64,000 nt of DNA from an uncultured Solirubrobacterales bacterium (GTDB lineage Bacteria; Actinomycetota; Thermoleophilia; Solirubrobacterales; Solirubrobacteraceae). Within the stretch, counting starts at the first letter, position 1. Each line of letters opens with the position of its first letter. Location of the stretch: positions 1,491,459 through 1,555,458 of the forward strand of contig OY969562.1 of NCBI GenBank assembly GCA_963701035.1. Reading direction: 5' to 3'. Below, piece by piece: positions 1 to 64,000 of this stretch. Both the position numbers and the translations under genes were made by a program. The notes beneath the pieces are model-generated. The model made no database searches. It had not been told where the DNA came from and worked only from the letters and a program-made list of their open reading frames with translations.

Positions 1-523
1 GCGCGGTCGTGCCGTCGGCGTTGACGGCCTGTAGGTCGAGTCCGAGCTGAAGCTGCGCGGCGCGTGCCTCCTCCGAGGGCGCTGTGATGATCCCGGCGCT
101 GCGCGCCAGTCGATTGCCGGGATCGGAGAGGACCGCGAAGCGCAGGTCGTTCTTCTCCTGCATGCTCAGCGACCCGTCCGGCGTCTGCGGACTGACGGCC
201 ACGAGCGCCACGCCACGCAGCTCGAGCTCGCCCAGCAGCTCGGCCTGGTAGGCGTTCAGCGCGATGTTGCAGTACGGGCACCACGCGCCCCGGTAGAACA
301 CGAGCACCCCGCGACGGCCCCCGAGCGCCGCCGACAGCGTCGTTGACTGGCCCTGGGGGTCCAGCAGTTCGCTGTCCAGCAACGTCGTACCGGTGGCGAT
401 GACCCCCGCCGGCTCGAAGCTGGCGAGCGCGGCCTGCTCGTGAGCGAACGCGCTCATAACGTCATCGGATGGCGCCGCTGCCTGGGACTCGGCGAGGCCT
501 CGGGTCTGCTCTGCGATCGTCAT
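1..523 (-). CDS. Peroxiredoxin-like AhpC/TSA family protein (3' end runs off window)
   Basis: Manual translation from ATG at 523: MTIAEQTRG...VLVFYRGAWCPYCNIAL...VAVSPQTPD, an FYRGxWCPxC redoxin motif. Confidence 0.85.
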   Translation of the reverse strand, partial: MTIAEQTRGLAESQAAAPSDDVMSAFAHEQAALASFEPAGVIATGTTLLDSELLDPQGQSTTLSAALGGRRGVLVFYRGAWCPYCNIALNAYQAELLGELELRGVALVAVSPQTPDGSLSMQEKNDLRFAVLSDPGNRLARSAGIITAPSEEARAAQLQLGLDLQAVNADGTTA

Positions 524-609
524 CTAGCTCCTTCAGGTCACCGGTCGTGGGCCCGCCGGCAGCGGGCTCGTCTACATCAGCGTCCGCTCGCGCAGCGGTC
601 TTACCTGCG

Positions 610-1398
610 TCAGTCTGAGAAGTGCGTCTTCGGGCGCGGCTGGAGCTCGCCGTCGAGGAACACGTCGACCTTCTCGTCATAGAAGGCCACCAGTCCCGCG
701 ACCGGCTGCAGCTGCCTGGTCGGAAAGTCATAGGACCAGGCGAGATCCTGGTGCAGCGTCTCTGCTGTCTGCACCGACCAGTAGGAGCTCGTGCGACCCT
801 TGTACGGGCAGGCCGTGACCGTGTCGCTCGGGCGCAGATGGGAGAAGTCCACGGCGCTACGGTCCAGGTAGTAGCGGGTCGGCAGGCCCGTCTCGAACAC
901 CATCACCGGCGCGCTTGACTCCGCGAGCACGATGCCCTGGAGCTCGACGCGCACGCGGCGGGTGGAGCGTAACGCGTCCACCCGAACATAGGGGCTGCGG
1001 GGATGAACGAAGACCTGCTCATCCTCCTCAAACCAAGCGTCCAGAGCGTCCCAGTCAAAGCGGATCATCCCGGCCAGACCCTCGATGCTCGACTCGAGAT
1101 ATCGGCGTCCGGCATCCCGACGCTCCTGATCGCCGGCCCGAAGCCCGACCTTGGCAACGGTGCCGCGGCTCACGCGGTGGGTGCTGTGCTCGTCGATCAG
1201 CGCGGCCGCGTCGACATCCTGCGCGTGGATCAGGAACTGCGGGTAGAAGGGCCACTCCCACAGATACAGCGCACGGGTCGTATCCATCACGACCTGCCCA
1301 CCGAGCACCGCTCGCACCCGCCGGGCAACGGGCTCGACGTGGTCGACGGGCACGACCGCCTGCGGATACCAGGCCACGCGATCCTCCCCCTCGTCCAT
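610..1398 (-). CDS. Tandem DUF427 domain protein
   Basis: C-terminal domain has FETGLPTRYY, CPYKG, AWSY, VAFYDEKVD motifs; start moved to MDEGED, which overlaps the upstream stop (TGATG). Confidence 0.85.
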   Translation of the reverse strand: MDEGEDRVAWYPQAVVPVDHVEPVARRVRAVLGGQVVMDTTRALYLWEWPFYPQFLIHAQDVDAAALIDEHSTHRVSRGTVAKVGLRAGDQERRDAGRRYLESSIEGLAGMIRFDWDALDAWFEEDEQVFVHPRSPYVRVDALRSTRRVRVELQGIVLAESSAPVMVFETGLPTRYYLDRSAVDFSHLRPSDTVTACPYKGRTSSYWSVQTAETLHQDLAWSYDFPTRQLQPVAGLVAFYDEKVDVFLDGELQPRPKTHFSD

Positions 1399-1628
1399 CA
1401 GCGCACCTCCAGCCCAGCGATGCCCGCGGTGGCGAGCAGGCCGCGGAAGTCCTCGGCGCACGGGCCGCAGACACGCAGGTGCGCCGCCACCCCGGGGTAG
1501 TCGGTCTCGGCGGCCGCGGACTCGAGCTCGCGGTCCACGTAGGCAGCCAGCAGCCTGAACGTCCCGCCACAGCCCACATCGGCTGCGTCGGCATGCAGGA
1601 AACGCCGCAGTGACTCCCAGCCGTTCAT
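1398..1628 (-). CDS. Small soluble zinc-binding (zf-HC2/ZAS) anti-sigma factor
   Basis: MNGWESLRRFL...HLRVCGPC carries HxxxCxxC; lies directly downstream of an ECF sigma factor. Confidence 0.8.
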   Translation of the reverse strand: MNGWESLRRFLHADAADVGCGGTFRLLAAYVDRELESAAAETDYPGVAAHLRVCGPCAEDFRGLLATAGIAGLEVR

Positions 1629-1635
1629 CACCCGA

Positions 1636-2283
1636 TCATGCCCCGGTATCCATGTATCCGTTAGCGACCAGTCGCGCACGGAGCTTACGCCGCGCGTCGA
1701 ACAGCGACTTGTACACCGCATTGCGATTTGACCCGAGCTCCTGCACGAGCACGTCCAGCGGAACGCCGTGCAGCACGATCGCGACGAAGATCCTCCGCTG
1801 GTGCGACGTGAGATCCTCGTCGACCGCGCGGCGCAGCAACACGAACAGCTCGCCCCATTCCACGGCCTCCTCGGGCGCGAAGCCGAAGCGGTCAGGCAGA
1901 AGATCCCAGTCCTCCTCGACTCGGCTAGGGGTCGCTCTGTGCCATGCATGGCGCGTGAGTTTGCCCGCGACCTCCAGCACAACGAACTTGTACGCCCAGG
2001 TCGTAAAGCGACTGTCGCCCCGAAACTGGCCCAGCTTGCCGACTATTGCCATCAGAGCGTCATCAGCCGCCTGCTGCACCACATCCTCCAGCTCGGGCCC
2101 GCTCACCCCCAGCCCCGAGGCACGTCGGCCCGCCTCCGCGCGGGCCACGCGCAGCAGCAGCGCGTGCAGGCGGGCAAGCCCCGCCTCCCGCGCCGGCCCA
2201 GAGCCCTCCAGCGTCGACAGCCACTCGACGGATTCACGATCGAGGGGCGCGCGTCGAGCGACGAGCGATGGGGCGCGGTCCAT
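1636..2283 (-). CDS. ECF RNA polymerase sigma-70 factor
   Basis: Region 2 (EDVVQQA...FRGDSRFTTWAY) and region 4 (SNRNAVYKSLFDARRKLR); start uncertain (2283 or 2325). Confidence 0.9.
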   Translation of the reverse strand: MDRAPSLVARRAPLDRESVEWLSTLEGSGPAREAGLARLHALLLRVARAEAGRRASGLGVSGPELEDVVQQAADDALMAIVGKLGQFRGDSRFTTWAYKFVVLEVAGKLTRHAWHRATPSRVEEDWDLLPDRFGFAPEEAVEWGELFVLLRRAVDEDLTSHQRRIFVAIVLHGVPLDVLVQELGSNRNAVYKSLFDARRKLRARLVANGYMDTGA

Positions 2284-2345
2284 AGCCCCAGGATGGCTCA
2301 TCCCGACGGGATCGACTTGCCGCACTCCCTGGCTATGCTGGTGCG

Positions 2346-2771
2346 ATGTCCGAGCCCGACATCGCGTTCGCCGTTCTTGAGCGTGAGAGTGGCGAGCGTT
2401 TTCAGGGGCTGCGACGCCAGCTGGGAGTGCATTCCTTCGGGATGAACCTGATGGTGCTTCAGCCAGGGCAGCGGACCCGAATCCACGCCCACGAGCACCA
2501 AGAGGAGGTCTATATCGTCCTCGAGGGCCAGCTCACGCTGCTGATCGACGGTGACGAGCACCTCCTCGAGGCCGACCATCTAGCCCGCGTCGGTCCAGCG
2601 ATGCGCCGCCAGCTCGTGAACGTCGGACGCGACCCGCTGATCATGCTCGCGCTCGGCGGAGCAGGCGAGCACGCCGGTCGAGACGCACGCGCCTGGACAT
2701 CATGGGAGGAAGACGGACCGGGCCTAGCACCACAAGACGTGCCACTACCCGCAGACCTACCGACAGACTGA
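2346..2771 (+). CDS. Cupin domain protein
   Basis: HAHEHQEEVYIVLEG cupin motif 1. Confidence 0.85.
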   Translation: MSEPDIAFAVLERESGERFQGLRRQLGVHSFGMNLMVLQPGQRTRIHAHEHQEEVYIVLEGQLTLLIDGDEHLLEADHLARVGPAMRRQLVNVGRDPLIMLALGGAGEHAGRDARAWTSWEEDGPGLAPQDVPLPADLPTD

Positions 2772-2781
2772 CTGCTGCTCC

Positions 2782-3114
2782 GCCTGCAGCTGTTCGCGCA
2801 GCCCGTGGAGCAACGCGCAAAGCGAGGCGGCGGAGAGAGAACTTCAACAAGTCCTCCGCGAGGCCCGCGAGCAGCTGAACGAGACCCCCAAGACACCCTC
2901 CGAGACGCCCCCAGAGCAATCCATTGAGAGGTTGATTGGGACGGAATGCCAAAAGCGGCAAAAAGAAGGCCCCAAACCGGATTCGGCGAGCGGTTCAGAA
3001 TCGGGTGAGGAATTGTTTGGCGGCCGGCACGAGGACTTCACCGGTGCAGAGCAATACGAGTTCGGGTGCTACAGCTTCACCACCAACGAAGGTGCCTACT
3101 ACTGTACGCGATAG
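2782..3114 (+). pseudogene. Start-less 3' gene fragment ending immediately before repeat A1
   Basis: Frame stays open from inside the cupin gene to TAG 3114 (...EQYEFGCYSFTTNEGAYYCTR); no RBS or credible start. Confidence 0.35.
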
Positions 3115-3118
3115 GAAG

Positions 3119-3265
3119 GAGCTAAGAACCGTCGGGCCGCTTTACTACAGCTACGCAACTGAGCTGGGTGATAACCAACACGTGCTTGCTTGCCGGCCCG
3201 TGCGTGCCTGAATTAGATTGTCGTTATTCCGCGTAAACGCCGCCACCGCTGTTGGCGGTCCCTGG
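3119..3265. repeat. Composite repeat A, copy 1
   Basis: CTTTACTxxAGCTACGCAACTxxGCTGGGTG..GCTTGCTTGCC..TTATTCCGCGTAAACG..GGTCCCTG, shared with six other loci. Confidence 0.9.
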
Positions 3266-3431
3266 ACCTCGTGGCCCGGGCCTTGGTGGCGAGATCGGGG
3301 GCCCTGTCGAGGCGGGCGGTGAGCGTTTTCGCGCCAGGTTTTGCCTTGCATGGCCCGGAACGACGGGGGTTTGGCGGGCGGACGGCATCCCGATCACGGT
3401 TCCCGTCGCAGGTGCGGCTTAGCTTTGTGGG

Positions 3432-3938
3432 ATGGCTGCTTCTAAGAGGGACAAGCGGCGTGCCAGAGCGCGCGGCACCGACGGCGCGGGCGTCTCGCCG
3501 ACCACCGTGAGATGGTCGCTCGCTTTCTACAGGACCGTCAAGGGCCTGGCGCCTGCCCGCAGCTTTCTGCTCGATTGCCCGCAACCGGTGCGGGAGATGC
3601 TCCTGGCGATCGTGGTCGCGGTACGCGACGCGCCTCCACCGAGTTTCCCGCCGAGCAGGATGTGGCATGTCATGCACGGTGAGATGAAGGGGTTCTACGA
3701 GGCACGCGACGAGCACGATGGTCAGCTGTATCGCGTGTTCTGTGTGCTCGACAGCCAAGCACCGGAGCACGGACTGGACGCCAAAGCCCTCACGCTGATC
3801 TGCGGCGGGGTCAAGCCGGTGCGCAGTCCGATGGACACGAGCGTGTACGAACAGGCACTGACCTACCGTCAGGACTATCTGGCGACACGGCGGATCGTGC
3901 TGGGAATGGGCGTTCCGAGAGACCAGCGAAAGTCTTGA
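3432..3938 (+). CDS. Type II toxin, RelE/ParE superfamily (Gp49/HigB-like)
   Basis: FYRT.KG.AP...FL start, FYEAR...LYRVFC; lies upstream of an Xre-HTH gene. Confidence 0.7.
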   Translation: MAASKRDKRRARARGTDGAGVSPTTVRWSLAFYRTVKGLAPARSFLLDCPQPVREMLLAIVVAVRDAPPPSFPPSRMWHVMHGEMKGFYEARDEHDGQLYRVFCVLDSQAPEHGLDAKALTLICGGVKPVRSPMDTSVYEQALTYRQDYLATRRIVLGMGVPRDQRKS

Positions 3939-3940
3939 GC

Positions 3941-3958
3941 AACATGAACTTATATGTT
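3941..3958 (+). promoter_or_regulatory. AT-rich inverted repeat between toxin and antitoxin (candidate antitoxin promoter/operator)
   Basis: AACATgaacttatATGTT; identical copy at 11960-11977. Confidence 0.4.
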
Positions 3959-3969
3959 ATGGTTCTCTG

Positions 3970-4341
3970 ATGATGGCTACGGACACCATGCTCACAGGTC
4001 AGGCATTCGACGAGTTCCTCGAGGGCCAGCTCGCCGACCCCTCGTTCAGAGCTGGATTTGAGAAGAAGCTCGCGAAGGTCAAGAGCATCGCCGAGGTGCT
4101 GCAGGTCATCGAGCTGGCTAGGGAGCGAGAGAACATTCCCAAGGCTGAGCTCGCCCGGCGCATGGAACGCAAGCCCGAGGCGATCTCACGGCTCCTGCGC
4201 GGCGAGGGCGCCAACCCGACGCTCGAGACCCTGATCGACCTGGCCGATGCGATCGGGCTCGAGCTCGACATCCGCATCAAGCGCCAGCCAGCCAAACGCA
4301 ACGGCAAATACTCCCCGCTGAAGGTTCACTCCACCGTCTGA
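3970..4341 (+). CDS. Xre/HTH_3 antitoxin (HigA-like)
   Basis: IPKAELARRMERKPEAISRLLRGEGANPTLETLIDLA HTH. Confidence 0.85.
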   Translation: MMATDTMLTGQAFDEFLEGQLADPSFRAGFEKKLAKVKSIAEVLQVIELARERENIPKAELARRMERKPEAISRLLRGEGANPTLETLIDLADAIGLELDIRIKRQPAKRNGKYSPLKVHSTV

Positions 4342-4391
4342 GCGGCCGCCAAAGCTCGTGGTCGGCCGACCCTGGTCGGAGAACGCGCCCC

Positions 4392-4420
4392 TGACGCGGG
4401 GCAGGACGCCCCGCGCCCAC
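4392..4420. repeat. Hairpin repeat B, copy 1
   Basis: TGAC-GCGGGGC-AGGAC-GCCCCGC-GCCCAC. Confidence 0.9.
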
Positions 4421-4490
4421 GACCTTGGGATACCCAACCACACGCGAGGATGCGGCCCAAGACACATCCCTAAAAAAGACACCCCATAGA

Positions 4491-5084
4491 ATCACCGGTG
4501 GCGAGAAAAACGTTTCTGAAGGCTTCACGGACTCGATCGGCGGCGGCTACGAGAACAAGGCCTCAAAGCTGCAGAGCTCGGTCAGCGGTGGGGCGCACAA
4601 CGTCGCATCGAACAACTCGGCCTCGGTCAGCGGCGGCCTCGAAAACGAAGCCGCCGGTTTTGAATCCTCCGTCAGTGGCGGCTCCAAGAACAAGGCCACG
4701 GGCGCACAGTCCTCGGTCGGTGGGGGTACCGGCAACGAAGCTATCGAACAGCTCTCGTCGATCGTCGGTGGGCTCTTCGACAAAACCGAAGGTGCGTTCT
4801 CCGCGGTCCTCGGCGGCGACGGGGACATCGCCAAAGGCGAAACGGCGGTGCTCGTCGGCGGCTTCGAAAACCGAGCGCCGACTCGGTATGGCGCGGTCGT
4901 GGGTGGCGATTCGAACAAGGCCGGCGGTGAATACAGCTCCGTATTCGGGGGTCTCAGTAATGAAGCCATCGGCGAGTTCTCCTGGGTGGGTGGAGGAGAG
5001 GCCAACAAAGCCAAAGGCAACAGCTCCTCGATCCTCGGCCTAAACACCAAGGAAGCAAGCGGCGGAGGCGAAGTTTTGTACTAG
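4491..5084 (+). pseudogene. Cassette S1: start-less 3' part of a Gly-rich beta-roll repeat surface protein
   Basis: About 12 repeats of 15 aa (SSVSGGxxNxAxxxx); no signal peptide or RBS. Confidence 0.75.
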
Positions 5085-5085
5085 G

Positions 5086-5280
5086 GGGTGGCGGGCTGGG
5101 TGGCTGTTAGCTACCCGGCCCGGTTAGGGATGAGCTAGGAACAGTCGGCGCCGCTTTACTCGAGCTACGCAACTCGGCTGGGTGGTTACCGGAGCGTTCT
5201 TGCTTGCCAGCCCGTGCGTGGTTGAATTGGGTTGTTGTTATTCCGCGTAAACGCTGCGGGCGCTGTTGGTGGTCCCTGGA
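5086..5280. repeat. Composite repeat A, copy 2 (with 5' GTGG hairpin)
   Basis: GTGG-CGGGCTGGGTGGCT-GTT-AGCTACCCGGCCCG hairpin followed by the A core. Confidence 0.9.
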
Positions 5281-5454
5281 CGGGTCGATTCGTCGGGGTT
5301 AGGGCAGACCTGCGAAAACTTGTGGCTCGGTTGCAGGGGTTTTTGCAGCGAGGAGGGCTCGATCTCGTCTGCCGTCCCAGAGCGTGAGTAGCTTGCTCGG
5401 CATGAGATTGACTTGTATTGATGAGCCCCACCCACCCCAGAGCCCCACCCGCCC

Positions 5455-6114
5455 GTGAGCCCGAGCCATGGCGCACCCTTCCGGGGATTCCACGACGACG
5501 AGGAATCCCCCTTCTTCTGCGCGGCCGGACGCACCCCGGAGCAGACCTGGGACATCAGTGTCAACCGGTTTGCGGACATCCTCGAAACGCTCGAGGCCCT
5601 CGCGGCCACCGGGCCGATCGAGATGTCCCCCGGGCTGCTCTGTTCCTGGCACCGCGAGATCTTCGGTGAGCTGTTCCCCGAGAACGCGGGACGGCTGCGC
5701 GGCTTCCGAGACGGTCAAGCCCAACACGTCTACTTCGGCGTGCACAACCGCGGCTACCGCGGAACGACGCCGCGCGAACTTCGCCGGCGGCTGGAGAAGA
5801 TCTGCACCGAGTTCAACACCACCGCCGCCGAGATCCGCGCATCCGAGGCCCCCGAGCGCTACGACGCCGTTTACGCCGCGACGCGGCTGTACGCGAAGGT
5901 CCTGCGCGCCCATCCCTTCGTCGACGGCAATCTCAGAGGCACGACCGTGGCGCTGAACGCCGGCCTGGTCACGCTCGGGCTCGACATAGTCGCCTTCAAG
6001 GACCTCGGCCAGCACGACGAGCTGCTCGGCATCGCGTTCGTCGGCCGCAACGACCCCTACAGCCCGCTCGCCGAACACATCACCGAGCTCTTGGCCGACA
6101 CCCAATCCGCTTGA
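5455..6114 (+). CDS. Fic/Doc family protein
   Basis: HPFVDGNLRG Fic-like motif; WHREIFG...AGRLR. Confidence 0.85.
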   Translation: MSPSHGAPFRGFHDDEESPFFCAAGRTPEQTWDISVNRFADILETLEALAATGPIEMSPGLLCSWHREIFGELFPENAGRLRGFRDGQAQHVYFGVHNRGYRGTTPRELRRRLEKICTEFNTTAAEIRASEAPERYDAVYAATRLYAKVLRAHPFVDGNLRGTTVALNAGLVTLGLDIVAFKDLGQHDELLGIAFVGRNDPYSPLAEHITELLADTQSA

Positions 6115-6135
6115 CCAACGTCCTATCCTTGAACC

Positions 6136-6369
6136 ATGGCCAAAAACACCAACAACGGCGCTCTGAACAACAACGGCGCTCCCAAACGCGTCCACGCCGT
6201 GATCGACGGCAAGCGCGTCCCACTCGACCGCACAGCAGCCCTCTACATCGCCCAACAGACACATCTGCTCGCCCTAGGCGATCCCAAACGGGCGGCAGAG
6301 ATGGTGGCCGAAGCCGAGCGCGCCGGGAACAACGGCACCAACGCCAGCAGCGCCGGCACCGTCGCCTGA
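6136..6369 (+). CDS. Small hypothetical protein, possible Fic partner
   Basis: ATG-started 77-aa ORF 21 nt after the Fic stop, ending just before repeat B2. Confidence 0.5.
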   Translation: MAKNTNNGALNNNGAPKRVHAVIDGKRVPLDRTAALYIAQQTHLLALGDPKRAAEMVAEAERAGNNGTNASSAGTVA

Positions 6370-6390
6370 CCCAGTCAGCACCCCACCCTC

Positions 6391-6419
6391 TGACGCGGGG
6401 CAGGACGCCCCGCGCCCAC
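6391..6419. repeat. Hairpin repeat B, copy 2
   Basis: Identical 29-mer to B1. Confidence 0.9.
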
Positions 6420-6491
6420 CAGCCTTTGGGGTTCGTGGTGAGCTGCGTGGATGCGACCCAAACACGTCCATACAAAAAAACACCACATATA

Positions 6492-7085
6492 ATCACCGGT
6501 GGTGAGAAAAACCTTACCGAAGGTGTCACGGACTCGATCAGCGGCGGCTACGAGAACAAGGCCTCCAAGCTGCAGAGCTCGGTCAGCGGTGGGGCGCACA
6601 ACGTCGCATCGAACAACTCGGCCTCGGTCAGCGGGGGCCTCGAAAACGAAGCCGCGGGGTATGAATCCTCCATCAGTGGGGGCTCCAAGAACAAGGCCAC
6701 GGGCGCACAGTCCTCGGTCGGTGGGGGTACCGGCAACGAAGCTATCGAACAGCTCTCGTCGATCGTCGGTGGGCTCTTCGACAAGACCGAAGGCGCGTTC
6801 TCCGCGGTCCTCGGCGGCGACGGCGACATCGCCAAAGGCGAAACGACGGCGATCGTCGGCGGCTTCGAAAACCGAGCGCCGACTCGGTATGGCGCGGTCG
6901 TTGGTGGCGATTCAAACAAGGCCGGCGGTGAATACAGCTCCGTATTCGGGGGTCTCAGCAACGAAGCCATCGGCGAGTTCTCCTGGGTGGGTGGAGGAGA
7001 GGCCAACAAAGCCAAAGGCAACAGCTCCTCGATCCTCGGCCTAAACACCAAGGAAGCAAGCGGCGGAGGCGAAGTTTTGTACTAG
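6492..7085 (+). pseudogene. Cassette S2 (near-identical to S1)
   Basis: Same length as S1 with a few substitutions (e.g. AAGFE/AAGYE, ETAVLV/ETTAIV). Confidence 0.75.
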
Positions 7086-7086
7086 G

Positions 7087-7167
7087 GGGTGGCGGGCTGG
7101 GTGGCTGTTAGCTACCCGGCCCGGCTAGGGACGAGCTGGGAACAGTCGGCGCCTCTTTACTCAAGCT
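7087..7167. repeat. Composite repeat A, copy 3, left part (split by IS110; resumes 8524-8630)
   Basis: ...TACTCAAGCT|IS|ACGCAACTCGG... reconstructs the intact A core. Confidence 0.9.
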
Positions 7168-7182
7168 GTGTAGTTTTGGGTG

Positions 7183-7432
7183 TGCCTGTCGGGCTCGATG
7201 AGTGTGGTGGGCTCCGGTGTCTTCGTAGCGAGCCCGTAGGGCGAGCGGAGAAGACGCCGGGTGGTGGCGTCCGACGCCCCCGCGAGGGTGCTGGCGGCGG
7301 CGGGATGACTCGTACTCCAGCTGGCCCGTACTGGTGCCTTTGCGTAGATCCGTCTCCCGCCGCCACCGCACCGGATGCCGCCGTGACTTCATAGAAGCCT
7401 GACCTAGCTCGACACAGCTCTGTCCGACGGCC
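7183..7432 (+). ncRNA. Predicted IS110 bridge RNA, copy 1
   Basis: Stem-enclosed loops carry target guides (TACTCCAGCT 7313-22; TTGCGTAG 7340-47) and donor guides (ATAGAAGC 7391-98; ACACAG 7412-17); RNA ends approximate. Confidence 0.75.
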
Positions 7433-7467
7433 TCCACATCACCAACCAGACGATGAGGAGAGACACG

Positions 7468-8478
7468 ATGATCGCAGTTGGAGTGGACACCCACAAGCAC
7501 GAGCACCTCGCCAGAGCGCTCGACCATCTCGGACAGCTGCTGGGCGGGGTGACCGTCGACGCGAGCCTCGCCGGCTACACCCAGTTGATGCAGTGGCTCA
7601 GAACGCTCGAGGGAAATGTTGTGGTCGGGATCGAGGGCGCCGGCAGCTACGGCGCCGGCCTCTGCGAGTACCTCCTCGCCGAAGGAATTACTGTCGTGGA
7701 GGTCGAGCGTCCCCGCCGCCAGGACCGCCGACGAGGAAAGTCCGATGAGATCGACGCGCTCCTGGCCGCGAAGAAGGTTCTCGCCAACGACGGGCTCTCC
7801 ACGCCCCGCGTCGGTGGCACACGCCAAGCCCTGGCGGCGTTGCTGATCGCGCAGCGCACCTGCAAGGGCGAGCGCACAAGGCTGCTCAACCAGATCCAAG
7901 CGATGAACACCACCGCACCCCTCGCGCTGCGCGAGCGAATCGGCGAGGGCAACGGCCGCAACCTCGCCGATCGGCTGGTGAAGATGCGTACTCGCAGCGA
8001 CCGGCCCGCGAGCGAGCAGCTGATTTTCACCGTCATGCGTGACCTCGCTCGACGAGCGCAAGAGCTCGCCGCTCAAGCCAGTGCCTACGAGCACGAGCTC
8101 ACCGTCCTGATCAGTTCCCTCGATGCAACACTCCTGCAGGAGCAGGGCGTCGGCCCGATCTCCGCAGCCAAGCTCTTGGTCTGCGACCCCAAACGGCTGA
8201 AGAGCGAGGCGGCGTTCGCGCGCTGCAACGGCACCGCTCCCAAGCCCGCCAGCTCCGGGCAAACAATCCGCTACCGACTCTCCCGCGGCGGTGACCGACA
8301 AGCCAACAACGCACTCCACACAATCGCCCTGCACCGCGCCCGCCGCGACACCGAAACCCGCGCCTACCTCGACCGCCGCATCAGCGAGGGAAAGACCAAA
8401 CGCGAGGCCATGCGCGCCCTCAAGCGACACCTCTCCCGCCACCTCTACAAACAACTCATCACGATCCCGCTGACCTAA
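7468..8478 (+). CDS. IS110 family recombinase/transposase
   Basis: GVDTHK, GIEGAGSYG, KSDEIDA (DEDD RuvC-like); PASSG..RLSRGGDRQAN (C-terminal transposase domain); AGGAG RBS. Confidence 0.95.
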   Translation: MIAVGVDTHKHEHLARALDHLGQLLGGVTVDASLAGYTQLMQWLRTLEGNVVVGIEGAGSYGAGLCEYLLAEGITVVEVERPRRQDRRRGKSDEIDALLAAKKVLANDGLSTPRVGGTRQALAALLIAQRTCKGERTRLLNQIQAMNTTAPLALRERIGEGNGRNLADRLVKMRTRSDRPASEQLIFTVMRDLARRAQELAAQASAYEHELTVLISSLDATLLQEQGVGPISAAKLLVCDPKRLKSEAAFARCNGTAPKPASSGQTIRYRLSRGGDRQANNALHTIALHRARRDTETRAYLDRRISEGKTKREAMRALKRHLSRHLYKQLITIPLT

Positions 8479-8887
8479 CAAAAAGATCCCCTTAAAGATC
8501 CCCTTGACACAATAGAAGCGTCTACGCAACTCGGCTGGGTGGTTACCGGAGCGTGCTTGCTTGCCAGCCGTTGCGTGCCTGAATTTGGTTGTTGTTATTC
8601 CGCGTAAACGTTTTGACCGCTGTTGGCGCATGATGCGCTCAGGGCTTGCTGGCAAGTAGCGCCTCGACGGAACACTGGCTATCGAGCCAAGTCTCTGCGT
8701 CGGGGTCGATCCATCCAGTAGCGATCGTGTGATCAAGTGCGTCCGGGCGCAGGTGGGCAGATAGCAAGTACCCGACAGCGGTCCCCACCAGTCCGCGGTC
8801 GATCCCGGGTACCTGTGGCACTGCGCAGGGCTCCTTGGTACTGCCGCCGCGCAGCTCGCGGCCGGGGCTGACGGTAGGCTCGATGGT

Positions 8888-10057
8888 GTGGAGGACAAAC
8901 CCAGCGCGAACCTACCCGAGAGGGGAGATGCCGGCTTGCCGGATGCGAGCTATGCCGAGGTGCTCGCGGACATAAAGACGCGGGTTGATGCGGCTCGTGT
9001 GCGGGCGTTGCGCGCGGCTAACGCGGAGTTGATGGGGGTCTACTGGCACATCGGACGGCACATCGCCGAGCAGGAGGATGCCGCGCCGGTCAAACGTGGC
9101 CGTAGCGCTCCGAAGATCATCGCGCGTCTCTCTGCGGACCTCCGCGCCGCGTACCCGGACACCACGGGATTCTCGCCGCGAAACCTCCGCTACATGCGGG
9201 ACCTGTCCCGCGCGTGGACTGAGGAGGAAATGTTGCAACACGGTGTTGCAACATTTCCCTGGGGCCACATCGTTGCTCTGCTGGGCATCCGTGACCCCGG
9301 GATCCGAGCCTGGTACGCCGAGCGCGCCGGCGAATGGACGCGGCCCGTGCTTCAGCACCATATCGCCAACGACCTGCATCTCTCCCAGGGCGCGGCGCCC
9401 AGCAACTTCGAGCGCGCTCTGCCCCCCGGTGACGCCGAAGCCGCGCAGGCACTGACCCGCGATCCGTTGATCGTGGACTTCATCCGGGGCACACCGGGAC
9501 GCGAGCGCGATCTCGAGCTCGCCCTGCTCGCCGACATCGAGCGCTTCATGACCGCACTCGGCAAGGGCTTCTCCTTCTACGGGCGCCAGCTCCCACTCAC
9601 GGTCGGCGACCGCGACTTCGCCACCGACCTGGTCTTCTACCACCACCCCCAGCGTCGGTTCGTGGTGATCGAGCTGAAGATCGGCGAGTTCGACCCCGAG
9701 CACGCCGGCAAGCTCAACTTCTACGTCAATGCCGTCGACGAGCAACTCGCCGCCCCCGAGGACACGCCCACCATCGGGATCCTCCTCTGCGCCACTCGCG
9801 ATGAGGCAGTCACGGAGATGACCCTCCGCGGCATCTCGAGCCCAATCGCCGTTGCACGATGGAAGACAGGCTCGGAGATGACCATCACAGAAGAGCCCAC
9901 CGTCTCACCAGGAATGCAAGCCGAGCTGGCAGAGATGCGCGACGTAGAGGTCGAGCTGACCGCCTTCGCCACCCGTCAGCTGGCCGCGATCGAAGAGACC
10001 ACACCCGACCCCGGCCAAGACATCACCGGCGATCCCGCGGACCCGTCTGGCGCATAG
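8888..10057 (+). CDS. YhcG/DUF1016 family PD-(D/E)XK nuclease, full length
   Basis: N-terminal YWHIG..GFSPRNLRYMR..PWGH; C-terminal DLVFYH..FVVIELKIGEF..GKLNFY..IGILLC. Confidence 0.9.
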   Translation: MEDKPSANLPERGDAGLPDASYAEVLADIKTRVDAARVRALRAANAELMGVYWHIGRHIAEQEDAAPVKRGRSAPKIIARLSADLRAAYPDTTGFSPRNLRYMRDLSRAWTEEEMLQHGVATFPWGHIVALLGIRDPGIRAWYAERAGEWTRPVLQHHIANDLHLSQGAAPSNFERALPPGDAEAAQALTRDPLIVDFIRGTPGRERDLELALLADIERFMTALGKGFSFYGRQLPLTVGDRDFATDLVFYHHPQRRFVVIELKIGEFDPEHAGKLNFYVNAVDEQLAAPEDTPTIGILLCATRDEAVTEMTLRGISSPIAVARWKTGSEMTITEEPTVSPGMQAELAEMRDVEVELTAFATRQLAAIEETTPDPGQDITGDPADPSGA

Positions 10058-10267
10058 CCCGTCCTCGACCGCTCGCACTGACGCTGCGGAAGTCTGAACT
10101 GGGCTACGACGTCGAGAAATCGTTGAACCGTGTTCGAAGCTGCGTGTGCACATAGATCTCGGCGACGCTCGATCGGACACCTTTCAAGTCATCGTCGAAC
10201 GTTTGGGGCGACGGCCTGAGTACAGGTAGGGTCGGGTGAGTCGAAGTCGGGTATCAGCTGTTCGCTT

Positions 10268-10296
10268 TGACGCGGGGCAGGACGCCCCGCGCCCAC
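10268..10296. repeat. Hairpin repeat B, copy 3
   Basis: Identical 29-mer. Confidence 0.9.
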
Positions 10297-10367
10297 CAGC
10301 CTTGGGGGTCCCAGCGAGCTGCGAGGATGCGACCCAAACACATCCATACAAAAAAACACCCCATAGA

Positions 10368-10922
10368 ATCACCGGTGGCGAGAAAAACCTCGCCGAAGGC
10401 GTCACCGACTCGATCGGCGGCGGCTACGAGAACAAGGACTCCAAGCTCCAGAGCTCGGTCAGCGGTGGGGCGCACAACATCGCCTCGAACAACTCGGCCT
10501 CGGTCAGCGGCGGTCTCGAAAACGAAGCTTCAGGGTTTGAATCCTCGGTGAGTGGCGGCAATAAAGGCGAAGCGACTGGGACGTGGGACTCGATCAGCGG
10601 CGGCTTTGAAAACAAAGCCAGCGGGACCGAAGCGGCCAGCGTCAGCGGCGGCCTGCAGAACACCGCCGGCGGCAGCTTTCAGAGCTGGGTCGGTGGGGGC
10701 TACAGAAACGACGCTACGGGCATACAGTCCTCGGTGAGTGGTGGTGACAAAAATGCCGCGAGCAGCCAGTACTCCTCGGTCAGCGGCGGCTCTGAAAACA
10801 GAGCCGAAGGCGAAAGCTCTTCGGTCAGCGGCGGCAAAGAAAACAAGGCCGCGAAGAACTTCTCCGCGATCCTCGGGGGGAAACTCAAGGAAACCACGAC
10901 TGAATTCGAAGCCCTGCTCTAG
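10368..10922 (+). pseudogene. Cassette S3 (5' repeats like S1, different 3' repeats and terminus)
   Basis: ITGGEKN..first 4 repeats shared with S1, then diverges to SAILGGKLKETTTEFEALL. Confidence 0.75.
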
Positions 10923-10944
10923 CCGGTAGTCCACTGAAGCGTCG

Positions 10945-11290
10945 GACGCGGGGCATGGATGCTCCGCGCCCCGTGCTCGCTTAGAGATGAGCTGCGCAAC
11001 TGAGCTGGGTGGTTACCCTCGCGTGCTTGCTTGGGAACGAGCTACGCAACTCGGCTGGGTGATTATTGGCGCGGGGTTGCTTGGGACGAGCTGAGAACAA
11101 TCGGCGTCGCTGAAGGACGAGTTGTGCGACGAGGGCTGGTGGTGAGTTGCCCGGGTTTGGAAAATCCAGCTACGCAACTGGGCTGGGTGGTGATTGGCGC
11201 GTTGTTGCTTGCCGGCGTTTTCGTGGTTTGATTCGCGGTTGTTAATCCGCGTAAACAGTTTGGGCGCTGTTGTGGGTCCCTGGTCCTCTT
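10945..11290. repeat. Composite repeat A, copy 4, with internal tandem sub-repeats and a B-like hairpin (10945-10971)
   Basis: Three GCTxCGCAACTxxGCTGGGTG units (~10990, ~11041, ~11168), then TTAATCCGCGTAAAC..GGTCCCTG. Confidence 0.8.
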
Positions 11291-11450
11291 GGGCCTGGGC
11301 GTTGGTGGCGAGATCGGGGGTTCTGTCGAGGCGGGCGGTGAGCGTTTTCGCGCCAGGTTTTGCCTTGCATGGCCCGGAACGACGGGGGTTTAGGGGGTGG
11401 GCGGCATCCCGATCGCGGTTCCCGTCGTAGGTGCGGCGTAGCTTTGTGGG

Positions 11451-11957
11451 ATGGCTCCTTCTAAGAGGGACAAGCGGCGTGCCAAAGCGCGCGGCACCGA
11501 CGGCGCGGGCGTCTCGCCGACCACCGTGAGATGGTCGCTCGCTTTCTACAGGACCGACAAGGGCCTGGCGCCTGCCCGCAGCTTTCTGCTCGATTGCCCG
11601 CAACCGGTGCGGGAGATGCTCCTGGCGATCGTGGTCGCGGTACGCGACGCGCCTCCACCGAGTTTCCCGCCGAGCAGGATGTGGCATGTCATGCACGGTG
11701 AGATGAAGGGGTTCTACGAGGCACGCGACGAGCACGATGGTCAGCTGTATCGCGTGTTCTGTGTGCTCGACAGCCAAGCACCGGAGCACGGACTGGACGC
11801 CAAAGCCCTCACGCTGATCTGCGGCGGGGTCAAGCCGGTCCGCAAGCCGATGGACAAGAGCGTGTACAACAAAGCGCTGACCTACCGTCAGGACTATCTG
11901 GCGACACGGCGGATCGTGCTGGGAATGGGCGTTCCGAGAGACCAGCGAAAGTCTTGA
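11451..11957 (+). CDS. Type II toxin (Gp49/HigB-like), copy 2
   Basis: Near-identical to 3432-3938. Confidence 0.7.
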   Translation: MAPSKRDKRRAKARGTDGAGVSPTTVRWSLAFYRTDKGLAPARSFLLDCPQPVREMLLAIVVAVRDAPPPSFPPSRMWHVMHGEMKGFYEARDEHDGQLYRVFCVLDSQAPEHGLDAKALTLICGGVKPVRKPMDKSVYNKALTYRQDYLATRRIVLGMGVPRDQRKS

Positions 11958-11988
11958 GCAACATGAACTTATATGTTATGGTTCTCGG

Positions 11989-12360
11989 ATGATGGCTACC
12001 GACACCACGCTCACAGGTCAGGCATTCGACGAGTTCCTCGAGGGCCAGCTCGCCGACCCCTCGTTCAGAGCTGGATTTGAGAAGAAGCTCGCGAAGGTCA
12101 AGAGCATCGCCGAGGTGCTGCAGGTCATCGAGCTGGCTAGGGAGCGAGAGAACATTCCCAAGGCTGAGCTCGCCCGGCGCATGGAACGCAAGCCCGAGGC
12201 GATCTCACGGCTCCTGCGCGGCGAGGGCGCCAACCCGACGCTCGAGACCCTGATCGACCTGGCCGATGCGATCGGGCTCGAGCTCGACATCCGCATCCGC
12301 CGCCAGCCGGCCAAACGCAACGGCAAGTACTCGCCGCTGAAGGTTCACTCCACCGTCTGA
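11989..12360 (+). CDS. Xre-HTH antitoxin, copy 2
   Basis: Near-identical to 3970-4341. Confidence 0.85.
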   Translation: MMATDTTLTGQAFDEFLEGQLADPSFRAGFEKKLAKVKSIAEVLQVIELARERENIPKAELARRMERKPEAISRLLRGEGANPTLETLIDLADAIGLELDIRIRRQPAKRNGKYSPLKVHSTV

Positions 12361-12411
12361 GCGGCCGCCAAAGTTCGTGGTCGGCCGACCCTGGTCGGAG
12401 AACACACCCAT

Positions 12412-12440
12412 TGACGCGGGGCAGGACGCCCCGCGCCCAC
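12412..12440. repeat. Hairpin repeat B, copy 4
   Basis: Identical 29-mer. Confidence 0.9.
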
Positions 12441-12510
12441 GACCTTGGGATACCCAACCACACGCGAGGATGCGGCCCAAGACACATCCCTAAAAAAGAC
12501 ACCCCATAGA

Positions 12511-12580
12511 ATCACCGGTGGCGAGAAAAACGTTGCCGAAGGTGTCACCGGCTCGATCAGTGGCGGTTTTGAAAACAAAG
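12511..12580 (+). pseudogene. Cassette S4, truncated after ~23 codons
   Basis: ITGGEKNVAEGVTGSISGGFENK runs directly into the repeat A hairpin. Confidence 0.7.
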
Positions 12581-12631
12581 GTGGGCCGGGCTGGGTGGCT
12601 GTTAGCTACCCGGCCCGGTTAGGGACGAGCT
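12581..12631. repeat. Composite repeat A, copy 5, left part (split by IS110; resumes 13976-14235 with tandem duplication)
   Basis: ...AGGGACGAGCT|IS|AGGAACAGTCGG... Confidence 0.9.
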
Positions 12632-12646
12632 GTGTAGTTTTGGGTG

Positions 12647-12896
12647 TGCCTGCCGGGCTCGGTGAGTGTGGTGGGTGCCGGTGTCTTCGTAGCGAGCCCG
12701 TAGGGCGAGCGGAGAAGACGCCGGGTGGTGGCGTCCGCCGCCCCCGCGAGGGTGCCGGTGGCGACGGGATGACCCGGGGACGAGTCGGCCCGAGTTGGTG
12801 CCTTTGCGTAGACCTGTCTCCCGCCGCCACCGCACCGGATGCCGCCGTGACTTCATAGAAGCCTGACTTTGCTTGACACAGCTCTGTCCGACGGCC
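12647..12896 (+). ncRNA. Predicted IS110 bridge RNA, copy 2
   Basis: Target guides GGGACGAG 12777-84 and TTGCGTAG 12804-11; donor guides ATAGAAGC 12855-62 and ACACAG 12876-81; ends approximate. Confidence 0.75.
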
Positions 12897-12928
12897 TCCA
12901 CATCACCAACCAGACGATGAGGAGACAA

Positions 12929-13942
12929 ATGATGATCGCAGTTGGAGTGGACACCCACAAGCACGAGCACCTCGCCAGAGCCCTCGACCACCTCGGACAG
13001 GCCCTGGGGGGTCTGACTATCAACGCGAGCCTGGCCGGCTACATGAAGCTCACCCAATGGCTCAGAACGCTCGAGGGAGAAGTTGTCGTTGGGATCGAGG
13101 GCGCCGGCAGCTACGGCGCCGGACTTTGCGAGTTTCTCCTCGCCGAGGGGATCACCGTGGTGGAGGTCGAGCGTCCCCGCCGCCAGGACCGCCGAAGGGG
13201 GAAGTCCGACGAGATCGACGCGTTGATGGCCGCGAAGAAGGTGCTCGCCGACGACGGGCTCTCCACACCCCGAGCCGGCGGCACACGCCAAGCACTCGCA
13301 GCCTTGCTGATCGCGCAGCGCACCTGCAAGGGCGAGCGCACACGGCTCCTCAACCAGATCCAAGCACTGAACACCACCGCACCCCTCGCGCTGCGCGAAA
13401 GGGTCGGCGAGGGCAACGGCCGCGACCTCGCCCAACGACTCATCAAGATGCGCACCCGCAACGACCGGCCCGCAAGCGAGCACCTGATCTTCACCGTTAT
13501 GCGTGACCTCTCCCGCCGAGCGCAAGAGCTCGCCGCCCAAGCCAGGACCTACGAGCACGAGCTCACCATCCTGATCAGCTCCCTGGACCCCACACTCCTG
13601 CAGGAAGACGGAGTCGGCCCGATCTCCGCAGCCAAGCTCCTGGTCTGTGACCCCAAACGCCTCAAGAGCGAGGCAGCGTTCGCGCGCTGCAACGGAACCG
13701 CCCCCAAGCCCGCCAGCAGCGGACAAACAATCCGCTACCGCCTCTCCCGCGGCGGCGACCGCCAAGCCAACAACGCGATCCACACCATCGCCCTGCACCG
13801 AGCCCGCCGCGACACCCAAACCCGCGCCTACCTCGACCGACGCACCAGCGAAGGAAAGACCAAACGCGAGGCCATGCGCGCACTCAAGCGACACCTCTCC
13901 CGCCACCTCTACAAACAACTCATCAACATCCCCCTCACCTGA
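12929..13942 (+). CDS. IS110 family recombinase/transposase, copy 2
   Basis: Same motifs as copy 1 with scattered substitutions. Confidence 0.95.
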   Translation: MMIAVGVDTHKHEHLARALDHLGQALGGLTINASLAGYMKLTQWLRTLEGEVVVGIEGAGSYGAGLCEFLLAEGITVVEVERPRRQDRRRGKSDEIDALMAAKKVLADDGLSTPRAGGTRQALAALLIAQRTCKGERTRLLNQIQALNTTAPLALRERVGEGNGRDLAQRLIKMRTRNDRPASEHLIFTVMRDLSRRAQELAAQARTYEHELTILISSLDPTLLQEDGVGPISAAKLLVCDPKRLKSEAAFARCNGTAPKPASSGQTIRYRLSRGGDRQANNAIHTIALHRARRDTQTRAYLDRRTSEGKTKREAMRALKRHLSRHLYKQLINIPLT

Positions 13943-14418
13943 AAAAAAGATGCCCTTGACACAATAGAAGCGTCTAGGAACAGTCGGCGCCGCTTTACTC
14001 GAGCTACGCAACTCGGCTGGGTGGTTACCGGAGCGTGCTTGCTTGGGGATGAGCTAAGACAACCAGCCACTCTTTACTCAAGCTACGCAACTCGGCTGGG
14101 TGGTTACCGGAGCGTGCTTGCTTGCCAGCCGTTGCGTGCCTGAATTTGGTTGTTGTTATTCCGCGTAAACGTTTTGACCGCTGTTGCCGGTCCCTGATGC
14201 GTTTTGATCGCTGCCGGTGGTCCCTGATGGACCAGCGCGCCGGCGCGGCGCGCACGTGATCGATCGCCTCCAACCCACAGCTCGAGGATCGCGCGGCGAT
14301 CGAGGTCTTCCTCGAGGGTTCGTTTGATCAGGTCAGACGCGCTGACGCCGGCGGGTCCGGCGGGCCGCTCCCCTTGCCCACCCCTGATGGCCGGATCCCG
14401 TCCGGAGCCAATGCGAAC

Positions 14419-15255
14419 ATGTGTTCGATGACTGGTCCTCCACCCATACGCCGCAGCGACGCGCTGCCGGCCGACTACCCGCAGTTCCTGGCCGAGATCA
14501 AGGCCCGGATCGCGGGCGCGCGCACCCGTGCAGTACTCGCGGTCAACAGCGAGCTGATCCGGCTCTACTGGGAGATCGGGCACGAGATCCTCGAGCGCGA
14601 GCAGCGCGAGGGATGGGGCGCCAAGGTCATCAACCGCCTAGCGGAGGATCTCCGGCGCGAGTTCCCCGACATGACGGGGCTCTCGCTGCGGAACCTTCGC
14701 TACATGCGAGCGTTTGCCCGAGCGTGGCCCGCCGAGAGCCCGTCCTCAATTGTGCAACAGCCTGTTGCACAATTGCCCTGGGGGCACAACGTCACGCTGC
14801 TCGACAAGCTCGACGACTCCGCAGGACGGCTTTGGTACGCCGGTCAAGCCGTCGAGAACGGGTGGTCTCGCAACGTCCTGCAGGCCCAGATCGCGAGCGA
14901 TCTCCGTGGTCGCCAGGGCAGCGCGCTAACAAGCTTCGACCACGCGCTGCCGGAGCCGGACTCGGAGCTCGTTCGCGACGCGATCAAGGACCCCTACAAC
15001 TTCGAGTTCCTCGGCCTGGCTGGGCGGGCGAAGGAGCGCGACCTCGAGCGGGCCCTGCTTCGAGGCATCGACAGCCCGGTGGCGATTGCGCGCTACACCA
15101 CGAGCGAGGTCACGCTGACGCAGACACCACCGCCGGAGATGCAGCCCGCGCTCCCGGACCTTCCCGCGCTGGCAAGCGAGCTATCCGACATCGTCGAGGC
15201 AGCCAACGCTGCGCACGACGATGGGGCGACGGAGGACGAGACGGGAAACAGTTAG
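14419..15255 (+). CDS. YhcG/DUF1016 protein lacking the nuclease core
   Basis: Intact N-terminal domain; DLERALL is joined directly to RGIDSP. Confidence 0.75.
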   Translation: MCSMTGPPPIRRSDALPADYPQFLAEIKARIAGARTRAVLAVNSELIRLYWEIGHEILEREQREGWGAKVINRLAEDLRREFPDMTGLSLRNLRYMRAFARAWPAESPSSIVQQPVAQLPWGHNVTLLDKLDDSAGRLWYAGQAVENGWSRNVLQAQIASDLRGRQGSALTSFDHALPEPDSELVRDAIKDPYNFEFLGLAGRAKERDLERALLRGIDSPVAIARYTTSEVTLTQTPPPEMQPALPDLPALASELSDIVEAANAAHDDGATEDETGNS

Positions 15256-15268
15256 CACCCCCACCCCC

Positions 15269-15290
15269 TGACGCGGGGCAGGGACGCGCC
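15269..15290. repeat. Hairpin repeat B, partial copy 5
   Basis: TGACGCGGGGCAGG preceded by the AGCACCCCCACCCC leader seen at other B copies. Confidence 0.7.
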
Positions 15291-15342
15291 CTGGTGGTAA
15301 GACAGCGCGCCATTCGAAACGCTCGCGTCTCGTCCGTTGCGA

Positions 15343-16758
15343 TCATGTCGGTGTCTTGGAGCGGGACGCCTCTTCTGTCCGCGAAAGCAAGCGCACGCCA
15401 AGGTCGCCATGTTTCTGGCGTGGAGGGGGTGTGTGGGGTTGGAGTGTGATGCGTCCGCCGCGTGCGGGTACGATGAATACGTTGCGGTGCGCGACTCGCT
15501 CTGCTCGCTGGTGGGAGGGTTCGAGGCGGGCGTGGCGCAGGATTGTCCTGAGCACGATTCGGGCCTCGGAGAGGGAGAACGCGGCGCCGATGCATCGTCT
15601 GGGTCCGCCGCCGAAGGGGATCCAGGTGTAGGTGCCGGCGCGCGTGTCAAGGAAGCGCTCGGGGCGGAAGGCGAGCGGGTCTGGGTAGAGCTCGGGACGG
15701 CGGTGCACGAGCGTTATGTAGGGGACGACCATCGTGCCGCTCGGGATCGTCAGCCCGGGTAGCTCGAACTGCTCGGTGGCGAGTCGTGCGGTGAGCGGGA
15801 AAGCTGGGCGCAATCGCATCGCCTCCTTGATGACCGCGTCGAGGTACTCATCGTCTCCGTCGAGCGCGGCGGCTTGCAGGCGTGTGAGCGCGTCGGGGTA
15901 GCGGCTGACGCGCTCGAATATCCACGTCAGGGTCGAAGCGGTCGTGTCGTGGCCACCGAGCAGCAGGGTGCGCATCGCGTCGCAGATCTCCTCGTCGCTC
16001 ATCAGGCGGTCTTGGCTGTCGGGTGTGCGCAGGAACATTCCGAGCACGTCCTGGCCGTCGAGTTGACCGCTGCTGCGGCGGTGGGCGACCTCTTCCAGCA
16101 CGATCGCGTCGACCGCGTCGATCGCGCGGCGGACTCGTGGGAACGGTCTGTCCCACCCGTTCTGGCGGCTGGTCGCGATTATCGTCTGCAGGAAGAACCG
16201 CCGTGAGTGGCCCTCGGCAAGCAGCGCGAGCGTCGCTGAGCGCAACCGGTTGACGCGCGCGGGGTCGGTGACCCCGAACACGGTGGCCATGATCACCTCG
16301 AGGCTGATCGCTTCCATGTGCGGCTGGGAGGGAGTGGGGTGCCCGTAGGGCCAGCGTGCGAGAACCTCTTCGGTCTTGCGCTGCATCGTCTCGTGGTAGC
16401 CGGCAAGCGCGTCGCCGTGGAACGGGGGCAGCTGCGTGCGCCGCCTGCGCATGTGCTCGGCGCCGTCGATGTTCGTGAGTCCCGTCGGGCCGAGGAAGAG
16501 ATGGTGCGCGGACGCCTTCGCCAGCGCCGCTCCAAGTGCAAGCACGCCGGTGTCGGCTGTGAAGATGCGCTTGATGTCCTCGGGATCGGTCAGGCACAGC
16601 CACGGCCCCGTCGCCGGCATCGGCACGAGGAAACGGTCGCCGAGGCGCTGGCAGTGGCGCGCGAACTGCTCCGGGGCCAGCCAGTACTGGGCGGCATTGA
16701 CAACCGCGGGGCGTCGCAGTCGAGGCAAGTCGGTAAGTGTCTGGTCCATGAGCCACAT
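15343..16758 (-). CDS. Cytochrome P450
   Basis: GGHDTT (I helix), EAMR (ExxR), FGGGPRRCIG heme-thiolate motif. Confidence 0.95.
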   Translation of the reverse strand: MWLMDQTLTDLPRLRRPAVVNAAQYWLAPEQFARHCQRLGDRFLVPMPATGPWLCLTDPEDIKRIFTADTGVLALGAALAKASAHHLFLGPTGLTNIDGAEHMRRRRTQLPPFHGDALAGYHETMQRKTEEVLARWPYGHPTPSQPHMEAISLEVIMATVFGVTDPARVNRLRSATLALLAEGHSRRFFLQTIIATSRQNGWDRPFPRVRRAIDAVDAIVLEEVAHRRSSGQLDGQDVLGMFLRTPDSQDRLMSDEEICDAMRTLLLGGHDTTASTLTWIFERVSRYPDALTRLQAAALDGDDEYLDAVIKEAMRLRPAFPLTARLATEQFELPGLTIPSGTMVVPYITLVHRRPELYPDPLAFRPERFLDTRAGTYTWIPFGGGPRRCIGAAFSLSEARIVLRTILRHARLEPSHQRAERVAHRNVFIVPARGGRITLQPHTPPPRQKHGDLGVRLLSRTEEASRSKTPT

Positions 16759-16766
16759 CCTCTCTA

Positions 16767-16791
16767 GTTACTCTGTACGAAATACAGTAAC
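16767..16791. promoter_or_regulatory. Imperfect palindrome between divergent P450 and TetR (candidate TetR operator)
   Basis: GTTACtcTGTA-cgaaa-TACAGTAAC. Confidence 0.5.
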
Positions 16792-16800
16792 ATAGTACCC

Positions 16801-17424
16801 ATGGTGCCGATAGCCGAACTCCTTGACGTGACTCCTGTCGTGGGCGAGGACGTGCTGTTTGACCGGGTTGCCGCGGCGGCGCTCGAAGAGTTCGCCGAGC
16901 ACGGCATCCGTCGCACCTCGATGGAAGACGTCGCGCGTCGCGCCGGTGTCTCACGAATGACCGTTTTCCGCCGGTTCGCGAGCAAGCAACGCCTCGTCGA
17001 GATCGTCATCGCACGCGAGGTCAATCGCGGAATGCAAGAGCTCGACCTCCTCTGGGAAGGCGCGGAAACACTCGAGGACCGACTCGTCGCAGGGTTCGAG
17101 TTCGCCGGGCGCTACGTCCGCGGGCACCCACTATTCGACCGGCTCCTGCGCAGTGAACCCGAGGTCCTGCTACCGCCGCTCACGCTCGACGGCGGACCCG
17201 TGCTCGAGCTCTACCGATCACTCATCGCACATCGACTCCAGGCCGAAGTCAACGCCGGACGCGCCACGACATCAGACATCGACGGTGTCGCTGAGGTGAT
17301 CGCACGCCTCGCGATCTCACTACTACTCACCCGCGACGGGACCATCACACTCGAGGACCCAAACTCCGTCCGGCGCCTAGTCAACCTCACAGTACTCCCC
17401 ATGCTCCAACCACAACAGGACTAG
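16801..17424 (+). CDS. TetR/AcrR family regulator
   Basis: TSMEDVARRAGVSRMTVFRRFASK HTH. Confidence 0.92.
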   Translation: MVPIAELLDVTPVVGEDVLFDRVAAAALEEFAEHGIRRTSMEDVARRAGVSRMTVFRRFASKQRLVEIVIAREVNRGMQELDLLWEGAETLEDRLVAGFEFAGRYVRGHPLFDRLLRSEPEVLLPPLTLDGGPVLELYRSLIAHRLQAEVNAGRATTSDIDGVAEVIARLAISLLLTRDGTITLEDPNSVRRLVNLTVLPMLQPQQD

Positions 17425-17654
17425 CCGCCGATCCGCCTAACCCACGGCGCGATGCCACTCAGACGAAGCGCACCCTCTCGCTTTGTGTGTGATCCGCGCG
17501 TCTCAAGGGGCACCCAGCTCACTCCTGCTCCGGACGACAAACAAGCGTCTTGGCCACCCGCATGAGCACTGGTCGCAGTGCTGTCCGTGTGAGGGCAGCA
17601 CGCGGCTTGGCGTCACTCTGATATCAGGCCCTTCCCGGTACGCACACCACCCTT

Positions 17655-17684
17655 TGACGCGGGGCATGGAGGCCCCGCGCCCAC
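17655..17684. repeat. Hairpin repeat B, copy 6 (loop variant)
   Basis: TGAC-GCGGGGC-ATGGAG-GCCCCGC-GCCCAC. Confidence 0.85.
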
Positions 17685-17746
17685 TCCCATCGGAAACGCC
17701 AACACCACGCGTGGATGCGCCCCAAAAAGACACCCAATTTCATTCA

Positions 17747-18307
17747 AGCAGCGGCGGCGTTTTGAACATTGCGAGCGCTCACGGAAGCTCGATCGCCGGT
17801 GGCTTCAGGAACACCGCGAGCGCCAACGAGTCCGCGATCGCCGGTGGCTGCTCGAACGTCGCGGGCGCCACCGCCCCCACGATCAGCGAATGCACCGAAA
17901 ACGAAGGTTACTTCCCATCGATCCTCGGCGGCGTCGGCAACCAGGCCAGCGGGACGAACGCCACCGTCAGCGGCGGCACCGGCCACACGGCGAGCACAGT
18001 CGACGGCGTCGCCGGCGCGTTGAGCAGCCTCTCGATCGTTCGCACCGAAAAGGAAGTCGGGGCAGGCAACAGCGCCCAAACGTATGCCAACTGCCCGACC
18101 GGCGAGATCGCAACCGGTGGTGGAGTCGGCGCGGCACAGGGCGGCAACAGCGCCGACAACCTGTGGCAGACCGGTCCCGTGAACGCGGCGAACGGCCTCT
18201 TCTCCAACACCACGATGGGGACGCTTCCGGTGAGCTGGTACGGAAGCTACCTCAACAACAGCGGCAAATCGGAGACCGCCTACACCTGGGCCCTCTGCAG
18301 CCCCTGA
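17747..18307 (+). pseudogene. Cassette S6: Gly repeats plus Cys-bounded C-terminal domain
   Basis: SxGGxxN repeats, then ANCPTGEIATGGG...WALCSP; no start or signal peptide. Confidence 0.65.
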
Positions 18308-18399
18308 TCGATCCGCAGCACCTGACGCGCAATCGCTGAGGCGCAGCACCTGATGCTCGGCACCCCCCGGGGCCTGAAGGCCCCGGGGTGCAGTCAGCG

Positions 18400-18545
18400 C
18401 CTTTTACTTCAGCTACGCAACTCGGCTGGGTGGTTACCGGAGCGTGCTTGCTTGCCGGCCCGCGCGTGCCTGAATTTGGTTGTTGTTATTCCGCGTAAAC
18501 GTTTTTGCCGCTGTTGGCGGTCCCTGGTGGACCAGCGCGCCGGCA
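18400..18545. repeat. Composite repeat A, copy 6
   Basis: CTTTTACTTCAGCTACGCAACTCGG...TTATTCCGCGTAAACG...GGTCCCTG. Confidence 0.9.
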
Positions 18546-18719
18546 CGGTGCGGACGTGGTTGATCGGCTCCAACCCGCTGCTCGAGGGATCGCGCGGCGA
18601 TCAAGGTCTTCCTCGAGGGTTCGTTTGATCAGGTCAGACGCGCTGACGCCGGCGGGTCCGGCGGGCCGCTCCCCTTGCCCACCCCTGATGGCCGGATCCC
18701 GTCCGGAGCCAATGCGAAC

Positions 18720-19559
18720 ATGTGTTCGATGCCTGGTCTTTCCCCCATACGCCGCAGCTACGCGCTGCCGGCGGACTACCCGCAGTTCCTGGCCGAGATC
18801 AAGGCCCGGATCGGGGCTGCCCGGACGCGTGCCATGCTCGCGGTCAACGGCGAGCTGATCAGGCTCTACTGGGAGATCGGGCATGAGATCCTCGAGCGCG
18901 AGCAGCGCGAGGGGTGGGGTGCCAGGGTCATCAATCGCTTGGCGGCAGACCTTCGGCGGGAGTTTCCGGGCATCACAGGCTTCTCGCGGTCGAATCTCAA
19001 GTACATGCGCGCGTTTGCTGAGGCTTGGCCGGCAGAGGAGGGCGATGACTCAATTGGCCAACAGCCTGTTGGCCAATTGCCCTGGGGGCAGAACATTGCG
19101 CTGCTGACGAAGCTCAAAGACCGCGAAGCCCGCCTCTGGTACGCCGCCAAGGCTGTCGAGTACGGCTGGTCCCGCAATGTTCTGCAGGCTCAGATCGCGA
19201 CCGATCTCCGGGGGCGTCAGGGGGGCGCGCTGACGAGCTTCGACCATGCGCTGCCGGAGTCGGACTCCGAGCTGGTTCGCGACGCGATCAAGGACCCGTA
19301 CAACTTCGAGTTCCTCGGCCTGGCTGGGCGGGCGAAGGAGCGTGAGCTCGAGCAGGCGCTGCTTCGAGGCATCGACAGCCCGGTGGCGATTGCGCGCTAC
19401 ACGACAGGCGAGGTCACGCTGACGCAGACACCACCGCCGGAGATGCAGCCGGCGCTCCCGGACCTTCCCGCGCTGGCAAGCGAGCTATCCGACATCGTCG
19501 AGACAGCCCACACTGCGTACGACGACAAGGCAACGGAGGACGAGCCGGGAATCAGTTAG
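18720..19559 (+). CDS. YhcG/DUF1016 protein lacking the nuclease core, copy 2
   Basis: Same ALL|RGIDSP junction; diverged middle region. Confidence 0.75.
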   Translation: MCSMPGLSPIRRSYALPADYPQFLAEIKARIGAARTRAMLAVNGELIRLYWEIGHEILEREQREGWGARVINRLAADLRREFPGITGFSRSNLKYMRAFAEAWPAEEGDDSIGQQPVGQLPWGQNIALLTKLKDREARLWYAAKAVEYGWSRNVLQAQIATDLRGRQGGALTSFDHALPESDSELVRDAIKDPYNFEFLGLAGRAKERELEQALLRGIDSPVAIARYTTGEVTLTQTPPPEMQPALPDLPALASELSDIVETAHTAYDDKATEDEPGIS

Positions 19560-19571
19560 CACCCCACCCTT

Positions 19572-19600
19572 TGACGCGGGGCAGGACGCCCCGCGCCCAC
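19572..19600. repeat. Hairpin repeat B, copy 7
   Basis: Identical 29-mer, 12 nt after the DUF1016 stop. Confidence 0.9.
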
Positions 19601-19656
19601 CAGCCTTAGGGGTTTCAGTGAGCTGCGTGGATGCGACCCCAGACATACCCCTATTT

Positions 19657-20013
19657 ATCTCCGGTGGCTATTACAACGTCACGGGTGCAGAGAATGTCCG
19701 ATTGACCGACTATGAACACGCACATGATGAAGAAAAACCAGAACTGACCAGTGAACTGACCGGCCTGTACAGTTCTATAACCGGAGGCGCTTTTGATTTC
19801 GCTCTTGGGACGGCGTCTTCCGTCAGTGGCGGGGAGAGCTCGGCCAGTCAGGGGGTCGTTTCCTCGGTCACCGGAGGCTTTGAAAACAGCACAGACTCCG
19901 AAGGCTCCTCGATCGACGGTGGCTCCAACAACCGAACGCAGACGAGGAGCTTTGGAGCTGTCGGCGGCGGCCACGGCTTGGTCGAGGAAGTTGAAAATGG
20001 GTTCGGGAGCTAG
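19657..20013 (+). pseudogene. Cassette S7 (short, divergent Gly repeats)
   Basis: ISGGYYN..SSITGG..SSVSGG..SSVTGGFEN..GAVGGG. Confidence 0.65.
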
Positions 20014-20200
20014 GTGGCGGGGCGGGGTACGACCGGAGTTGCTTAGGGATGAGCTGGGAACAGCCGGCTCCGCTTTACTCAAGCTACGCAACTCGGCTGG
20101 GTGGTTACCGCAGCGTGCTTGCTTGCCGGCCGTTGCGTGCCGTCAACCCGCAGTTGTTATTCCGCGTAAACGTTTTGGGCGTTGTTGGTGGTCCCTGGGG
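20012..20200. repeat. Composite repeat A, copy 7
   Basis: GGGATGAGCTGGGAACAG..CTTTACTCAAGCTACGCAAC..TTATTCCGCGTAAACG. Confidence 0.9.
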
Positions 20201-20251
20201 CGGGCAGGCTCGGGGGCTGGTGGCGTCCTGGTTCGGAGAACGCGCCCATCA

Positions 20252-20483
20252 GTCTTGGGCAGGGTTGCGCGAAGGTCCACGGCGCCGATCGTGTGGATGC
20301 GGCTGAGGACCCACACGTCGGCGAAGTCCCGGTCGCGGGTATTGAGCTCGCCGCGCTCCATCATCGTCGCGATCTTCTCGGCCAGGGTCCGCTCGATCGG
20401 GTACGCGCAGAGCACAATGCCCGTGCCACCAAGGATCTCCGGGTAGCGGATCTCCTCGACCTCGCCCGGGTCGCCGAACTCCA
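20252..20483 (-). pseudogene. Fragment of AbiEii/AbiGii-like nucleotidyltransferase toxin
   Basis: YPIERTLAEKIATMMERGELNTRDRDFADVW motif; both ends missing. Confidence 0.7.
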
Positions 20484-20504
20484 GACTCCAAGAGCATTCT
20501 TGCC

Positions 20505-20882
20505 GGGAGTCGCGGCTTACAACCCAGGAACCGGGAGAGAAAGAATGTCGCGACTTGTCTTCCCGTGCTGATCCCACGCTGATCGTCGGCGACGAAGCCA
20601 ACAATTCCAGCATCGTCGCGAGCCAATAGAGCAGTCTTATACACTTTGGTCTTGTCGGTAAGCGTAAGATCTCGCAGCAACTCTAGATCCAAGAGGTTGT
20701 GACCATCGACGCGTTTGATCGCGAAATGAATGCCACGCTCTCGCTCAAGCTTGAGAAGGGCGAGACACTCCTCATTCTTGACGGTGCCGCTGACGACCGC
20801 GAGAAGTCCGGAGGGGCTGACCTTGGTTGACTGCACCACGGCGAGGTGGCGCGCAATCTCTTGTGAGCTAGCGACGAGGTGG
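20505..20882 (-). pseudogene. Internal fragment of a nucleoid-associated (NdpA/YejK-like) protein
   Basis: LALLKLE...K..KTA...DDQ...ATFFLSRFLGC pattern; lower GC3. Confidence 0.55.
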
Positions 20883-21133
20883 CTACCGCCGCCTACAAAG
20901 AGCTCGCGCTCAGCGCGGCTCCTGTCTCTGGCCGCGGCGCCAAGCGCGAGGCGATCGCACACTTCATCCGCGGCTCCACCGCCGGGGAGTTCACCGTCGC
21001 CGACGTCCGCGCAGCCGTACCCACGGCCAGCGACTCATACATCGACAAGACCCTCGCCCGCCTCCGCGACGAAGGCCTGATCGAACCTCTCGGCACCGGC
21101 CGCGGCGCACGCTGGCGGCGCGCGGCCGCCTAG
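20880..21133 (+). pseudogene. C-terminal winged-helix fragment, probably from a Fic-family protein
   Basis: AKREAI..FTVADVR..LARLRDEGLIEPLGTGRGARWRR; no start. Confidence 0.5.
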
Positions 21134-21795
21134 ATCCGTTCGATCTTCGCCAACCAGGCCGGCAACCCCTCGGGGCCGAATCTCGTCTGGATCCGATCCG
21201 GGCTGACGGAGGCAATCTTCCAGCCGTCGCCGGGTTTGAACGCTCCCCTCAGTGCCTCCTCACCGATGGGATGCGGGCCACTGCACTCAGGTCCGGCGTC
21301 GCTGAAGCAGAGCACGTGCACGTTCGCGCCGGGACCGGTCACGGAGGCCAGGCTCGTCACATAGGCTCGCCGCTCATCGCCGTCGAACGTGTGGAACAAG
21401 CCGCAGTCGAGCACCGTCTCGAACACTCGGCCCAAACGGTCCAGGCGCAAGGCATCGGCGAGCACGAAGTCGGCGTCGATGCCGCGATCCGTTGCCTTCT
21501 CCCGCGCGATCGAGAGTGCCGTCTCGGCCACATCGACCCCCACAACTCCCAGCCCCAGCGAGGCGAGGAGAAGAGCGTGCTCGCCGGTCCCGCAGCCCGC
21601 GTCGAGAACCGCGCCGGCGAACGCGCCTTCGTCCGCCAGACGCTGGATCGCGGGCTGTGGCGCTCCGATGTCCCAGGGCGCCGGGCCATCGACATACGAC
21701 GCATCCCAGCGCGCACCCGCCCGCCGCTCGTGACTGGTTGGCTGCCTCCCACTGGACGGATCGTCGACTCGGACTCCTCCGGCCTCCTCGGACAT
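21130..21795 (-). CDS. Class I SAM-dependent methyltransferase
   Basis: APWDIG..VLDAGCGTGEH..DCGLFH. Confidence 0.9.
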   Translation of the reverse strand: MSEEAGGVRVDDPSSGRQPTSHERRAGARWDASYVDGPAPWDIGAPQPAIQRLADEGAFAGAVLDAGCGTGEHALLLASLGLGVVGVDVAETALSIAREKATDRGIDADFVLADALRLDRLGRVFETVLDCGLFHTFDGDERRAYVTSLASVTGPGANVHVLCFSDAGPECSGPHPIGEEALRGAFKPGDGWKIASVSPDRIQTRFGPEGLPAWLAKIERI

Positions 21796-21977
21796 CTTCG
21801 TTCCTTCCTTTGTTCCCTTCCTACCACCGATCACTTGCGCTTCAGATTCAGCGCCACTGCCTCACGGACCCCCTAAGCAGTTGTCTACTCAACCGCCTGC
21901 TAGCTCGAATTCGAGTGTACGCGGAGGAGTTTTGGGGAAACCTAAAGGAGATGGGCATTGGAGCCGACACTTAAGCC

Positions 21978-22196
21978 ATGATCGTCCTCGCCATGATCGC
22001 CTTGGGCTGGCTGACGCTGATGACGCTGGTCGTCTCCTGGAGTCGCGCCGCGCGTCTCGGCGATCGGGCTCAGCACGAGATCCCCGCTCCCGCCGCCCGG
22101 TCGCTGTCGCAACCGGCGCCCCGGCCGATCCGTCTTCGCCGCACCGGCGCGCCCTACGCCGCCCGTCGCATCCACGAGCTCCAGCGCCCGTTCTAG
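21978..22196 (+). CDS. Small membrane protein
   Basis: Hydrophobic N-terminal helix followed by RAARLGD. Confidence 0.5.
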   Translation: MIVLAMIALGWLTLMTLVVSWSRAARLGDRAQHEIPAPAARSLSQPAPRPIRLRRTGAPYAARRIHELQRPF

Positions 22197-22270
22197 CTCC
22201 TCCCCAGCGCCGTTCTAGCTCCTCTTCAGCGCCCCGTTCTAACTCCTCTCCGGCGCCCGCTCTAGCTCCT
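22181..22270. repeat. Short tandem repeat, 4 x ~22 bp
   Basis: (C/A)GCGCC(C)G(T/C)TCTA(G/A)CTCCT units overlapping the stop of the upstream ORF. Confidence 0.75.
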
Positions 22271-22412
22271 GCGCGCCAAGGACATCCGCGGCGCGGGTCG
22301 AATGCGAAGTGGACATTAGTTCGGAAACAGCGGGGTCCCCGTCGCTTTCGTGCTCGTGCCGTCCGGCCACCGGGTAACAATAGTCACCCAGTCTTCGTCA
22401 CATCTGCCTCAA

Positions 22413-22694
22413 ATGATCCTGTTTGCGCTCATCGCCATCTGGCTCCTGCTGATCGCCTTCGTCGCGGCGCTCTGCCGGATCGCGGCGGCCGCCGACGATC
22501 GCACCGAGACCGCCGCCACGCGCTACCCCTCGCTGTCCTTCCAGCGGGCCCGGTTCGCGCTCACCGGGAGAAGAGCGTCGGGACGAGCGTCGAGGGGCTG
22601 CACCAGGAGCCCGCAAGCGACGCGGTCTGCGCGTCGAGGCCCGCAGGCATCATCTTCATCTCCGGGATCCGCTTGGCGGACAGGGAGCTCGTGA
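22413..22694 (+). CDS. Small membrane protein similar to 21978-22196 (3' end uncertain)
   Basis: MILFALIAIWLLLIAFVAALCRIAAAADD; 3' end overlaps the convergent gene. Confidence 0.35.
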   Translation: MILFALIAIWLLLIAFVAALCRIAAAADDRTETAATRYPSLSFQRARFALTGRRASGRASRGCTRSPQATRSARRGPQASSSSPGSAWRTGSS

Positions 22695-25044
22695 AGATCA
22701 GGCCGTGCTCGCGCAGGCTGGCGAGCACCCGGATCGGCGCGCGTGGGGAAACCCGCGGGCCAAGCGTCAGCCGGCATGTGAAGGTGCGATTGGCCGGCGT
22801 CGGGCCCGCGCAGGTGCCCAAGCGCCTACGGCCGAGATAGGCGCTGAGACGGACGCGGCCGGCGACCGTCGCGCGCGTGCTCATCGTCAGCTTGCGACCG
22901 ATCAGCATCGCTTGCGGTCGCGACACGCCGGGGGGCGGGTTGGATACCCGGAAGCCCGCGCTGCCACTCGCGCCGGAGGGAGCGCCGCCGCTCGCCTGCG
23001 AGCCCGTGCTCCCCGGGGCGCCCGTCGTGACTGCGGGGACGGCGACCGGCGCGGGAGCGGCGACCACGCCGATCGCCTGCTGGGCGCTGACGGAGGGATC
23101 GTCGCGTAGCCGCGCGACGATCGTGACCGTGCCCGGCGCCGAGGGCGCCGTATAGAGGCTCGTGAGGCCCTCGCCCCCTTCCGGAGCGAGCGTCCCCCCT
23201 CCACTGGAGCTCCATTCCACACCGCCGCCGTCGTTGCCGACGCTCGCGGTCAACGTGATGGCAGTGCCGGCGATCATTTCGCTCTGCGCGCCGCTGATCG
23301 AGACGCTCGGCTGAAGTGTCGAGCCGAGCGCCTGAAAGCCCACCGGACCCTGGTTGTATGGAGCCCAGGAGGACTCCGCGGTGGCCCCGGTCAGCCCGCC
23401 CGCTTCGCTCTCCAGATTGCCCGTCCCCGCGTTGAGCGAGGCCGCCGCATCGAAGTGGAGTTCCCTGCCGGCTTCGCCCAGCGGCAGCATCGTCAGCCAG
23501 TACGTCGTGCCCCTCGTGAGGGTGGTCGCGAGACCCGTCGCGCCGATCCACGAGCTCGGCGCGGGCTCCCCGGAGGCCGCGGCCGCCCCCAGCACCTGCC
23601 CGGGCCGGCCTCCTTCGTCGGCGAAGATGCCCATCGTCAGGCCGCTCACGCCCGGATCGGCGCTCGCGTCGGTGCGGAACTCGAGCTCTTCGACGATCCC
23701 GCTCGAGCGGGCCGTGAACTGGAAGGCTTCCTCGTGGCCCACCACCGTCTGGTCGGGTTCCCCGTAGGTGCTCGTGTCGTCTCCCACGAGCGCCCCGGGC
23801 CCGGCTTCTTTTTCGCCGACTTCGATCGAGACGGTGGCGATCTCTGGGTGGCGCGGAAACTGGCTGTCGGGGTCGGCGGCGCTGAAGCTGAAGGAGTCGG
23901 GGCCTGTGTAGCCGGGATCGGGGGTGTAGGTCACCTGGTTCCTGTCGATCGCGCTCAGCGTGCCGTGCTGGGGCTCGGAGACGATCGCGTAGCGCGGGGC
24001 GTTCGAGTCTTCCCAGGCCTTCGACGTGAGCGTCACCGGCTCCGCTTCGCCGGCCTGCGCGCGCGTCGATCCCGCGAGCGCGTCGAAGCCCGGGACGATC
24101 GTCGGTTTGGTCGCGTACGCGGGCACGTTCGGTTCGCTTGATTCTTTGACGAACCCGTCGGGGTTGACGTCCTCACGCAGCCAGTATTCGCCCGGCGGGA
24201 CGTCTGAGACTTCGACCCACTGGAAGGCCAGTTCCGACCCATAGACGTCGCGCCAACCGGGAGAGATGCCCTCGTACAGGCTGGTGGCGTTGGGTCGATA
24301 GCGCTGGCAGAAGTCGCGATACGGCGCGACGTTGTCGGCGTAGACGGGGTATGTAGGTCCGACTTTGGGTTCGATGTGTTCGCTGTCCTCGAGACAGAAG
24401 CCGACCTTCTGCGCCGGCGCCACTTCCGCGGTCTTGGTCGCGTTCCACAGCGAGTACTTCGCCACGTGCTGCAGGTGGAAGTGGTGGTGACCGTCGGCGT
24501 TCACGTAGACCAGTTCGGCGGCGCTCGGTTCATCTTTGTGTTCGCGTTCTAGATATATCTTGTTTTCTTTTTCATTGCTCGGCGTTCCGGGTTTCGTGGC
24601 GGGAGGTTTGCCGTTCGACGCGAAGACCCGCTGGAAGGCTTTCATCGGCGGCTCCGCCAGTTCTTCTTCGGTCTTCTGCGTTAGTTCTTCTTCTTTTTCG
24701 GCATATTCATTGACTTCTTTTTCGACTTCTCCTTCGGTGCGTCCAGCCACTTTCGGCGTTTCGCGCGAGCCCCGGAAGTCGAGCGCCCCGGGGCCCTCGT
24801 TGTGGACGTAGCCGTTGAAGCGCAGCAGCAGCTTCGCTTCCCCCGAGGACTTCAACCCGCCTTCGGTGCTGCTCGTTTCCAGGCTGACGTTGTCCGGAGG
24901 ATCGGCGACGAGGTTCGGCAGCGGGGCGGGTTCGCCCGCCGCGTGGGCCTGGCGCAGCGCGTATGCGAAGGACAGCCCGATCGCCAAGACCACTGCCATC
25001 GCCAGCCAGCCAAGGGAACGGGAGAGGTTTCGAATGGGGCTCAT
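22561..25044 (-). CDS. Secreted lysyl-oxidase-family protein with Ig-like modules
   Basis: Signal peptide; GHHHFH, KVGFCLEDS, GISPGWRDVY..QWVEVSDVPPGEY; PQHGTL..VTYTP..YTGPDSFSF module. Confidence 0.8.
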   Translation of the reverse strand: MSPIRNLSRSLGWLAMAVVLAIGLSFAYALRQAHAAGEPAPLPNLVADPPDNVSLETSSTEGGLKSSGEAKLLLRFNGYVHNEGPGALDFRGSRETPKVAGRTEGEVEKEVNEYAEKEEELTQKTEEELAEPPMKAFQRVFASNGKPPATKPGTPSNEKENKIYLEREHKDEPSAAELVYVNADGHHHFHLQHVAKYSLWNATKTAEVAPAQKVGFCLEDSEHIEPKVGPTYPVYADNVAPYRDFCQRYRPNATSLYEGISPGWRDVYGSELAFQWVEVSDVPPGEYWLREDVNPDGFVKESSEPNVPAYATKPTIVPGFDALAGSTRAQAGEAEPVTLTSKAWEDSNAPRYAIVSEPQHGTLSAIDRNQVTYTPDPGYTGPDSFSFSAADPDSQFPRHPEIATVSIEVGEKEAGPGALVGDDTSTYGEPDQTVVGHEEAFQFTARSSGIVEELEFRTDASADPGVSGLTMGIFADEGGRPGQVLGAAAASGEPAPSSWIGATGLATTLTRGTTYWLTMLPLGEAGRELHFDAAASLNAGTGNLESEAGGLTGATAESSWAPYNQGPVGFQALGSTLQPSVSISGAQSEMIAGTAITLTASVGNDGGGVEWSSSGGGTLAPEGGEGLTSLYTAPSAPGTVTIVARLRDDPSVSAQQAIGVVAAPAPVAVPAVTTGAPGSTGSQASGGAPSGASGSAGFRVSNPPPGVSRPQAMLIGRKLTMSTRATVAGRVRLSAYLGRRRLGTCAGPTPANRTFTCRLTLGPRVSPRAPIRVLASLREHGLIFTSSLSAKRIPEMKMMPAGLDAQTASLAGSWCSPSTLVPTLFSR

Positions 25045-25172
25045 CTGACCTCGAATGGGGCTCCCACGATGCTTCCTTCCCTGAGCACGAAGAACGACGC
25101 ACTGTACCGCCGCGAGGCCGATCGGGAAGCAGCTCGCTCGCCGATCGGCTCGTCAAGCTAGGCTTGCGCGCT

Positions 25173-27239
25173 ATGTCGAGCGAAGCGATGCGGGTCGGCT
25201 CGGCGCCGCGCGATTCCGCCGTCGCCGTGGACAGGCGCGATCCGTGGCGGTTGCTCGGGTTTATCGCTCTGATGCTGCTCGCCCCGGCGGCGATCGTCTA
25301 CCTGTCGTTCAACGCCGGCGGCTTCTTTCCGAGCGCGCCCGGCTATGCGGCGGTCGTGTTCGCGCTGGCGCTGATCCTGCGCACCACGCTCGCCGCGCGC
25401 CCGTTCGAGGGCTTCAGCCGCACGCTCGCCGTGCCGCTGGGGGCGCTCGTCCTGTTTGGCGCCTGGCAGCTCGCCTCGACGCTGTGGTCGCACGCGACCG
25501 CGCTCGGCCTCGACGCGTATGACCGCACGCTGCTCTACGTGCTCGCCTTCGCGCTGTTCGGCTCGCTGCGCTGCACGCCCGAGCGGCTGCGCTGGCTGGC
25601 CAGGGCGCTGTTCGCGGGGGTCGCCGCCGTATGCCTGATCGGGCTGCTCTCACGCGTGCTGCCGCACACCTGGCCGACCGTGAACGGCTTCTACGACGAT
25701 CGCCTCAACTACCCGCTGACCTACTGGAACGCCGAGGGCATGCTCGCGATGCTCGCGCTCGTGCTCGGCTTTCATCTGACCGCCGACCGCGCCGAGCACC
25801 CGGCCGTGCGCGTGCTCGCGGCCGCCCTGTTTCCCGGGCTGGCCGCGACGCTGCTGCTGACGTTCTCGCGCGGCGCGCTCGGCGTGACGATCGTGGGCCT
25901 GCTCGCCTACTGCCTGCTGACGCGGCTGAGCACGCTGCCGACCGCGCTCTTGGCGGTCGTGCCGGCGAGCGCGATCGCGCTGCGCTCCGCCTGGGACGCG
26001 ACGCTGCTGGCGAGCACCAAGCCGACGAGCGCCGCGGCCGTCGTGCAGGGCCGCCACGTGGCGGCCGTCGTCGGCGCGTGCATGCTCGGCGCCGGCCTGC
26101 TGCGAGCGATCTTGCTCCTCGCCGACGGGGCGATCGCGCGGACGGCGCTCGTGCGGACGCCGCCTGCTCGCGCGGTGCGGGTGTGGTCGGGCGTCGCGGC
26201 CGGGGTGCTCGTCGTCGTCGTGGCGCTCGCGCTCGGTACGGCCGGCTTCGCGCACCGCGAGTACGACAAATTCATCCACGGCACGAACGAAAAGCACCTC
26301 GTGCAGACGCGCGAACGGCTGTCGGACCCCGTCAACGACGGGCGACTGCCGCTGTGGAAGGCGGCGCTGCGGATCTACGAAACGGACAGCTTCCACGGCA
26401 CCGGCGCCGGCACCTACCAGCTCTACTACACGCGCTACCGCACGGTCCGCTCCTACGTCGTCGACACCCACTCGCTGTACCTGCAGAGCCTCGCCGAGCT
26501 CGGGATCGTCGGCTTCGTGCTGATCCTCGTCGTCGTGATCGGGATGCTCGCCGGGCTCGCCACGCGGATCCGCGGGCCCGGACGGCCGCTGTACGCGGCG
26601 CTGTTCGCGCTGACGCTCGCCTGGGCGATCCACCAGGCGGTCGACTGGGACTGGCAGATGCCGGCCGTCACGCTGGGGATCTTCATGCTCGCGGGCCTGG
26701 CGCTCGCGCGGCCCGCCGATGGACGGCCCGGGCGCTTCGGGCTGCCCTTCGGCCGCACGCTCGTCGCGCTCGGCTGGCTCGTGATCGCGGTCGCGCCGCT
26801 GCTCGGAGGCGTCTCCTACGCGCGCCTGCAACAGAGCGGGCTGGACCTGAAGACGCGCGGCGGCTGCGCGAGCGCCAAGCGCGAAGCGCTGTCCTCGCTG
26901 TCGCTGTCGGCCAAGCGCCCGCAGGCGTACGCGATCGTCGGCGTCTGCGATCTGGAGCAGGGCTTCGCCCAGGCGGCCGTGCCGGCGATGGCCCAGGCGG
27001 CCGCACTCGAGCCCGAGAGCTGGGAAGACGCCTTCTGGCTCGCCGACGCCCGCGCCGCCGCGGGCCTGGACCCGCACGCGGCGATCGCCCGCGCGATCGC
27101 GCTCAACCCGCTGGAGCGCGGGCTGCGCAATGCGGCGGAAGAACTGAGCGGCGACGAACGCGAAGGCTGGGAAGAAGCCGCCCCGCGCCTGCGCACGGAA
27201 GCGCTCGACTCGGGCAAGTTCGCGATCACGAACCTCTGA
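25173..27239 (+). CDS. O-antigen ligase family membrane protein
   Basis: Many TM helices; TFSRG, GTGAGTY, DTHSLYLQSLAELGIVG motifs. Confidence 0.85.
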   Translation: MSSEAMRVGSAPRDSAVAVDRRDPWRLLGFIALMLLAPAAIVYLSFNAGGFFPSAPGYAAVVFALALILRTTLAARPFEGFSRTLAVPLGALVLFGAWQLASTLWSHATALGLDAYDRTLLYVLAFALFGSLRCTPERLRWLARALFAGVAAVCLIGLLSRVLPHTWPTVNGFYDDRLNYPLTYWNAEGMLAMLALVLGFHLTADRAEHPAVRVLAAALFPGLAATLLLTFSRGALGVTIVGLLAYCLLTRLSTLPTALLAVVPASAIALRSAWDATLLASTKPTSAAAVVQGRHVAAVVGACMLGAGLLRAILLLADGAIARTALVRTPPARAVRVWSGVAAGVLVVVVALALGTAGFAHREYDKFIHGTNEKHLVQTRERLSDPVNDGRLPLWKAALRIYETDSFHGTGAGTYQLYYTRYRTVRSYVVDTHSLYLQSLAELGIVGFVLILVVVIGMLAGLATRIRGPGRPLYAALFALTLAWAIHQAVDWDWQMPAVTLGIFMLAGLALARPADGRPGRFGLPFGRTLVALGWLVIAVAPLLGGVSYARLQQSGLDLKTRGGCASAKREALSSLSLSAKRPQAYAIVGVCDLEQGFAQAAVPAMAQAAALEPESWEDAFWLADARAAAGLDPHAAIARAIALNPLERGLRNAAEELSGDEREGWEEAAPRLRTEALDSGKFAITNL

Positions 27240-27365
27240 GCGTCTCCCATCGCGCAGATCGGCCGCAAAGCTTTCGCGCCGGGCTGTCGGAAAACGGCCC
27301 GCCCGTTCGTATCGGTAGTCAAGAGGGATTTTCCCGTCAATGCAACAGGAGGCCAGGAGACGAAC

Positions 27366-28127
27366 ATGAGGCGTAAGAACGACGCACACAAGGAAGAGTT
27401 GGAGGGCGTCGCTCAGCGCCTGCGCAACGAGCGTCCCGAGGCGAGCCCGCTGCAGCTCGACCAGATCAAGACTTCAGCGATGTCCCGCGCCAAGGCCGGC
27501 ACCCGCCGCCGCAGCGCCGGCACCCGTCGCCTCGCCACGGCCGGTCTGGCGATCGGTCTGCTGGCCGCCGGTACCGGCGGCGTCATCGCCGGTGGCGGCG
27601 GTGACCCCCACGGCGGCAGCAGCAGCATCAGCGCCTCCAACACGCAGTACGGCGGCACATGCGACATCAACAACGGCAACGGCAACGTCGGCGATGGCAA
27701 CGGCGCCGGCGCCAACAACAACGCCTGCAACGAAAACACCTTCATCGTCGAAAACAACAACAGCGTCACGACCATCAGCACCACCAACACCAACAGCGGT
27801 GGCACGACCAACAACAACTACTACTCGACGACGGTCAGCGCCACACCGGCGGCGAGCGGCGGTGTTCTGGCTTCCAAAACGACCAAGCTCAGCCTGCGTG
27901 ACATCAAGATCCACCTGAACCTGTCGGGCAAGACGCACCTGAAGAAGGTCACCCTGAAGCTCGACGGGAAAACCTTCAAGGTGCTGAAGGGCAAAGCCGC
28001 ATCGAAGAACATCACCCTGACGAACCTGCCGTGCAGCAACGGCGCCACGACGATCACCGTCGTCGCCGTCACCTCCAACGGCAAGACCGTCACGGAGAGC
28101 CACACGTTCCACCTGTGCCAGGCGTAG
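27366..28127 (+). CDS. Single-pass membrane protein with Asn/Thr-rich extracellular region (possible anti-sigma factor)
   Basis: Charged helical N-terminus, one TM, N/T-rich linker, beta-rich C-terminus; adjacent to an ECF sigma gene. Confidence 0.6.
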   Translation: MRRKNDAHKEELEGVAQRLRNERPEASPLQLDQIKTSAMSRAKAGTRRRSAGTRRLATAGLAIGLLAAGTGGVIAGGGGDPHGGSSSISASNTQYGGTCDINNGNGNVGDGNGAGANNNACNENTFIVENNNSVTTISTTNTNSGGTTNNNYYSTTVSATPAASGGVLASKTTKLSLRDIKIHLNLSGKTHLKKVTLKLDGKTFKVLKGKAASKNITLTNLPCSNGATTITVVAVTSNGKTVTESHTFHLCQA

Positions 28128-28163
28128 AGCCCGGGCCACAGGCAGCCTGACCGTCTCGCAGCG

Positions 28164-28195
28164 AGGCCCCCTGGGAACTGAATCCCGGGGGGCCT
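28164..28195 (+). terminator. Stem-loop after 27366-28127
   Basis: AGGCCCCCTGGGA / TCCCGGGGGGCCT inverted repeat. Confidence 0.55.
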
Positions 28196-28236
28196 TCGCT
28201 CCATCTGACCAGCCAACTGCCCACCCCAAGGAACCG

Positions 28237-28794
28237 ATGGCTCACGAACTGACGAACCCGCCCAGACGGGCAACCGTGCAGCGAGACGCCAGAATGTCGC
28301 TGCGTATGCGATCAGACACCTTCGAGCGACTGTTCGAGGAGCACGCCGGCCGGCTGTTCTCCTTCCTGGTCTACCGCACCGGCAACCGGGCGCTGGCCGA
28401 GGACTTGCTCTCGGAAACCTTCGAGCGCGTGCTGCGCTCGCACCAGCGCTTCGACCCGCGCCGCGGCTCCGAGCGTCGCTGGCTGTACACGATCGCGCTG
28501 AACCTGCTGCGCGACCACGCCCGCCGCCAGACGCACGAGGAGCAACTCCTGCGCCACGCAAACGCGGGCGACACGCTCGATCACTTCGACGCCGGGCTGG
28601 ACGCGGTCGAGCACCGCGACGAGCTCTACCGCGCGCTCGCGACGCTCAACGAGGACGAGCGCGAGGCGCTCGCGCTGCGCTTCGGCGCCGATCTGAAGCT
28701 GCGCGACGTGGCGAGCGTGCTCGGCGACGGCGAGAGCGCGGTCGAGGGCCGGATCTACCGAGCGCTAGGCAAGCTCCGCGCCGAGCTGCAGTAG
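28237..28794 (+). CDS. ECF RNA polymerase sigma-70 factor
   Basis: AEDLLSETF..FDPRRG..WLYTIALN; EREALALRF..VEGRIYRAL; true start may be 28294 or 28306. Confidence 0.9.
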   Translation: MAHELTNPPRRATVQRDARMSLRMRSDTFERLFEEHAGRLFSFLVYRTGNRALAEDLLSETFERVLRSHQRFDPRRGSERRWLYTIALNLLRDHARRQTHEEQLLRHANAGDTLDHFDAGLDAVEHRDELYRALATLNEDEREALALRFGADLKLRDVASVLGDGESAVEGRIYRALGKLRAELQ

Positions 28795-28799
28795 TCCCG

Positions 28800-29198
28800 T
28801 CAGGGCGTTTCCACGCAGCAGCCGCTGACGGTCAGCGCGGGGTGTAGCAATGGGCCGGAGATGGGCTCGCCGAAGCCGGAGATCGAGCGGTCGGCGTGGA
28901 CGGTCACTCCGAAGCGCACGCTCGGGGGACGCGGGTAGCGCACGACACAACTCCAGGGGTTGCCCAGAGCGCTGTGTGCAGACGTTGTGCAATGCGCGGC
29001 CCGAGCCCGGCCCGAGTAACCCGGCCGGGAGTCCTTGCTGGTCAGCAAGAGCGTCTGCAGCGCGGCCGGCTGCACGGGAACCAGCGATTGCTGCTGGAGC
29101 ACGAACTCGGCGTTGCTTTCGTGGCTTTTCAGCGCCACCACGGTCCCCGCGATCCCCGCAACGAGAATCAGCGCGACGAGGATCCCCGGCCGCCTCAT
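28800..29198 (-). CDS. Small secreted hypothetical protein
   Basis: Signal-like N-terminus, paired cysteines. Confidence 0.6.
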   Translation of the reverse strand: MRRPGILVALILVAGIAGTVVALKSHESNAEFVLQQQSLVPVQPAALQTLLLTSKDSRPGYSGRARAAHCTTSAHSALGNPWSCVVRYPRPPSVRFGVTVHADRSISGFGEPISGPLLHPALTVSGCCVETP

Positions 29199-29243
29199 GC
29201 GTGCTTGCCATCCATCGCGTTCAGGATAAAGACACGAGGGCGG

Positions 29244-30047
29244 TCAGGGAGCGAGCCGCTCGCCGAAGAACGAGAGGATCTCGTCGCGCGCGGCGAGCGT
29301 CGGCTGGCCCGCTTCGTCGATCAGATGGGCGGTCACCACGCTGTGCGGGCAGCCGACGACGTCTTTGAAGAACGGTGCGGTGTCGGTGCTGGCGGCGCTG
29401 TCGGGGAGCACGCGCCCGACGAAGCGCTCGCCGAGCGCCTGTTTGTAGGCCGCGAACCGCTCGGCTTTGCACCAGCGATCGCCCTCGAAGCGGTAGGCCA
29501 GCACGGTCAGATCCTCCCGCGCCAGGCGCTCGCCGACCGCGACCAGCTCCTCGGGGGCGATCTCCAGCCCGGCCGGATCGCCGAGCGGCAGCGTCGGCTC
29601 GGCCAGCACCGGCGCCAGCATCGCGGGCTCGAGCATCATGCTCAGCGCGAAGTTGCCGGTGAAGCACATCCCGATCGCGCCTACGCCGGGGCCGCCGCAC
29701 TCGCCGTGAGCCAACCTCGCCAGCGACCGCAGCCACTGGGTCACCGGGCTCGACTCGTTCGCGGCGAAGGCCCTGAACTCGGCGCTCACGCACGCCCGCT
29801 GAAAGACCGCCGCGCCCTCCTCGACGCCCGGCACCGCGCCGTCGCGGCCGAACAGCGAGGGCATGTAGACGGTGAAGCCTGCCTCCCTCACCCAGCGGCT
29901 GAAGCGCGCGACGTGCGGGCTGATGCCCGGCATCTCCGTCATCACGATCACCGCCGGCCCGGTCCCGGCCGTGTGCACGACCTTCGCGACGCCTTCCAGC
30001 ACGATCTCGCGGGAAACGAAGTCCTCGAGCGGGTCGTCCTCGTGCAT
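29244..30047 (-). CDS. Dienelactone hydrolase family protein
   Basis: TEMPGIS, GMCFTG nucleophile, HSV. Confidence 0.9.
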   Translation of the reverse strand: MHEDDPLEDFVSREIVLEGVAKVVHTAGTGPAVIVMTEMPGISPHVARFSRWVREAGFTVYMPSLFGRDGAVPGVEEGAAVFQRACVSAEFRAFAANESSPVTQWLRSLARLAHGECGGPGVGAIGMCFTGNFALSMMLEPAMLAPVLAEPTLPLGDPAGLEIAPEELVAVGERLAREDLTVLAYRFEGDRWCKAERFAAYKQALGERFVGRVLPDSAASTDTAPFFKDVVGCPHSVVTAHLIDEAGQPTLAARDEILSFFGERLAP

Positions 30048-30224
30048 GCTCCGGGCCGGCATCGGGCTGCAGCCTAACCCGCGGAGCGTCCCGCGGTCTC
30101 AGCCCGCGAAGATCTTCACGGGTGTGCCCGGTCCGATCCGCGCCCGATGCGAGGGACATCCCTTCTATGTCCAAACACCGCGATCTGACTCACACACCCG
30201 CGCACCCCGCCCGATAGCGGGAGG

Positions 30225-31082
30225 GTGAGCCACCTAAAGAACCACCTCCGAACCTTCCTCTTCAAGCTACTCGTCAGCGCCGCGGCGCTGCTCGCGTGTG
30301 CGTTTGCCGGCCTCGTCAACGAGGCCAGCGCGGCGCGGACGGTCCGCCTGGAGGCTCCGATCGCGAGAATCGCCACGCGCTCCGGCGCCAAGTCCGCGCG
30401 GCACTCGCACGGCGCCTGCTCGACCGAGAGCCGGCGACGCAAGGGACGCGCGGCCTGCCGCTCGCGCAAGACCGAGTCCCACGCGGCGCGAAACCACGCT
30501 CCCCGTCATACCCGGGTCAAAGGCAAGGCCAGGACGGCCACACCGAAGACGGCCGCCTCGACGCCCGCCAGCAGCGCGTCGATCATCGCCGGCGTGCTCG
30601 CTACGCCCTGCGCGAACACCGAACTGACGCCCGAAGCGGGCAACATCGAAACGATCGACACCGCGACCCTCTGCCTGGTCAACCAGGAGCGCGCCCGCAA
30701 CGGCGAGCTGCCGCTACAGCCCAACGCGCAGCTCGCGCAGGCCGCGCAGGGCCACAGCGAAGAAATGGTCAGCGAGGACTACTTCGCGCACGTCGCGCCG
30801 AGCGGCCTGACGCCGGTCGAACGCGTCGTCGCCACCGGCTACGTCCCCAACTCCGAAGTCGGTTATACGCTCGGCGAGAACATCGCCTGGGGCACGCTCC
30901 AGCTGAGCACCCCGAGCGCGATCGTCGCGGCCTGGATCGCCTCGCCCGAGCACCTCGCGAACATCCTCTACAGCCCCTACGTCGACACCGCGATCGGCGT
31001 CGCCCCCGAGGCGCCCGCCGCCCTCGGCGAAGGCCAGCCGGGAGCCGTCTACTCGCAGGAGTTCGGCGTAATCGTCGAATGA
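30225..31082 (+). CDS. CAP (SCP-like) domain protein
   Basis: LVNQER..AQGHSEEM..YFAH..GENIAWG..WIASPEH.ANIL. Confidence 0.9.
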   Translation: MSHLKNHLRTFLFKLLVSAAALLACAFAGLVNEASAARTVRLEAPIARIATRSGAKSARHSHGACSTESRRRKGRAACRSRKTESHAARNHAPRHTRVKGKARTATPKTAASTPASSASIIAGVLATPCANTELTPEAGNIETIDTATLCLVNQERARNGELPLQPNAQLAQAAQGHSEEMVSEDYFAHVAPSGLTPVERVVATGYVPNSEVGYTLGENIAWGTLQLSTPSAIVAAWIASPEHLANILYSPYVDTAIGVAPEAPAALGEGQPGAVYSQEFGVIVE

Positions 31083-31204
31083 GCGGGCTCGGACTGGGCC
31101 CCGCTCCCCGTAGCCGGGGCTCGGCCGGACGGCTCGCGCGCCGCGGATAGGCGCGCGGCACTGCCCCGACGGCCCTCGCGCCATCGGCGCGGACCTACGC
31201 GCGT

Positions 31205-32731
31205 TTAGAGTCCGTGGCGTCCGAGGACGTGCGGGACTGTGCGCAGCATGATCTTGATGTCCTTCCAGAGGGTCCAGTTCGCGACGTAGAGGTAGTCGAT
31301 CGCGACCATCTCCGCGAGCGGTACGCGTGCGGGACCGAGGATTTGCCAGTGGCCGGTCATCCCGGGGGTCAGCTCGAGGCGGCGGCGGTGCCAGCCCTGC
31401 ACGCGCTGGTCCTCCTCGACCACGAGCGGACGGGGGCCGACGAGGCTCATCTCGCCTTTGAGGATGTTCAGTAGCTGCGGCAGCTCGTCCAGCGCGCTCT
31501 TGCGCAGGAACGACCCGACCCTTGTGACGCGGGGGTCGTCGGCGATCTTGAAGAGGCCCTCCTGCGCTTCGTTGCGGTCGCGCAACCCATCCTTCAGCGC
31601 TTCCGCGTCGGGGACCATCGTGCGGAACTTCAGCATGTAGAAGCGCTCGCCGTGCTGGCCGACGCGCAACTGGCGGAAGAACACCGGACCGCGACTGTCG
31701 AGCTTGATCGCCACCGCGATCGCGGCCAGCAGCGGCGAGACCGCGAGCAGACCGAGCGAAGCGCCCAGCAGGTCGAAGCTGCGCTTGACGACTCTCGAGG
31801 AGCGCGTCAGCTCGAAACGACGGACACCCATCACCGTGACGCCGTGCAGGTCGTCGAACTCAACCGAGGAGCCCACGACCTCCAACAGGCGCGGCAGCAC
31901 GCTGACACGCACACCGACGGCCTTCAGAGTACGCACGAGGTTCAGGATCTCCCCGCCCTCCGCGCCGCCGGGCGCGACGATCGCGCGGTGCACGTCGAGC
32001 GTCTGCGCGAGATCGCGGATCTCCGCGAGGCGCCCCGCCGAGAGCGCGTCGGTCGACCACGGCGCGGCCTTGTCGAGATCGAGCTGCGCGACCATCTCCG
32101 CCTTCACACCGCGATGACCGGTCAGCTTGCAGCGAATCGTCCGCGCGGAAGCCTCGTCGCCAACGAACAGGCAACGCTCCACCGGCGCCATACGCAAAGC
32201 GATCGCGCGGGCCGCCGCGCGCGCCAACACCAGCCCGGCAAGCAACGCCAGCCACAACACGAGCGCTTCGGGGCGGCGCAGAAAACCGCCCCTCACGATC
32301 AATTCGCTACCAAGCCACGCCGTCAGCGCGCACAACGTCGCCAGGTGGAACAGCTTCGGCACCTCGTCGAGCGTCGTCTTACGCAACAACGTCTCATCAC
32401 GGTCATACAACCCAAACAACTTCGCCCCCACCAACAACAACGGCAGACCCACCAGGCTCAACCACGTCAACTGCAACGATCGCGAAGAAAGCTGCGTCAC
32501 CAACAGGAACGTCCCCGCGATCGCGATCACATCCGCCCCCAACAACATCCTGCGAAACAACGCATCCCGCCGCAAACTCGCCGCCGGCCCACGCGCCTCC
32601 GTGATCTGCTGCGCAGACGGCCGACGCCGAATCCCCAACCCCACCAAACCACGCGAACCACCGCCCAACGCCTCCACACGACCAAGAGGCGTATACACCC
32701 CAGCCTCCTTGCGTTGCGTCTCACCGTTCAT
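31205..32731 (-). CDS. Polyprenyl glycosylphosphotransferase (sugar transferase, WcaJ/CpsE-like)
   Basis: [40 protein letters not shown]. Confidence 0.95.
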
Positions 32732-33051
32732 AGTGCCTCCCCAGCCTCCTTGCCTGCCATCACGACCCCCATGATGGACGCTCCCGTCTCAAACAGATGT
32801 TGAGATCCCGCTATCCAGCTCAAGGCAAGAATCTTGCACATCTCGGGCCATTCTGCAAGGACGGTTGTCTAAGAAACCAATCGAGGACTTGGCTCAGTTG
32901 CTAGGGATTCCTACTCTTGGAAACAAACGTCGGCATTTCCCAGGCGGAGATGACTCGATCTCGCCGGGTCGGTGTAGGCCGGCATCTGCCGGAACGTGCG
33001 CTGAGCCGTCCACGCGAAGCTGGCCACGCCTGGCCATAGTCTTCTGAGCGG

Positions 33052-33825
33052 ATGATCGACCTGCACACCCACATCCTGCCCGGCATCGACGACGGCCCCG
33101 AGACGGTCGAGGACTCGCTCGAGCTCGCGCGCGCCGCCGTGGCCGCGGGCGCGCGGATGCTCGTCGCCACGCCCCACGTCTCCTGGACCTACCCCAACGA
33201 CCACGGCACGATCGCCGCGCGCGTCGACGAGCTCCGCGGGCGCCTGGAGGCCGAGGGGATCCCACTCGAGCTCCGCCCCGGCGCCGAGATCGCGATGACG
33301 CGGCTCGTCGACATGCGCAGCGAGGATCTGCTGCCGCTGCGTCTCGGCGGCGGCGGTTGGCTGCTGGTCGAGCCGCCGTTCTCGCCGACGGTCACCGGGC
33401 TGCAGCCGCTCCTGCTCGATCTGCAGCGTCAGGGCCACGGGATCCTGCTCGCCCACCCCGAGCGCTGCCCGGCCTTTCACCGCGAGCCGGAGATGCTGCG
33501 CGAATTCGTGCACGAGGGCGTCCTCACGTCGGTCACCGCCGGCTCGCTCGTCGGGCGCTTCGGCGGGGAGGTGCGCCGCTTCGCGCTGAAGATGGTGCGC
33601 GAGGAACTGATCCACAACGTCACCTCCGACACCCACGACCCCGTCCGCCGTCCGCCGGGGACGGCCGCGGAGCTCCGCACGGCCGGCCTCGGGCCGCTGG
33701 AGGACTGGCTCACCGAGGAGGTGCCCACCGCGATCCTCGACGGCGGCGAGATCCCACCCCGCCCCGAGGTCGAGCTCCCCGAGATCGAGCCGGTCCGGCG
33801 GACCTGGTGGCGCAGACGGCCCTAG
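33052..33825 (+). CDS. CpsB/CapC-type PHP tyrosine phosphatase
   Basis: MIDLHTHILPGIDDG, ATPH, AHPER, SDTH. Confidence 0.95.
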   Translation: MIDLHTHILPGIDDGPETVEDSLELARAAVAAGARMLVATPHVSWTYPNDHGTIAARVDELRGRLEAEGIPLELRPGAEIAMTRLVDMRSEDLLPLRLGGGGWLLVEPPFSPTVTGLQPLLLDLQRQGHGILLAHPERCPAFHREPEMLREFVHEGVLTSVTAGSLVGRFGGEVRRFALKMVREELIHNVTSDTHDPVRRPPGTAAELRTAGLGPLEDWLTEEVPTAILDGGEIPPRPEVELPEIEPVRRTWWRRRP

Positions 33826-33968
33826 CCGCGCGGCACACGCAGTGATGGCAGCCCCGAGCGCGGCGATTGCCGGCTTCCGGGCCGCGATCGCCCCCTCATA
33901 CGATCGTCCACAGCACGACAGTTTGACCTTTTGATTGTGGCGATTGTGTCGTATAGACGGTAAGCCGA

Positions 33969-35683
33969 TGCTTACCGAAGAGGACACCCTCGCAAGCTCG
34001 CTCAACTTCCGGCTCGAGGAGCTGGCCACGCACAATCGGCGTGCCGAAGCCCGGCGCGCACGGCGCGTGTCCAGGCCGCGCCATCTGATCGCGCTCCTGC
34101 CGCTGTCGATCCTCGCCACGCTTGCCGTGATCGTGGGGCCGGTGGCAATCGTCGCCGCGCTCGTGCCCGACCACGGGCTCCTCTGGGCGCCGCTCGCCGT
34201 CCTGGCGGTGGTCGCCGGTTCGCTCACGATCGCCTCGGCGGGTTCCTGGATCTGGATGCGCTGGCCACCCTCGCGGGAGATGATCTTCGCCGAACTGATG
34301 CTGTGGGGCTGGATCCGGCGCTTCTGGGTGGAGCGACGCCTCGCTCGCACACGAGACCTGTTCGAATCGGCGCGCGCATCCGGCTCCCCGGTCAGCATCG
34401 AGTTGCTCACACAGCTCAGCGACCAGCTCCATGAAGTCGACCCGTATGTGCACGGACACGGTCGCCGGGTCTCCTCCTACGCCGGCCGGATCGCACGCGA
34501 GCTGCGTCTCTCCGCGAGCGAGATCGGCAAGATCGAGGCGGCCGCGCTCGTGCACGACGTCGGCAAGATCTACACGCCGCGCGAGATCCTGCACAAGCCC
34601 GGCCGGCTGACCGATCGCGAGTTCGCGATCGTCAAGCTCCACCCGCGCGACGGCGCGGAGCTGCTCGGCGGCGTCGGCGACGCGGAGATCGCCGAGATCG
34701 TGCTCCATCACCACGAGCGCCTCGACGGCCACGGATATCCAGACGGCATCGGCGGGGAGGAGATCCCCCTGGGAGCTCGGATCATCGCGGTCGCGGACAC
34801 CTTCGACGCGATCACATCGATCCGTTCCTACAGGCCTTCGCGCAGCCACAAGGAAGCGATCGACATCCTCTCCGCCGAGTCCGGCAGGCAGCTCGACGCG
34901 GACGTCGTGGCGGCTTTCCTGGCCTGCTACGCGGCGCGCCGCCTCGTCGCCCGATCGGCCTTCGCCGGCGCCGTGCCCGAGCGCTTGATCGCCGCCTTCA
35001 AAGGCTCGTCGGCGGGCCTCGGCGCGCACTCGCTGGCGCAAACGCTCCCCGCCCTCGGGGTCGCGGGCGTGCTCGCCGCATCCCCGGTGCTGCAGCACGC
35101 CGGAGCCGACACCAGTCGACACCGGGCCACGCGCAGCCTCGCGAGCCTCGCGGGAGATCCGGCGCAAATTCGAGCAAACCGCGCCGAGACCATCGCGCAA
35201 ACCGGCCCGCTCACCGTCGCGCGACAGCGACAGTCGCCACGGGCAAAGATCGACCCGCGCGGCACGGGAGGGGGCGATCCGAGCACGAAGCCTCGCGCGG
35301 GCGCGGGCGGGAGCGCGGGCGAGTCGCAACCGCCGGCGGGCTCCCCCGCCTCACCCCAGAGCCCGGCCCCTCAGGGAGCGCAGCAGACACCCAAGCCGGC
35401 GCCCTCCGCCCCGAGCTCCCCGCCGGTCACCGTCCAGCCGTCAGGACCCGCGCCCTCGACACCAGTGCCGATACCGACGCCACCGCGGACGCCCGTCGCG
35501 GTCTCCCCACCTGCCGTGGAAATCTCCGTGCCCACCGCCGGCACTCCGGCCGTGACGATCCCGACGACGACGGTGCTCCCGAGCGTCAGCACCCCAAGCG
35601 TCACCGTGCCTAGCGTCACCGTCCTGGGCGCCACCACGCCGAGCATCACCGTGCCGAGCATCGATCTGCAAGGCGGCGGCTGA
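33969..35683 (+). CDS. Membrane HD-GYP phosphohydrolase with Pro/Thr/Ser-rich tail
   Basis: HG.RV, HDVGK, HHERLDGHGYPDG, IPLGARIIAVADTFDA; start uncertain. Confidence 0.85.
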
Positions 35684-35712
35684 ACGCGCCACCGCCCGAG
35701 CGGCCGCCGTCC

Positions 35713-36960
35713 CTACTCCGGGATCGAGGTGCCGGGCCCGGAGAGCTCGAACGCCGCGTGCAGCGTCTGGACTGCGCGCGGAACGAGCGAGCGATCGATC
35801 ACGCAGGAGATCTTGATCGGCGAGGTGGCGATCATCTCGATGTTCACGCCCTCCTCGGCGAGCGTCGAGAAGACACGTGCCGCGACGCCCGGGTGCGAGC
35901 GCATGCCGGCGCCGATGATCGAGACCTTACCCATCTCCTCGTGCGTGGTCATCGCGGCGAACGCGTCCCCCGTGAGCGGCTCGAGCGCCGCGCGGGAGGT
36001 GCGCAGGTCCTCGCGCGGGACGGTGAAGGAGATCTCCGCCAGGCCGCCCGCGGAGGTGGGCTCGTTCTGGACGATCATGTCGACGTTCACGTTCGCGCCG
36101 GCGAGCGCCTCGAAGATGCGCGCGGCGGCGCCTAGCTCGTCGGGGACGCCGACGAGCGTGAGGCGCGCCTCGTCGGTCGAGTGGGTGACGGCTGTGATCA
36201 GGGGTTGCTCCATCGTGCCTTCTTCGAGCACAACCGTACCGGGCTCGGAATCGAAGGAGGAGCGGCAGCGGATGCGCACGCCGTGGTTGCGCGCGTACTC
36301 GACCGAGCGTAGCTGCAACACGCCCGCGCCGGAGGCGGCCATCTCGAGCATCTCCTCGAAGGAGACGGTCGCGAGCTTGCGCGCGTCTGGCACGATCCGC
36401 GGATCGGCGGTAAAGACGCCGGAGACGTCGGTGTAGATCTCGCACTCCTCGGCGCCTAGCGCGGCGGCGACCGCGACCGCGGTCGTGTCCGAGCCCCCGC
36501 GACCGAGCGTGGTGACGTTCTTGGCGGTGGAAGAGACGCCCTGAAAGCCGGCGACCAGCACGATCGCGTCCTCGTCGAGCGCCGCCCTGACGCGGTCCGC
36601 GCGCACGTCGAGGATCCGCGCCTTCGTGTGCGAGTCGTCGGTCACGATCCCCGCCTGGGAGCCCGTCAGCGAGATCGCGCGGTGGCCGAGGTCGTTGATC
36701 GCGATCGCGCAGAGCGCGCAGGAGATGCGCTCGCCGGAGGAGAGCAGCATGTCCATCTCGCGCGGGTCGGGATCGGCGGAGAGCGCCTGCGCCATCGCGA
36801 TCAGCTCGTCGGTCGTCTTGCCGCGCGCGGACAGCACCGCAACCACACGGTAGCCCGCCTCGCGCTTCTCGACGATCCGGCGCGCGGCGCGCTTGATCCG
36901 CTCGGCGTCGGCGACCGAGGTGCCGCCGAACTTCATTACGACGATCTCACTTTTGGGCAT
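35713..36960 (-). CDS. lysC: Aspartate kinase
   Basis: [24 protein letters not shown], two ACT domains. Confidence 0.97.
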
Positions 36961-37224
36961 GCCGGCCAGGATATAGGCGCGTCAGTGAGGCTCATCGCTT
37001 TTGTGCGTTTGGGAAGTTCGGGCTCACGATCATGTTCGCGATGGCCGAACTGGATCTCGATCGCACCACTGAGAACGAGCGGTGAACGTCTTGATCGGAC
37101 GGCAGGCGTATCTCAGCGAGGCCCATTACGGCGAGCACGTCCGCCCCGGACGCGCACGAGCGGCTGTCTAGAGTCGTCTGCTATAGTAATCTTGTAAGCA
37201 AGTAAGCACAATTCTGGAGAAGCG

Positions 37225-37548
37225 ATGAGTGAGCGCACCACCAAGAGCATCCGCATCACCGAGGACGCCCAACGCCTCCTACGACTTGTGGCCGCGTTCG
37301 AGGATCGCACCGAGGGCGCGATCGTTGAGGACGCCCTAGCCGCATACCTGCAGATCCGCTCGCTCGGCTACGGGAGTGTCCTGGGAGAGGCCCGAGACCT
37401 CGCGCACACTACGCCGGAGGATGTCGGCGATACCGTCGCCAGGCTCACAAGCGCGATCGAGAAAGCGCTTGCCAACGGCCACCATGCTCCAAAGCCCGGA
37501 GCGGCCAAGCAGCGCCTGCGCCAGCGGGCCAAACAGCGCGCCGCCTAG
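37225..37548 (+). CDS. Small ribbon-helix-helix-like DNA-binding protein
   Basis: TKSIRITEDAQRLLRLVA..TEGAIVEDAL pattern. Confidence 0.55.
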   Translation: MSERTTKSIRITEDAQRLLRLVAAFEDRTEGAIVEDALAAYLQIRSLGYGSVLGEARDLAHTTPEDVGDTVARLTSAIEKALANGHHAPKPGAAKQRLRQRAKQRAA

Positions 37549-37596
37549 CAAGCCAGCCTACGCGTCCGCGACCGTAGCTCCGCGTATCTTCCCGGC

Positions 37597-38367
37597 GTGC
37601 TCGAACGTTGGCTGACCAGCCGCTGTTGGCGCGAGGATGCCCCCGCGCTCACGACGGCCCGTGGGGCGATCTTCAAGTTTCTCGAACAACAGGATCAGCG
37701 AGCCTCCGGGACCGAGCCGTTCGCCGCCGCCGAAAAGCCAGACACCTTCACCTACCACTTCGGCAAAGGCCGCGGTGTCCGCTGGCACGACAAGCCACGC
37801 CGCCTGCTCTGGCTGTGCGCGTTCGACGACGCGCACGACCGCGGCTATGAGCACGCCGAGCGCCTGCAGCAATCCGGAACGCTCTACCCCGACATCGAGC
37901 AGGCCTCCCGCTCCTCAGAGAGCGCGCTGCTGCCCTGGGGAACGTACGTGGACGAGGACGCCCACGAGTGGGCACGCGCACTCTATGGCGCCCTCGAAGC
38001 CTGGGAGATCAACGCCGCTCAGCTCTCCGCCGGGGAGACGGTCAGCTACCCCTCGGCCCTCTACCTCGAGCTGTCCAAGGACCAGGATGAGATCTGGACG
38101 CTCGTTATCCGCCGACGCCTCGCCTACCTCCACACCGGGGCGGAGGAGCGCGAGCGGTGGCTGACCAACGGCGAGATACACGCCCTCTTCCGGCACCTCG
38201 CCGGCCAGCCCGACGAGGACGACTACGAGTTCGAGAACCCACCACACCCCCAAGCATTCCTCTTCGCACAGGTCCACTTCCTAAGCGGCGCCATTTCCCC
38301 CGCGTCATGGCTGAAGCAAGTCTGCGATCAAGCCACAGTCGGCACGCAGCCTTCTCTCGTCACCTGA
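37597..38367 (+). CDS. Hypothetical protein, possible toxin
   Basis: N-terminal GRGVRWHD..LLWLCAF..H..GY pattern reminiscent of RelE-like folds; start uncertain. Confidence 0.5.
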   Translation: MLERWLTSRCWREDAPALTTARGAIFKFLEQQDQRASGTEPFAAAEKPDTFTYHFGKGRGVRWHDKPRRLLWLCAFDDAHDRGYEHAERLQQSGTLYPDIEQASRSSESALLPWGTYVDEDAHEWARALYGALEAWEINAAQLSAGETVSYPSALYLELSKDQDEIWTLVIRRRLAYLHTGAEERERWLTNGEIHALFRHLAGQPDEDDYEFENPPHPQAFLFAQVHFLSGAISPASWLKQVCDQATVGTQPSLVT

Positions 38368-38446
38368 CATAACGAATAGAGGTGAGCCGAGATTTAGTAG
38401 TCCTTAAAGGACATTGATCACGACGATCTCTGACATCGGCCGAGGA

Positions 38447-39151
38447 TTACACAGCGCGCCGGCCGGCGAAGGCCTTGCCGAGCGTGACCTCGTCGGCGTA
38501 CTCGAGGTCCGAGCCGACCGGCAGGCCGCTGGCCAGGCGTGTGACCGTTAGCTCGGGAGCACGGACGCGGAGCTCCTCGGCGATGTGCAGCGCCGTCGTT
38601 TCGCCGGTCGTCGTCGGGTTCGTGGCGAGGATCACCTCGCGCACGGGCGGCCGCTCGCCGTCTAGAGCCCCCCCGTTCTCCCCCAGATTTGACTCTCCAT
38701 CGCCGACCCCGTTCGCCTCCGGTGCTCCTGCGGCCGGCATTGCCCCGCCGGGCGCCGCTCGGGAGAACAGCTCGGCGATGTGCAGGTCCTCGGGGTCGAT
38801 CCCGTCGATCGGGGAGAGCGCGCCGCCGAGCACGTGGTAGACGCCCGAGTACTCGTGCGTGCGCTCCATCGGGATCACGTCGGAGGGCTCCTCGACGACG
38901 CAGATCAGGCCGTGATCGCGGCGCGTGTCCTGGCAGATGCGGCAGCGCACCTCGTCGGTCAGGTTGAAGCAGACCTCGCAGAAGCCGATCTTCTCCTTCA
39001 CCTCGCGGATCGACTCGGCCAGCGCGACGGCGTCCTCGGGGGAGGAGCGGAGGATGTGGAAGGCGAGCCGCTGGGCTGTGCGGGAGCCGATCCCGGGGAG
39101 CTTCGAGAGCTCGGTCACTAGCCGCTGGACGGGCGGGGCGTAGCTGCTCAC
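38447..39151 (-). CDS. recR: Recombination protein RecR
   Basis: KLPGIG..TAQRLAF, C4 zinc finger, YHVLGG.LSP, EVILATNP. Confidence 0.97.
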   Translation of the reverse strand: MSSYAPPVQRLVTELSKLPGIGSRTAQRLAFHILRSSPEDAVALAESIREVKEKIGFCEVCFNLTDEVRCRICQDTRRDHGLICVVEEPSDVIPMERTHEYSGVYHVLGGALSPIDGIDPEDLHIAELFSRAAPGGAMPAAGAPEANGVGDGESNLGENGGALDGERPPVREVILATNPTTTGETTALHIAEELRVRAPELTVTRLASGLPVGSDLEYADEVTLGKAFAGRRAV

Positions 39152-39157
39152 GATCGA

Positions 39158-39511
39158 CTACAGGCCCGGTAGGCCGAGTCCCCCGCCGAGGCCCCCGAGG
39201 TCCAGGCCGCCGGTGGTCGCGCCGAGCTTGCTCGCGGCGAGCTCCTGGGCGGAGCGGAGCGCCTCGTTGACGGCGGCGAGGACCATGTCGGAGAGCATCT
39301 CCACGTCCTCGGGGTCGACCGCCGCGGGATCGATCTTCACCGCCTGGATCTGCAGGTCGCCAGAAATTTGAACCGTGACCATGCCACCGCCGGCGGAGGC
39401 CTCGACCGTCTCGTGCTTGAGCTCCTCCTGGGCGCTCTCCATGTCCTGCTGCATCTTCTGCACTTGCTGCATCATCTGCTGCATGTTCGGCATCCGCTGC
39501 TGCTTTGCCAT
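39158..39511 (-). CDS. ybaB: YbaB/EbfC nucleoid-associated protein
   Basis: MQQMMQQVQKMQ..ASAGGGMVTV..DMVLAAVNEA; lies between dnaX and recR. Confidence 0.95.
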   Translation of the reverse strand: MAKQQRMPNMQQMMQQVQKMQQDMESAQEELKHETVEASAGGGMVTVQISGDLQIQAVKIDPAAVDPEDVEMLSDMVLAAVNEALRSAQELAASKLGATTGGLDLGGLGGGLGLPGL

Positions 39512-41421
39512 CACGCCTCCTTCGGTTCGCTGTTGACGGACGCGTGCTCGCCGGCCGCGCCCCTGCCGCCGGGCTCCTGATCGCTGAGCAGCTCCTCGGC
39601 GTCGAACTCCTCCATGAAGCGCCGCACCCACTCCTCCTCGGTCGGCGCCTCTCCACCTGACGCGAGCTCCGCGTCGGCCTCGAGCAGCTCGTAGGAGAGC
39701 CGCCAGCGCCCGCCCGTGACCTGGCGCAGCGCCTCGGAGACGATCGCGCGGTTGTCGGGATGCTCGGCCTTCTTCTTCAGGAACGCCGCCGAGGAGGCGA
39801 AGGCGACGGTCAGATCCTCGCCATCCACCGCGGCCGGGCGCGCGTCTGCGATCAGGGCGCCGATCAGGGCGTTGTCGGCGCGCACGACGTCGATCACCGC
39901 CGGCCACACCGCGAGCAGGGAATCGAGGTCCGTCGCGGGGGTCGGCGTGGGCGCTGGCGCCGGCGCGGCGATCCCGTCGGGGGCCGATGTGGACTCAGGC
40001 GCCGCGGCGGAGGCGGGGGCAGAATCGGGCTCTGGTCCGGGGTCGGGCGCCGCGTCGAGGACGGGTCCGGGCGCGGACACGGGCGCGACCTCCGCCGGGG
40101 GTGCGGCGATCGCCTCGGGTGCGGCAGCGGCCGAGTCAACGGTGGCGTCGCTCCCGCCCCCACCCCCGGACACCTCCGGCGCTGCTGAATTCACGGCCGG
40201 CGCCGGCACCGTCCGCTCGGCGGCGACGGCCGAGACGGTGGGGACGCCGCGCTCGCGCTCCAGGCGCTCGATCCGGGCGAGCAGCGCCGGCGTCGAGGCG
40301 TCGATCGCGGGGCTCGCGGCCTTGACCAGGGCCAGCTCCAGTCGCGTGCGCGGGTCGGCGCCGGCGCGCACGCCCTCCAATGCTTCCCCGAGCAGCTCGA
40401 GCAGGCGCACGACGACGGCGCGGTCGACGCGCTCGGCCTGGGCGCGCAGGCGCGCATCGGCCTCCTCGGTCAGCGACAGTTCGGCGGGCAGCTCGCCGAG
40501 CGTCTGCACGACCAGCAGCTCGCGCGCGTGCACCTCGAGGTCGGAGGCGAACGAGCCGGCGTCGCGACCGCTCTCCACGCAGCGCTCCAGCGCGCGCAGC
40601 GCGCGACTGCCGTCGCCCGCGTCGACGGCGTCGACGAGCTCTTCGAGCAGGCCCGCGTCGGCCACGCCGAGCACCGCGAGCACGTCCGCGAGCACGATCT
40701 CCGGCCCGCTGTAGGTGAGCAGCTGCTCGAGCGTGCCGAGCGCGTCGCGGAAGGAGCCCGTCGCGGAGCGCGCGACGGCGGCGAGCGCCTCGGGGGGGAT
40801 CTCGATCGACTCGGCGGCGGCGGTGCGGCGCACGACCGAGGCGATCTGCTCGACCGTGGGGCGGTGGAAGTCGAAGCGGTGGCAGCGGTCGACGACCGTC
40901 GCGGGCACCTTCTGGGCCTCGGTCGTGGCGAGCACGAAGACCGTGTTCGGGGGCGGCTCCTCGAGCGTCTTCAGGAACGCGTTCCAGGCGGCCGTCGAGA
41001 GCATGTGGGCCTCGTCGAGGATGTACACCTTGCTGCGCCCCGAGACCGGCGAGTAGGCGACGCTCTCGCGCAGCTCGCGGATGTCGTCGACAGAGTTGTT
41101 CGAGGCGGCGTCCATCTCGATCACGTCGAGCGATGACGCGTGCGCGATCGAGATGCACGATTCGCACTCGCCGCAGGGGTCGATCGTCGGTCCGCGCTCG
41201 CAGTTCAGGCAGGCCGCGAGGATCTTCGCCATCGAGGTCTTCCCCGTCCCGCGCGAGCCGACGAACAGGTAGGCGTGGTGGACCTTCCCGCGCTGCACGG
41301 CGTTGCGCAGCGTGCGCACGACCGGCTCCTGGCCGACGACGTCGGCGAACGTACGGGGCCGGTGCCTGCGATAGAGAGATTGCGCTTGCTCGGCTTGCGC
41401 CTGTGGCTGGTCGATCGGCAC
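39511..41421 (-). CDS. dnaX: DNA polymerase III subunit gamma/tau
   Basis: LYRRHRP.TF..VVGQ, GSRGTGKT, IEMDAASNN, DEAHML; GTG start at 41421. Confidence 0.97.
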   Translation of the reverse strand: MPIDQPQAQAEQAQSLYRRHRPRTFADVVGQEPVVRTLRNAVQRGKVHHAYLFVGSRGTGKTSMAKILAACLNCERGPTIDPCGECESCISIAHASSLDVIEMDAASNNSVDDIRELRESVAYSPVSGRSKVYILDEAHMLSTAAWNAFLKTLEEPPPNTVFVLATTEAQKVPATVVDRCHRFDFHRPTVEQIASVVRRTAAAESIEIPPEALAAVARSATGSFRDALGTLEQLLTYSGPEIVLADVLAVLGVADAGLLEELVDAVDAGDGSRALRALERCVESGRDAGSFASDLEVHARELLVVQTLGELPAELSLTEEADARLRAQAERVDRAVVVRLLELLGEALEGVRAGADPRTRLELALVKAASPAIDASTPALLARIERLERERGVPTVSAVAAERTVPAPAVNSAAPEVSGGGGGSDATVDSAAAAPEAIAAPPAEVAPVSAPGPVLDAAPDPGPEPDSAPASAAAPESTSAPDGIAAPAPAPTPTPATDLDSLLAVWPAVIDVVRADNALIGALIADARPAAVDGEDLTVAFASSAAFLKKKAEHPDNRAIVSEALRQVTGGRWRLSYELLEADAELASGGEAPTEEEWVRRFMEEFDAEELLSDQEPGGRGAAGEHASVNSEPKEA

Positions 41422-41514
41422 CGTTGTCCTGAGTCTACCCACGGCCGCGGGGCGGCCGGGAGCCGTTCGGGCAGGGTACGCCGGGGACGCTTGGACCGGA
41501 TAGCGTGCTCGTCC

Positions 41515-43011
41515 GTGAGAGCCCGGATCGAGAACTTCCCGGCCCGCCTCGTGGCCCCGCTCGCGATCGCCGCGGGGGCCGTCGTGCTGTGGGTGGCGGC
41601 CGGCGTCGGCTTCGCGAACTACGACACGCTCTACGCGCTCGCCTGGGGCGGTCAGCTGGCGCGGGGCGAAACGCCCCAGTACGGGATCCCGATCGCGCCG
41701 ACACCGCACCCGCTCGTGGAGGTGCTCGGGGTGGTGCTCTCGCCGCTGTCGCCGGGCGCGATCGAAGGCGTGACGGTCGCGCTCGGCTTCCTCGCGCTGT
41801 CGGCGTGCGGGTGGGTGCTCTACCGCCTCGGCTCGCTCTGGTTCGGCCGCGCGGCCGGGGCGCTCGCGGCGCTGATCCTGCTCACGCGCGTGCCTGTCCT
41901 CTCCTACGGCGTGCGCGCGTACGTCGACATCCCCTATCTGCTGCTCGTGCTCTGCGCGCTGCTCGTCGAGGCGCGGCACCGGCGTGCGGGCGCACCGGTG
42001 CTGGCGCTGCTTGCGCTCGCCGGGCTGCTGCGGCCGGAGGCGTGGGTGTTCTCGGGGCTCTACTGGCTGTATCTGATGGGTCTCACGCCCCGCTGGGCGT
42101 ATAGCTCAGTGAGAGACCGCTCGCTTCACACGCGACAGGTCGCGGGTTCGAAACTGCGCACCCGCGGCGCGGTCGTGCGCCTGACGCTGCTGGCGGCAGC
42201 CGCGCCCCTCGTTTGGGTGGCGAGCGACTGGCTGGTGACCGGGCATCCGCTGTGGTCGTTGACGAACACGCGGCACACGGCCGAAACGCTCGATCGCATC
42301 ACCGGGATCGCGAACGTGCCCGAGTACATCCCGCGGCGGATCGGCGAGATCCTCAGCCCGCCGGTGCTCGCCGGCGCGGCGCTCGGCGGGGTGATGTCGC
42401 TGTGGCTTTTGCCGCGGCGGGCGCGTCTTGGTGCGGTTGTCGGGGTCATCGCGGTGCTCGTGTTCGCGGCCTTCGCGACAGCCGGGCTGCCGATCAACAC
42501 GCGCTACGCGTTCCTGGCCGCGGCGATCCTCTGCGTCTTCTGCGGCGCCGGCGTATTCGGCTGGACGCGTCTCCCGCGCGAGGACCCGCGCCGGCGCTGG
42601 TGGATGGCTGCCGGCGCGCTCGTGCTCGTGGGCCTCCTCGCCTACATCCCCACCCAGTACCGCACGGCGCACAAAGAACTGACGAAACTGGCGCGCCAGG
42701 AAACGTTCCAGAACGAGCTCGTGGCGCTCGTCGAAGACGGCTCGATCACACGTCGCTGCGAGCCCGTGGGAGTGCCGAACCATGCCCCGATCCCGCTGTT
42801 GGCGCTGTACCTAAAGACCAGCCCGAGCAAGATCGTGAGCGCCGAAGCCGGCCCGATCGCCCACGGTTCTTATGTCGACCCGGCGAGCAAGGAAGTCGAA
42901 GACGACTACGTGCTCGACCCCCACGACCCGCACCTGCCCGTCGAGGTGCCGCCGGGGTTCACCGAGGCGCACGCGAACAGCGCCTGGTTCATCTTCGAGC
43001 ACTGCCCGTAG
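41515..43011 (+). CDS. Integral membrane protein, probable GT-C-type glycosyltransferase
   Basis: Multiple TM helices, NYDTLYAL.WG, LLRPEAW; start GTG 41515. Confidence 0.7.
   Translation: MRARIENFPARLVAPLAIAAGAVVLWVAAGVGFANYDTLYALAWGGQLARGETPQYGIPIAPTPHPLVEVLGVVLSPLSPGAIEGVTVALGFLALSACGWVLYRLGSLWFGRAAGALAALILLTRVPVLSYGVRAYVDIPYLLLVLCALLVEARHRRAGAPVLALLALAGLLRPEAWVFSGLYWLYLMGLTPRWAYSSVRDRSLHTRQVAGSKLRTRGAVVRLTLLAAAAPLVWVASDWLVTGHPLWSLTNTRHTAETLDRITGIANVPEYIPRRIGEILSPPVLAGAALGGVMSLWLLPRRARLGAVVGVIAVLVFAAFATAGLPINTRYAFLAAAILCVFCGAGVFGWTRLPREDPRRRWWMAAGALVLVGLLAYIPTQYRTAHKELTKLARQETFQNELVALVEDGSITRRCEPVGVPNHAPIPLLALYLKTSPSKIVSAEAGPIAHGSYVDPASKEVEDDYVLDPHDPHLPVEVPPGFTEAHANSAWFIFEHCP
42095..42164 (+). 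pseudogene. Degenerate tRNA-Val(CAC) copy embedded in frame in a CDS
   Basis: 54 of the first 60 nt identical to the tRNA at 50515; acceptor and T stems are broken. Confidence 0.8.
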
Positions 43012-43049
43012 GAAGTCACGATCTGGGCTCTTGACGTCCTGAACTAGAG

Positions 43050-44159
43050 TCAATCGACCAGCAAATGTGCGCCGGGCCCCGGGCGCACTTCGCGCGCATC
43101 GGATGGGACCGGGACATCCGGCGCGAACAGGCCGAGCACGCTGCCGCCGAAGCCACCGCCCATCAGCCGCGCGCCCGCGGCGCCGTCCTCGCGCAGCTGG
43201 GTGACGGCGCGCTCGACCGTCGGCGTCGAGACCTCGTAGAGGTCGCGCAGGCTCGCGTGGGAGGCGTCGAGCAGCGCGCCGACGGCGGGCAGGTCCTCCG
43301 CGCGCAGCGCCGCGACGGCCTCCCCGACCCGTTCGTTTTCGCCGAGCACGTGCTCGGCGCGGGCCCGCAGCGGCTGCGGCAGGCCGGCCACGGCCGTGGC
43401 GCTCGCGTCGCGTAGCGAGTCGAGGCCCAGCAGCTCGCACGCGCGCTCGCACTGCGCGCGGCGCTCGTTGTAGCCGGAGCTCGCGTTCGCGTGCTGCTCG
43501 CCGGAGTCGACGACGACGAACCGCCAGCCCCCGAGCCACAGCGGCACCGGCTCGATCTCGAGCGTGCGGAAGTCGATCCGCACGGCCGTGTCGGGCGCAC
43601 CGTAGAGGGAGGCGAGCTGGTCGAGCATCCCCGTCTGCGCCCCGGCCCAGTCGTTCTCTACACGCGCGCACAGGCGCGCGAGCGCGATCCGGTCGAGCGG
43701 CGTCCGCCCCTCCGGCCCCGGCAATGCTTCGATGGGCGTGCGCGACCCGTCCCCAGCCGCACTCGAGGCGAGCTCCGAGAGGGCGAGGCACAGGGCGACC
43801 TCGAGCGCCGCCGAGGAGGACAGGCCCGCGCCCCGCTCGAGATCGCCGCCGATCTCCAGGCGCGCGCCCACCAGCGGAACGCCGGCTCGCCGCAGCTCGG
43901 CGGCGGCGCCCCGCACGAATGCGCGCCAGCCCTCCGTGGGGGAGATCTCGGCGAGATTGAACTCGTCCAGCTCGTCGAGGTCGCGCGCGTGAGCGTAGAT
44001 GCGTTGGGCGCCGGGCGAGTCCGGCTCGGCCGGCGCCGCGCGCACGACCACGCCCTCGGCGATCGCGAACGGGAGCGCGAGGCCCTGGTTGTAGTCGGTG
44101 TGCTCGCCGATCAGGTTCACGCGCCCGGGCGCGAACGCGGCCGCGCGCTCACGTCGCAC
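43050..44159 (-). CDS. galK: Galactokinase
   Basis: GRVNLIGEHTDYN, GAGLSSSAALE, GARLMGGGFGG. Confidence 0.95.
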   Translation of the reverse strand: MRRERAAAFAPGRVNLIGEHTDYNQGLALPFAIAEGVVVRAAPAEPDSPGAQRIYAHARDLDELDEFNLAEISPTEGWRAFVRGAAAELRRAGVPLVGARLEIGGDLERGAGLSSSAALEVALCLALSELASSAAGDGSRTPIEALPGPEGRTPLDRIALARLCARVENDWAGAQTGMLDQLASLYGAPDTAVRIDFRTLEIEPVPLWLGGWRFVVVDSGEQHANASSGYNERRAQCERACELLGLDSLRDASATAVAGLPQPLRARAEHVLGENERVGEAVAALRAEDLPAVGALLDASHASLRDLYEVSTPTVERAVTQLREDGAAGARLMGGGFGGSVLGLFAPDVPVPSDAREVRPGPGAHLLVD

Positions 44160-45066
44160 GCAGGATCGCCTCGCCGAGGCTGGCGGCGGACTCCTCGGGG
44201 AGCACGTCGGAGATGAACGTGCCCGCGCCCTGCTCGGAGCCGGCGAGGTACTTGAGCTTCTCCGCGGTGCGCAGCGGCGGATAGAACTCGACGTGCAGAT
44301 GCCCCGCCCCCGCGGACGGACCGGTGGTCGGAGCCTGGTGGACGACCATCACGTAGGGGAAGGGCCGGTCGAACAGCATGTCGTACCCGCGCGCGAGCGC
44401 CTGCAGCCCCGCGGCGAGCAGGCGCAGCTCATCGGCCTCGCAGGCGAGCAGGCTCGGGCGGTGCTCGCGCAGCACCACGTGGGCTTCGTAGGGCCAGCGC
44501 GCCGCATACGGGATGTAGGCGACTACGGCCTCGTTCTCGTAGACGATTCGCCGTCCATCCTCGAGCTCGCGGCGCAGCAGCGCGCACGGCGCGCAGCCGC
44601 CCAGGCGCGCGTCGGCGGCGAGCTCGAGCCTCGGCACGGGCGGCAGGAACGGGTAGCCGTAGATCTGCCCGTGGGGATGGTGCAGCGTCACGCCGACCTC
44701 GACCCCGCGGTTCTCGAAGATCATCACGTACTCCACGTCCGCCCTGGCGCCGAGCTCCTGGTAGCGCTCGCGCCAGACCCACATCAGCGCCTCGGCGCGC
44801 TCGGGCGCGAGCGTCCCGAACGAGTCGTCGTGACGATCCGTGTACACGACCACCTCCGCCGCCCCGCGCGGCGCCTCGAAGGCGGGGAAGCGGTTCTCGA
44901 ACACCGCGATCTCGAACGCGGGAAACGGGATCTCCGTCTCCTCCCCGCCCGGCCGGGTCGGACACAGCGGGCAGTGCTCGCGCGCGGGCAGGAACGTACG
45001 GTCCTGACGGTGGATCGCGTAGACGACCGGCTCGTCGCGCAACTCGTTGCGGCGCTCCTCGCTCAT
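44149..45066 (-). CDS. galT: Galactose-1-phosphate uridylyltransferase
   Basis: CPLCP, FENRFP, ENRG..GVTLHHPHGQ. Confidence 0.95.
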   Translation of the reverse strand: MSEERRNELRDEPVVYAIHRQDRTFLPAREHCPLCPTRPGGEETEIPFPAFEIAVFENRFPAFEAPRGAAEVVVYTDRHDDSFGTLAPERAEALMWVWRERYQELGARADVEYVMIFENRGVEVGVTLHHPHGQIYGYPFLPPVPRLELAADARLGGCAPCALLRRELEDGRRIVYENEAVVAYIPYAARWPYEAHVVLREHRPSLLACEADELRLLAAGLQALARGYDMLFDRPFPYVMVVHQAPTTGPSAGAGHLHVEFYPPLRTAEKLKYLAGSEQGAGTFISDVLPEESAASLGEAILRAT

Positions 45067-45248
45067 TCGCGCGCGGAGCCCTCGTTTGCGGATCCTCCGT
45101 CCGTGGATCTCCCCTGCGTGTAGAGGATCAGCGCGCGGCCATCCCCTTTCACGTAGCGCCTGAACCTGAGCGGCCCGTAGGCCTCGGGCTCGACCGGATC
45201 ATTTCCGGAACTTGCGGAAAGGGAGGCGTCCTCGTCGGGGAAAGCCAT
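45063..45248 (-). CDS. Small hypothetical protein
   Basis: 61 aa (..RYVKGDGRALILY..); its stop overlaps the galT start. Confidence 0.45.
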   Translation of the reverse strand: MAFPDEDASLSASSGNDPVEPEAYGPLRFRRYVKGDGRALILYTQGRSTDGGSANEGSARE

Positions 45249-45423
45249 TGATCGAGGGTATACCCTTGTGTGAGAAGACACGAACAGGGCAGATTGGAGC
45301 AATGTGGATTGCCCAGATAGTTGTTTGGGTAACAAACTCGGGAGAACAAACACACAAGACTCAGGGACTCAGTCAAGGGCGCCGCTGGTCACGGTGTCCT
45401 CAATGCACGAGGAGGAGGATCAA

Positions 45424-46560
45424 ATGTCAGAGATCGATCAGGCAGCCGGGACGAAGGGGAGTCTCGAGCACGTCGACGCGCCGGAGATCGCCAAACGCGG
45501 CATCGACCGCCGCTCGTTTCTACAGCGCACCGCGCTGACCGGGGTGGCGGCCGGCTCGGTGGGGACGCTGCTCAGCGCCTGTGGCTCGAATTCCTCGAGC
45601 GCCAGCAGCGGTGGGAGCAACGTATTCGGGTCGACCCCGAACTACAAATTCGTGATCGTCAACCACGTCACGACCAACCCGTTCTTCACGCCCACGCAGT
45701 ACGGCGCGGCGGACGCCTGCAAGCTGCTCGGCTGCTCCTACCAGTGGACCGGCTCGGAATCGAGCAACGTCAGCCAGATGGTCTCGGCGCTCAACACCGC
45801 CGTCACCGGCGGCGCCGACGGGATCGCGATCTCGCTGATCGACCTGCACGCGTTCAACGCGCCGGTCGAAGCCGCGCTCAAGGCGGGCATCCCCGTGGTC
45901 GCCTACAACGCCGACGCGCCCACCAACAAGCGCCTCTCCTACATCGGGCAGAACCTCGAAAAGGCCGGCGAACTGCTCGGCGAACGGATCGTCGCCGACG
46001 TCGGCTCGGGGGACGTGGCGCTGTTCATCGCCACTCCGGGCGCGGCCAACTTGCAGCCACGCCTGGAAGGAGCGCTCAAGGCGATCAAAGCCTCGGGTAA
46101 GCCGATCACGCCGCACACGGTCGCGACCGGCGCCGCCGTCCCGGCCGAGCTCTCGACGATCGACGCGTACTGGGTGGGCCACCCGAGCACGAAGGGCATG
46201 TACTCCTTCGACGGCGGCTCGACCGAAAGCCTCGCGAAAGTGATGCAGAAGTACGGCCTCCCCGCCAAGGGGATCAAGGCCGGCGGCTTCGACCTCACCG
46301 AAGAGACGCAGAAGTTGCTGCAGGAAGGGAACATCGAATTCACGATCGATCAGCAGCCCTACCAGCAGGGGTTCCTGCCGATCCTCCAGCTGTTCTTCTG
46401 GAGGGCCTCCGGCTCGCTCAGCGGACCCGCGGAAGTCGACACGGGTCTGAAGTTCATCGATAAAGAAACCGTCGTTCCCTACGTCGAATCGAAATCCCGC
46501 TACGAGGGCACCTCCACCGAAGCGAAAGTCATCCCGATCAAGGCCGGTACGGCCGCCTGA
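45424..46560 (+). CDS. Sugar ABC transporter substrate-binding protein (Tat/lipoprotein)
   Basis: IDRRSFL twin-arginine signal, LSAC lipobox, periplasmic binding protein type 1 features. Confidence 0.9.
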   Translation: MSEIDQAAGTKGSLEHVDAPEIAKRGIDRRSFLQRTALTGVAAGSVGTLLSACGSNSSSASSGGSNVFGSTPNYKFVIVNHVTTNPFFTPTQYGAADACKLLGCSYQWTGSESSNVSQMVSALNTAVTGGADGIAISLIDLHAFNAPVEAALKAGIPVVAYNADAPTNKRLSYIGQNLEKAGELLGERIVADVGSGDVALFIATPGAANLQPRLEGALKAIKASGKPITPHTVATGAAVPAELSTIDAYWVGHPSTKGMYSFDGGSTESLAKVMQKYGLPAKGIKAGGFDLTEETQKLLQEGNIEFTIDQQPYQQGFLPILQLFFWRASGSLSGPAEVDTGLKFIDKETVVPYVESKSRYEGTSTEAKVIPIKAGTAA

Positions 46561-46562
46561 TC

Positions 46563-47762
46563 ATGGCGAGCAGCAGCACCGGACCCGCCATCCCCGCTCC
46601 CTCGCCCTCGGGCGGGGACAGCGCGGGGACAGGCGCGGGCGGTCTGGGCGGGACGGGGACGGGCACGGGCGGCGGGGGGACGGGCACGCGCAGGCACGGC
46701 GTCACCCTCACCGGCGAGGACGGCCTGCTCTCGCGCGTGCTGGCGTTGCGCGAGGGCAGCATCATCGTCGTCACGGTCGTCGTCGCGATCTACTTCGCGC
46801 TGAACACGTCGAGCTTCTTCACCTCGGCGAACTTCAAGACGCTGCTGCCGTACTTCGCGCCGTTCGCGATCCTCGGGGCGGGCGAGGTGTTCGTGATGAT
46901 CCTCGGCGAGATCGACCTCTCGATCGGCGGCACGTATCTGCTCGCCCCGTATCTCTTCTACAAGCTCTCCGCGACCGTCGGCCTGCCGCTCGTCCCGGCC
47001 GTGATCGTCGCGCTGATCGCCTGTATGGCGGTCGGCCTGATCAACGGCTTCTTCACGGCGATCGTCGGCATCAGCTCGTTCGTGGTCACGCTCGGCATGC
47101 TGTTCGCGCTGGAGGGGCTGACGCTGGTGATCTCCCACGGCGAGCCCGTCGAGACGCCCGGCGCCCAGGTGCACGCGACCACCCGCGAGGTCACCCATGT
47201 GGTCAACGGCGTGCAGATCCACCTCCCCGAACAGGTCAACCACATCAGCACGTTCGCGAAAATCTTCGGCGCCGGCATCTACTCGGAGCTGATCTGGGCG
47301 CTCGTGATCGTGATCGTCCTGCAGATCGTGCTGACGTTCACGCGCTGGGGCCTGCACACGGTCGCGGTCGGCTCGAACAAGCTCGGCGCCGGCGAGGCCG
47401 GGGTGCACGTGAAGCTGGTGATGATCCGCAACTTCGTCCTCTGCGCCACCGCCGGCGGCCTCGTCGGGATCCTCGAGGCGGTGCGCTCGTCCTCGGTCCA
47501 GCCCGACACGGCCGGCGCCAACGAAATCCTCTTCTACGGGATCTCCGCCGCGGTGATCGGCGGCACGCTGCTCGCCGGCGGCTCCGGCACCGTCGTCGGC
47601 GCCCTGATCGGGGCGCTGTTCCTCGGCGTTCTCAAGGACGGCCTGATCCTGCAGGGCGTCAACGCGAACTACCTGCTGCTCTACCTCGGCCTCGCGATCA
47701 TCATCGCGATGACCGTCAACGTCTACGTCCAACGCGTACGCAGGGGGAGCCACAGTGCCTGA
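46563..47762 (+). CDS. Sugar ABC transporter permease
   Basis: GEIDLSIG, SSFVVTLGM, AAVIGGTLL.GGSG. Confidence 0.92.
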   Translation: MASSSTGPAIPAPSPSGGDSAGTGAGGLGGTGTGTGGGGTGTRRHGVTLTGEDGLLSRVLALREGSIIVVTVVVAIYFALNTSSFFTSANFKTLLPYFAPFAILGAGEVFVMILGEIDLSIGGTYLLAPYLFYKLSATVGLPLVPAVIVALIACMAVGLINGFFTAIVGISSFVVTLGMLFALEGLTLVISHGEPVETPGAQVHATTREVTHVVNGVQIHLPEQVNHISTFAKIFGAGIYSELIWALVIVIVLQIVLTFTRWGLHTVAVGSNKLGAGEAGVHVKLVMIRNFVLCATAGGLVGILEAVRSSSVQPDTAGANEILFYGISAAVIGGTLLAGGSGTVVGALIGALFLGVLKDGLILQGVNANYLLLYLGLAIIIAMTVNVYVQRVRRGSHSA

Positions 47763-47821
47763 CGCAGAGCTTCACAGGGAGAGAACCGTCCCCAATATCG
47801 AGGTCCGTCCGGGAGGTCAGG

Positions 47822-48667
47822 ATGCCTGATGCGGTCGGGAGCGAGCCGGAGGTGGTTCAGCCGACCTCGGCGAGCGACGATGTGCTGCGCGTCGAGCACC
47901 TGAGCAAGCGCTTTGGCCCGGTCACGGCGCTGCGCGACATCAGCCTGCACCTGCGCAAGGGCGAGGTGCTCGGCCTGCTCGGCGACAACGGCGCGGGCAA
48001 GTCGACCTTGATCAAGATCCTCTCCGGCTTTCAAAAGCAGGACGGCGGCGAGATGTTCCTGCACGGTGAGCCCTACGCGCCAAAAGGCGTGGATGACGCC
48101 CGCTCGAAAGGGATCGACACCGTCTACCAGGACCTCGCCCTGATCGACGAACTCTCCGTCTACCACAACCTCTTCCTGCGTCGCGAGCTCGTGCACAAGC
48201 CGCTGCCGTTCCTCGCCAACCGCGAGATGAAGCGTCAGGCGCGTACCGCGCTCGACGAGATCGGGATCAACATCCCCCGGATCGACGTCGCTGTCGCGCG
48301 CCTCTCCGGCGGCCAGCGCCAGGCGATCGCGGTCGCGCGGACGGTCAACGGCGACGCGGACATCATCCTGCTGGACGAGCCGTTGGCCGCGATGGGCGCC
48401 AAGGAGGGCTCGATGATCCTCGACCTCGTCGCGCGCCTGAAGGCGGAGGGCAAGGTCTCGATCATCATGATCCTCCACAACTACGTCCACGTCCTGCAGG
48501 CCTGCGACCGCGTCTCGATGATCCAGGAGGGCGTGATCGCGCTCGACAAGCCCACCGCCGAGACCTCGGTCGAGGAGCTCACCGACATCGTCGTCAACGA
48601 GTACCGCCGCGCGCGCGAAGAAACACACGCCGAAGCCGCACATGGGCCGGCAGGCGCTAGGCCCTAA
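47822..48667 (+). CDS. Sugar ABC transporter ATP-binding protein (single NBD)
   Basis: GDNGAGKS, LSGGQRQ, LLDEP. Confidence 0.95.
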   Translation: MPDAVGSEPEVVQPTSASDDVLRVEHLSKRFGPVTALRDISLHLRKGEVLGLLGDNGAGKSTLIKILSGFQKQDGGEMFLHGEPYAPKGVDDARSKGIDTVYQDLALIDELSVYHNLFLRRELVHKPLPFLANREMKRQARTALDEIGINIPRIDVAVARLSGGQRQAIAVARTVNGDADIILLDEPLAAMGAKEGSMILDLVARLKAEGKVSIIMILHNYVHVLQACDRVSMIQEGVIALDKPTAETSVEELTDIVVNEYRRAREETHAEAAHGPAGARP

Positions 48668-48681
48668 GGAAGTTGTTGTAC

Positions 48682-48726
48682 TTTTAAAAAACTCCGTGAC
48701 ACTATAGTTACACGCAGTTTTTAAAA
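48682..48726. other. AT-flanked inverted repeat (bidirectional terminator and/or 28-bp recombinase-like site)
   Basis: TTTTAAAAA-ACTCCGTGACA-CTATAG-TTACACGCAGT-TTTTAAAA between convergent ABC gene and ffs. Confidence 0.55.
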
Positions 48727-48734
48727 TATATAGT

Positions 48735-49009
48735 GGACCGTGCACCCCTCGTCGAGATCCTCGCCACCGGCCGCCTGATCGCTGTCCACGACTCCGGTCC
48801 GGGTACTCCCGCTGCGCCTGCCGGGGATCGCTTAAGGCTGCTTCCTTCCGGACCTGACCTGGTTCACAAGCCGACACCGCGCGGGACCCGAACCATCGAC
48901 GCCCCGAACAGCGGAGCGACCGGGGCAAAACCCCTCAGAAAGGGAATTCAGCCCCGCTAGAGCGGATTGCGGATTCAGGGCGCCGCTACCTCCCCGCCTA
49001 GCACGGTCC
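48735..49009 (-). ncRNA. ffs: Large (Alu-domain) bacterial SRP RNA
   Basis: CAGGTCCGGAAGGAAGCAGC domain IV; 5' Alu-like CCGTGCTAGGCGGGGAGGTAGCGG..GCAATCCGCTCTAGC; terminal GGACCGTGC/GCACGGTCC pairing. Confidence 0.93.
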
Positions 49010-49088
49010 GGCTCGGATCCTAGCGCGCCGCGACGCCGCTGAGATAAATGGAACATCAAGAACCCGAGTTCCGCTAGGCTGCGCCACC

Positions 49089-49679
49089 GTGACCTACTTC
49101 AAACGCATCTCCTCACGTCCCGCTGTCGTCCTCGCCACGCTCGGCGCGGCGGTCCTGATCGCCGGCTGCGGCTCCAGCAGCTCCTCGAGCACGATCGGCG
49201 TCGGCGACGAGAACAGTGCCAACAACACGCTCGCGACCTCCACTTCGACCACGCCAGCGACCTCGACGTCGCCCGCGACGGCGTCGGTGAAAACACCCGC
49301 GAGCGGTCCGCTCTCGAAAGAGCCGACGGTGACGCCACCGAGCGGCCCGGCGCCGACGAAGCTCGTGACGAAAGACCTGATCGTCGGCACCGGCCCTGAA
49401 GCGAAGGCGGGCGACTCGGTGACGGTCAACTACGTCGGCGTCCTCTACAAGGGCGGCAAAGTCTTCGACGCCTCGTGGAAGCGGAACGAAACGTTCCCCT
49501 TCGTGCTCGGCAAGAGCCAGGTCATCCCCGGCTGGGAACAGGGCATCGTCGGCATGAAAGTGGGCGGACGGCGCGAGCTGATCATCCCCTCCGGCCTCGC
49601 CTACGGCGCCAAAGGCTCACCGCCGACGATCCCGCCGAACTCCGCGCTGATCTTCGTAGTCGACCTGCTCGCGGCCTAA
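49089..49679 (+). CDS. FKBP-type peptidyl-prolyl isomerase (lipoprotein)
   Basis: IAGC lipobox; VNYVG..FDASW..VIPGWEQG..MKVGGRR..AYG. Confidence 0.95.
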   Translation: MTYFKRISSRPAVVLATLGAAVLIAGCGSSSSSSTIGVGDENSANNTLATSTSTTPATSTSPATASVKTPASGPLSKEPTVTPPSGPAPTKLVTKDLIVGTGPEAKAGDSVTVNYVGVLYKGGKVFDASWKRNETFPFVLGKSQVIPGWEQGIVGMKVGGRRELIIPSGLAYGAKGSPPTIPPNSALIFVVDLLAA

Positions 49680-49689
49680 GTCCGCACGG

Positions 49690-50439
49690 ATGCCGCAGGG
49701 TGCTCGGCCCTCGGCGTCCGTGGCAGACTCGCCGATCGTGAGCAGAACCACTTCGAAGACACCGCTCAGGGCATTCCGTTTCGCCGCGTTCCTCGCCGCG
49801 GGCTGCGTCCTCGTGGGCACAGCCGGCTGCGGCGGCGGCTCGAGCGGCGCGAGCACCCCGGCCGCGGAACGCCTCCAGCGCGAAGACCTCGTCGCCGCCG
49901 TCCACGGCCTGCGCCAGGCCGAGACCTCCGCCGCGCGCGAGATGACCGCCGCGAGGATCGCCTGGCCGCTCGTCGCGAACGGCCTGCCGGCCGCGATCCC
50001 GCCGGCTACTCAGACGGCACTCTCTGCCGCGGGGGCGGCCGCGCGCGCGATCGTGCTGCCACCGCTGATGAGCAAGGAACGGGCGCGCTCGCTGACGGGG
50101 CCGGCCGCGGGTATCGCCGGCCTGTTCCGGACCTTCGATGGGCTGACCGAGCCCGGCTGGACGCTCACCGCCGCGGCGGGCGTCCAGATCGACCGCGGCC
50201 CCGCGGCGGCCGCGCGGTTCGCGCGGGAAAACGTCCCGCTGTACATCGACAGCGTCTACGACGGGCACTACGACGCGGCGTTCATCGGCAAGAGCCTGCT
50301 CGCCGGCTACAAGAAGCTTGGCGGCGCGAAGGCCTTTGGCGCAACGCTCACCCAGGCGGAAGTCGAGGCGCTCGCCGCCGCCTACTCCCCGGCGACCGAG
50401 CGCCTGCATCCGCATCCGGGAGTCAAGCTGGGGTCGTAG
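49690..50439 (+). CDS. Hypothetical lipoprotein
   Basis: TAGC lipobox, typical codon bias; start uncertain. Confidence 0.65.
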   Translation: MPQGARPSASVADSPIVSRTTSKTPLRAFRFAAFLAAGCVLVGTAGCGGGSSGASTPAAERLQREDLVAAVHGLRQAETSAAREMTAARIAWPLVANGLPAAIPPATQTALSAAGAAARAIVLPPLMSKERARSLTGPAAGIAGLFRTFDGLTEPGWTLTAAAGVQIDRGPAAAARFARENVPLYIDSVYDGHYDAAFIGKSLLAGYKKLGGAKAFGATLTQAEVEALAAAYSPATERLHPHPGVKLGS

Positions 50440-50514
50440 CGGACCGCGCGAAGCGCCGAGCGCTCGCATCACCGCACGACAGCGCTCTCCAAGCCCAATA
50501 GAATCGCTCGCCGA

Positions 50515-50586
50515 GGGCGCGTAGCTCAGTGGGAGAGCGCTCGCTTCACACGCGAGAGGTCGCAGGTTCGAAACCCGCCGCGCCCA
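50515..50586 (+). tRNA. tRNA-Val(CAC)
   Basis: GGGCGCG/CGCGCCC acceptor stem, CTCGC-TTCACAC-GCGAG anticodon arm, GGTTCGAAA T loop; CCA not encoded. Confidence 0.97.
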
Positions 50587-50596
50587 TCGACGGACC

Positions 50597-50618
50597 GCCT
50601 GCAAACGGGCGGGTTTTC
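50597..50618 (+). terminator. Stem-loop after tRNA-Val
   Basis: CCGCC-TGCAAAC-GGGCGG followed by GTTTT. Confidence 0.55.
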
Positions 50619-50622
50619 GCTG

Positions 50623-51432
50623 TCAACGCTCAACGCGGATCACGAAATAGTCGGAGCGGATCTTCGCCGTTCCGTCGCTCGCGAGGTTGAACCGGCGGAC
50701 CAGATCAGCGAACGCCTCGCGGAACTCCTCCCAGCGGCCCTGCGGCTCGAGGACTTTCTGGGCGATCACGAACGGCCCGAAATCATCGGCGTAGCGCTGC
50801 ACGGCGTCCGCGACCGACGGGAACTCGAAGTCGATGGTCTCGCGCTCGATCGTGGGCGAGGCGCCGGCGGCGGCGAACGCTTCCTCGACATGCTCCTCCA
50901 CGCCCCACAGCGGCGGTGGCTGCACGCCTGGCGGCGGAGGCGGCATGAACGAGCCCGTGAGCTTGAACAGCTCGCCGGCGAAGCCATCGTTGACCCAAGT
51001 AGTCATCGCGATCCGTCCCCCGGGCCGGCAGACCCGGACCAGCTCGGCGGCCGCGCGGAAGTGATCGGGCGCGAACATCGCGCCGAACGTCGATATCACG
51101 CGATCAAAGCTCGCGTCCCCGAACGGCAGGTCCTGCGCGTCGGCCTCGACCCACTCGACCTCGACACCGGCCGCCGCGGCGCGGCGGCGCGCATGCTCGA
51201 ACAGCTCGGGCGTCACGTCAGCGCCCACGACGGTGGCCCCGCGCAGCGCGGCCGGGATCGCCACGTTGCCGCCACTGCCGGTCCCCACGTCCAGCAGATC
51301 CATACCCGGCTCGACCCCGACCCGATCGAGCACGAGCTTGCCGACCGGCTCGACCACCCGGGAGAAGCCATCCCAATCGCCAGCTGCCCACGTCGCCCGC
51401 GCCCGCCGACGAAACTCCTCCGCGACACCCAT
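50623..51432 (-). CDS. Class I SAM-dependent methyltransferase
   Basis: LLDVGTGSG, EADAQDLPF.DASFD.VISTFGAMF. Confidence 0.92.
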   Translation of the reverse strand: MGVAEEFRRRARATWAAGDWDGFSRVVEPVGKLVLDRVGVEPGMDLLDVGTGSGGNVAIPAALRGATVVGADVTPELFEHARRRAAAAGVEVEWVEADAQDLPFGDASFDRVISTFGAMFAPDHFRAAAELVRVCRPGGRIAMTTWVNDGFAGELFKLTGSFMPPPPPGVQPPPLWGVEEHVEEAFAAAGASPTIERETIDFEFPSVADAVQRYADDFGPFVIAQKVLEPQGRWEEFREAFADLVRRFNLASDGTAKIRSDYFVIRVER

Positions 51433-51496
51433 CGACCGATCCTACACCCACCCGGCACAAAAAACCGCGCGACAGAGTGTCGCTTCAGGCCGGAGC

Positions 51497-51922
51497 TCAG
51501 CCGGCCGCGGTGGGCGTCAGCACGATCACCGGGATCACGCGCTCGGTTTTCGTCGCGTAGTCGGCGAACTGCGGCATGTGCTCGGCCTGCGTGCGAAAGA
51601 GACGCTCGCGCTCCTCGCCACTCGCCTCGCTCGCCACCGCCTCGATCGTGTCGGTCCCGACCTCGATCTTCACGTTCGGATGGGCCTTCAGGTTGTGGTA
51701 CCAGTCGGGGTTAGTCGGCGCACCTGCCTTCGAGGCGAAGATCACGTAGCGGCTGCCGTCGGCCTGATAGGCGAGTGGGTTGATGCGGCTCTTGCCGGAC
51801 TTCGCGCCGGTGTGGTGCAACAGCAACAGCGGCATGCCCTCCACCGGGCCCCCGGCGCGGCCTCCGTTGGCACGGAACTCCTCGATGATCTGGGCGTTGA
51901 AGTCTGCGGGCGACGTGGACAT
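51497..51922 (-). CDS. Deazaflavin (F420)-dependent nitroreductase family protein
   Basis: FNAQIIEEFRANGG, GAKSGK.R..PL, NPDWYHNL.AHP. Confidence 0.95.
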   Translation of the reverse strand: MSTSPADFNAQIIEEFRANGGRAGGPVEGMPLLLLHHTGAKSGKSRINPLAYQADGSRYVIFASKAGAPTNPDWYHNLKAHPNVKIEVGTDTIEAVASEASGEERERLFRTQAEHMPQFADYATKTERVIPVIVLTPTAAG

Positions 51923-51990
51923 CGTGCTCCTCCTCGGGATCTGAAGACTTAAGGGAACTCAGGGACTGTGGCGAATCACTGAATGCCAGC

Positions 51991-52698
51991 TCAGTCTACG
52001 AGCACGCTATTCAGGCCAAGCACGCCGGCGGCCACGCGCGCGGCCAGTACCTCATCGTGCGGTGCCTGCCCGGCGAGTCCGATGACCGTGCCCTCCAGGG
52101 CGCCGATGAAGGCGAGCGCAACGGCTCGCGCGGGCGGCCCGGCTGGGATCGTCCCCGCTCTGCGCCCGGCGCCGATCAGGCGGGTGCAGCGCTTGACGAG
52201 ACTTTCGGAGACCCGCTCGAGGTGGCGGCCCACAGGGTGATCCTGACCGCTGAACTCGAGCCTCAACGCCATCGCCACGCGGGCCACGTCTCGCCGGCAG
52301 TAGACGGCGTGACCGCGCGCCATCGCGATCAGCGCGAGCACTGGATCGGGCTCTTGCTCGATCAGCGGGCCGACCTCTTCTTGCCATGTCTGATCGACCC
52401 ACTCGATCACGGCCAGAGCGAGGTCTTCCTTGTCCCTGAACTGGTGATAGAGCGCCCCGCGGGTGTAGCCTGCCTCGCTCGCCACGCGCTCCAGAATCAG
52501 GTTGCCGTAGCCGTAGCGTGATAGGCCCCGCGCGGCTGACTCGAGCAGGGCGCCGCGTGTGCGTGCGCTCCGATCGGCCTGCGTCGGGCGACGGCTCCCA
52601 GCCTGAGTTCGGCCCCGAGTTTTGGTTCGGGCTCGGCTTGCCTGCCGATCCCGAGCCTTGGAAGAACCGACCGGATTTTTTGAAGAAGATACGTGCAT
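51991..52698 (-). CDS. TetR/AcrR family regulator
   Basis: VASEAGYTRGALYHQF HTH. Confidence 0.9.
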   Translation of the reverse strand: MHVSSSKNPVGSSKARDRQASRARTKTRGRTQAGSRRPTQADRSARTRGALLESAARGLSRYGYGNLILERVASEAGYTRGALYHQFRDKEDLALAVIEWVDQTWQEEVGPLIEQEPDPVLALIAMARGHAVYCRRDVARVAMALRLEFSGQDHPVGRHLERVSESLVKRCTRLIGAGRRAGTIPAGPPARAVALAFIGALEGTVIGLAGQAPHDEVLAARVAAGVLGLNSVLVD

Positions 52699-52759
52699 GC
52701 ATGTATGTTATCTTCTTTCCCACCCGGAACCTCCTGCCCCCTGAGACTGGAACCTGACC

Positions 52760-53392
52760 ATGAGACTTCCGAACGCAGCCCACGAATCTCGGCCGTGGCG
52801 CATCCGTGAGATCGCGCCGGACTTCCTCCTTGAGGATGTCTGGGCCCTACCCGTGCACGGTGGCGCCGAGGACTTCCAAGCACTGATCGAGATCGCCGTC
52901 TCCTCGGATCCTGCCCACGCGGAATCCCTCCCCACCCGCGTGCTGTGGGACATCCGCGACCGCCTCGGCGGCTGGCTCGACCTCGGCAGGATCTCGACCC
53001 CGGTCGACAGCGGCCAGGCGGGTGCCGCGGGCAAGCTGCCGATTCCCGGTGAGCACGAAACCTCACTGGCCGGACGGCTGCCGGACGATCTACGCGGCAC
53101 GGCGGCGGATCTGCATTTCGCCTCGCTGCCTTTCACGCCGCTCTATCGCACCGACGTCGAGTTCGCCGCCGAGCTGTCGAACCGGACCGTGCACGGCGTC
53201 ATGCACCTGGCTTGGGTGGACCAGGGCGCAGGCATCTACCAGGGACAGATGGCCGTCTATATCAAGCCACGCGGCCTACTCGGGAAGGGTTACATGGAGC
53301 TCATCAAGCCTTTCCGGTACTGGATTGTTTATCCAGCCCTCATGCGCCAGATCGAGCGAACCTGGAGCGCCCGCCCGCTGCCGAATGGCTAA
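52760..53392 (+). CDS. DUF2867-like protein
   Basis: LEDVW.LP, ELSNRTVHGVMHL.WV, G..YM..IKPFR..IVYP. Confidence 0.7.
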   Translation: MRLPNAAHESRPWRIREIAPDFLLEDVWALPVHGGAEDFQALIEIAVSSDPAHAESLPTRVLWDIRDRLGGWLDLGRISTPVDSGQAGAAGKLPIPGEHETSLAGRLPDDLRGTAADLHFASLPFTPLYRTDVEFAAELSNRTVHGVMHLAWVDQGAGIYQGQMAVYIKPRGLLGKGYMELIKPFRYWIVYPALMRQIERTWSARPLPNG

Positions 53393-53402
53393 CCTTTCTG
53401 AC

Positions 53403-53672
53403 ATGTGTAGAAACATCAGGACCCTCTACAACTTCGAGCCATCCGCGACGGAGGACGAGGTGCGCAGCGCGGCGCTGCAGTACGTGCGGAAGATCAGCGG
53501 CTTCACCAAGCCCTCGCAGGCGAACGCGGCGGCATTCGAGCGCGCCGTCGACGAGGTCGCCGAGATCTCCGCCACGCTGTTGAGCGAACTGGTCACCTCG
53601 GCGCCCCCGAAGGACCGCGAGGTCGAGGCGGCGAAGCGCAGGGCACTGAGCGCGCAGCGCTTCGCGGCGTAG
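53403..53672 (+). CDS. DUF2277 family protein
   Basis: MCRNIRTLYNFEP.AT..EV..AALQYVRKISG. Confidence 0.9.
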   Translation: MCRNIRTLYNFEPSATEDEVRSAALQYVRKISGFTKPSQANAAAFERAVDEVAEISATLLSELVTSAPPKDREVEAAKRRALSAQRFAA

Positions 53673-53711
53673 CTCGCCGCGCGCCCCTCGCGTCGCGTCC
53701 GCCCGCCGAGC

Positions 53712-54185
53712 TCAGCGCTGCTCGCCGGCGAGCAACTCCATCAGCAGCGCGTCATGCCAACCGCCGCCGTCGGCGTCGCGCTCGGCTTGGTGCATAACGC
53801 CCACCGGTTTGAAGCCCACCTTCTCGTAAGCTCTGATCGCGGCGACGTTCTCAACCGCCGGGTCGATCGTGATGCGATGATGGCCGCGCTCGTCGATCAG
53901 CAGGTGAGCCACGCGTCTGACCGCCTCGCTGCCGTAGCCACGGCCGTGCAGGGCGGGGTCGAGGAACAGGTCGATCCCCGCGTGACGGTACTTGGGCTCC
54001 TGCTCCTCGGTGTACTGAATCAGGCCCGCCACCACGCCGCCGACCTCGATCGTCAAGCGCGTCGCCTCGGGCTCGTCCCATGGGAAATCGCGATGCGGAG
54101 CGTCCCACCAGCGCAAGACCTCCGGAGCGGTATGGATCCGCAGCAGCTCGACCTCATCATCCTTCACCAGCGGACGCAGAATCAT
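53712..54185 (-). CDS. GNAT acetyltransferase (AAC(6')-like)
   Basis: GIDLF..HGRGYG, IDPAVEN.AAIRAYEKVGF. Confidence 0.88.
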   Translation of the reverse strand: MILRPLVKDDEVELLRIHTAPEVLRWWDAPHRDFPWDEPEATRLTIEVGGVVAGLIQYTEEQEPKYRHAGIDLFLDPALHGRGYGSEAVRRVAHLLIDERGHHRITIDPAVENVAAIRAYEKVGFKPVGVMHQAERDADGGGWHDALLMELLAGEQR

Positions 54186-54208
54186 GCCTGCAATCGTAGG
54201 GGCCGGAT

Positions 54209-55051
54209 ATGACCGTCGTCCTCGCCCTGTTCGCCTCGCTCTTCATCGGCGCCTCCGACTTTCTCGGCGGTCTCGACAGCCGCACGCGCAACCCGCTGGA
54301 AACGAGCCTCGTGCTGTTCCTCGCCACGTTGGTGACGCTCGTCCCGATCGCGATCCTGCTCGGCGCGAGCGATCTCACGGGACACGACTTGGGCCTGGGC
54401 GCCGTCAGTGGTCTCACGACCAGCGTCGCCTACGTGGGCTTCTTCGCCGCGATCGGCCACGGACGGATCAGCATCGTCGCGCCGATCTCGGCGGCCGTGA
54501 CCGCGCTGCTGCCGGCGGTCGTCGGGATCGCCGAAGGCAACACCCTTTCGACGCTCGCGCGCTGCGGCGTCCTCTGCGCGCTGCTGGCGATTCCGCTCGT
54601 CGCTTACCAGACCGAGGACGGCGAGGCAGGCGACTGGTCAACCACTCGACAGGTGCTCGTGTCGGTTCTCTGCGGGATCGGCTTCGGGTTCTACTTCATC
54701 TGTATCGGACACACACATCGCAGCTCCGGGCTGTGGCCCACGGTGGCCACCGTCGTCGTGGCGATCGCGGTCACCGTTCCCGTCGCCGCCCGCGCCGGCG
54801 CGATGCCGTCATTCGCTTCCCTCTCGCGCCTCGCCCTCGCGGGCGGTGTGGCGCTGGGCATCGCCGACAGCGCGCTCACGACCGCGCTCCAGCGCGGGCC
54901 GTTGACCGTCGCCTCGGTGCTCGGCAACCTCTACCCGCTCGTCACGATCGCACTCGGCGTGGCGATCCTCGGAGAGCGGGTGCGAATCTGGCATGCCGCG
55001 GGGATCGCGCTCGCCGTCGCCGGTGTGGCGATGATCGCGGGCGGGCAATGA
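54209..55051 (+). CDS. DMT/EamA family transporter
   Basis: About 10 TM helices in a two-repeat arrangement; GASDFLGG. Confidence 0.85.
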   Translation: MTVVLALFASLFIGASDFLGGLDSRTRNPLETSLVLFLATLVTLVPIAILLGASDLTGHDLGLGAVSGLTTSVAYVGFFAAIGHGRISIVAPISAAVTALLPAVVGIAEGNTLSTLARCGVLCALLAIPLVAYQTEDGEAGDWSTTRQVLVSVLCGIGFGFYFICIGHTHRSSGLWPTVATVVVAIAVTVPVAARAGAMPSFASLSRLALAGGVALGIADSALTTALQRGPLTVASVLGNLYPLVTIALGVAILGERVRIWHAAGIALAVAGVAMIAGGQ

Positions 55052-55101
55052 TCGCCGGCAGAGGTGAACCTCGGGTGGACCGCCCGAGTAACGTGTCCAG
55101 C

Positions 55102-55437
55102 ATGGCATCGCCGCTCAACCTCGTCGAGTTCCCGGCCGACGATCCCGAGCGCGCGCGGCGCTTCTGGACGGAGTTGCTCGGCCTCGACCTCGAGCCGCGC
55201 ACGGTCGGCGAGGGCTGGCAAACCACCTCTCCCGGCCCGGCGATCGGGCTGCACCCGCGCGGGCGCGGCCCCGGCGACTCCTTCTCGCTGCCGTACTTCG
55301 AGGTCGACGACCTCCCCGCCGCCCTGGCCCAGGTTCAGGCCCTCGGCGGAAGCGTCGTCCACCCGGGCGAGGTCTGGTCGGTCTGCAGGGACTCCGAGGG
55401 CTCGCCCTTCGGGTTGACGGTGCGCTCAGAGCCCTAG
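55102..55437 (+). CDS. VOC/glyoxalase family protein
   Basis: VEFPADD.ERARRFW..LLG, YFEVDD, CRDSEG. Confidence 0.88.
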   Translation: MASPLNLVEFPADDPERARRFWTELLGLDLEPRTVGEGWQTTSPGPAIGLHPRGRGPGDSFSLPYFEVDDLPAALAQVQALGGSVVHPGEVWSVCRDSEGSPFGLTVRSEP

Positions 55438-56174
55438 CGGGCTTTTGCTTTCGCCCGTCCGGCAGCTTTAGCTTTCGTCGAGCCGGCTTTTGCTTTCGTC
55501 CGTCCGGCGCCGCTTTTCACGCTCGCCGCGGAAGCGCGACCGCGACTCGCCGTCTTGCCGGCCGCCCGCCGCGGGCTACTCGCACGCGTTTTCCCGGCCG
55601 GAGTCGAAGTCCTCCGCTGCGAGGCCGGGACCTCGGCTTTGGCGACGGCCTTTGCCAGGCGCGGGATCTCACGCTCCAGAAAGGTGCTCATCCGCACCTC
55701 CTCGCGCAGGATCGCGCGGGCCAGGCTCTGGGTCTCTTTGTCGCCGAGCGCCTCTGCGAGCGTCGCGATCGCCGTGTAGGTGGCGATCTCCTCGGCCTCC
55801 GACGCGTACTCGGTCTTGGCGTTCTTCAGCTGCTTCTCGTCCTCGCCCGTTCCCCGCAGCGCGTGCAGCGGGCCCTGGGCTAGCGCCACCGCCTTCTGCG
55901 CACCACCGAGCACGGCCTGGGCGGCCTCCTCGACCCGGTCGGGCCCCGGTAGGGAGATCGTCTCGGCGGTGCCGCCCAGCTGCTTGATCCGACGCTGCAC
56001 CTCGCGGGCGTGACGCTTGGTCTCGGTCAGATGCTCCCTCAGGCGCTTCTTGTAGGACGTCTTCGCGGTCATCGCGATGTGGGCCTCCAAGGACGTCTCC
56101 AGACGCTTCTCGGTGCCATAGGCCTCGTTCAGGTACTGGACCAGCTTCGCATCGCCGGCGGTTAGCTCTGCCAT
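55434..56174 (-). CDS. DUF892 ferritin-like protein with basic C-terminal tail
   Basis: YLNEAY, EHLTET, EAEEIATY, ILREE. Confidence 0.85.
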   Translation of the reverse strand: MAELTAGDAKLVQYLNEAYGTEKRLETSLEAHIAMTAKTSYKKRLREHLTETKRHAREVQRRIKQLGGTAETISLPGPDRVEEAAQAVLGGAQKAVALAQGPLHALRGTGEDEKQLKNAKTEYASEAEEIATYTAIATLAEALGDKETQSLARAILREEVRMSTFLEREIPRLAKAVAKAEVPASQRRTSTPAGKTRASSPRRAAGKTASRGRASAASVKSGAGRTKAKAGSTKAKAAGRAKAKAR

Positions 56175-56360
56175 GACTTCCTCTCGATCGCGGACACGGT
56201 CCTGCGCTCTGCGATGAAGGAAGGCTCACTCCATCGCCCGAGCGCGTTCGGGCTTCGGTCAAGGACTACCCGCGGATGAGCGATCTGAACCCTCGCATGC
56301 CGAGAACGTCAGACCGCCCCAGGGATAAGGGAGACCCGCCCCGGGGATAAAGTTGCCCTC

Positions 56361-56909
56361 ATGTCCGAGTACGCCGCATTTCTCCGCGGGATGAACGTCG
56401 GAGGCCATCGGATCTCCAACGAGGATCTGCGCGCGCGCTTCGAGGAGCTCGGCTTCACCGATGTGAGGACGTTCCGGGCGAGCGGCAACGTGATCTTCGC
56501 CGCAGCCGGGCGGGAGTCGGAGGCGAAGCTCGGCGCACGAATCGAAACGGGGCTGGCCGACGCGCTCGGCTACGAGGTGCCCGTGTTCCTGCGCGACGCG
56601 AGCGAGATGCGAACGATCGCGGCCCACCGGCCCTTCCCCGAGTCGCTCGTCGAGGCCTCCAAGGGCAAGCTCCAGGTGGTGCTGCTCAGCGCGCGTCCCG
56701 CGGCGCGGGCGCGCAAGGAGGTACTGGCGTTGGCCGACGCGGAGGACGAGCTCGCGTTCGGCGAGCGCGAGCTGCACTGGCTGCCGAGCGGCGGCATCCT
56801 CGACTCGGCGCTCGACTTCAAGGCGATCGGCCGGCTGCTCGGCCCGCTCACGACCCGCACGAAGGGCACGATCGAGCAGCTCGCGGCCAAGTACTTCGCC
56901 GATGAGTGA
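56361..56909 (+). CDS. DUF1697 family protein
   Basis: AFLRGMNVGG, VRTFRASGNVIF, TTR. Confidence 0.9.
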   Translation: MSEYAAFLRGMNVGGHRISNEDLRARFEELGFTDVRTFRASGNVIFAAAGRESEAKLGARIETGLADALGYEVPVFLRDASEMRTIAAHRPFPESLVEASKGKLQVVLLSARPAARARKEVLALADAEDELAFGERELHWLPSGGILDSALDFKAIGRLLGPLTTRTKGTIEQLAAKYFADE

Positions 56910-57636
56910 GATCGCACGCCGGATCTGGCCGTGGAGTGGCAGCGGGCACGGTCCGCTACCGCCGCTGCTCGTGCTGCTGACGGTCGTCACCGGGCTCGTC
57001 GACGCGGTCAGCTACCTCACGTTTGGACACGTGTTCGTCGCGAACATGACCGGCAACGTCGTGTTCCTCGGCTTCGCCCTCGCCGGCGCGCACGGACTAT
57101 CGGCCTCCGCCTCGCTGGTCGCGCTCTGCGCGTTCTTCCTCGGCGCGTTCCTCGGCGGGCTCGTCGCGACACGCTGTGCCGCGCACCGCGGCCGGCACTT
57201 GCGCACAGCGATGAGTTATTCGGCCCTGCTCGTGGCGGTCGCGGCGATCCTCGCGCTCGCCGTCGGCCGGCCGGTGTCCGAACCGGCGCGCTACACGCTG
57301 ATCGTGATCCTCGGGCTGGCGATGGGCGGCCAGAACGCGGCGGCGCGGCGGCTGGCGGTGCCCGACCTGACGACGACGGTGCTCACGCTCACCCTCACCG
57401 GCATTGCCGCGGACTCCCGCCTGGCAGGCGGGCCCGGCGGGCGCCCGGGCCGGCGGTTCATCTCGGTCGCGGCGATGTTCCTCGGCGCGCTCGTCGGGGC
57501 GGCGCTCGTGCTCGACGGCGATCTCGTCCTGCCGCTCTCGATCGCCGCGGTGCTGATGGCGATCACGGCGGTCGCCGCACACATGCTCTCGCGGGGGGAT
57601 CCGGGATGGACGAAGGCGCCCGGCTCCCGGGGCTGA
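56902..57636 (+). CDS. YoaK/DUF1275 family membrane protein
   Basis: GLVDAVSY..GHVFVANMTGN, AMGGQN, TTTVLT. Confidence 0.9.
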   Translation: MSEIARRIWPWSGSGHGPLPPLLVLLTVVTGLVDAVSYLTFGHVFVANMTGNVVFLGFALAGAHGLSASASLVALCAFFLGAFLGGLVATRCAAHRGRHLRTAMSYSALLVAVAAILALAVGRPVSEPARYTLIVILGLAMGGQNAAARRLAVPDLTTTVLTLTLTGIAADSRLAGGPGGRPGRRFISVAAMFLGALVGAALVLDGDLVLPLSIAAVLMAITAVAAHMLSRGDPGWTKAPGSRG

Positions 57637-57899
57637 AGCCTATGGTCCCAGGGCTGAGGTGCGCAGCGCCAGGTCCAGGGCATAGGTTAGGAGCTGAAGC
57701 GTAAGGTGTTAGTCCGATGATCGGCTCGTCCCGCCCCCGCCCGCGCGGCTGGCTGCGCCACTACGCGGGCTTCCTCACGTCGGATACCGCGGCGGCGGCG
57801 CCTGTGCTGTTCGAACGCGACGGGGTCCAGCGGCTACGCCGGCTCGGAGCCTCAGTTGGCGACCGTGCCGGCCAGCGCATCCGGCGCACTCGACCGCGG

Positions 57900-58949
57900 A
57901 TGCGCGCGCTGCAGGTCGCGCCCGGCGCGCGCCTGCGCTGGCACGACGTGCCGGCGCCCGCGCCGCCGGGGCCGGACGGGGCAGTCGTGCACCCGATCGC
58001 CTGCTCGACCTGCGACGTCGACTGCGGGATCGCGCTCGGGGCGGGCCCGTTCCCGTTGCCGCTGCACCTCGGACACGAATGCGTAGCCGAGGTGCTCGCG
58101 GTCGGCGAGCGCGTGCGCACCGTCAAGCCCGGCGACCGCGTGATCGTCCCGTTTCAGATCAACTGCGGCGCCTGTCCGGACTGCTGCGCCGGGCGCACCG
58201 GCAGCTGCACGAGCGTGCCCCCGGCCTCGATGTACGGCATGAGCCTGGTCGGCGGGCTGTGGGGAGGCGCATTCGCCGATGAGCTACCCGTGCCCTTCGC
58301 CGACGCGATGCTCGTCGCGCTGCCCGCGGGCATCGACCCGGTCGCCGCCGCGAGCGTCGCGGACAACGTCTGCGACGCCTACCGCCACATCGCGCCGCAC
58401 CTGCCCGCGCTGCTGCAGGAGGACCCCGACGCCGAGGTTCTGATCGTTGCCGCGCTCGACCGGCGCACCCCCTTCGGCTCCAGCACGCCGCTCTACACCG
58501 GGCTGGTCGCGCGGGCGTTCGGCGCGCGCAACATCTCGCTCGTCGACGCGCGGCCGGCCGTGCGCGCGCACGCCGAGCGCCTTGGCATGAACGCGCTGAC
58601 GCCGCGCGAGCTGCGCCGCCGCGCGCCGGCGCCGCTGGTCGTCGACGCGACCGTCGAAGACCTCGGCGTCTCGCTCGCGCACACCGCCGCCGACGGCATC
58701 TGCTCGAGCCTCGGCGGCTTCCACCGCAGCACCTCGGTCCCGCTCGTGCGGATGTACGTGCGCAACGCGACGCTCCACATCGGTCGCACCCACACCCGGC
58801 ACCTGATCCCCAAAGTGCTCGAGTTGATGCTCGACGATCGCCTGCACCCAGAGCGCGTGATCACCTCGGTCGGCGCGCTCGACGATGCGCCGCGGGTGCT
58901 GCGCGAGCAGTTCCTCGGCGGCGGGGTCAAGACGGTGCTTACGGCGTAG
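57900..58949 (+). CDS. Zinc-dependent alcohol dehydrogenase (MDR family)
   Basis: CSTC.VD, GHEC, C..C..C..G....C; start taken as MRALQV (ORF is open from 57717). Confidence 0.9.
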   Translation: MRALQVAPGARLRWHDVPAPAPPGPDGAVVHPIACSTCDVDCGIALGAGPFPLPLHLGHECVAEVLAVGERVRTVKPGDRVIVPFQINCGACPDCCAGRTGSCTSVPPASMYGMSLVGGLWGGAFADELPVPFADAMLVALPAGIDPVAAASVADNVCDAYRHIAPHLPALLQEDPDAEVLIVAALDRRTPFGSSTPLYTGLVARAFGARNISLVDARPAVRAHAERLGMNALTPRELRRRAPAPLVVDATVEDLGVSLAHTAADGICSSLGGFHRSTSVPLVRMYVRNATLHIGRTHTRHLIPKVLELMLDDRLHPERVITSVGALDDAPRVLREQFLGGGVKTVLTA

Positions 58950-59022
58950 TCGCCGACCGATGATCCGCGGGGGGCGGTCCTGACTGCCCCGTTCGCGATC
59001 CGCTGCTCGATAGGGTCGCCGG

Positions 59023-60435
59023 GTGAATACGCCTCTCGATCGTCTCGTGCTCGGCTGTGCGGCCGCGCTGCTGATGCTCTTTGCCGATGTCGCTTTCGCG
59101 GGCGCGCAGGGAACGCCGCCGAGCGGCGGCAAATGGAGCCCGTCGGCGATCCTCAGCGCCTGTCCGGGGACGGGCGCGCCGCATGTGGTGTTCCCGGAGG
59201 ACTCCCCCACCAACGGCACCGGCCCGGGCGCGATCGTGTGGAGCGTCACCGCACCCTGCCCCACCGGCGCCGGCGTGCTCCTCGCACCGATCTCCGCGGA
59301 GGACCTCCCCGGCCAGCCGGCCGCTCCCCGCACGGCGACGGGCGCGACGATCGCACTGCGTGGACCGGTCTCGGCGACCGGCGGCCCGTACGGGCGCGTC
59401 GTGATCGCAGGCGCCGCGGCCGGCGAGGGCGCCACGACGGCGGGAGAACTGCTGCTGACCGAGGGCGCCGCCGGGGGACCGTTCGCGGCGCCGCTCGCGC
59501 TCGGCGGTCCCGCGGGCACGTTCTCCTTCGCCACCGCCTACCTCGGCGACGCCGCGCTCGCCTCACTCGCGGACCCCCATGGCCGGATCAGCGTGCAGCT
59601 GCGCGTCCAGCGCCACCACGCCCAGCGCTTCGCCGCGCCGGCCGAGGTCACGGCGGCCGGCGCCGGCGCGGACCCGATCGAAGCGCTCACGGTCGCGCTC
59701 GACTTTCGCTCCGACAGGCTCGTCGTCTTCTCCCTTCGAGGCTCCCTGTACGCACGCGAGCTGCCCGGCAAAGGCGCGCCGCACGCGCTCCAGCGGCTCG
59801 GGCCGAGCCCTCCCGCGGGCGCGCGGATCGCGGGCGTACTCAGCGACGATGACCGTGCGATCATCGCCTGGACCGTTCGCCACGACGGGCAGACGAGCGT
59901 CTACGTCTCCCAATCCCAGCCCGGGGTTAGCTTCACCGAGCCGCAGTTGCTCGAAGAATTCCCCGACCCTCCCGGCCTACCCGGCTACGTCGACTCACCC
60001 CAGCTCGTGCGCCTCTCCTCCGAGAGCGTGATGCTCGCGTGGACGGGCGCCGTCGCCGGGCACTGGGCGATCCGCGCCGCGGCGATCGACCAGCGCGGCG
60101 TGCTCCCCCCGAGCACGATCTCGCCCGCGGGTCGCGACGCGCTGCTCGCCGGCCTCGCCGCCGGACCGAACGACGAGGCGCTCGCGCTGTGGAGCGAACC
60201 GCAGCCCTCGCCCGCGGGCTTGGACCTCGGCGCGCAGGCGATCTACGCCGCGCGCGGGTTCGACGGCTATCCCGAACAGGTCAAGTTCGCCGCCCCCGAA
60301 CTGCTCGCCCCGCCGGGGCCGAACAGCGACGCGACCGTCGCCTTCGATCCGGACAGCGACCGTGCGGTCGCGGCCTGGCGCACGGGTACTGGTGGTCAGC
60401 TCGCCTACGCGGTCCGCGCGCCCGGCGCGCCCTGA
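59023..60435 (+). CDS. Secreted hypothetical protein
   Basis: Signal peptide, beta-strand-rich repeats. Confidence 0.65.
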   Translation: MNTPLDRLVLGCAAALLMLFADVAFAGAQGTPPSGGKWSPSAILSACPGTGAPHVVFPEDSPTNGTGPGAIVWSVTAPCPTGAGVLLAPISAEDLPGQPAAPRTATGATIALRGPVSATGGPYGRVVIAGAAAGEGATTAGELLLTEGAAGGPFAAPLALGGPAGTFSFATAYLGDAALASLADPHGRISVQLRVQRHHAQRFAAPAEVTAAGAGADPIEALTVALDFRSDRLVVFSLRGSLYARELPGKGAPHALQRLGPSPPAGARIAGVLSDDDRAIIAWTVRHDGQTSVYVSQSQPGVSFTEPQLLEEFPDPPGLPGYVDSPQLVRLSSESVMLAWTGAVAGHWAIRAAAIDQRGVLPPSTISPAGRDALLAGLAAGPNDEALALWSEPQPSPAGLDLGAQAIYAARGFDGYPEQVKFAAPELLAPPGPNSDATVAFDPDSDRAVAAWRTGTGGQLAYAVRAPGAP

Positions 60436-60482
60436 GCGCGGAGAGGCAACCGCTGGCGCGAGGGAGAATGTGGCCGGGATCC

Positions 60483-61805
60483 CTAGAAGATCTGCTGGCC
60501 GATCAGGAACACGTTCAGCGCGGTGATCACGCTGATCAGGCCGAGCGCCGCGACGGTCGTCAGCCGGCGGTTGACGTGCTCGCCCATCACGTCCTTCCTG
60601 CGCGTCAACAGCACGAGCGGGATCAGCGCGAAGGGGATGCCAAACGACAGCACGACCTGGCTCAGGACGAGCACGTCGGTCGGGCCGATGCCGATCGCGA
60701 GCACGACGATCGCCGGGATCATCGTCACCAGCCTCCGCACGAAGATCGGGATCTTGAAACCGACGAAGCCCTGCATCACGACCTGGCCGGCGTAGGTGCC
60801 GACGCTCGACGAGGACGCGCCGGAGGCGAGCAGCGCGACCGAGAAGGCCAGCGCCGCGCCGCCGCCGACCATCGTCGCGAAGCCGCTGTGGGCCTGTTCG
60901 ATCGTGCTCACACCCGTGTCGCCGCCGAAGTGGAAGAGCTTCGCCGCGACCGCCAGCATCGCCATGTTCACGATCCCCGCGAGGCCGAGAGCGACGATCA
61001 CGTCGGTCCGCGCGAAGCGCAGCACGCGCGAGCGCTCGCGCTCGTTGCGCACCGGCACGCGCCCGTTCGTGAGCGCCGAGTGCAGGTAGATCACGTGCGG
61101 CATCACGGTCGCGCCGATGATCCCGACCGCCAGGTACAGGCTGTCCGAGCCCGCCAGGTGCGGCACGAGGCCGCCGAGCGACTCGCGCGCCGAGGGGCCG
61201 ATCCGCAGCGTCTCGTACAGGAAGCCGAGAAAGATGATCCCCAACAGCGCCGTGATCGCCAGCTCGAAGCGGCGGTACCCGCGCGACTGCAGGCCGAGGA
61301 TCGCGAACGCGATCACGCCCGTCATCAGCGCCGCCGGCAATAGCGGCACGCCGAACAGCAGGTTCAAGCCGAGCGCGGCGCCGACGAACTCGGCCACGTC
61401 GGTCGCCATCGCCATCACCTCCGCCTGCACCCACATCCCCCACGACAGCGAGCGCGGGTACTGCGCGCGGAACAGCGCGGGCAGGCTGTGCTCGGTCACG
61501 ATCCCGAGCTTCGCCGACAGGTACTGCACGAGCATCGCCATCAGGTTCGCGACCAGCACGACCCACAGCAGCAGATAGCCGAAGCGCGCGCCGCCCTGAA
61601 TGTTCGTGGCGAAATTCCCTGGGTCGACGTAGGCGATCGCCGCGACGAACGCCGGGCCCAGCATCGAGAGCGTCGCCCGCAGCCTCCCCTTCGCCAGCAC
61701 CAGGTCGAGCGGGCTGTGGCCGGCCGGGGTGGGGAACGCCTCGGGCAGCACCCCGGCGCCCTCGAGCACCGGTGTCTGCGTTGCGGGCGATGGCGGCGGT
61801 GTCAC
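60483..61805 (-). CDS. mntH: Nramp-family divalent metal (Mn2+) transporter
   Basis: AYVDPGN, GATVMPHVIYLHS, GTYAGQ.VMQG. Confidence 0.95.
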   Translation of the reverse strand: MTPPPSPATQTPVLEGAGVLPEAFPTPAGHSPLDLVLAKGRLRATLSMLGPAFVAAIAYVDPGNFATNIQGGARFGYLLLWVVLVANLMAMLVQYLSAKLGIVTEHSLPALFRAQYPRSLSWGMWVQAEVMAMATDVAEFVGAALGLNLLFGVPLLPAALMTGVIAFAILGLQSRGYRRFELAITALLGIIFLGFLYETLRIGPSARESLGGLVPHLAGSDSLYLAVGIIGATVMPHVIYLHSALTNGRVPVRNERERSRVLRFARTDVIVALGLAGIVNMAMLAVAAKLFHFGGDTGVSTIEQAHSGFATMVGGGAALAFSVALLASGASSSSVGTYAGQVVMQGFVGFKIPIFVRRLVTMIPAIVVLAIGIGPTDVLVLSQVVLSFGIPFALIPLVLLTRRKDVMGEHVNRRLTTVAALGLISVITALNVFLIGQQIF

Positions 61806-62500
61806 GCCGCGGCCCCCTCGTCGAGCTCGACCCGCATCGCCCTCGCCAGCGCGCCGCCGAGCGCGTGCTCGCGGGCCTCGCCGTCCTCGAAGCTCACCGT
61901 CAGCGGGCCGCCGAACGGCTGGCACTCGAGCACCTCCAAGCGTTCGCCCGGGGAGATGCCGCGCTCGGACAGGTACCGGAGCATCTCCGGGTCGGCGTCG
62001 GACACGCGCACGAACACCCCGCGCTCGCCCTCTCTCAGGGAGTCGAGCGGGACCGTCTCGCGCTCGCGCAGCTCCAGCCCGGCGCTCGGGATCGGGTCGC
62101 CGTGCGGATCGAAGCTCGGGTCGCCGAGCTTCGCGGCGATCAACTGCTCGAGCTCCTCTGAGATCACGTGCTCGAGTACCTCGGCCTCGGCGTGCACTCT
62201 GTCCCAGGGCATCTCGAGCGTCTCCGCCAGGAACAGCTCGAGCAGCCGGTGGTGGCGGATCACCTCGAGCGCGACCGCGCGGCCCTCGCCGGTCAGGCGC
62301 ACGCCGCGATACGGATGGTGCTCGATCAGGCCGAGCTCGCCGAGCTTCTTCAGCATCGCCGAGACCGACCCCGGCGTGATCTCCAGGCGCTCCGCGAGCG
62401 CGTTCGTCGAGACCGGTTCGTCCTCGCGCGATTCGAGCGTGTAGATCGCCTTGCAGTAGTCCTCGACCGCCTGCGTCCTTGCCTGCTCCACTGTCGACAT
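61802..62500 (-). CDS. mntR: DtxR/MntR metal-dependent regulator with FeoA-like domain
   Basis: VEDYCKAIY, HHRLLELFL, AEVLEH, DPHGDPIP. Confidence 0.9.
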   Translation of the reverse strand: MSTVEQARTQAVEDYCKAIYTLESREDEPVSTNALAERLEITPGSVSAMLKKLGELGLIEHHPYRGVRLTGEGRAVALEVIRHHRLLELFLAETLEMPWDRVHAEAEVLEHVISEELEQLIAAKLGDPSFDPHGDPIPSAGLELRERETVPLDSLREGERGVFVRVSDADPEMLRYLSERGISPGERLEVLECQPFGGPLTVSFEDGEAREHALGGALARAMRVELDEGAAA

Positions 62501-62587
62501 AAAACTTATCTTATGGCATACCAAATCTTTTTTCAAGGTGCCCCCGGAGACGCGTCTGGAGGCCCATTAGGAAAAGATGCGCGAGGG

Positions 62588-63316
62588 ATGGACAGGGACT
62601 ACGAGCTACAGACGCACCGCGCCGAGGATCGCCACTGGTGGTACCGGGGGCGTCGCACCGTGCTCGAGGGCGTGATCGCCCAGTTGCGCCTGCCGGCGCG
62701 CGCGCGGATCCTCGACGCCGGCTGCGGCTCGGGGCGCAACATGATCGACTTCGCCCGTCACGGCACGGTCACCGGGATCGAGCTCTCGCAGACCAGCGTG
62801 TCGCTCGCGCGCGAGCGCGGCGCGGGCGAGGTGATCGAAGGCTCGGTCCTGGAGATGCCGTTCGCCGCCGACTCCTTCGAGCTGGCCGCCTCGCTCGACG
62901 TGATCGAGCACCTGCAGGACGACCTCGCCGCGCTGCGCGAGCTGCGCCGCGTGGTCGCGCCCGGGGGGGCGCTGCTGATCACCGTCCCCGCCTACCAGTG
63001 GCTGTGGTCAGGCCACGACGAGATCAACCATCACCATCGCCGCTACACGCGCTCCTCGCTGCTGAAGGTCGCGCGCGAGGCCGGTTGGGAGCCGGTGCGC
63101 ACGACCTACTTCAACTCGCTGCTCCTGCCCGTCGCGATCGCGCTGCGCGTGCTCGACCGCTTCTCGCGCAAGACGACCGAGTCGAGCCTCGACCTGTGGG
63201 TACCGCCGCCGCTGCTCAACTGGCTGCTCGAACGGCCGCTCGCGCTCGAGGCGGCGCTGATCCGCCGCGGCGGGCGGATCCCCGCAGGGCTCTCGCTGCT
63301 CGTCGTCCTCCGCTAG
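62588..63316 (+). CDS. Class I SAM-dependent methyltransferase
   Basis: EDRHWWYRGRR, ILDAGCGSG, LDVIEH. Confidence 0.9.
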   Translation: MDRDYELQTHRAEDRHWWYRGRRTVLEGVIAQLRLPARARILDAGCGSGRNMIDFARHGTVTGIELSQTSVSLARERGAGEVIEGSVLEMPFAADSFELAASLDVIEHLQDDLAALRELRRVVAPGGALLITVPAYQWLWSGHDEINHHHRRYTRSSLLKVAREAGWEPVRTTYFNSLLLPVAIALRVLDRFSRKTTESSLDLWVPPPLLNWLLERPLALEAALIRRGGRIPAGLSLLVVLR

Positions 63317-63430
63317 CGGCGCGATAGCCGGCGCTGGCCGATCCCGGACGATCGGTCGGCGTCCTCGCTCGCTCGTGTGCGTTCGCACACGTCGCTCACT
63401 GCGTCCTTGACCTGCTTGGCTCTCGCGCCG

Positions 63431-63826
63431 CTAAACAGGGTCCGCCGCAGGCGGGTTGATCTTGAACGTCCAAGCGCGGTTGACAAAGAACGTCGTGACC
63501 GTCACAACAGCGGTGGCGCACACCTGCGCGAGCAGCTTGTCGAGATGGCCGTCGTGCACCAGCACGTACAGCAGCACCTCGTCTACGCCGAGACCGCAGG
63601 TCTGCACGACCCCCCACTTCACCGGCGTCGAGCGGTCGCCGACGTGCTCCTTGAACGTCCATTTGCGGTTCAGCAGGAAGCCGTTCGTCGCCCCCACGAT
63701 GAAGCCGATCGCCGAGGCCGCCAGGTACCAGACTCCGAACACCTTCAACAGCACCGTGTACACGACCAGCGTCAGCAGCGTGTTCGACACACCGACGATC
63801 CCGAACTTCACGAACTGAATCGCCAT
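63431..63826 (-). CDS. GtrA family membrane protein
   Basis: QFVKFGIVG..NT, NRKWTF, NRAWTF. Confidence 0.92.
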   Translation of the reverse strand: MAIQFVKFGIVGVSNTLLTLVVYTVLLKVFGVWYLAASAIGFIVGATNGFLLNRKWTFKEHVGDRSTPVKWGVVQTCGLGVDEVLLYVLVHDGHLDKLLAQVCATAVVTVTTFFVNRAWTFKINPPAADPV

Positions 63827-63907
63827 GGGTGCGTTTTTTAGTACAGGCAAAGGCCTGTCCCCTAGTCTTTGCATCGATCCCTACTTAATCAGCTTCGGAA
63901 GGCAGTC

Positions 63908-64000
63908 ATGTCGCAGGCAACATCCCGCACCTACTCGCTGCTCTCGATCGTCGCCCCCGTCTACGACGAGGAGCAGCTGATCGAGGAGTTCGTCGCGCGC
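63908..64000 (+). CDS. GT2 glycosyltransferase (5' end only)
   Basis: LLSIVAPVYDEEQLI. Confidence 0.7.
   Translation, partial: MSQATSRTYSLLSIVAPVYDEEQLIEEFVAR

Follow-up and report, generated by a model that had tools for sequence, protein, structure and literature searches.

Tandem arrays of truncated gene ends and defence cargo in a Solirubrobacterales-like actinobacterium: a candidate case of Rhs-orphan-like accretion

We propose that the cassette array described here most likely grew by repeated recombinational import of a 'new gene end plus cargo' rather than through a dedicated cassette enzyme. In its specific form, an accretion like that of Rhs/CDI orphans through homologous (Campbell-type) and occasional illegitimate recombination, we give this account about an even chance of being correct. 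The window, that is the whole 64,000-nt stretch of DNA analysed, belongs to a Solirubrobacterales-like actinobacterium whose genome was assembled as a single-contig MAG from a sample rich in strains. Positions 3131-20199 contain six to seven modules, all in the same orientation, each consisting of a repeat A, cargo, a hairpin repeat B and a surface-protein cassette, S. The initial annotation had recognised this array, which is real, and its coordinates agree with ours to between a few bases and ~50 bases; its interpretation, in which circular units integrate serially at the junction between B and S, is borne out in part. This array forms one arm of a hypervariable region of ~165 kb (genome 1.345-1.511 Mb). 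Its features are as follows (window positions, strand, description).

3131-3266, +, repeat A copy 1, start of the array (nhmmer, E=2.8e-37)
3432-4341, +, cargo 1, TA-like pair: 168-aa weakly Gp49/HigB-like protein (3432-3938) and 123-aa HTH_3 protein (3970-4341) (Pfam)
4391-4471, +, repeat B copy 1: 8-bp GC hairpin and 3' box GCGAGGATGCGGCCCAA (nhmmer, E=3.9e-15)
4473-5122, +, S1 cassette without start codon, stop at 5082-5084, terminator-like hairpin at ~5093-5122
5086-5282, +, repeat A copy 2 including a 5' extension (core from 5138) (nhmmer, E=6.4e-41)
5455-6369, +, cargo 2: Fic/DOC (5455-6114) and 77-aa partner (6136-6369) (Pfam PF02661)
6388-6472, +, repeat B copy 2 (nhmmer, E=1.7e-19)
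6474-7123, +, S2 cassette and terminator-like hairpin
7087-8627, +, repeat A copy 3, interrupted at AAG[CT]ACGCAAC by IS110 #1 (7168-8521; transposase 7453-8478) (Pfam DEDD_Tnp_IS110; junctions read)
8888-10057, +, cargo 3: full-length DUF1016/YhcG PD-(D/E)XK nuclease (Pfam PF17761 and PF06250)
10265-10348, +, repeat B copy 3 (nhmmer, E=4.5e-22)
10350-10922, +, S3 cassette, 65% nt identity to S1/S2
10979-11284, +, repeat A copy 4: partial heads at 10979 and 11037, full copy at 11162-11284 (nhmmer)
11451-12360, +, cargo 4: second HigB-like and HTH pair
12410-12491, +, repeat B copy 4 (nhmmer)
12493-12578, +, S4, internally deleted
12580-12631, +, 5' part of A, upstream of IS110 #2
12632-13973, +, IS110 #2 (transposase 12869-13942), inserted at GAG[CT]AGGAAC (L025 has the empty site)
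13977-14045 and 14059-14198, +, partial and full A, downstream of IS110 #2 (HMM)
14374-15290, +, cargo 5a: DUF1016 gene without nuclease core, and partial B at 15249-15290 (Pfam, blastn)
15343-16758, -, cargo 5b: cytochrome P450 (ORF; Pfam label from the L025 gene table)
16801-17424, +, cargo 5b: TetR regulator (ORF; Pfam label from the L025 gene table)
17652-17728, +, repeat B copy 5 (nhmmer)
17732-18307, +, S5 cassette with a different, non-repeat C-terminal domain
18391-18528, +, repeat A copy 6 (nhmmer)
18675-19559, +, cargo 6: second core-deleted DUF1016 gene
19569-19649, +, repeat B copy 6 (nhmmer)
19650-20013, +, S6 cassette, another C-terminal variant
20057-20199, +, repeat A copy 7 (nhmmer)

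Past A copy 7 lie a second A-tail-like 14-mer, a B-head remnant and, on the minus strand, AbiEii and NA37-like genes in degraded form. Repeat A, ~145 nt long (window copies at E 1e-6 to 1e-41 in iterative nhmmer searches), is an intergenic repeat behind surface-protein genes and the specific landing site of an IS110-family element, which separates the 5' halves at 7087-7167 and 12580-12631 from their 3' halves. The 3' edge of copy 1 is sharp, reading ...GGCGGTCCCTGG and then cargo; at the other side, the stop codons of S1, S2 and S4 are followed by a GC-rich hairpin and then the next A. Repeat B (six window copies at E 1e-10 to 1e-22 by nhmmer, and one partial) is a genus-wide, structure-conserved hairpin element normally found right past stop codons and resembling a terminator, a processing site or a REP-type element. 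It begins 10-50 nt after the cargo stop codon in three modules, and in 14 of 36 genus genomes it occupies an ordinary intergenic position between gatC and gatA. The two repeats belong to independent families, and their taxonomic ranges differ. The order that the initial annotation assigned to them holds within the modules, but each also occurs without the other, A in A-only cassette runs (at 642-646 kb and in other places) and B in B-only arrays behind the kinase gene as well as in intergenic positions such as that between gatC and gatA.

The S frames are runs of a 15-residue repeat (SxxGGxxNxA) closed by a stop codon but without a start codon; they are 5'-truncated and 3'-complete, as had been noted. 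Head genes with a signal peptide had been predicted and were found at genome 1465299-1466144 (+) and 1425724-1423862 (-); they do not stand at the start of the window array, the head genes lying ~26-70 kb upstream. The full-length head genes number three, all upstream of the window: the two S genes, encoding secreted UspA1-head-like beta-roll proteins, and one Wzz/BY-kinase gene (BYK) of an EPS cluster. Behind every head gene follow its own 5'-truncated, 3'-complete copies, with defence and TA cargo between them (KwaB, Abi_2, AbiEii, Fic, HigB-like/HTH, PIN, DUF4258, STAND NTPase and DUF1016). The BYK trail, although unrelated to S, obeys the same grammar; its eight fragments start at aa 250-491 and all end at aa 556-559. 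At least five more species in the genus likewise carry fragment trails behind the kinase gene. Across the BYK fragments, which contain no internal stops, dN/dS is 0.13-0.23 and dS 0.35-0.63; S cassettes give dN/dS values of 0.18-0.48 (0.18 between S1 and S2, which are 95.6% identical), and all cassettes together span 0.13-0.48, with dS up to 1.3. The copies diverged under purifying selection and are relics of functional foreign alleles, because low dN/dS without internal stops indicates that the divergence arose in functional genes of other lineages.

Comparison between strains provides evidence of how the arrays change. One contig (L025; ENA ERZ25039493) is collinear with the window over 20 kb at 99.3-100%, with one IS110 missing; another (L032; ENA ERZ25039553) has A-TA-B-S1-A-Fic-B-S2 in common with it at 98.6%; JGI contigs L034 and L047 contain TA-B-S-A and B-S-A. 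As independent metagenome contigs from other strains repeat the module order, the array is not a misassembly. Breakpoints between strains are located in the interior of S, and in copies of A and DUF1016 or at their margins, and in L032 the DUF1016 version of cargo 5a has an extra ~314 nt matching the full-length DUF1016 gene at genome 1452375-1453621. At the BYK locus, the interval from the kinase stop codon to TauE is 1.27 kb in strain L026 versus 15.4 kb in this genome, whose distal block (i-a/X/B/ii-b/TauE) is collinear with the intact gene and flank of L026 but truncated at nt 912. This places the insert within the ancestral gene: its 5' part acquired a new 3' end and cargo, and its former 3' end moved farther downstream, as the initial annotation had envisaged. 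In genome G034, a 420-nt direct repeat (kinase 3' end and B, 99% identical) on either side of a single DUF1016 gene reads as the Campbell signature of a recent event.

How might such accretion proceed? Pieces comprising the 3' part of a foreign allele, a post-gene repeat, cargo and B would arrive horizontally from related lineages, and they probably circularise or are looped out by recombination between direct repeats of the donor array. Entry would require a single homologous (Campbell-type) crossover in shared sequence, whether in the gene body or in one of the portable repeats, A or B. After a crossover in the gene body, the resident 5' part would gain a new 3' end with cargo placed behind it, and the displaced old 3' end would move downstream, adjoining the closing joint of the piece (B and fragment). 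Later homologous recombination among copies of S, A, B, IS110 and DUF1016 may duplicate, delete and shuffle modules. Within this scheme, the circular intermediates, the dependence on RecA and the transfer route are what we infer. B and S had been proposed to meet at a fixed attachment site; instead, junctions fall at five or more positions, among them BYK nt 748, ~764, 912, ~941 and 1331, with 5-40 nt of filler, and in another strain (contig L028) B is joined to the interior of the Fic cargo gene at a microhomology. On this account the B 3' box is a hotspot of illegitimate, microhomology-mediated joining. Some points count against accretion or sit uneasily with it: homologous crossovers between 83-89% identical alleles would be inefficient, and the truncated cassettes of this genome all start 5-40 nt past the same B 3' box, a constancy that pure homologous recombination does not require and that hints at a specific cutting or joining activity.

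Such an activity is central to the model of the initial annotation, a dedicated site-specific system in which A/B-bounded units have two defined sites of cutting and joining, the A tail ...GGTCCCTGG and the 3' box of B, and which we regard as rather unlikely. Its enzyme would be supplied in trans, the candidates being the recurrent DUF1016/YhcG nuclease, a distant tyrosine recombinase or Xer. The 3' edge of A forms an exact boundary to at least ten unrelated cargo families; an A-tail-like 14-mer recurs ahead of B-head variant (a), two 'empty' A-B joints exist (genome 1476580 and 1481110), and a 10.6-kb strain-specific insert has 11-nt direct repeats on both sides, beside a GGGGTCCCTGG motif. 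The 14-mer, the empty joints and the 11-nt repeats resemble att cores; like the exact edge of A, they also count against accretion. Compensatory changes across 36 copies conserve the B hairpin, a single Fic cassette keeps its right-hand boundary in two contexts (A-Fic-B and A-Fic-A), and DUF1016 is the commonest cargo and the only one in the youngest event seen, that of G034. Against this stand the many junction positions with filler and microhomology, the lack of a distal core in A-only cassettes, the lack of structural covariation in A, the independence and differing ranges of A and B, and the strain breakpoints inside S. The absence of an integrase, attC or dif was confirmed; the arrays come without an integrase, HUH enzyme or serine recombinase, RAYT/Y1 transposases and serine recombinases are absent from the whole genome, and the nearest tyrosine recombinase lies ~200 kb away. 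In this genome and in the longest examined of 22 A-carrying metagenome contigs, the only recombinase linked to A is IS110.

The S cassettes might alternatively form a silent library for antigenic variation (pilE/pilS or vls type), donating to the expressed S gene with cargo incidental. Promoterless, 5'-truncated and 3'-complete cassettes with conserved flanks, variable middles or C-termini and stop-free frames would suit this role. We nevertheless hold it improbable, as the nt identity of window cassettes to either head gene does not exceed 72% and no 5' block is shared with them, some are degraded (one carries a premature stop and, compared with the head gene, an indel; others have internal deletions), and the same arrays follow a cytoplasmic domain, the kinase domain of Wzz/BYK, for which antigenic variation would be pointless. 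A purely local origin, by tandem duplication and unequal crossing-over at the 3' end with subsequent decay and no horizontal input, could draw on the many segmental duplications: the A-Fic-B-S module has a second copy at genome 1466180-1467586 (98.8%), the cargo 1 TA pair a 96%-identical copy at 11451-12360, and the core-deleted DUF1016 genes at 18675 and 14374 share 87% nt identity; the 99% identity of the G034 repeat fits too. Its chance is very slim, however, since the dN/dS and dS values without stops do not fit non-functional decay and already largely refute it, adjacent modules carry unrelated cargo, and identity between L026 and this genome is 99% in some array segments versus 92% in the adjacent flank.

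An integron-like array without integrase (CALIN), with A as attC, is suggested by an inverted 7-mer pair in A, ACGCAAC...GTTGCGT, each half matching the R''/R' consensus at 6/7 positions, by small, co-oriented, TA-rich cassettes in runs such as that at 642-646 kb, and by the site-specific IS110-family insertion, which recalls IS1111-attC elements in attC. This too is highly improbable: there is no integrase nearby, A shows conservation of sequence but none of structure (its consensus fold is at -8.9 kcal/mol and has no compensatory pairs), its conserved flanks reach far past the hairpin, and runs open with A and close without it. That strain variants were stitched in tandem during assembly is scarcely credible, even for a single-contig MAG from a strain-rich sample and with L025 and L026, which come from one sample, differing from each other, since the same junctions and order occur in contigs of two other assemblies and in JGI contigs, and analogous arrays exist in other genus genomes.

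Accretion is the reading that we carry into the comparison with known systems. Rhs orphans are known in Salmonella (PMC3967940). As here, Rhs/CDI orphan loci consist of a full-length head and, behind it, co-oriented cassettes that are 5'-truncated and 3'-complete and retain a short piece of the conserved region; other lineages are the source of the cassettes, and IS elements are interspersed; homologous recombination with the head gene is the accepted route of cassette exchange. Here, in contrast, the genes, which encode a Wzz/BY-kinase and a UspA1-head-like beta-roll protein, are not polymorphic toxins and yielded no Rhs/YD or CdiA domains, the gene that follows a cassette is independent defence/TA cargo and not a cognate immunity gene as in CdiA-CT/CdiI, and two non-coding repeat families mark the module borders. 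Elements that insert in the 3' end of a gene and bring a replacement 3' end include e14 and phage 21 in icd, tandem tRNA/tmRNA islands and SCCmec at rlmH. These likewise leave the target gene intact with the displaced 3' fragment behind the element, and repeated events give tandem arrays whose oldest fragment is most distal; unlike them, the arrays described here have no integrase or fixed att core, fragments of ~70-310 codons and elements of only 1-6 kb. Sedentary chromosomal integron arrays and CALINs share the runs of small, co-oriented, TA-rich cassettes and a species-specific ~0.1-kb repeat targeted by an IS110-family element, but here IntI is missing, the repeat is structurally not attC, and the modules add a second repeat and a gene fragment. 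Finally, pilE/pilS silent loci also array promoterless, 5'-truncated surface-protein cassettes with conserved linker repeats, whereas our cassettes have diverged too far from the expressed genes to be converted efficiently, the same arrays are built on a cytoplasmic kinase domain, and cargo genes are interleaved among them.

The tandem array picked out in the initial annotation is real. Exact-seed repeat finding combined with iterative nhmmer resolves two repeat families in window 3119-20250, and their copies there reach E-values of 1e-6 to 1e-41 in the 3.0-Mb genome.

Repeats of the window array and the cargo lying between A and B
Window 3131, 5138, 8519, 10979/11037/11162, 13977/14059, 18391 and 20057: repeat A, ~145 nt (nhmmer)
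Window 7087-7167 and 12580-12631: 5' halves of repeat A, cut off from the remainder by insertions
Window 4391, 6388, 10265, 12410, 17652 and 19569: repeat B, ~85-110 nt (nhmmer), with a remnant at 15249
Cargo: HigB/Gp49-like and HTH pair, two copies
Cargo: Fic with a 77-aa partner
Cargo: DUF1016/YhcG nuclease, one intact copy and two lacking the nuclease core
Cargo: P450 and TetR

Each B is followed, 5-40 nt on, by a stop-terminated open frame that has no usable start codon (the S cassette), composed of 15-residue SxxGGxxNxA repeats; after S1, S2 and S4 come a GC-rich hairpin and then the next A. Contig L025 (ENA ERZ25039493) is collinear with the array at 99.3-100% over 20 kb, L032 from a different sample (ERZ25039553) has A-TA-B-S1-A-Fic-B-S2 in common with it at 98.6% (TA, toxin-antitoxin), and the JGI contigs L034 and L047 carry TA-B-S-A and B-S-A. 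Since the same order recurs in all four, the module order is, as far as these sequences tell, not due to an assembly artefact. Where the array ends distally (window 20143-20962, minus strand), AbiEii-like and NA37-like frames overlap and appear degraded.

The window, at 1491459-1555458 of a genome consisting of a single 2.998-Mb contig (G000, contig C1), represents one arm of a far bigger structure. All 23 genomic copies of B fall within 1.347-1.511 Mb, those left of 1.423 Mb lying on the minus strand and those right of 1.446 Mb on the plus strand, and an EPS/glycosyltransferase cluster separates the two arms; repeat A counts 40 copies in eight clusters genome-wide. A search for arrays with a signal-peptide head gene had been recommended, and two such genes, both full-length, lie at the inner ends of the arms. 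A third full-length head gene there belongs to the EPS cluster.

Head genes trailed by their 5'-truncated copies
1425724-1423862, minus strand: S head gene, 620 aa, signal peptide, followed by A
1465299-1466144, plus strand: S head gene, 281 aa, signal peptide, followed by A
1442769-1444448: Wzz/BY-kinase head gene, 559 aa, encoding Wzz and ParA/CbiA-type kinase domains

Neither S head protein has a family in the Pfam search. A PDB sequence search matches the S repeats to the head of the Moraxella adhesin UspA1 (PDB 3pr7, E=7.9e-15), which makes the original label of surface protein reasonable. An S homologue is found in a Solirubrobacterales MAG, which puts G000 close to that order; among GTDB representatives the sole match is contig L016, a single S gene at 42% identity without A or B. 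The kinase head gene opens a 15-kb trail of six B-fragment units (G000:C1:1442769-1459767, ~32-49 kb upstream of the window), whose cargo comprises HTH and PIN genes, DUF1016, a 515-aa ORF that we take, from its N-terminus, to be a putative Dyp-type peroxidase, a Kiwa-like KwaB with a membrane partner, and ORF6N. The S arm also contains two kinase fragments, at 1473242 and 1475386. Cumulative GC skew flips locally over G000:C1:1.35-1.50 Mb, and this reversal across the arrays fits foreign or rearranged DNA.

What are the truncated copies? Downstream of the kinase head gene lie eight, starting at aa 250, 255, 305, 312, 314, 435, 444 and 491, and all eight reach the C-terminus. The S cassettes are likewise 3'-complete and end in at least four types of C-terminus. 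Compared with the head gene and with one another, the kinase fragments show dN/dS of 0.13-0.23 at dS of 0.35-0.63 with zero stop codons, and the S cassettes dN/dS of 0.18-0.48. A beheaded gene cannot be under such purifying selection; judged by these substitution patterns, the fragments did not decay in place, and their differences must have arisen in working alleles of other lineages. At least five further species of the genus have such trails of kinase fragments (genomes G078, G099, G123, G034 and G091).

Comparison with a related strain supports, at the kinase gene, the proposal that a new gene end is imported and the old one displaced. In L026, a contig from the same sample as L025, the kinase gene is followed by 1.27 kb with one B-fragment unit and then by TauE and cys genes; in G000 the kinase-to-TauE interval measures 15.4 kb. 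The most distal block of G000 (fragment i-a, gene X, B, fragment ii-b, TauE and onwards) is collinear over 9.8 kb with the intact gene and flank of L026, yet it starts only at kinase nt 912 and is preceded by B and cargo. The extra DNA of G000 is thus, on this alignment, placed inside the ancestral kinase gene, where it would have given the resident 5' part a new 3' end. Some array segments are 99% identical between L026 and G000 and the adjoining flank 92%, a pattern that suggests recent exchange between lineages.

Further differences between strains lie in the S arm. A 10.6-kb block (G000:C1:1469874-1480464) with a STAND/NACHT NTPase, AbiEii with an AbiEi-like gene, an N6/N4 methyltransferase and DUF1016 is missing from L026, and is bounded by 11-nt direct repeats, CTGGAGGCTGG, beside a GGGGTCCCTGG motif. 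Between the same flanks L032 carries other cargo, namely AAA_14/DUF4143, another IS110 and a DUF1016 gene with ~314 nt missing from both core-deleted copies of G000. Those two copies, at window 14374-15255 and 18675-19559, lack the same nuclease core; the single gene at the corresponding place (L032:8166-10233) retains the segment, its 5' part matching the first window copy and its 3' part the second.

Are A and B parts of one obligate unit, as a fixed A-cargo-B-S order would imply? Searches genome-wide and in relatives recover the order as a recurrent combination, but A and B each occur alone. Besides G000, just two or three genomes of the genus have A, as do 22 JGI metagenome contigs. It frequently sits right behind large secreted-protein genes, and small TA-like cassettes form A-only runs such as the one at 642-646 kb. 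B is scattered round the chromosome in 14 of the 36 genus genomes examined, at ordinary intergenic sites directly after stop codons, such as the gatC-gatA gap in two genomes; in G123 and G034 it lies 9-22 nt past the kinase stop, in head gene and fragments alike. From these different distributions, the A-only runs and the ordinary sites of B, we conclude that A and B are independent repeat families and that the module is a frequent combination rather than an obligate unit.

The 8-bp GC hairpin of B keeps its pairing through double changes at four positions (36 copies), and its 3' box, CTGCGNGGATGCGRCCCAAA, is conserved in sequence. Together with the sites after stop codons, these traits make B look like a terminator-, processing- or REP-type element, probably not a part of the S gene. 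We rejected B as a promoter or start signal for S, the ATG of the 3' box being out of frame or stop-blocked in several copies, and its A7 run as a -1 frameshift site, the run not being conserved. An Rfam scan of window 1-24000 (E<=1) gave no match to A or B.

In A, the consensus fold of 33 copies reaches -8.9 kcal/mol with zero compensatory pairs and a column-pair scan found no covarying helix, so a structured RNA or attC was discarded. Both interruptions of A in the window are IS110-family elements, inserted at AAG[CT]ACG and GAG[CT]AGG, and L025 has the precise empty site of one. Orientation-specific insertion, a dinucleotide core within the repeat and the precise empty site mark A as an IS110-family target; the genome holds four full copies of the family. 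In the A heads at window 5125-5170, 7126-7167 and 12615-12631 there is a 30-nt insert, GGAACAGTCGGCGCCGCTTTACTCGAGCTA, flanked on either side by a copy of GAGCTA, and the two IS110 paralogues have each inserted at one of the two GAGCT|A copies. Two genomes have group II introns with RT genes close to clusters of A, at a distance of ~240-445 nt (G000:C1:8490-10500 and L014:540-3030). As a driver, examined in G000 and G007, the intron was set aside: its 5' ends stand off from A by ~240 and ~445 nt, and one falls within a gene fragment, so the proximity is judged coincidental, though on two cases only.

How do the pieces enter? A fixed B/S junction as integration site does not agree with the kinase trail, where B meets the fragments at nt 748, ~764, 912, ~941 and 1331 with 5-40 nt of filler. 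The linked recombinase or HUH enzyme sought beside the arrays is also absent: in or next to them IS110 and a single IS4/5-type transposase are the only recombinases, IS110 is also all that the longest metagenome contigs with A contribute, the whole G000 genome lacks Y1/HUH transposases and serine recombinases, and its 10 tyrosine recombinase (PF00589) matches all lie at least 200 kb away. At L028:100-260 the 3' box of B is fused to the interior of Fic at a CGCG(T)GG microhomology, leaving a 5'-truncated Fic, then the 77-aa gene and another B. At L020:3034-5028 (genome G034), a 420-nt direct repeat of kinase 3' end and B, 99% identical, surrounds one reverse-oriented DUF1016/YhcG gene. This event is the youngest and cleanest among those seen, and a repeat of this kind would be expected from one homologous crossover by a small circle that bears cargo and a homology arm. 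Breakpoints between strains are found inside S, and others fall within copies of A and DUF1016 or at their edges.

Scattered joints, microhomology, the G034 repeat, the breakpoints and the lack of a linked recombinase lead us to favour homologous with illegitimate recombination, a reading to which we give roughly an even chance. Transferred pieces, probably circularised, would enter by Campbell-type homologous crossover and later be shuffled among repeats, while rare illegitimate joins at the 3' box of B would set new cassette borders. This leaves unexplained the strict B-adjacency of every G000 cassette, the nucleotide-exact boundary of the A tail to at least ten cargo families, an A-tail-like 14-mer before one B-head variant, the 'empty' A-B joints (zero matches in the metagenome scan) and the 11-nt direct repeats round the 10.6-kb insert. 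We consider a site-specific step unlikely; if there is one, the ever-present DUF1016 nuclease might be involved. It is similarly doubtful that A and B serve as the active termini of a new kind of mobile cassette lacking an integrase, with a nuclease or recombinase in trans cleaving the A tail and the B 3' box; no att-like core was found at the far end of the A-only cassettes. In that case the recurrent DUF1016/YhcG nuclease would be the obvious suspect for the enzyme, and its cut would take along the 3' end of the adjoining surface gene to act as a homing arm. Were such a cassette to exist, each transfer would bring a new receptor C-terminus plus a new defence gene.

What are the implications of imported gene ends? 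The finding is real and, if our reading by recombination is right, an uncultured soil/peat lineage of Actinomycetota renews two things per event: a surface-structure gene, likely a phage receptor or capsule regulator, changes its exposed or regulatory end, and an anti-phage or TA gene is added. The displaced ends persist as a readable fossil record. DUF1016 nucleases are widespread and uncharacterised, and the arrays offer a natural system for asking how small DNA pieces without an integrase accrete at the 3' end of a gene, and whether hairpin repeats like B, or the DUF1016 nuclease, promote this.

By the features tested, the arrays are not integrons, pdif modules, REP/RAYT systems or pilS-type libraries. 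Integrons have IntI beside the array, whereas the nearest PF00589 match here is at least 200 kb off; CALINs are by definition without IntI. The attC of both is a structure-conserved imperfect palindrome (R''-L''...L'-R'), and A, by fold and covariation test rather than an attC model, shares with it only a 7-mer inverted pair, each half 6/7 to the core consensus. An integron cassette is an ORF followed by attC, and its array ends in attC; in the run at 642-646 kb A comes first and is missing behind the last cassette, and the window modules additionally hold B and S. The 28-bp dif-like XerC/XerD sites that bound Xer-dependent pdif modules and IMEX are not seen: allowing <=7 mismatches, an E. coli-type query, which may not be the host's dif, gave one weak match at 1.712 Mb and none in the arrays. 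Xer/dif and terminus location were accordingly dropped, the GC-skew extremes lying at 0.31 and 1.91 Mb and the arrays at neither. The initial annotation's statement that attC, dif and integrase are lacking thus held under the PF00589, A-structure and (E. coli-type) dif searches. REP/RAYT systems have dispersed hairpin repeats, and B is one in this genus, but the RAYT family (PF01797, Y1 HUH) has no match in G000. Silent cassettes of the pilS type need high-identity blocks for gene conversion, whereas the window S cassettes reach at best 70-72% nt identity with the head genes.

Limited full-text searches of the literature found no earlier description of such arrays, and two known systems have a similar grammar. 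One is islands in tandem whose insertion leaves the target gene with a restored 3' end; unlike integrase-borne islands in gene 3' ends, the arrays have no integrase per element and no identical att core at a fixed place. The other is the orphan arrays of Rhs/CDI loci (PMC3967940), in which, as here, a full-length head gene is followed by co-oriented, 5'-truncated, 3'-complete cassettes. The heads, however, are UspA1-head-like S and Wzz/kinase genes, without the Rhs/YD-repeat or CdiA architecture and its C-terminal toxin domain, and in place of a cognate immunity gene the cassettes are followed by HigB-like/HTH, Fic, DUF1016, P450/TetR and similar genes. Lacking toxin/immunity genes, integrase and a fixed att core, the arrays belong to neither group. 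To our knowledge the 'orphan cassette' logic is otherwise known only from polymorphic toxins; it now extends to an adhesin-like protein and a BY-kinase, across six or more species of a single genus.

Follow-up and report, generated by a model that had tools for sequence, protein, structure and literature searches.

This soil actinobacterium carries a row of 5'-truncated copies of a surface-fibre gene that lack the start, the export signal, and the front domain. The window, a 64,000-nt stretch of DNA, contains part of a low-GC island of about 100 kb. The original prediction listed six cassettes with an equivalent start after a conserved motif and an A/C-rich linker. This observation was confirmed, as all six units (S1, S2, S3, the truncated S4, S6, and S7) lie where they had been placed and begin in the same repeat register (Table 1). 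The order at each unit is element B (a hairpin and GCGNGGATGCG), an A/C-rich linker of 21–36 nt, and the coding part. We tentatively consider the cassettes orphan 3' modules that serve the family as an exchangeable pool of 3' sequence and are not translated alone, and we give this reading a little less than an even chance. The idea of a silent library is partly supported.

Table 1. Features of the cassette array (positions in the window).
Feature	Position	Strand	Remarks
S1 cassette	4491..5084	+	197 codons of 15-residue beta-roll repeats and stop; no ATG or signal peptide; coding start ATCACCGGTGG
S2 cassette	6492..7085	+	94.9% identical to S1; coding start ATCACCGGTGG
S3 cassette	10368..10922	+	coding start ATCACCGGTGG
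S4 cassette remnant	12511..12578	+	first repeat only, fused directly to terminator hairpin; coding start ATCACCGGTGG
S6 cassette	17747..18307	+	beta-roll repeats with Cys-bounded loops, then C-terminal Cys-bounded globular domain; coding start AGCAGCGGCGG
S7 cassette	19657..20013	+	short; GC3 0.61 (low); C-terminus resembling that of FL2; coding start ATCTCCGGTGG
B ahead of S1	4390..4471	+	covariance model 79.6 bits; hairpin GCGGGGC-AGGAC-GCCCCGC, then GCGAGGATGCG
B ahead of S2	6389..6471	+	covariance model 72.4 bits
B ahead of S3	10266..10347	+	covariance model 81.2 bits
B ahead of S4	12410..12491	+	covariance model 79.8 bits
B ahead of S6	17653..17735	+	covariance model 78.4 bits; loop variant ATGGAG
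B ahead of S7	19570..19652	+	covariance model 76.7 bits
Terminator-like hairpin (repeat family D15)	5093..5121	+	13 bp; just 3' of S1 stop
D15 hairpin, further copies	7094-7122, 12588-12616		
Element A	5141..5278	+	REP-like 138-nt repeat
Element A, single further copies	3127-3264, 8498-8635, 18389-18526, 20060-20197		
Element A, three partial copies	10989-11233		
Element A, two copies	13980-14196		
Module 1 cargo	3432..4341	+	168-aa gene of unknown function and Xre-type HTH gene (TA-like pair)
Module 1 cargo, duplicate	11451-12360		95% identical
Module 2 cargo	5455..6369	+	Fic/DOC gene and 77-aa partner
DUF1016/YhcG cargo gene	8888..10057	+	PDDEXK
DUF1016/YhcG, shortened paralogues	14374-15255, 18675-19559		
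IS110-family element	7168..8519	+	ends approximate; inserted into element A after GAGCT
IS110-family element, second copy	about 12633-13963		

Neither an ATG nor a signal peptide was found in any of the six S units, the latter as predicted, and every frame except that of S4 runs open to a family-typical stop. In S4, everything between the first repeat and the terminator hairpin is deleted, and c1467, a copy outside the window, has the same deletion. S1 is nearly S2, as had been noted. S3, said to share only the 5' repeats, resembles S1 at about 90% identity for 240 nt starting from the GCGNGGATGCG motif (linker and first repeats) and is distinct thereafter. The different Cys-bounded end ascribed to S6 proved to be a domain that in relatives forms the C-terminus of collagen-like fibre proteins. 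The Gly-rich frame is coding, as evidenced by its higher GC3, the distribution of the S1–S2 differences over codon positions (12/7/21), and its homology to signal-peptide-bearing proteins. The set continues beyond the window, with at least 8 more units upstream in the genome and at least 14 in the whole island. About half of the units in this genome (about 6 of 14) are broken or internally deleted, and several units of contig L092 are frameshifted, although assembly error is possible there; both observations count against a store of gene ends.

The description of the product as a Gly-rich beta-roll surface protein agreed with structure prediction. The AF2 model of S1 (pLDDT 97.3) matched the UspA1 head (3pr7_A) in Foldseek with a TM of 0.86 and an rmsd of 2.3 Å. 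S3 matched UspA1 3pr7 in phmmer (E 3.5e-17) and scored 38.9 bits for Pfam UspA1_rep. The cassette protein is thus predicted to be a UspA1-head-like left-handed parallel beta-roll with 15-residue repeats. The modelled fold, which superposes on the UspA1 head, is shared with the heads of trimeric autotransporter adhesins (Moraxella UspA1, Yersinia YadA), which themselves occur as alleles of modular mosaic structure. In contrast to these adhesins, the family belongs to the phylum Actinomycetota and has no C-terminal beta-barrel anchor; its full-length proteins start with a signal peptide or membrane anchor, and some have collagen-like stalks. The polarity is therefore the opposite one, with a probably distal C-terminus.

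Alignment showed the cassettes to be variable mosaics that exchange segments with one another. In B and the linker, S1 matches S4, and a further unit, c1476, matches S3 and S2. In alignment columns 181–240, S1 equals S2 and is nearly S3, and c1476 is unrelated. In the 3' part, S1, S2, and c1476 are 95–100% identical and S3 is unrelated. The S2 module is 98% identical to its counterpart in L092, where the module order differs. Its differences number 7/660 in Fic, 0/234 in the 77-aa gene, 0/122 in B and the linker, and 22/594 in S2, with 0 in 356 nt of the upstream flank of S2; S2 changes faster than its flanks between the two strains. The differences in S2 form clustered patches, and at 15 of the 22 positions the L092 allele is also present in other cassettes of this genome. 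The dN/dS among cassettes, proposed as a check on neutral decay, was 0.31–0.50 rather than 1, and the S1–S2 and S2–L092 substitutions showed a codon-position bias. Alternatively, the low ratio could be a legacy of functional ancestral genes, or conversion could have brought it in. In 9 of the 10 units examined, which cover five junction types, the coding part stays in the same phase with B despite differing linker lengths. Even cassettes of 32–35% mutual identity keep frames open to family-typical C-termini.

The original prediction also called for full-length paralogues with a signal peptide and 3' ends that match the cassettes. Two full-length paralogues, FL1 and FL2, were found 25 and 66 kb upstream; they share the orientation of the cassettes and precede runs of them. 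Both have a GGAGG-type Shine-Dalgarno sequence, an ATG, and a signal peptide, and B is absent from them and from the 400 nt upstream. They are not close to the cassettes, however: the DNA identity of FL1 and FL2 to any cassette is at most 74% (66–68% between S6 and FL1), with the sole exception of a 64-nt tract at 89%, which argues against a gene-end store. The lack, among 1.84 billion representative proteins, of a full-length relative of S1–S4 above 49% amino-acid identity counts against it as well. Among the 254 FL2 homologues found, ten were inspected, picked for highest identity or partial coverage, and none had a cassette-type 3' end. The reservoir claim is supported for exchange among cassettes, and not for donation to expressed genes. 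A collection of 5.8 billion proteins contained the FL2 protein of this genome and not the product of the S1 frame, which fits S1 never having been called as a gene. In the sister species G083, full-length genes alternate with cassettes, B is a leader common to both, and the expected 3' sharing was found: full-length and cassette 3' ends are 90–94% identical, compared with 83% for the two full-length genes.

In the reading we favour, the units are orphan 3' modules, and the gene family to which they belong encodes secreted fibre proteins anchored by the N-terminus. What each unit retains is the repeat body with its C-terminus, the stop codon, and the terminator hairpin. It has lost the ATG, the signal peptide, and the N-terminal domain, in whose place B and the linker adjoin a repeat boundary. 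The cassettes probably have no translation of their own in this genome and probably persist as an exchangeable 3' pool of the pilS or vls kind. If they were transferred into an expressed full-length gene, the distal end of the fibre would change, and the interleaved TA-like cargo may guard the direct repeats against deletion. The units could be a stock of spare gene ends for a surface fibre.

Neisseria pilE/pilS and Borrelia vlsE/vls likewise comprise arrays of 5'-truncated, start-less surface-protein gene copies that share their orientation with a complete gene nearby, have open frames, and undergo mosaic segmental exchange. However, the identity of the complete genes here to the cassettes, at most 74%, is far under the approximately 90% between vls cassettes and vlsE (PMC11499132), and transfer to an expression site was not observed. 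In addition, our cassettes are not contiguous but 1–4 kb apart with unrelated cargo between them, and each is headed by a dispersed hairpin repeat. The host here is an actinobacterium that lives free in soil, so selection, if any, would come from phage or predators and not from antibody. The orphan C-terminal modules of CDI (cdiA-CT), Rhs, and MafB are also 3' gene ends that have been displaced and have no translation start; they form rows behind a complete gene with small accessory genes interleaved, and their re-use by homologous recombination is thought to occur. In contrast to these, beta-roll repeats take the place of toxin domains at the 3' ends here, interleaved generic genes (TA, Fic, DUF1016) that of cognate immunity genes, and a non-coding repeat that of conserved coding sequence in the conserved 5' stretch.

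Element B is an 83-nt dispersed hairpin repeat whose copy number across the genus ranges from 0 to at least 45 per genome, and it precedes each unit. It consists of an invariant TGACGCGGGGCA(T)GGA(C/G)GCCCCGCGCCCAC, about 24 nt, and GCG(A/T)GGATGCG. The hairpin pattern is not due to chance, because it had 22 matches in the 3.0-Mb genome and its reversed control had 0; a covariance model gave 24. B is non-coding, as evidenced by the three different reading frames that pass through its copies and by stem covariation (GC to AU five times and to GU twice; closing pair CG to GC six times). Like mycobacterial MIRU and Neisseria Correia elements, B is a structured repeat of about 80 nt with very uneven copy number, which lies between genes in the gene's orientation and sometimes abuts start codons. 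It differs in its unrelated sequence, in that no mobilising enzyme was identified, and in its bipartite build, in which a first GGA box sits in the hairpin loop and a second lies 5' of the start site.

It is conceivable, though on the whole unlikely, that the units are non-adaptive relics, which partial duplications and deletions, occurring again and again in a recombination-prone gene family, have left in a plastic island; they would decay slowly, never serve expressed genes, and recombine because of their similarity only. Many units are indeed broken, internally deleted, or IS-disrupted, S1–S4 have no close full-length partner, and the cassette GC3 (0.61–0.73) is below that of neighbouring genes (0.79–0.88). 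Moreover, variants truncated 5' at many different breakpoints are widespread both in metagenomes and in G083, and the same arrangement of B and a 3' fragment was found with BY-kinase genes. Such decay is at odds with the dN/dS and the codon-position bias, the open frames of highly diverged cassettes, the conserved phase to B, and the contrast between unchanged B and linker and changed S2 in the L092 comparison. We regard as improbable that the cassettes are independent small genes for a beta-roll protein of about 200 aa that lacks a signal, with B serving as 5' leader and translation beginning either at an in-frame TTG or GTG within it or at the start site of B itself. In relatives, B adjoins the true ATG of unrelated genes (CCCAA-ATG), and one G083 cassette ORF begins at such an ATG, as a uORF fusion; the cassette-linked B copies here, however, have ACA, GAC, AAA, AAC, or ATA in place of the ATG of other copies. 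An in-frame TTG or GTG inside B of every intact unit counts against silence, and 7 of the 13 S-linked B copies carry the GTG form of GCGNGGATGCG, compared with 0 of the 9 others. Yet the positions of these codons differ between cassette types (GAG in S1 and S3 where S2 has GTG), and the candidate starts lie in, or just past, a GC-rich structured repeat. Counted from the GCGNGGATGCG motif, the first 134 codons of S1 and 75 of S3 contain no in-frame ATG, GTG, or TTG. The noted lack of a ribosome-binding site in the units is weak evidence because 6 of the 8 ordinary island genes checked also have no Shine-Dalgarno sequence, and starts of this kind appear common in the island. A dN/dS below 1 in cassettes with no similar full-length partner would suit small genes, whereas the missing signal peptide in an otherwise secreted family and the absence of the S1 product from the collection that holds FL2 would not.

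Each island module begins with the REP-like element A, continues with cargo genes of a selfish or defence type (TA-like, Fic, DUF1016), and ends with B and S. Such a regular array with integron-like cargo might point to an integron-, shufflon-, or vsa-like site-specific system in which A or B is the site of a dedicated recombinase, an explanation we consider very improbable. The covarying B stem would form in single-stranded DNA too, the module order is permuted between strains, and the IS110 copies lie in or beside A, their targets being A and its neighbouring repeat D14. However, no tyrosine recombinase was found between 1.03 and 1.71 Mb (none within about 200 kb of the island) and no serine recombinase or HUH (Y1) transposase in the genome. 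The full-length genes of this genome do not carry B, which in relatives is dispersed genome-wide next to unrelated genes, and A (40 core copies genome-wide, in several accessory regions) also occurs in several such regions without B or S. Chromosomal integron arrays stabilised by TA cassettes resemble the island in the long unidirectional series of short modules with structured repeats between them, the TA, Fic, and defence-type cargo, and the strain-dependent order; in contrast, no IntI-type integrase lies nearby here, A and B are not attC-like, and every module also bears a copy of the same gene fragment. If the cassettes are an exchangeable 3' pool, general (RecA-type) recombination would do the work, since there is no dedicated recombinase. 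The comparisons showed what drives the growth and change of the island: segmental duplication, deletion, IS110 insertion, and ectopic homologous recombination between cassettes.

The six start-less 3' fibre-gene units in the window (the cassettes S1, S2, S3, S4, S6 and S7) were analysed by repeat finding, ORF listing and alignment of their upstream regions, and the structure originally described for them was confirmed. Each cassette opens with an invariant GCGGGGC-loop-GCCCCGC hairpin and GCCCAC, followed by about 24 variable bases, the motif GCG(A/T)GGATGCG and an A/C-rich linker, after which the Gly-rich frame of all six units enters a 15-residue repeat at the same point. As had been noticed, S1 is a near-copy of S2 (94.9% identity), S3 resembles both in its 5' part only (about 90% over the first 240 nt counted from the GCGNGGATGCG motif), S4 is truncated to one repeat, and S6 ends in a Cys-bounded domain. 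The units have no ATG, signal peptide or N-domain, and their 5' end is replaced by element B, an 83-nt dispersed hairpin repeat; the lack of a start must be qualified by the in-frame TTG or GTG codons inside B. No in-frame ATG, GTG or TTG occurs in the first 134 (S1) and 75 (S3) codons after the GCGNGGATGCG motif.

Judged by its sequence properties, the Gly-rich frame is the coding frame, because it has an excess of GC3, the S1-S2 differences fall 12/7/21 by codon position, and it is homologous to signal-peptide proteins. An alternative-frame ORF of 181 aa, starting from a GTG after the TATAAT/TAGAAT-like linker box, was rejected since most substitutions hit its second codon position; the ORF listing also gave no alternative-frame ORF of at least 80 aa over S3. 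A switch at the poly-A tract (frameshift or phase variation, starting at the ATG in GGATGCG) was discarded as well, because a TAA precedes the tract in that frame of S1 and S4 and no Shine-Dalgarno sequence is usably spaced from the ATG. The linker of S1-S4 itself contains a run of 6-7 A, unusual within DNA of 68% GC, and its TAGAAT/TATAAT box lies 5 nt 5' of the out-of-frame GTG. No sigma-70-type promoter was detected across positions 3000-21000 of the window.

The fold of the cassette proteins was assessed by profile and structure comparison. S3 matched the Pfam family UspA1_rep and the solved UspA1 head (E 3.5e-17), and relatives matched the LbR_Ice_bind beta-roll family. The structure prediction that had been called for (S1, AF2 from 59 homologues) reached a pLDDT of 97.3 and superimposed on the UspA1 head 3pr7_A with a TM score of 0.86 and an rmsd of 2.3 A; the next entries in the match list were other trimeric-autotransporter heads. 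The family thus has the YadA/UspA1-type left-handed beta-roll head of the trimeric autotransporter adhesins (type Vc), but their YadA-anchor beta-barrel is absent from the cassettes and from the two full-length genes described below (Pfam). These proteins end in short C-terminal motifs or in a Cys-bounded globular domain, and the extra C-terminal domain of S6 is shared with collagen-like fibre proteins of relatives, where it forms the cap. Full-length members in the genus begin with a signal peptide or membrane anchor, often followed by a collagen-like or KEG-repeat stalk, a conserved neck domain (...KPTIQFSG...) and the beta-roll. Given this order and the missing beta-barrel anchor, the C-terminus is probably the distal end of the fibre. 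Some relatives have in-frame fusions of two fibre units (at locus L089 and in protein P0293), with the C-terminal ...GVSAG running directly into the LTEAEQSKLF neck of the next unit; loss of a stop codon makes the downstream unit part of a longer protein.

The search for full-length paralogues with a signal peptide recovered two, FL1 and FL2, both upstream of the window and each with a Shine-Dalgarno sequence, an ATG and a signal peptide. A close match of their 3' ends to the cassettes was not seen: no cassette exceeds 74% identity to FL1 or FL2, except for one 64-nt tract at 89%. Neither has a B inside the gene or within 400 nt upstream. In a set of 1.84 billion representative proteins, no relative of S1 exceeded 49% identity, and the close kin of S1 are only cassette-like metagenome fragments (P0003, P0070 and contig L092). 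None of the 10 FL2 homologues inspected (254 found) was a chimera of full-length gene and cassette or carried a cassette-type 3' end; many 5'-truncated and tandem-fused forms were among them. A single-protein scan for related loci returned a single distant Solirubrobacterales MAG, in which the full-length gene is ordinary and cassettes are lacking.

The sister species G083 bears on the origin of the cassettes. On its contig C195, two full-length genes alternate with three cassettes, and each of these full-length genes has B some 110 nt ahead of its ATG. B and part of that leader are retained in two of the three cassettes, joined at different junctions to internal gene positions, and one cassette ORF begins at the ATG of B as a uORF fusion. 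This arrangement shows that cassettes arise by internal deletions in which the Shine-Dalgarno sequence, ATG, signal peptide and N-domain are lost. Between full-length genes and cassettes of G083, the 3' ends share 90-94% identity, enough for homologous exchange, and the two full-length genes match each other at only 83%.

Coordinates of the features in the genome under study and its relatives
Feature	Position	Strand	Remarks
FL1	genome 1,423,865-1,425,724	minus	620 aa; 66 kb upstream of the window
FL2	genome 1,465,299-1,466,141	plus	281 aa; 25 kb upstream of the window
Element B, first copy in the window	window 4390-4471		five more copies in the window
B with BY-kinase 3' fragments	genome 1448492-1448900 and 1459342-1459767		outside the window
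B with BY-kinase-type 3' fragment, relative G070	L101 (G070:C5), B copy at about 9862	minus	
Fused fibre units, relative G070	L089 (G070:C9) 4915-5838	minus	in-frame fusion
A/C-rich linker of S1-S4	window 4470-4495, 6470-6495, 10347-10372		
Solitary B-type hairpin	window 10945-10973		directly 3' of the S3 stop
IS110-family elements, two copies	window 7168-8519 and 12633-13963		each 3' of a GAGCT motif, one in element A, the other in the neighbouring repeat D14
DUF1016 gene	window 8888-10057		complete
DUF1016 paralogues	window 14374-15255 and 18675-19559		N-terminal domain kept; YhcG nuclease domain matched over the first ~30 positions only
AbiEii-type toxin gene and NA37-like ORF	window 20143-20962	minus	at the array end
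CsrA gene (L057)	genome 1269373-1269528		

Comparison of the cassettes with one another shows that they are mosaics. In B and the linker, S1 is closest to S4, and c1476, a cassette outside the window, is closest to S3 and S2; S1 and S2 are only 72-73% identical there. In alignment columns 181-240, S1 equals S2 and is close to S3, and c1476 is unrelated. In the 3' part, S1, S2 and c1476 are 95-100% identical, and S3 is the unrelated one. The dN/dS values, a check that had been proposed, were 0.31-0.50 among S1, S2, c1476 and S3. We also compared the genome with an independent assembly, treated as another strain (ENA ERZ25039493, contig_46925, locus L092). The same kinds of module occur there in a different order, and the S2 module is 98% identical. 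The two strains differ at 7 of 660 positions in the Fic gene, at none of 234 in the 77-aa gene and at none of 122 in B and the linker; S2 itself differs at 22 of 594 (codon positions 7/3/12). These 22 differences are clustered, and at 15 of them the L092 allele equals another cassette of the genome under study, which is the product expected of segmental conversion between paralogues. Exchange of sequence among the cassettes is thus shown.

The genome is a single contig of 3.0 Mb with 68% GC, of which the window covers positions 1,491,459-1,555,458. Annotations of its protein neighbours name Solirubrobacteraceae or Solirubrobacterales MAGs. The array lies within a stretch of about 100 kb (1.41-1.51 Mb) with a GC content of 60-66% versus 68-70% in the surroundings, which looks like an accessory island and holds at least 14 cassette-like units. 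In the window the module order is strictly kept: element A (a REP-like 138-nt repeat), cargo, B, cassette. The cargo is a TA-like pair, a Fic gene with the 77-aa partner, or DUF1016, and one module additionally carries P450 and TetR genes. The modules of S1, S2, S4 and S6 close with a terminator-like hairpin, which in the first three is repeat D15. Downstream of both FL1 and FL2 the same series of element A, cargo, B and cassette follows in the same orientation. The core of element A has 40 copies genome-wide, across several accessory regions, and is not specific to the array. The anatomy of the array is real, and more extensive and regular than the sequence-only reading could see.

In element B, the hairpin has an 8-bp stem and a GGA-containing loop, and a GGAUG forms a second such box. 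The element is non-coding: three frames are read in different copies. Its stem covaries: GC changes to AU five times, GU occurs twice and is tolerated on the gene strand only, and the closing pair changes from CG to GC six times. A second helix was sought by eye and had no RNAalifold support. Directly 3' of the S3 stop stands a solitary hairpin of the B type (GCGGGGC-ATGGAT-GCTCCGC, one pair of which is G.U) that lacks the second half of B. With a covariance model we found 24 copies of B in the genome, all within 1.349-1.511 Mb, and a match in 50 of 101 genus genomes; B was also seen at loci L026-L055 and L088-L090. B is a dispersed repeat, since its copies are scattered and their number, scored per genome, is very uneven, from 0 to at least 45 (a lower bound); G002, G009 and G078 are among the genomes rich in copies. 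Rfam has no family for A or B, at the gathering threshold or at E up to 1. In relatives, B often stands directly 5' of the ATG of unrelated genes (CCCAA-ATG) or of tiny uORFs. In the genome under study, copies of B are also found ahead of BY-kinase genes (capsule or EPS tyrosine kinase) and of two 3' fragments of such genes; in three complete kinase-domain genes the distance from B to the start is about 70 nt. The fragment junction lies just 5' of the VVDTPP/VIDTPP motif in two species (VIDTPP in G070, a relative in the same genus), at nearly the same codon. As a dispersed structured repeat B is undescribed, and it borders surface-structure genes and gene fragments on their 5' side. The loop GGA and GGAUG box raise the idea that B could be a CsrA-bound leader. 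The genome has a CsrA gene and no flagellin or FliW gene; CsrA was found in all 24 genus genomes tested, with or without B, so its co-occurrence with B is uninformative.

Given these results, the best reading is that the cassettes are start-less orphan 3' modules that persist and diversify by ectopic recombination in a modular island. The original prediction went further and regarded them as a reservoir for an expressed adhesin. Exchange among cassettes agrees with it; donation to expressed genes is plausible, supported by the sister species and weakened by the low identity of FL1 and FL2 to the cassettes. A recombining silent pool has, in our estimate, a little less than an even chance of being correct. 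Like the pilS and vls silent cassettes, these are start-less, 5'-truncated copies of a surface gene in a genome with a complete expressible family member; high-identity tracts shared with the expression locus were found in G083 but not in the genome under study. The cassettes could instead be non-adaptive relics, which we consider rather unlikely. About 6 of the 14 units are broken, the GC3 of S1-S3 (0.73) and S7 (0.61) is below that of the neighbours, and the B copies ahead of cassettes have ACA, GAC, AAA, AAC or ATA where other copies have ATG. That the cassettes are independently translated small proteins is less probable still. An in-frame TTG or GTG exists inside B of every intact unit, the GTG form of the B motif occurs in 7 of 13 cassette-linked copies and in 0 of 9 others, and 6 of 8 neighbouring genes checked have no Shine-Dalgarno sequence. 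The frame also keeps the same phase as the start position of B in 9 of 10 units examined, across five junction types and unequal linker lengths, which suggests translation from that site, at least ancestrally. The S1-frame product, however, is absent from a protein collection that contains FL2 of this genome, which is in keeping with S1 having been passed over in gene calling.

A site-specific cassette system is very improbable. The nearest Phage_integrase matches are at 1.026 and 1.714 Mb, and the interval of 1.03-1.71 Mb is free of tyrosine recombinases; serine recombinases are absent from the genome, and PF01797, the HUH (Y1) transposase family, was unmatched across all of it. Mechanisms of the integron, shufflon and REP/RAYT type are therefore unlikely. 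The array has no neighbouring IntI tyrosine recombinase as an integron would, and A and B are structured repeats but without the R''/L''-L'/R' layout of attC on inspection by eye. A shufflon or invertible switch (Rci, vsa/HvsR type) has a dedicated recombinase and a site inside the expressed gene, both absent here, as is the HUH transposase of REP/RAYT or IS200/IS605-type hairpin elements. The orphan modules of polymorphic toxins (CDI/Rhs) combine a toxin C-terminus with a cognate immunity gene, whereas here beta-roll repeats stand beside generic TA, Fic and DUF1016 genes. By default, general homologous recombination is taken as the mechanism. An architecture of B plus a 3' fragment was seen for beta-roll fibre genes in the genome under study, G083 and G070, and for BY-kinase (chain-length regulator) genes in the first and last of these. 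B might act in cis as the handle of a system, shared across the genus, that keeps and swaps alternative 3' ends of cell-surface genes, a speculative proposal that we regard as improbable. In such a system B would serve to mark or stimulate recombination, or to restart translation on a captured 3' module, and the TA cargo would stabilise the store.

If the cassettes feed expressed fibre genes, a silent-cassette system of surface variation would, to our knowledge, be described here for the first time from a free-living soil actinobacterium (Solirubrobacteraceae). Archives of the pilS/vls kind would then not be confined to antibody-evading pathogens; phage or predator pressure could also produce them, and the array would offer a defined locus for testing that idea. 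If the cassettes are relics only, they are of modest interest, as a clear example of repeat-rich adhesin genes and selfish cargo building a modular island. Element B deserves study of its own.

The targets of both IS110-family elements in the window have the common core GAGCT(A/G)(C/G)G(C/A)AAC, and a third full IS110 copy adjoins another copy of element A at 2.98 Mb. At its end, the array adjoins an AbiEii-type nucleotidyltransferase toxin gene and an NA37-like ORF, which are further defence or TA-type content.

What the first reader, a model, noticed from the sequence alone, without database searches (positions are those of the whole stretch)
7158..13990. Two IS110 paralogues with naturally reprogrammed bridge-RNA target guides
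Seen: the non-coding left ends align closely except for an 8-nt block in identical register: GACTCG-TACTCCAG-CT-GGCCC (7313) versus GACCCG-GGGACGAG-TC-GGCCC (12777). Copy 1 sits at TACTCAAG-CT-ACGCAA (7/8 match); copy 2 sits at GGGACGAG-CT-AGGAAC (8/8 match). The shared TTGCGTAG is the reverse complement of CTACGCAA (8/8 for site 1, 5/8 for site 2). Donor-loop ATAGAAGC and ACACAG match the circle junction ATAGAAGCGT-CT-GTGT. Known: IS110 bridge RNAs use such guides around a CT core. Inference: retargeting to a second CT about 30 bp away in the same repeat, and a new pair for genome editing.
Basis: partly seen in the sequence, partly recalled or inferred. Interest (0 to 1): 0.8.

Follow-up and report, generated by a model that had tools for sequence, protein, structure and literature searches.

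The report
Two bridge-RNA IS110 elements, different guides
Two related RNA-guided jumping genes (IS110 type) in a soil actinobacterium carry guide RNAs that differ mainly in the short segment that reads the left side of the insertion site, and each sits where its own guide fits; this is a clean natural example of a mechanism published in 2024, not a new one.

Summary
The window holds two intact IS110-group elements: T1 at 7168-8521 and T2 at 12632-13973. They are 88% identical, and the genome holds two copies of each. Their 300-nt left ends have the published bridge-RNA layout: a target loop, a donor loop, handshake dinucleotides and a promoter rebuilt across the circle junction.

T1 and T2 share the right-target guide and both donor guides. 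They differ at 5 of 8 positions of the left-target guide (UACUCCAG versus GGGACGAG). All four copies lie at left flanks that match their own guide (7/8, 7/8, 8/8, 7/8).

Across 24 guide classes and 59 insertions of relatives from Solirubrobacterales genomes, guides track flanks far better than any of 20,000 shuffled pairings did.

- T2's normal target is the short repeat form GGGAYGAG-CT-ACGCAAC. The in-window T2 copy sits at a one-armed match (left 8/8, right 3/6).
- The two lineages are old (dS 0.37), and the T2 guide occurs in other genomes, so retargeting did not happen in this genome.

The scan has reported equivalent cases on other DNA. Verdict: new members of a known kind, of modest interest.

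The parts
7166..7167 (+). Left copy of the CT core at T1. It is preceded by the left target TACTCAAG (7158-7165).
   Evidence: Empty paralogous sites read TACTC(A/G)AG-CT-ACGCAAC.
7168..8521 (+). T1, an IS110-group insertion sequence of 1354 bp. A second, identical copy lies outside the window at genome position 1467682.
7171..7176 (+). TAGTTT, the -10 half of the promoter that forms only across the circle junction.
   Evidence: In the circle, TTGACA (8504-8509) lies 17 nt upstream of TAGTTT. TTGAC(A/T)-17/18-TANNNT is kept in 39 of 42 distinct family junctions. No promoter-like site is found in the integrated copy.
7214..7260 (+). 5' stem-loop of the predicted bridge RNA.
   Evidence: It has the same fold in T1 and T2 (-33.9 and -33.0 kcal/mol). 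In the alignment of 45 relatives' left ends, both arms are seen by eye to change together; this was not counted, and the computed consensus fold recovers the hairpin only in part, with low energy.
7287..7372 (+). Target-binding loop module: basal stem (7287-7309 paired with 7352-7372), internal loop and distal hairpin (7323-7338).
   Evidence: Compensatory pairs occur in the basal stem (columns 41/121 and 43/120 of alignment A2).
7313..7322 (+). Left target guide of T1, UACUCCAG, plus CU. It has the same sense as the left flank and so pairs with the bottom strand.
   Evidence: It matches TACTCAAG-CT at 9/10, the best match in the left end; the next best is 6/10. Family register.
7340..7349 (+). 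Right target guide UUGCGUAG (reverse complement of CT-ACGCAA) plus the handshake dinucleotide AU (7348-7349).
   Evidence: AU faces donor positions GT with one G.U wobble. Handshake role as defined in PMC11208158.
7377..7431 (+). Donor-binding loop module: basal stem 7377-7387 paired with 7422-7431, left donor guide AUAGAAGC (7391-7398), right donor guide ACACAG (7412-7417) and handshake CU (7418-7419).
   Evidence: Matches are 8/8 and 6/6 to the junction ATAGAAGCGT-CT-GTGT. In relatives ACAUGG goes with CC-ATGT ends. Stem pair 140/185 is GC in 23 sequences and AU in 12. CU is the complement of AG, target positions 6-7.
7468..8478 (+). T1 recombinase gene (336 aa), with ribosome-binding site GAGGAG at 7455-7460.
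   Evidence: Pfam PF01548 + PF02371. NCBIfam NF033542 'IS110 family RNA-guided transposase', 143.2 bits against a cut-off of 140. D7, E56, D93, D96 and S262/263 are present.
8479..8521 (+). Short right end of T1, with the -35 hexamer TTGACA (8504-8509) and the left donor ATAGAAGCGT (8512-8521).
8522..8529 (+). Right copy of the CT core plus the right target ACGCAA. This is the 5' foot of a REP-like palindrome (ACGCAACTCGGCTGG...CCAGCCGTTGCGT).
7128..7137 (+). Unoccupied T2-type left half-site GGGACGAG-CT, 30 bp upstream of the CT used by T1.
   Evidence: repeat family D14.
12622..12631 (+). Left target GGGACGAG plus the left CT core at T2.
12632..13973 (+). T2, an IS110-group insertion sequence of 1342 bp. 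A second copy, 1 nt different, lies at genome position 2982355 on the minus strand.
12777..12786 (+). Left target guide of T2, GGGACGAG, followed by UC where T1 and most relatives have CU.
   Evidence: It matches its own flank 8/8. UC cannot fully pair with the core (one U.G wobble plus one C.A mismatch).
12804..12813 (+). Right target guide UUGCGUAG plus handshake AC, a perfect complement of donor GT.
12855..12883 (+). Donor guides of T2: AUAGAAGC (12855-12862), ACACAG (12876-12881) and handshake CU (12882-12883). All are identical to those of T1.
12932..13942 (+). T2 recombinase gene (336 aa, 91% identical to the T1 protein).
   Evidence: dN/dS against T1 is 0.147.
13974..13981 (+). Right CT core plus AGGAAC. 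The right target matches the guide at only 3 of 6 positions.
13996..14011 (+). Unoccupied T1-type site TACTCGAG-CT-ACGCAA, 30 bp downstream of the CT used by T2.
   Evidence: genome 1505462 = window 14004.

Best explanation
T1 and T2 are two intact, co-resident lineages of one IS110-group element family in a Solirubrobacterales genome.

Inferred by analogy with IS621:
- Each element excises as a circle whose RE-CT-LE junction builds a promoter (TTGACA, 17 nt, TAGTTT).
- That promoter transcribes a bridge RNA of about 270 nt from the left end.
- In the donor loop, AUAGAAGC and ACACAG hold the circle junction.
- In the target loop, the left guide pairs with the bottom strand left of a CT, and UUGCGUAG pairs with the top strand CT-ACGCAA.
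- The dinucleotides after each 3' guide (AU or AC, and CU) pair with the incoming strand after exchange.
- The DEDD/Ser recombinase then swaps strands at the CT.

Shown by sequence:
- Both lineages aim at the 5' foot of the same REP-like palindrome.
- They differ in which variant of its left neighbour they read. T1 reads TTTACTCNAG. T2 reads TTAGGGAYGAG.
- The T2 copy in the window sits at a site that matches only the left guide and the core, so it is a one-armed insertion.

Also inferred: the guide difference arose before these elements came to share this genome.
For: Protein:
- Pfam DEDD_Tnp_IS110 and Transposase_20.
- NCBIfam NF033542 above its cut-off.
- Match to the IS621 structure 8wt6, with the DEDD and Ser residues aligned.
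- dN/dS of 0.147 between T1 and T2.

Anatomy:
- The left end is 300 nt and the right end 43 nt.
- CT lies on both sides of all four copies.

RNA structure:
- The consensus fold of 36 relatives gives two stem-bounded internal loops with compensatory pairs.
- The target-loop fold energy is the same in T1 and T2 (-49.4 and -49.5 kcal/mol).

Guides:
- Each flank's best match in its own left end lies at the guide position.
- All four copies are at cognate left targets.
- Across 24 guide classes and 59 insertions, LT matches are 142/192 against 79 +/- 7 when pairings are shuffled. Right-side matches are 192/288 against 133 +/- 7. None of 20,000 shuffles reached either value.
- Seven more copies from metagenomes have the same scaffold, each with its own left guide, five of them matching the flank in register and two only at a 2-nt offset.
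- The donor guide covaries with the element's end: ACACAG with CTGTGT, ACAUGG with CCATGT.

Promoter: the junction promoter is kept in 39 of 42 distinct junctions.

Target census: every genomic site within one mismatch of either guide set lies in the REP-like repeat (10 sites for T1, 10 for T2).

Recent activity: the two T1 copies are identical, and the two T2 copies differ by 1 nt.

One-armed insertion has been shown for IS621 (bioRxiv 10.64898/2026.08.31.748434).
Against: - There is no RNA, circle-junction or activity evidence.
- No Rfam family matches the left ends.
- T2's left guide ends in UC, not CU, so it cannot fully pair with the CT core. IS621 strongly prefers that pairing (PMC11208160).
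- T1's guide has no perfect site in the genome, and both T1 insertions carry a mismatch at guide position 6.
- The left donor guide matches ATAGAAGC but not the GT between it and the core, so donor pairing is not contiguous up to the core as it is in IS621.
- Taken alone, T2's octamer match is only modestly unlikely (241 of 20,000 shuffles).
Confidence: 0.9

Rival explanations
1. In-genome retargeting. One element duplicated in this genome, and one copy's guide then mutated so that it now aims at the second CT, 30 bp away in the same repeat.
For: - Both elements sit in the same composite repeat type with CTs 30 bp apart, in reciprocal occupancy.
- The donor guides and the ends are identical.
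- T1's guide was not found outside this genome: no relative among the 80 loci kept from the representative-genome scan carries it, though records of the window's own genome may be left out there, and there were 0 exact metagenome hits.
Against: - dS between the two genes is 0.37 with 115 nucleotide differences, whereas copies within each type differ by 0-1 nt.
- The T2 guide is identical in another species-level genome, at a site orthologous to the second T2 copy (left flank 98.7% identical over 614 bp), and in two metagenome contigs.
- T2's other sites are all GGGAYRAG-CT-ACGCAAC, with both arms matched. The first CT of the long repeat form matches only the left arm.
Confidence: 0.08
2. The similarity between the left-end segments and the flanks is chance, or a captured piece of the target repeat, and has no guiding role.
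For: - The left ends are G+C-rich, so 8/10 matches are common (1200 of 5000 shuffles for T2's 10-mer).
- T2's target GGGATGAG also resembles the conserved scaffold GGGAUGAC, 11 nt upstream of the guide.
Against: - The matches fall at one fixed register in 24 independent guide classes and beat all 20,000 shuffled pairings.
- The left arm is in sense and the right arm in antisense, separated by a hairpin. A captured target copy would not look like that.
- The differences between T1 and T2 are concentrated in the loop (P = 8.7e-6).
Confidence: 0.02

Closest known systems
IS621 (E. coli) and the IS110-group bridge-RNA recombinases (Durrant et al. 2024, PMC11208160; Hiraizumi et al. 2024, PMC11208158; PDB 8wt6)
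   Same: - DEDD/Ser recombinase.
- Long left end that encodes an RNA with a target loop followed by a donor loop.
[quoted passage not shown]
- CT core.
- Handshake dinucleotides after each 3' guide.
- Sigma-70-like promoter rebuilt across the RE-LE junction.
- REP-type targets.
- Variable target loop and conserved donor loop.
   Different: - Protein similarity to IS621 is very low (E = 1.3e-4).
- The predicted RNA is about 270 nt, against 177 nt for IS621, and has a long conserved 5' hairpin.
- The left donor guide stops 2 nt short of the core.
- T2's left guide does not match the core.
- Some relatives match their left flank 1-2 nt out of register.
- Nothing here has been tested by experiment.
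ISPpu10 and ISPpu9 of Pseudomonas putida (bioRxiv 10.64898/2026.03.19.712850; PMC12288879)
   Same: IS110-family elements that insert next to REP-type hairpins in intergenic DNA. Many near-identical target copies exist in each genome.
   Different: For ISPpu10 the target hairpin was shown to be required ('dual match'). Here the hairpin is only predicted, and its role is unknown. The host phylum and the repeat family are different.
Half-match (one-armed) recombination of IS621 (bioRxiv 10.64898/2026.08.31.748434)
   Same: The in-window T2 copy matches its guide across the left arm and the core but not the right arm (3/6). This fits the definition read.
   Different: That study used in vitro assays and re-analysed IS621 data, and could not separate left-only target matches. 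This is a single natural insertion with no rate information.

Membership tests
IS110 family, IS110 group (bridge-RNA elements) | Recombinase with a DEDD RuvC-like domain plus a Tnp domain carrying the catalytic serine. | tested here: met
   PF01548 and PF02371. NF033542 at 143.2 and 141.4 bits against a cut-off of 140. D7, E56, D93, D96 and S262/263 align to D11, E60, D102, D105 and S241 of IS621.
IS110 family, IS110 group (bridge-RNA elements) | Long non-coding left end and short right end. No long terminal inverted repeats. The same core dinucleotide on both sides. | tested here: met
   The left end is 300 nt and the right end 43 nt. CT flanks all four copies. The ends GTGTAG... and ...GAAGCGT are not inverted repeats (read from the sequence).
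IS110 family, IS110 group (bridge-RNA elements) | The left-end RNA folds into two stem-bounded internal loops, and the structure is conserved. | tested here: met
   Consensus fold of 36 sequences. Both basal stems carry compensatory changes, and the distal hairpin is invariant.
IS110 family, IS110 group (bridge-RNA elements) | The target-loop guides covary with the left flank (sense) and the right flank (antisense). | tested here: met
   142/192 and 192/288 matches against 79 and 133 in shuffled pairings; none of 20,000 shuffles reached these values. All four copies in this genome are cognate.
IS110 family, IS110 group (bridge-RNA elements) | The donor-loop guides match the RE-core-LE circle junction. 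| tested here: met
   ATAGAAGC matches 8/8 and ACACAG 6/6. In relatives ACAUGG goes with CC-ATGT. The 2 nt next to the core are not matched by the left donor guide.
IS110 family, IS110 group (bridge-RNA elements) | Handshake guides complementary to positions 6-7 of the other DNA partner. | tested here: met
   AC (T2) and AU (T1) face donor GT, and CU faces target AG. In relatives GAU goes with ATC. The first three positions on the right side match at 0.92-1.0.
IS110 family, IS110 group (bridge-RNA elements) | A promoter is reconstituted across the circle junction. | tested here: met
   TTGACA, 17 nt, TAGTTT. The arrangement is kept in 39 of 42 distinct junctions. This is sequence evidence only.
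IS110 family, IS110 group (bridge-RNA elements) | The left guide pairs with both core bases. | tested here: inconclusive
   T1 has CU and meets the feature. T2 has UC (one wobble plus one mismatch) and does not. Even so, T2-type copies occur at five sites.
IS110 family, IS110 group (bridge-RNA elements) | The RNA is expressed, binds the recombinase and is required for recombination. | not testable with these tools
Rfam RNA families | A match to a curated covariance model. | tested here: not met
   There is no relevant hit in 6000-15500 at E <= 1. Whether Rfam 15 holds a bridge-RNA model was not established.

The most novel reading that the evidence does not exclude
T1 and T2 have identical donor guides and identical ends, so either bridge RNA should be able to carry either element's circle to its own target. 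Yet each element body is found only at sites that fit its own guide (4 of 4 copies, but only 2 informative jumps). If this holds in larger samples, bridge RNAs in this clade act mainly in cis on the circle that made them. In addition, T2's missing core pairing and the left-flank matches that are 1-2 nt out of register in relatives would mean that the left duplex need not abut the core in this clade.
Probability: 0.2. Interest if true: 0.55.

Novelty: new member of a known kind. Interest (0 to 1): 0.3.

Why it matters
This adds a well-resolved natural series of bridge RNAs from Solirubrobacterales, an order known here almost only from metagenome-assembled genomes. On one scaffold, with one right guide, at least seven left guides occur. 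Two of them share a genome and have identical donor modules.

That gives ready-made material for three questions:
- How many guide positions decide target choice?
- Is pairing of the left guide with the core needed?
- Does a bridge RNA serve only the element that encodes it?

It does not change what is known about the mechanism. Its use for genome editing is speculative until activity is shown.

Tried and rejected
- Rfam scan of 6000-15500 at E <= 1 gave only a chance hit to a Yersinia sRNA.
- An exact metagenome search for T1's guide region gave 0 hits.
I could not look for orthologous empty sites in relatives, and the joined-flank queries built were not used.
- I considered that the distal hairpin loop (GUACU versus GAGUU) changes together with the guide, because each loop repeats part of its own guide. 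I rejected this: T1's loop is shared with relatives that carry other guides (L006, L010), so it follows lineage.
- I considered that CU after ATAGAAGC pairs with the core while donor GT bulges out. Relatives with GU and a CC core do not fit this.
- The T2 10-mer including the core is not significant on its own. The argument rests on the register and on the family data.
- The consensus fold of the donor loop pairs AGAAGC with GCUCU. I take this as a folding artefact of the free RNA, because these are the guide segments.
Full report
**What is there**

The window holds two elements. T1 is at 7168-8521 (1354 bp) and T2 at 12632-13973 (1342 bp). They are 88% identical over the whole length of the elements (alignment with flanks). 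The whole genome is 2.998 Mb in one contig. It holds four copies: two identical T1 copies, and two T2 copies that differ by 1 nt.

Each element encodes a 336-aa protein.
- Both carry Pfam DEDD_Tnp_IS110 and Transposase_20.
- Both pass the NCBIfam model 'IS110 family RNA-guided transposase' (143.2 and 141.4 bits, cut-off 140).
- Both match the solved IS621 transposase, 8wt6, weakly (E = 1.3e-4). D7, E56, D93, D96 and S262/263 stand at the catalytic positions.

The two proteins are 91% identical. dN/dS is 0.147 and dS is 0.37, so both genes are under purifying selection and the split is old. The relatives fetched are all from metagenome-assembled genomes of Solirubrobacterales or Solirubrobacteraceae, with a few labelled Thermoleophilaceae and one labelled Myxococcales.

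**Check of the observation**

The flanks of the four copies are:

| Copy | Left flank and core | Right flank |
|---|---|---|
| T1a (window) | TACTCAAG-CT | ACGCAA |
| T1b | TACTCGAG-CT | ACGCAA |
| T2a (window) | GGGACGAG-CT | AGGAAC |
| T2b | GGGATGAG-CT | ACGCAA |

Scanning each flank along the left ends puts the best match at the proposed guide. T1 scores 9/10 at 7313, with the next best at 6/10. The reverse complement of CT-ACGCAA scores 8/8 at 7340 and at 12804.

At the fixed register the chance of the T1 match is 1.4e-4 and of the T2 match 4.4e-5. T2's octamer alone occurs somewhere in 241 of 20,000 shuffled left ends, so the case rests on the register and not on that match alone.

Of the 27 differences in the 300-nt left ends, 13 lie in the 43-nt target loop (P = 8.7e-6). 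Outside the loop the left ends are 94.6% identical, which is more conserved than synonymous sites in the gene.

**Anatomy, mapped on the IS621 scheme**

The scheme is taken from PMC11208158.
- The target loop has a basal stem (7287-7309 paired with 7352-7372).
- Its 5' strand carries the left guide, UACUCCAG-CU in T1 and GGGACGAG-UC in T2.
- A short distal hairpin follows (7323-7338).
- Its 3' strand carries UUGCGUAG, followed by AU (T1) or AC (T2).
- AC is the exact complement of donor positions 6-7 (GT), which is the handshake position.
- The donor loop (7377-7431) carries AUAGAAGC and ACACAG, followed by CU. CU is the complement of target positions 6-7 (AG).

The right end holds TTGACA. In the circle it lies 17 nt upstream of TAGTTT in the left end. 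No promoter-like site is found in the integrated copy.

A strong 5' hairpin (7214-7260) precedes the loops. In the alignment of relatives its arms look to change together, although the computed consensus fold recovers it only in part.

**Evidence from relatives**

The search returned 80 related loci (60-94% protein identity). A consensus fold of 36 non-redundant left ends gives the two stem-bounded loops. Compensatory changes occur in both basal stems.

I extracted guides and flanks for 59 distinct insertions in 24 guide classes.
- The left octamer matches its own flank at 142 of 192 positions. Shuffled pairings give 79 +/- 7.
- The right 12 positions match at 192 of 288. Shuffled pairings give 133 +/- 7.
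- None of 20,000 shuffles reached either value.
- The right-arm signal covers the core plus about four bases.
- The donor guide follows the element's end: ACACAG with CT-GTGT, and ACAUGG with CC-ATGT.
- The junction promoter is kept in 39 of 42 distinct junctions.

A metagenome scan for the same scaffold with any left guide found seven more copies. Their guides are CAAUCCAG, GAAUCAAG (10/10 to its flank) and GAGUCAAG, plus two T2-type copies at GGGATGAG-CT and GGGACAAG-CT.

**The target**

The right target is the 5' foot of a REP-like palindrome, ACGCAACTCGGCTGG...CCAGCCGTTGCGT. About 45 copies of its conserved core GGCTGGGTGG occur in the genome, and ten copies of the repeat lie in window 3000-20500.

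The left neighbour of the palindrome varies.
- A short form reads TTAGGGAYGAG-CT-ACGCAAC.
- A long form reads TTAGGGAYGAG-CT-RGGAACAGTCGGCGCCNCTTTACTCRAG-CT-ACGCAAC, with two CTs 30 bp apart.
- Near T1 the first CT (7136-37) is empty and the second holds T1.
- Near T2 the first CT holds T2 and the second (14004-05) is empty.

All sites within one mismatch of either guide set lie in this repeat.
- T1 has ten empty sites, none of them perfect.
- T2 has one perfect empty site and nine with one mismatch.

T2's fully matched target is the short form. T2b, the copy in another genome (L005) and both metagenome copies sit at sites of that kind. The left flank of L005 is 98.7% identical over 614 bp to the left flank of T2b.

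The in-window T2 site matches only the left arm and the core; its right arm scores 3/6. This fits the one-armed 'half-match' insertions described for IS621.

The guide difference is older than the co-residence of the two elements. dS is 0.37, and the T2 guide is unchanged in other genomes. T1's guide was not found elsewhere. It is closest to the CAGUCCAG guide of relatives that are 89% identical in protein.

**Open points**

- T2's left guide ends in UC, so it cannot fully pair with the core.
- T1's guide is one mismatch from every member of its target set. It is at distance 1 from all four variants: CAAG, CGAG, ACAG and TCAG.
- The left donor guide does not cover the 2 nt next to the core.
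- In L007, and in L089 and L091, the left-flank match is offset from the core by 1 and 2 nt.

**Comparison and verdict**

All sequence-level defining features of IS110-group bridge-RNA elements are met. Natural covariation of target loops with flanks is the published basis of the discovery (PMC11208160). This scan has already reported equivalent pairs on other DNA. These are new members of a known kind: a good teaching example and possible assay material, not a new principle.

Noticed in passing
window 3000-20500; genome-wide clusters near 1.34, 1.41-1.42, 1.47-1.51 and 2.06-2.09 Mb: A REP-like palindromic repeat, ACGCAACTCGGCTGGGTGGTTACC...GCTTGCTTGCCAGCCGTTGCGT. About 45 genome copies of its core GGCTGGGTGG and ten copies of the repeat in this stretch. 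It often follows a second hairpin (GGGCTGGGTGGCTGTTAGCTACCCGGCCC) and separates short gene modules. Both IS types insert at its 5' foot.
   Followed up: partly
window 12785-12786; also L005, L088 and L090: T2-type bridge RNAs have UC where the family has CU opposite the CT core. Copies with this guide nevertheless occur at five different sites.
   Followed up: partly
L007-L009 and L012; L089 and L091: In these relatives the left guide matches the flank 8/8 or 6/8, but shifted 1 or 2 nt away from the core (AAGCGGAG-G-CT; GTCTCAAG-GG-CT). This suggests that the right arm plus the core set the crossover point and that the left duplex tolerates a DNA bulge.
   Followed up: no
L005 versus genome C1:2982355-2984310: The left flank of the orthologous T2-type copy is 98.7% identical over 614 bp, but the element itself is only 94% identical. 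Its protein is equally distant (94%) from T1 and T2. The right flanks are unrelated. This points to gene conversion between element lineages, or to a rearrangement at the element.
   Followed up: partly
window 7313-7320 versus genome sites listed: T1's guide TACTCCAG has no perfect genomic site. It is exactly one mismatch from all four variants of its target (TACTCAAG, TACTCGAG, TACTACAG, TACTTCAG), as if it sat between them.
   Followed up: partly
L018-L021 (one genome, OY970282.1): Four copies of a relative share identical flanks on both sides for tens of bases. The element therefore lies inside a larger repeated unit.
   Followed up: no
window 6111-7085 and 10236-10922: Open frames made of 45-nt Gly-rich repeats. 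One hits Pfam UspA1_rep. They end just before the target repeats. Several partial copies share a conserved upstream hairpin, TGACGCGGGGCAGGACGCCCCGCGCCC.
   Followed up: no
window 8888-10057; 11451-12360: A full-length YhcG/DUF1016 PDDEXK nuclease gene lies between the two elements. There is also a two-gene pair: a 168-aa protein without a Pfam match, followed by a 123-aa HTH_3 protein. The pair looks like a toxin-antitoxin module.
   Followed up: no
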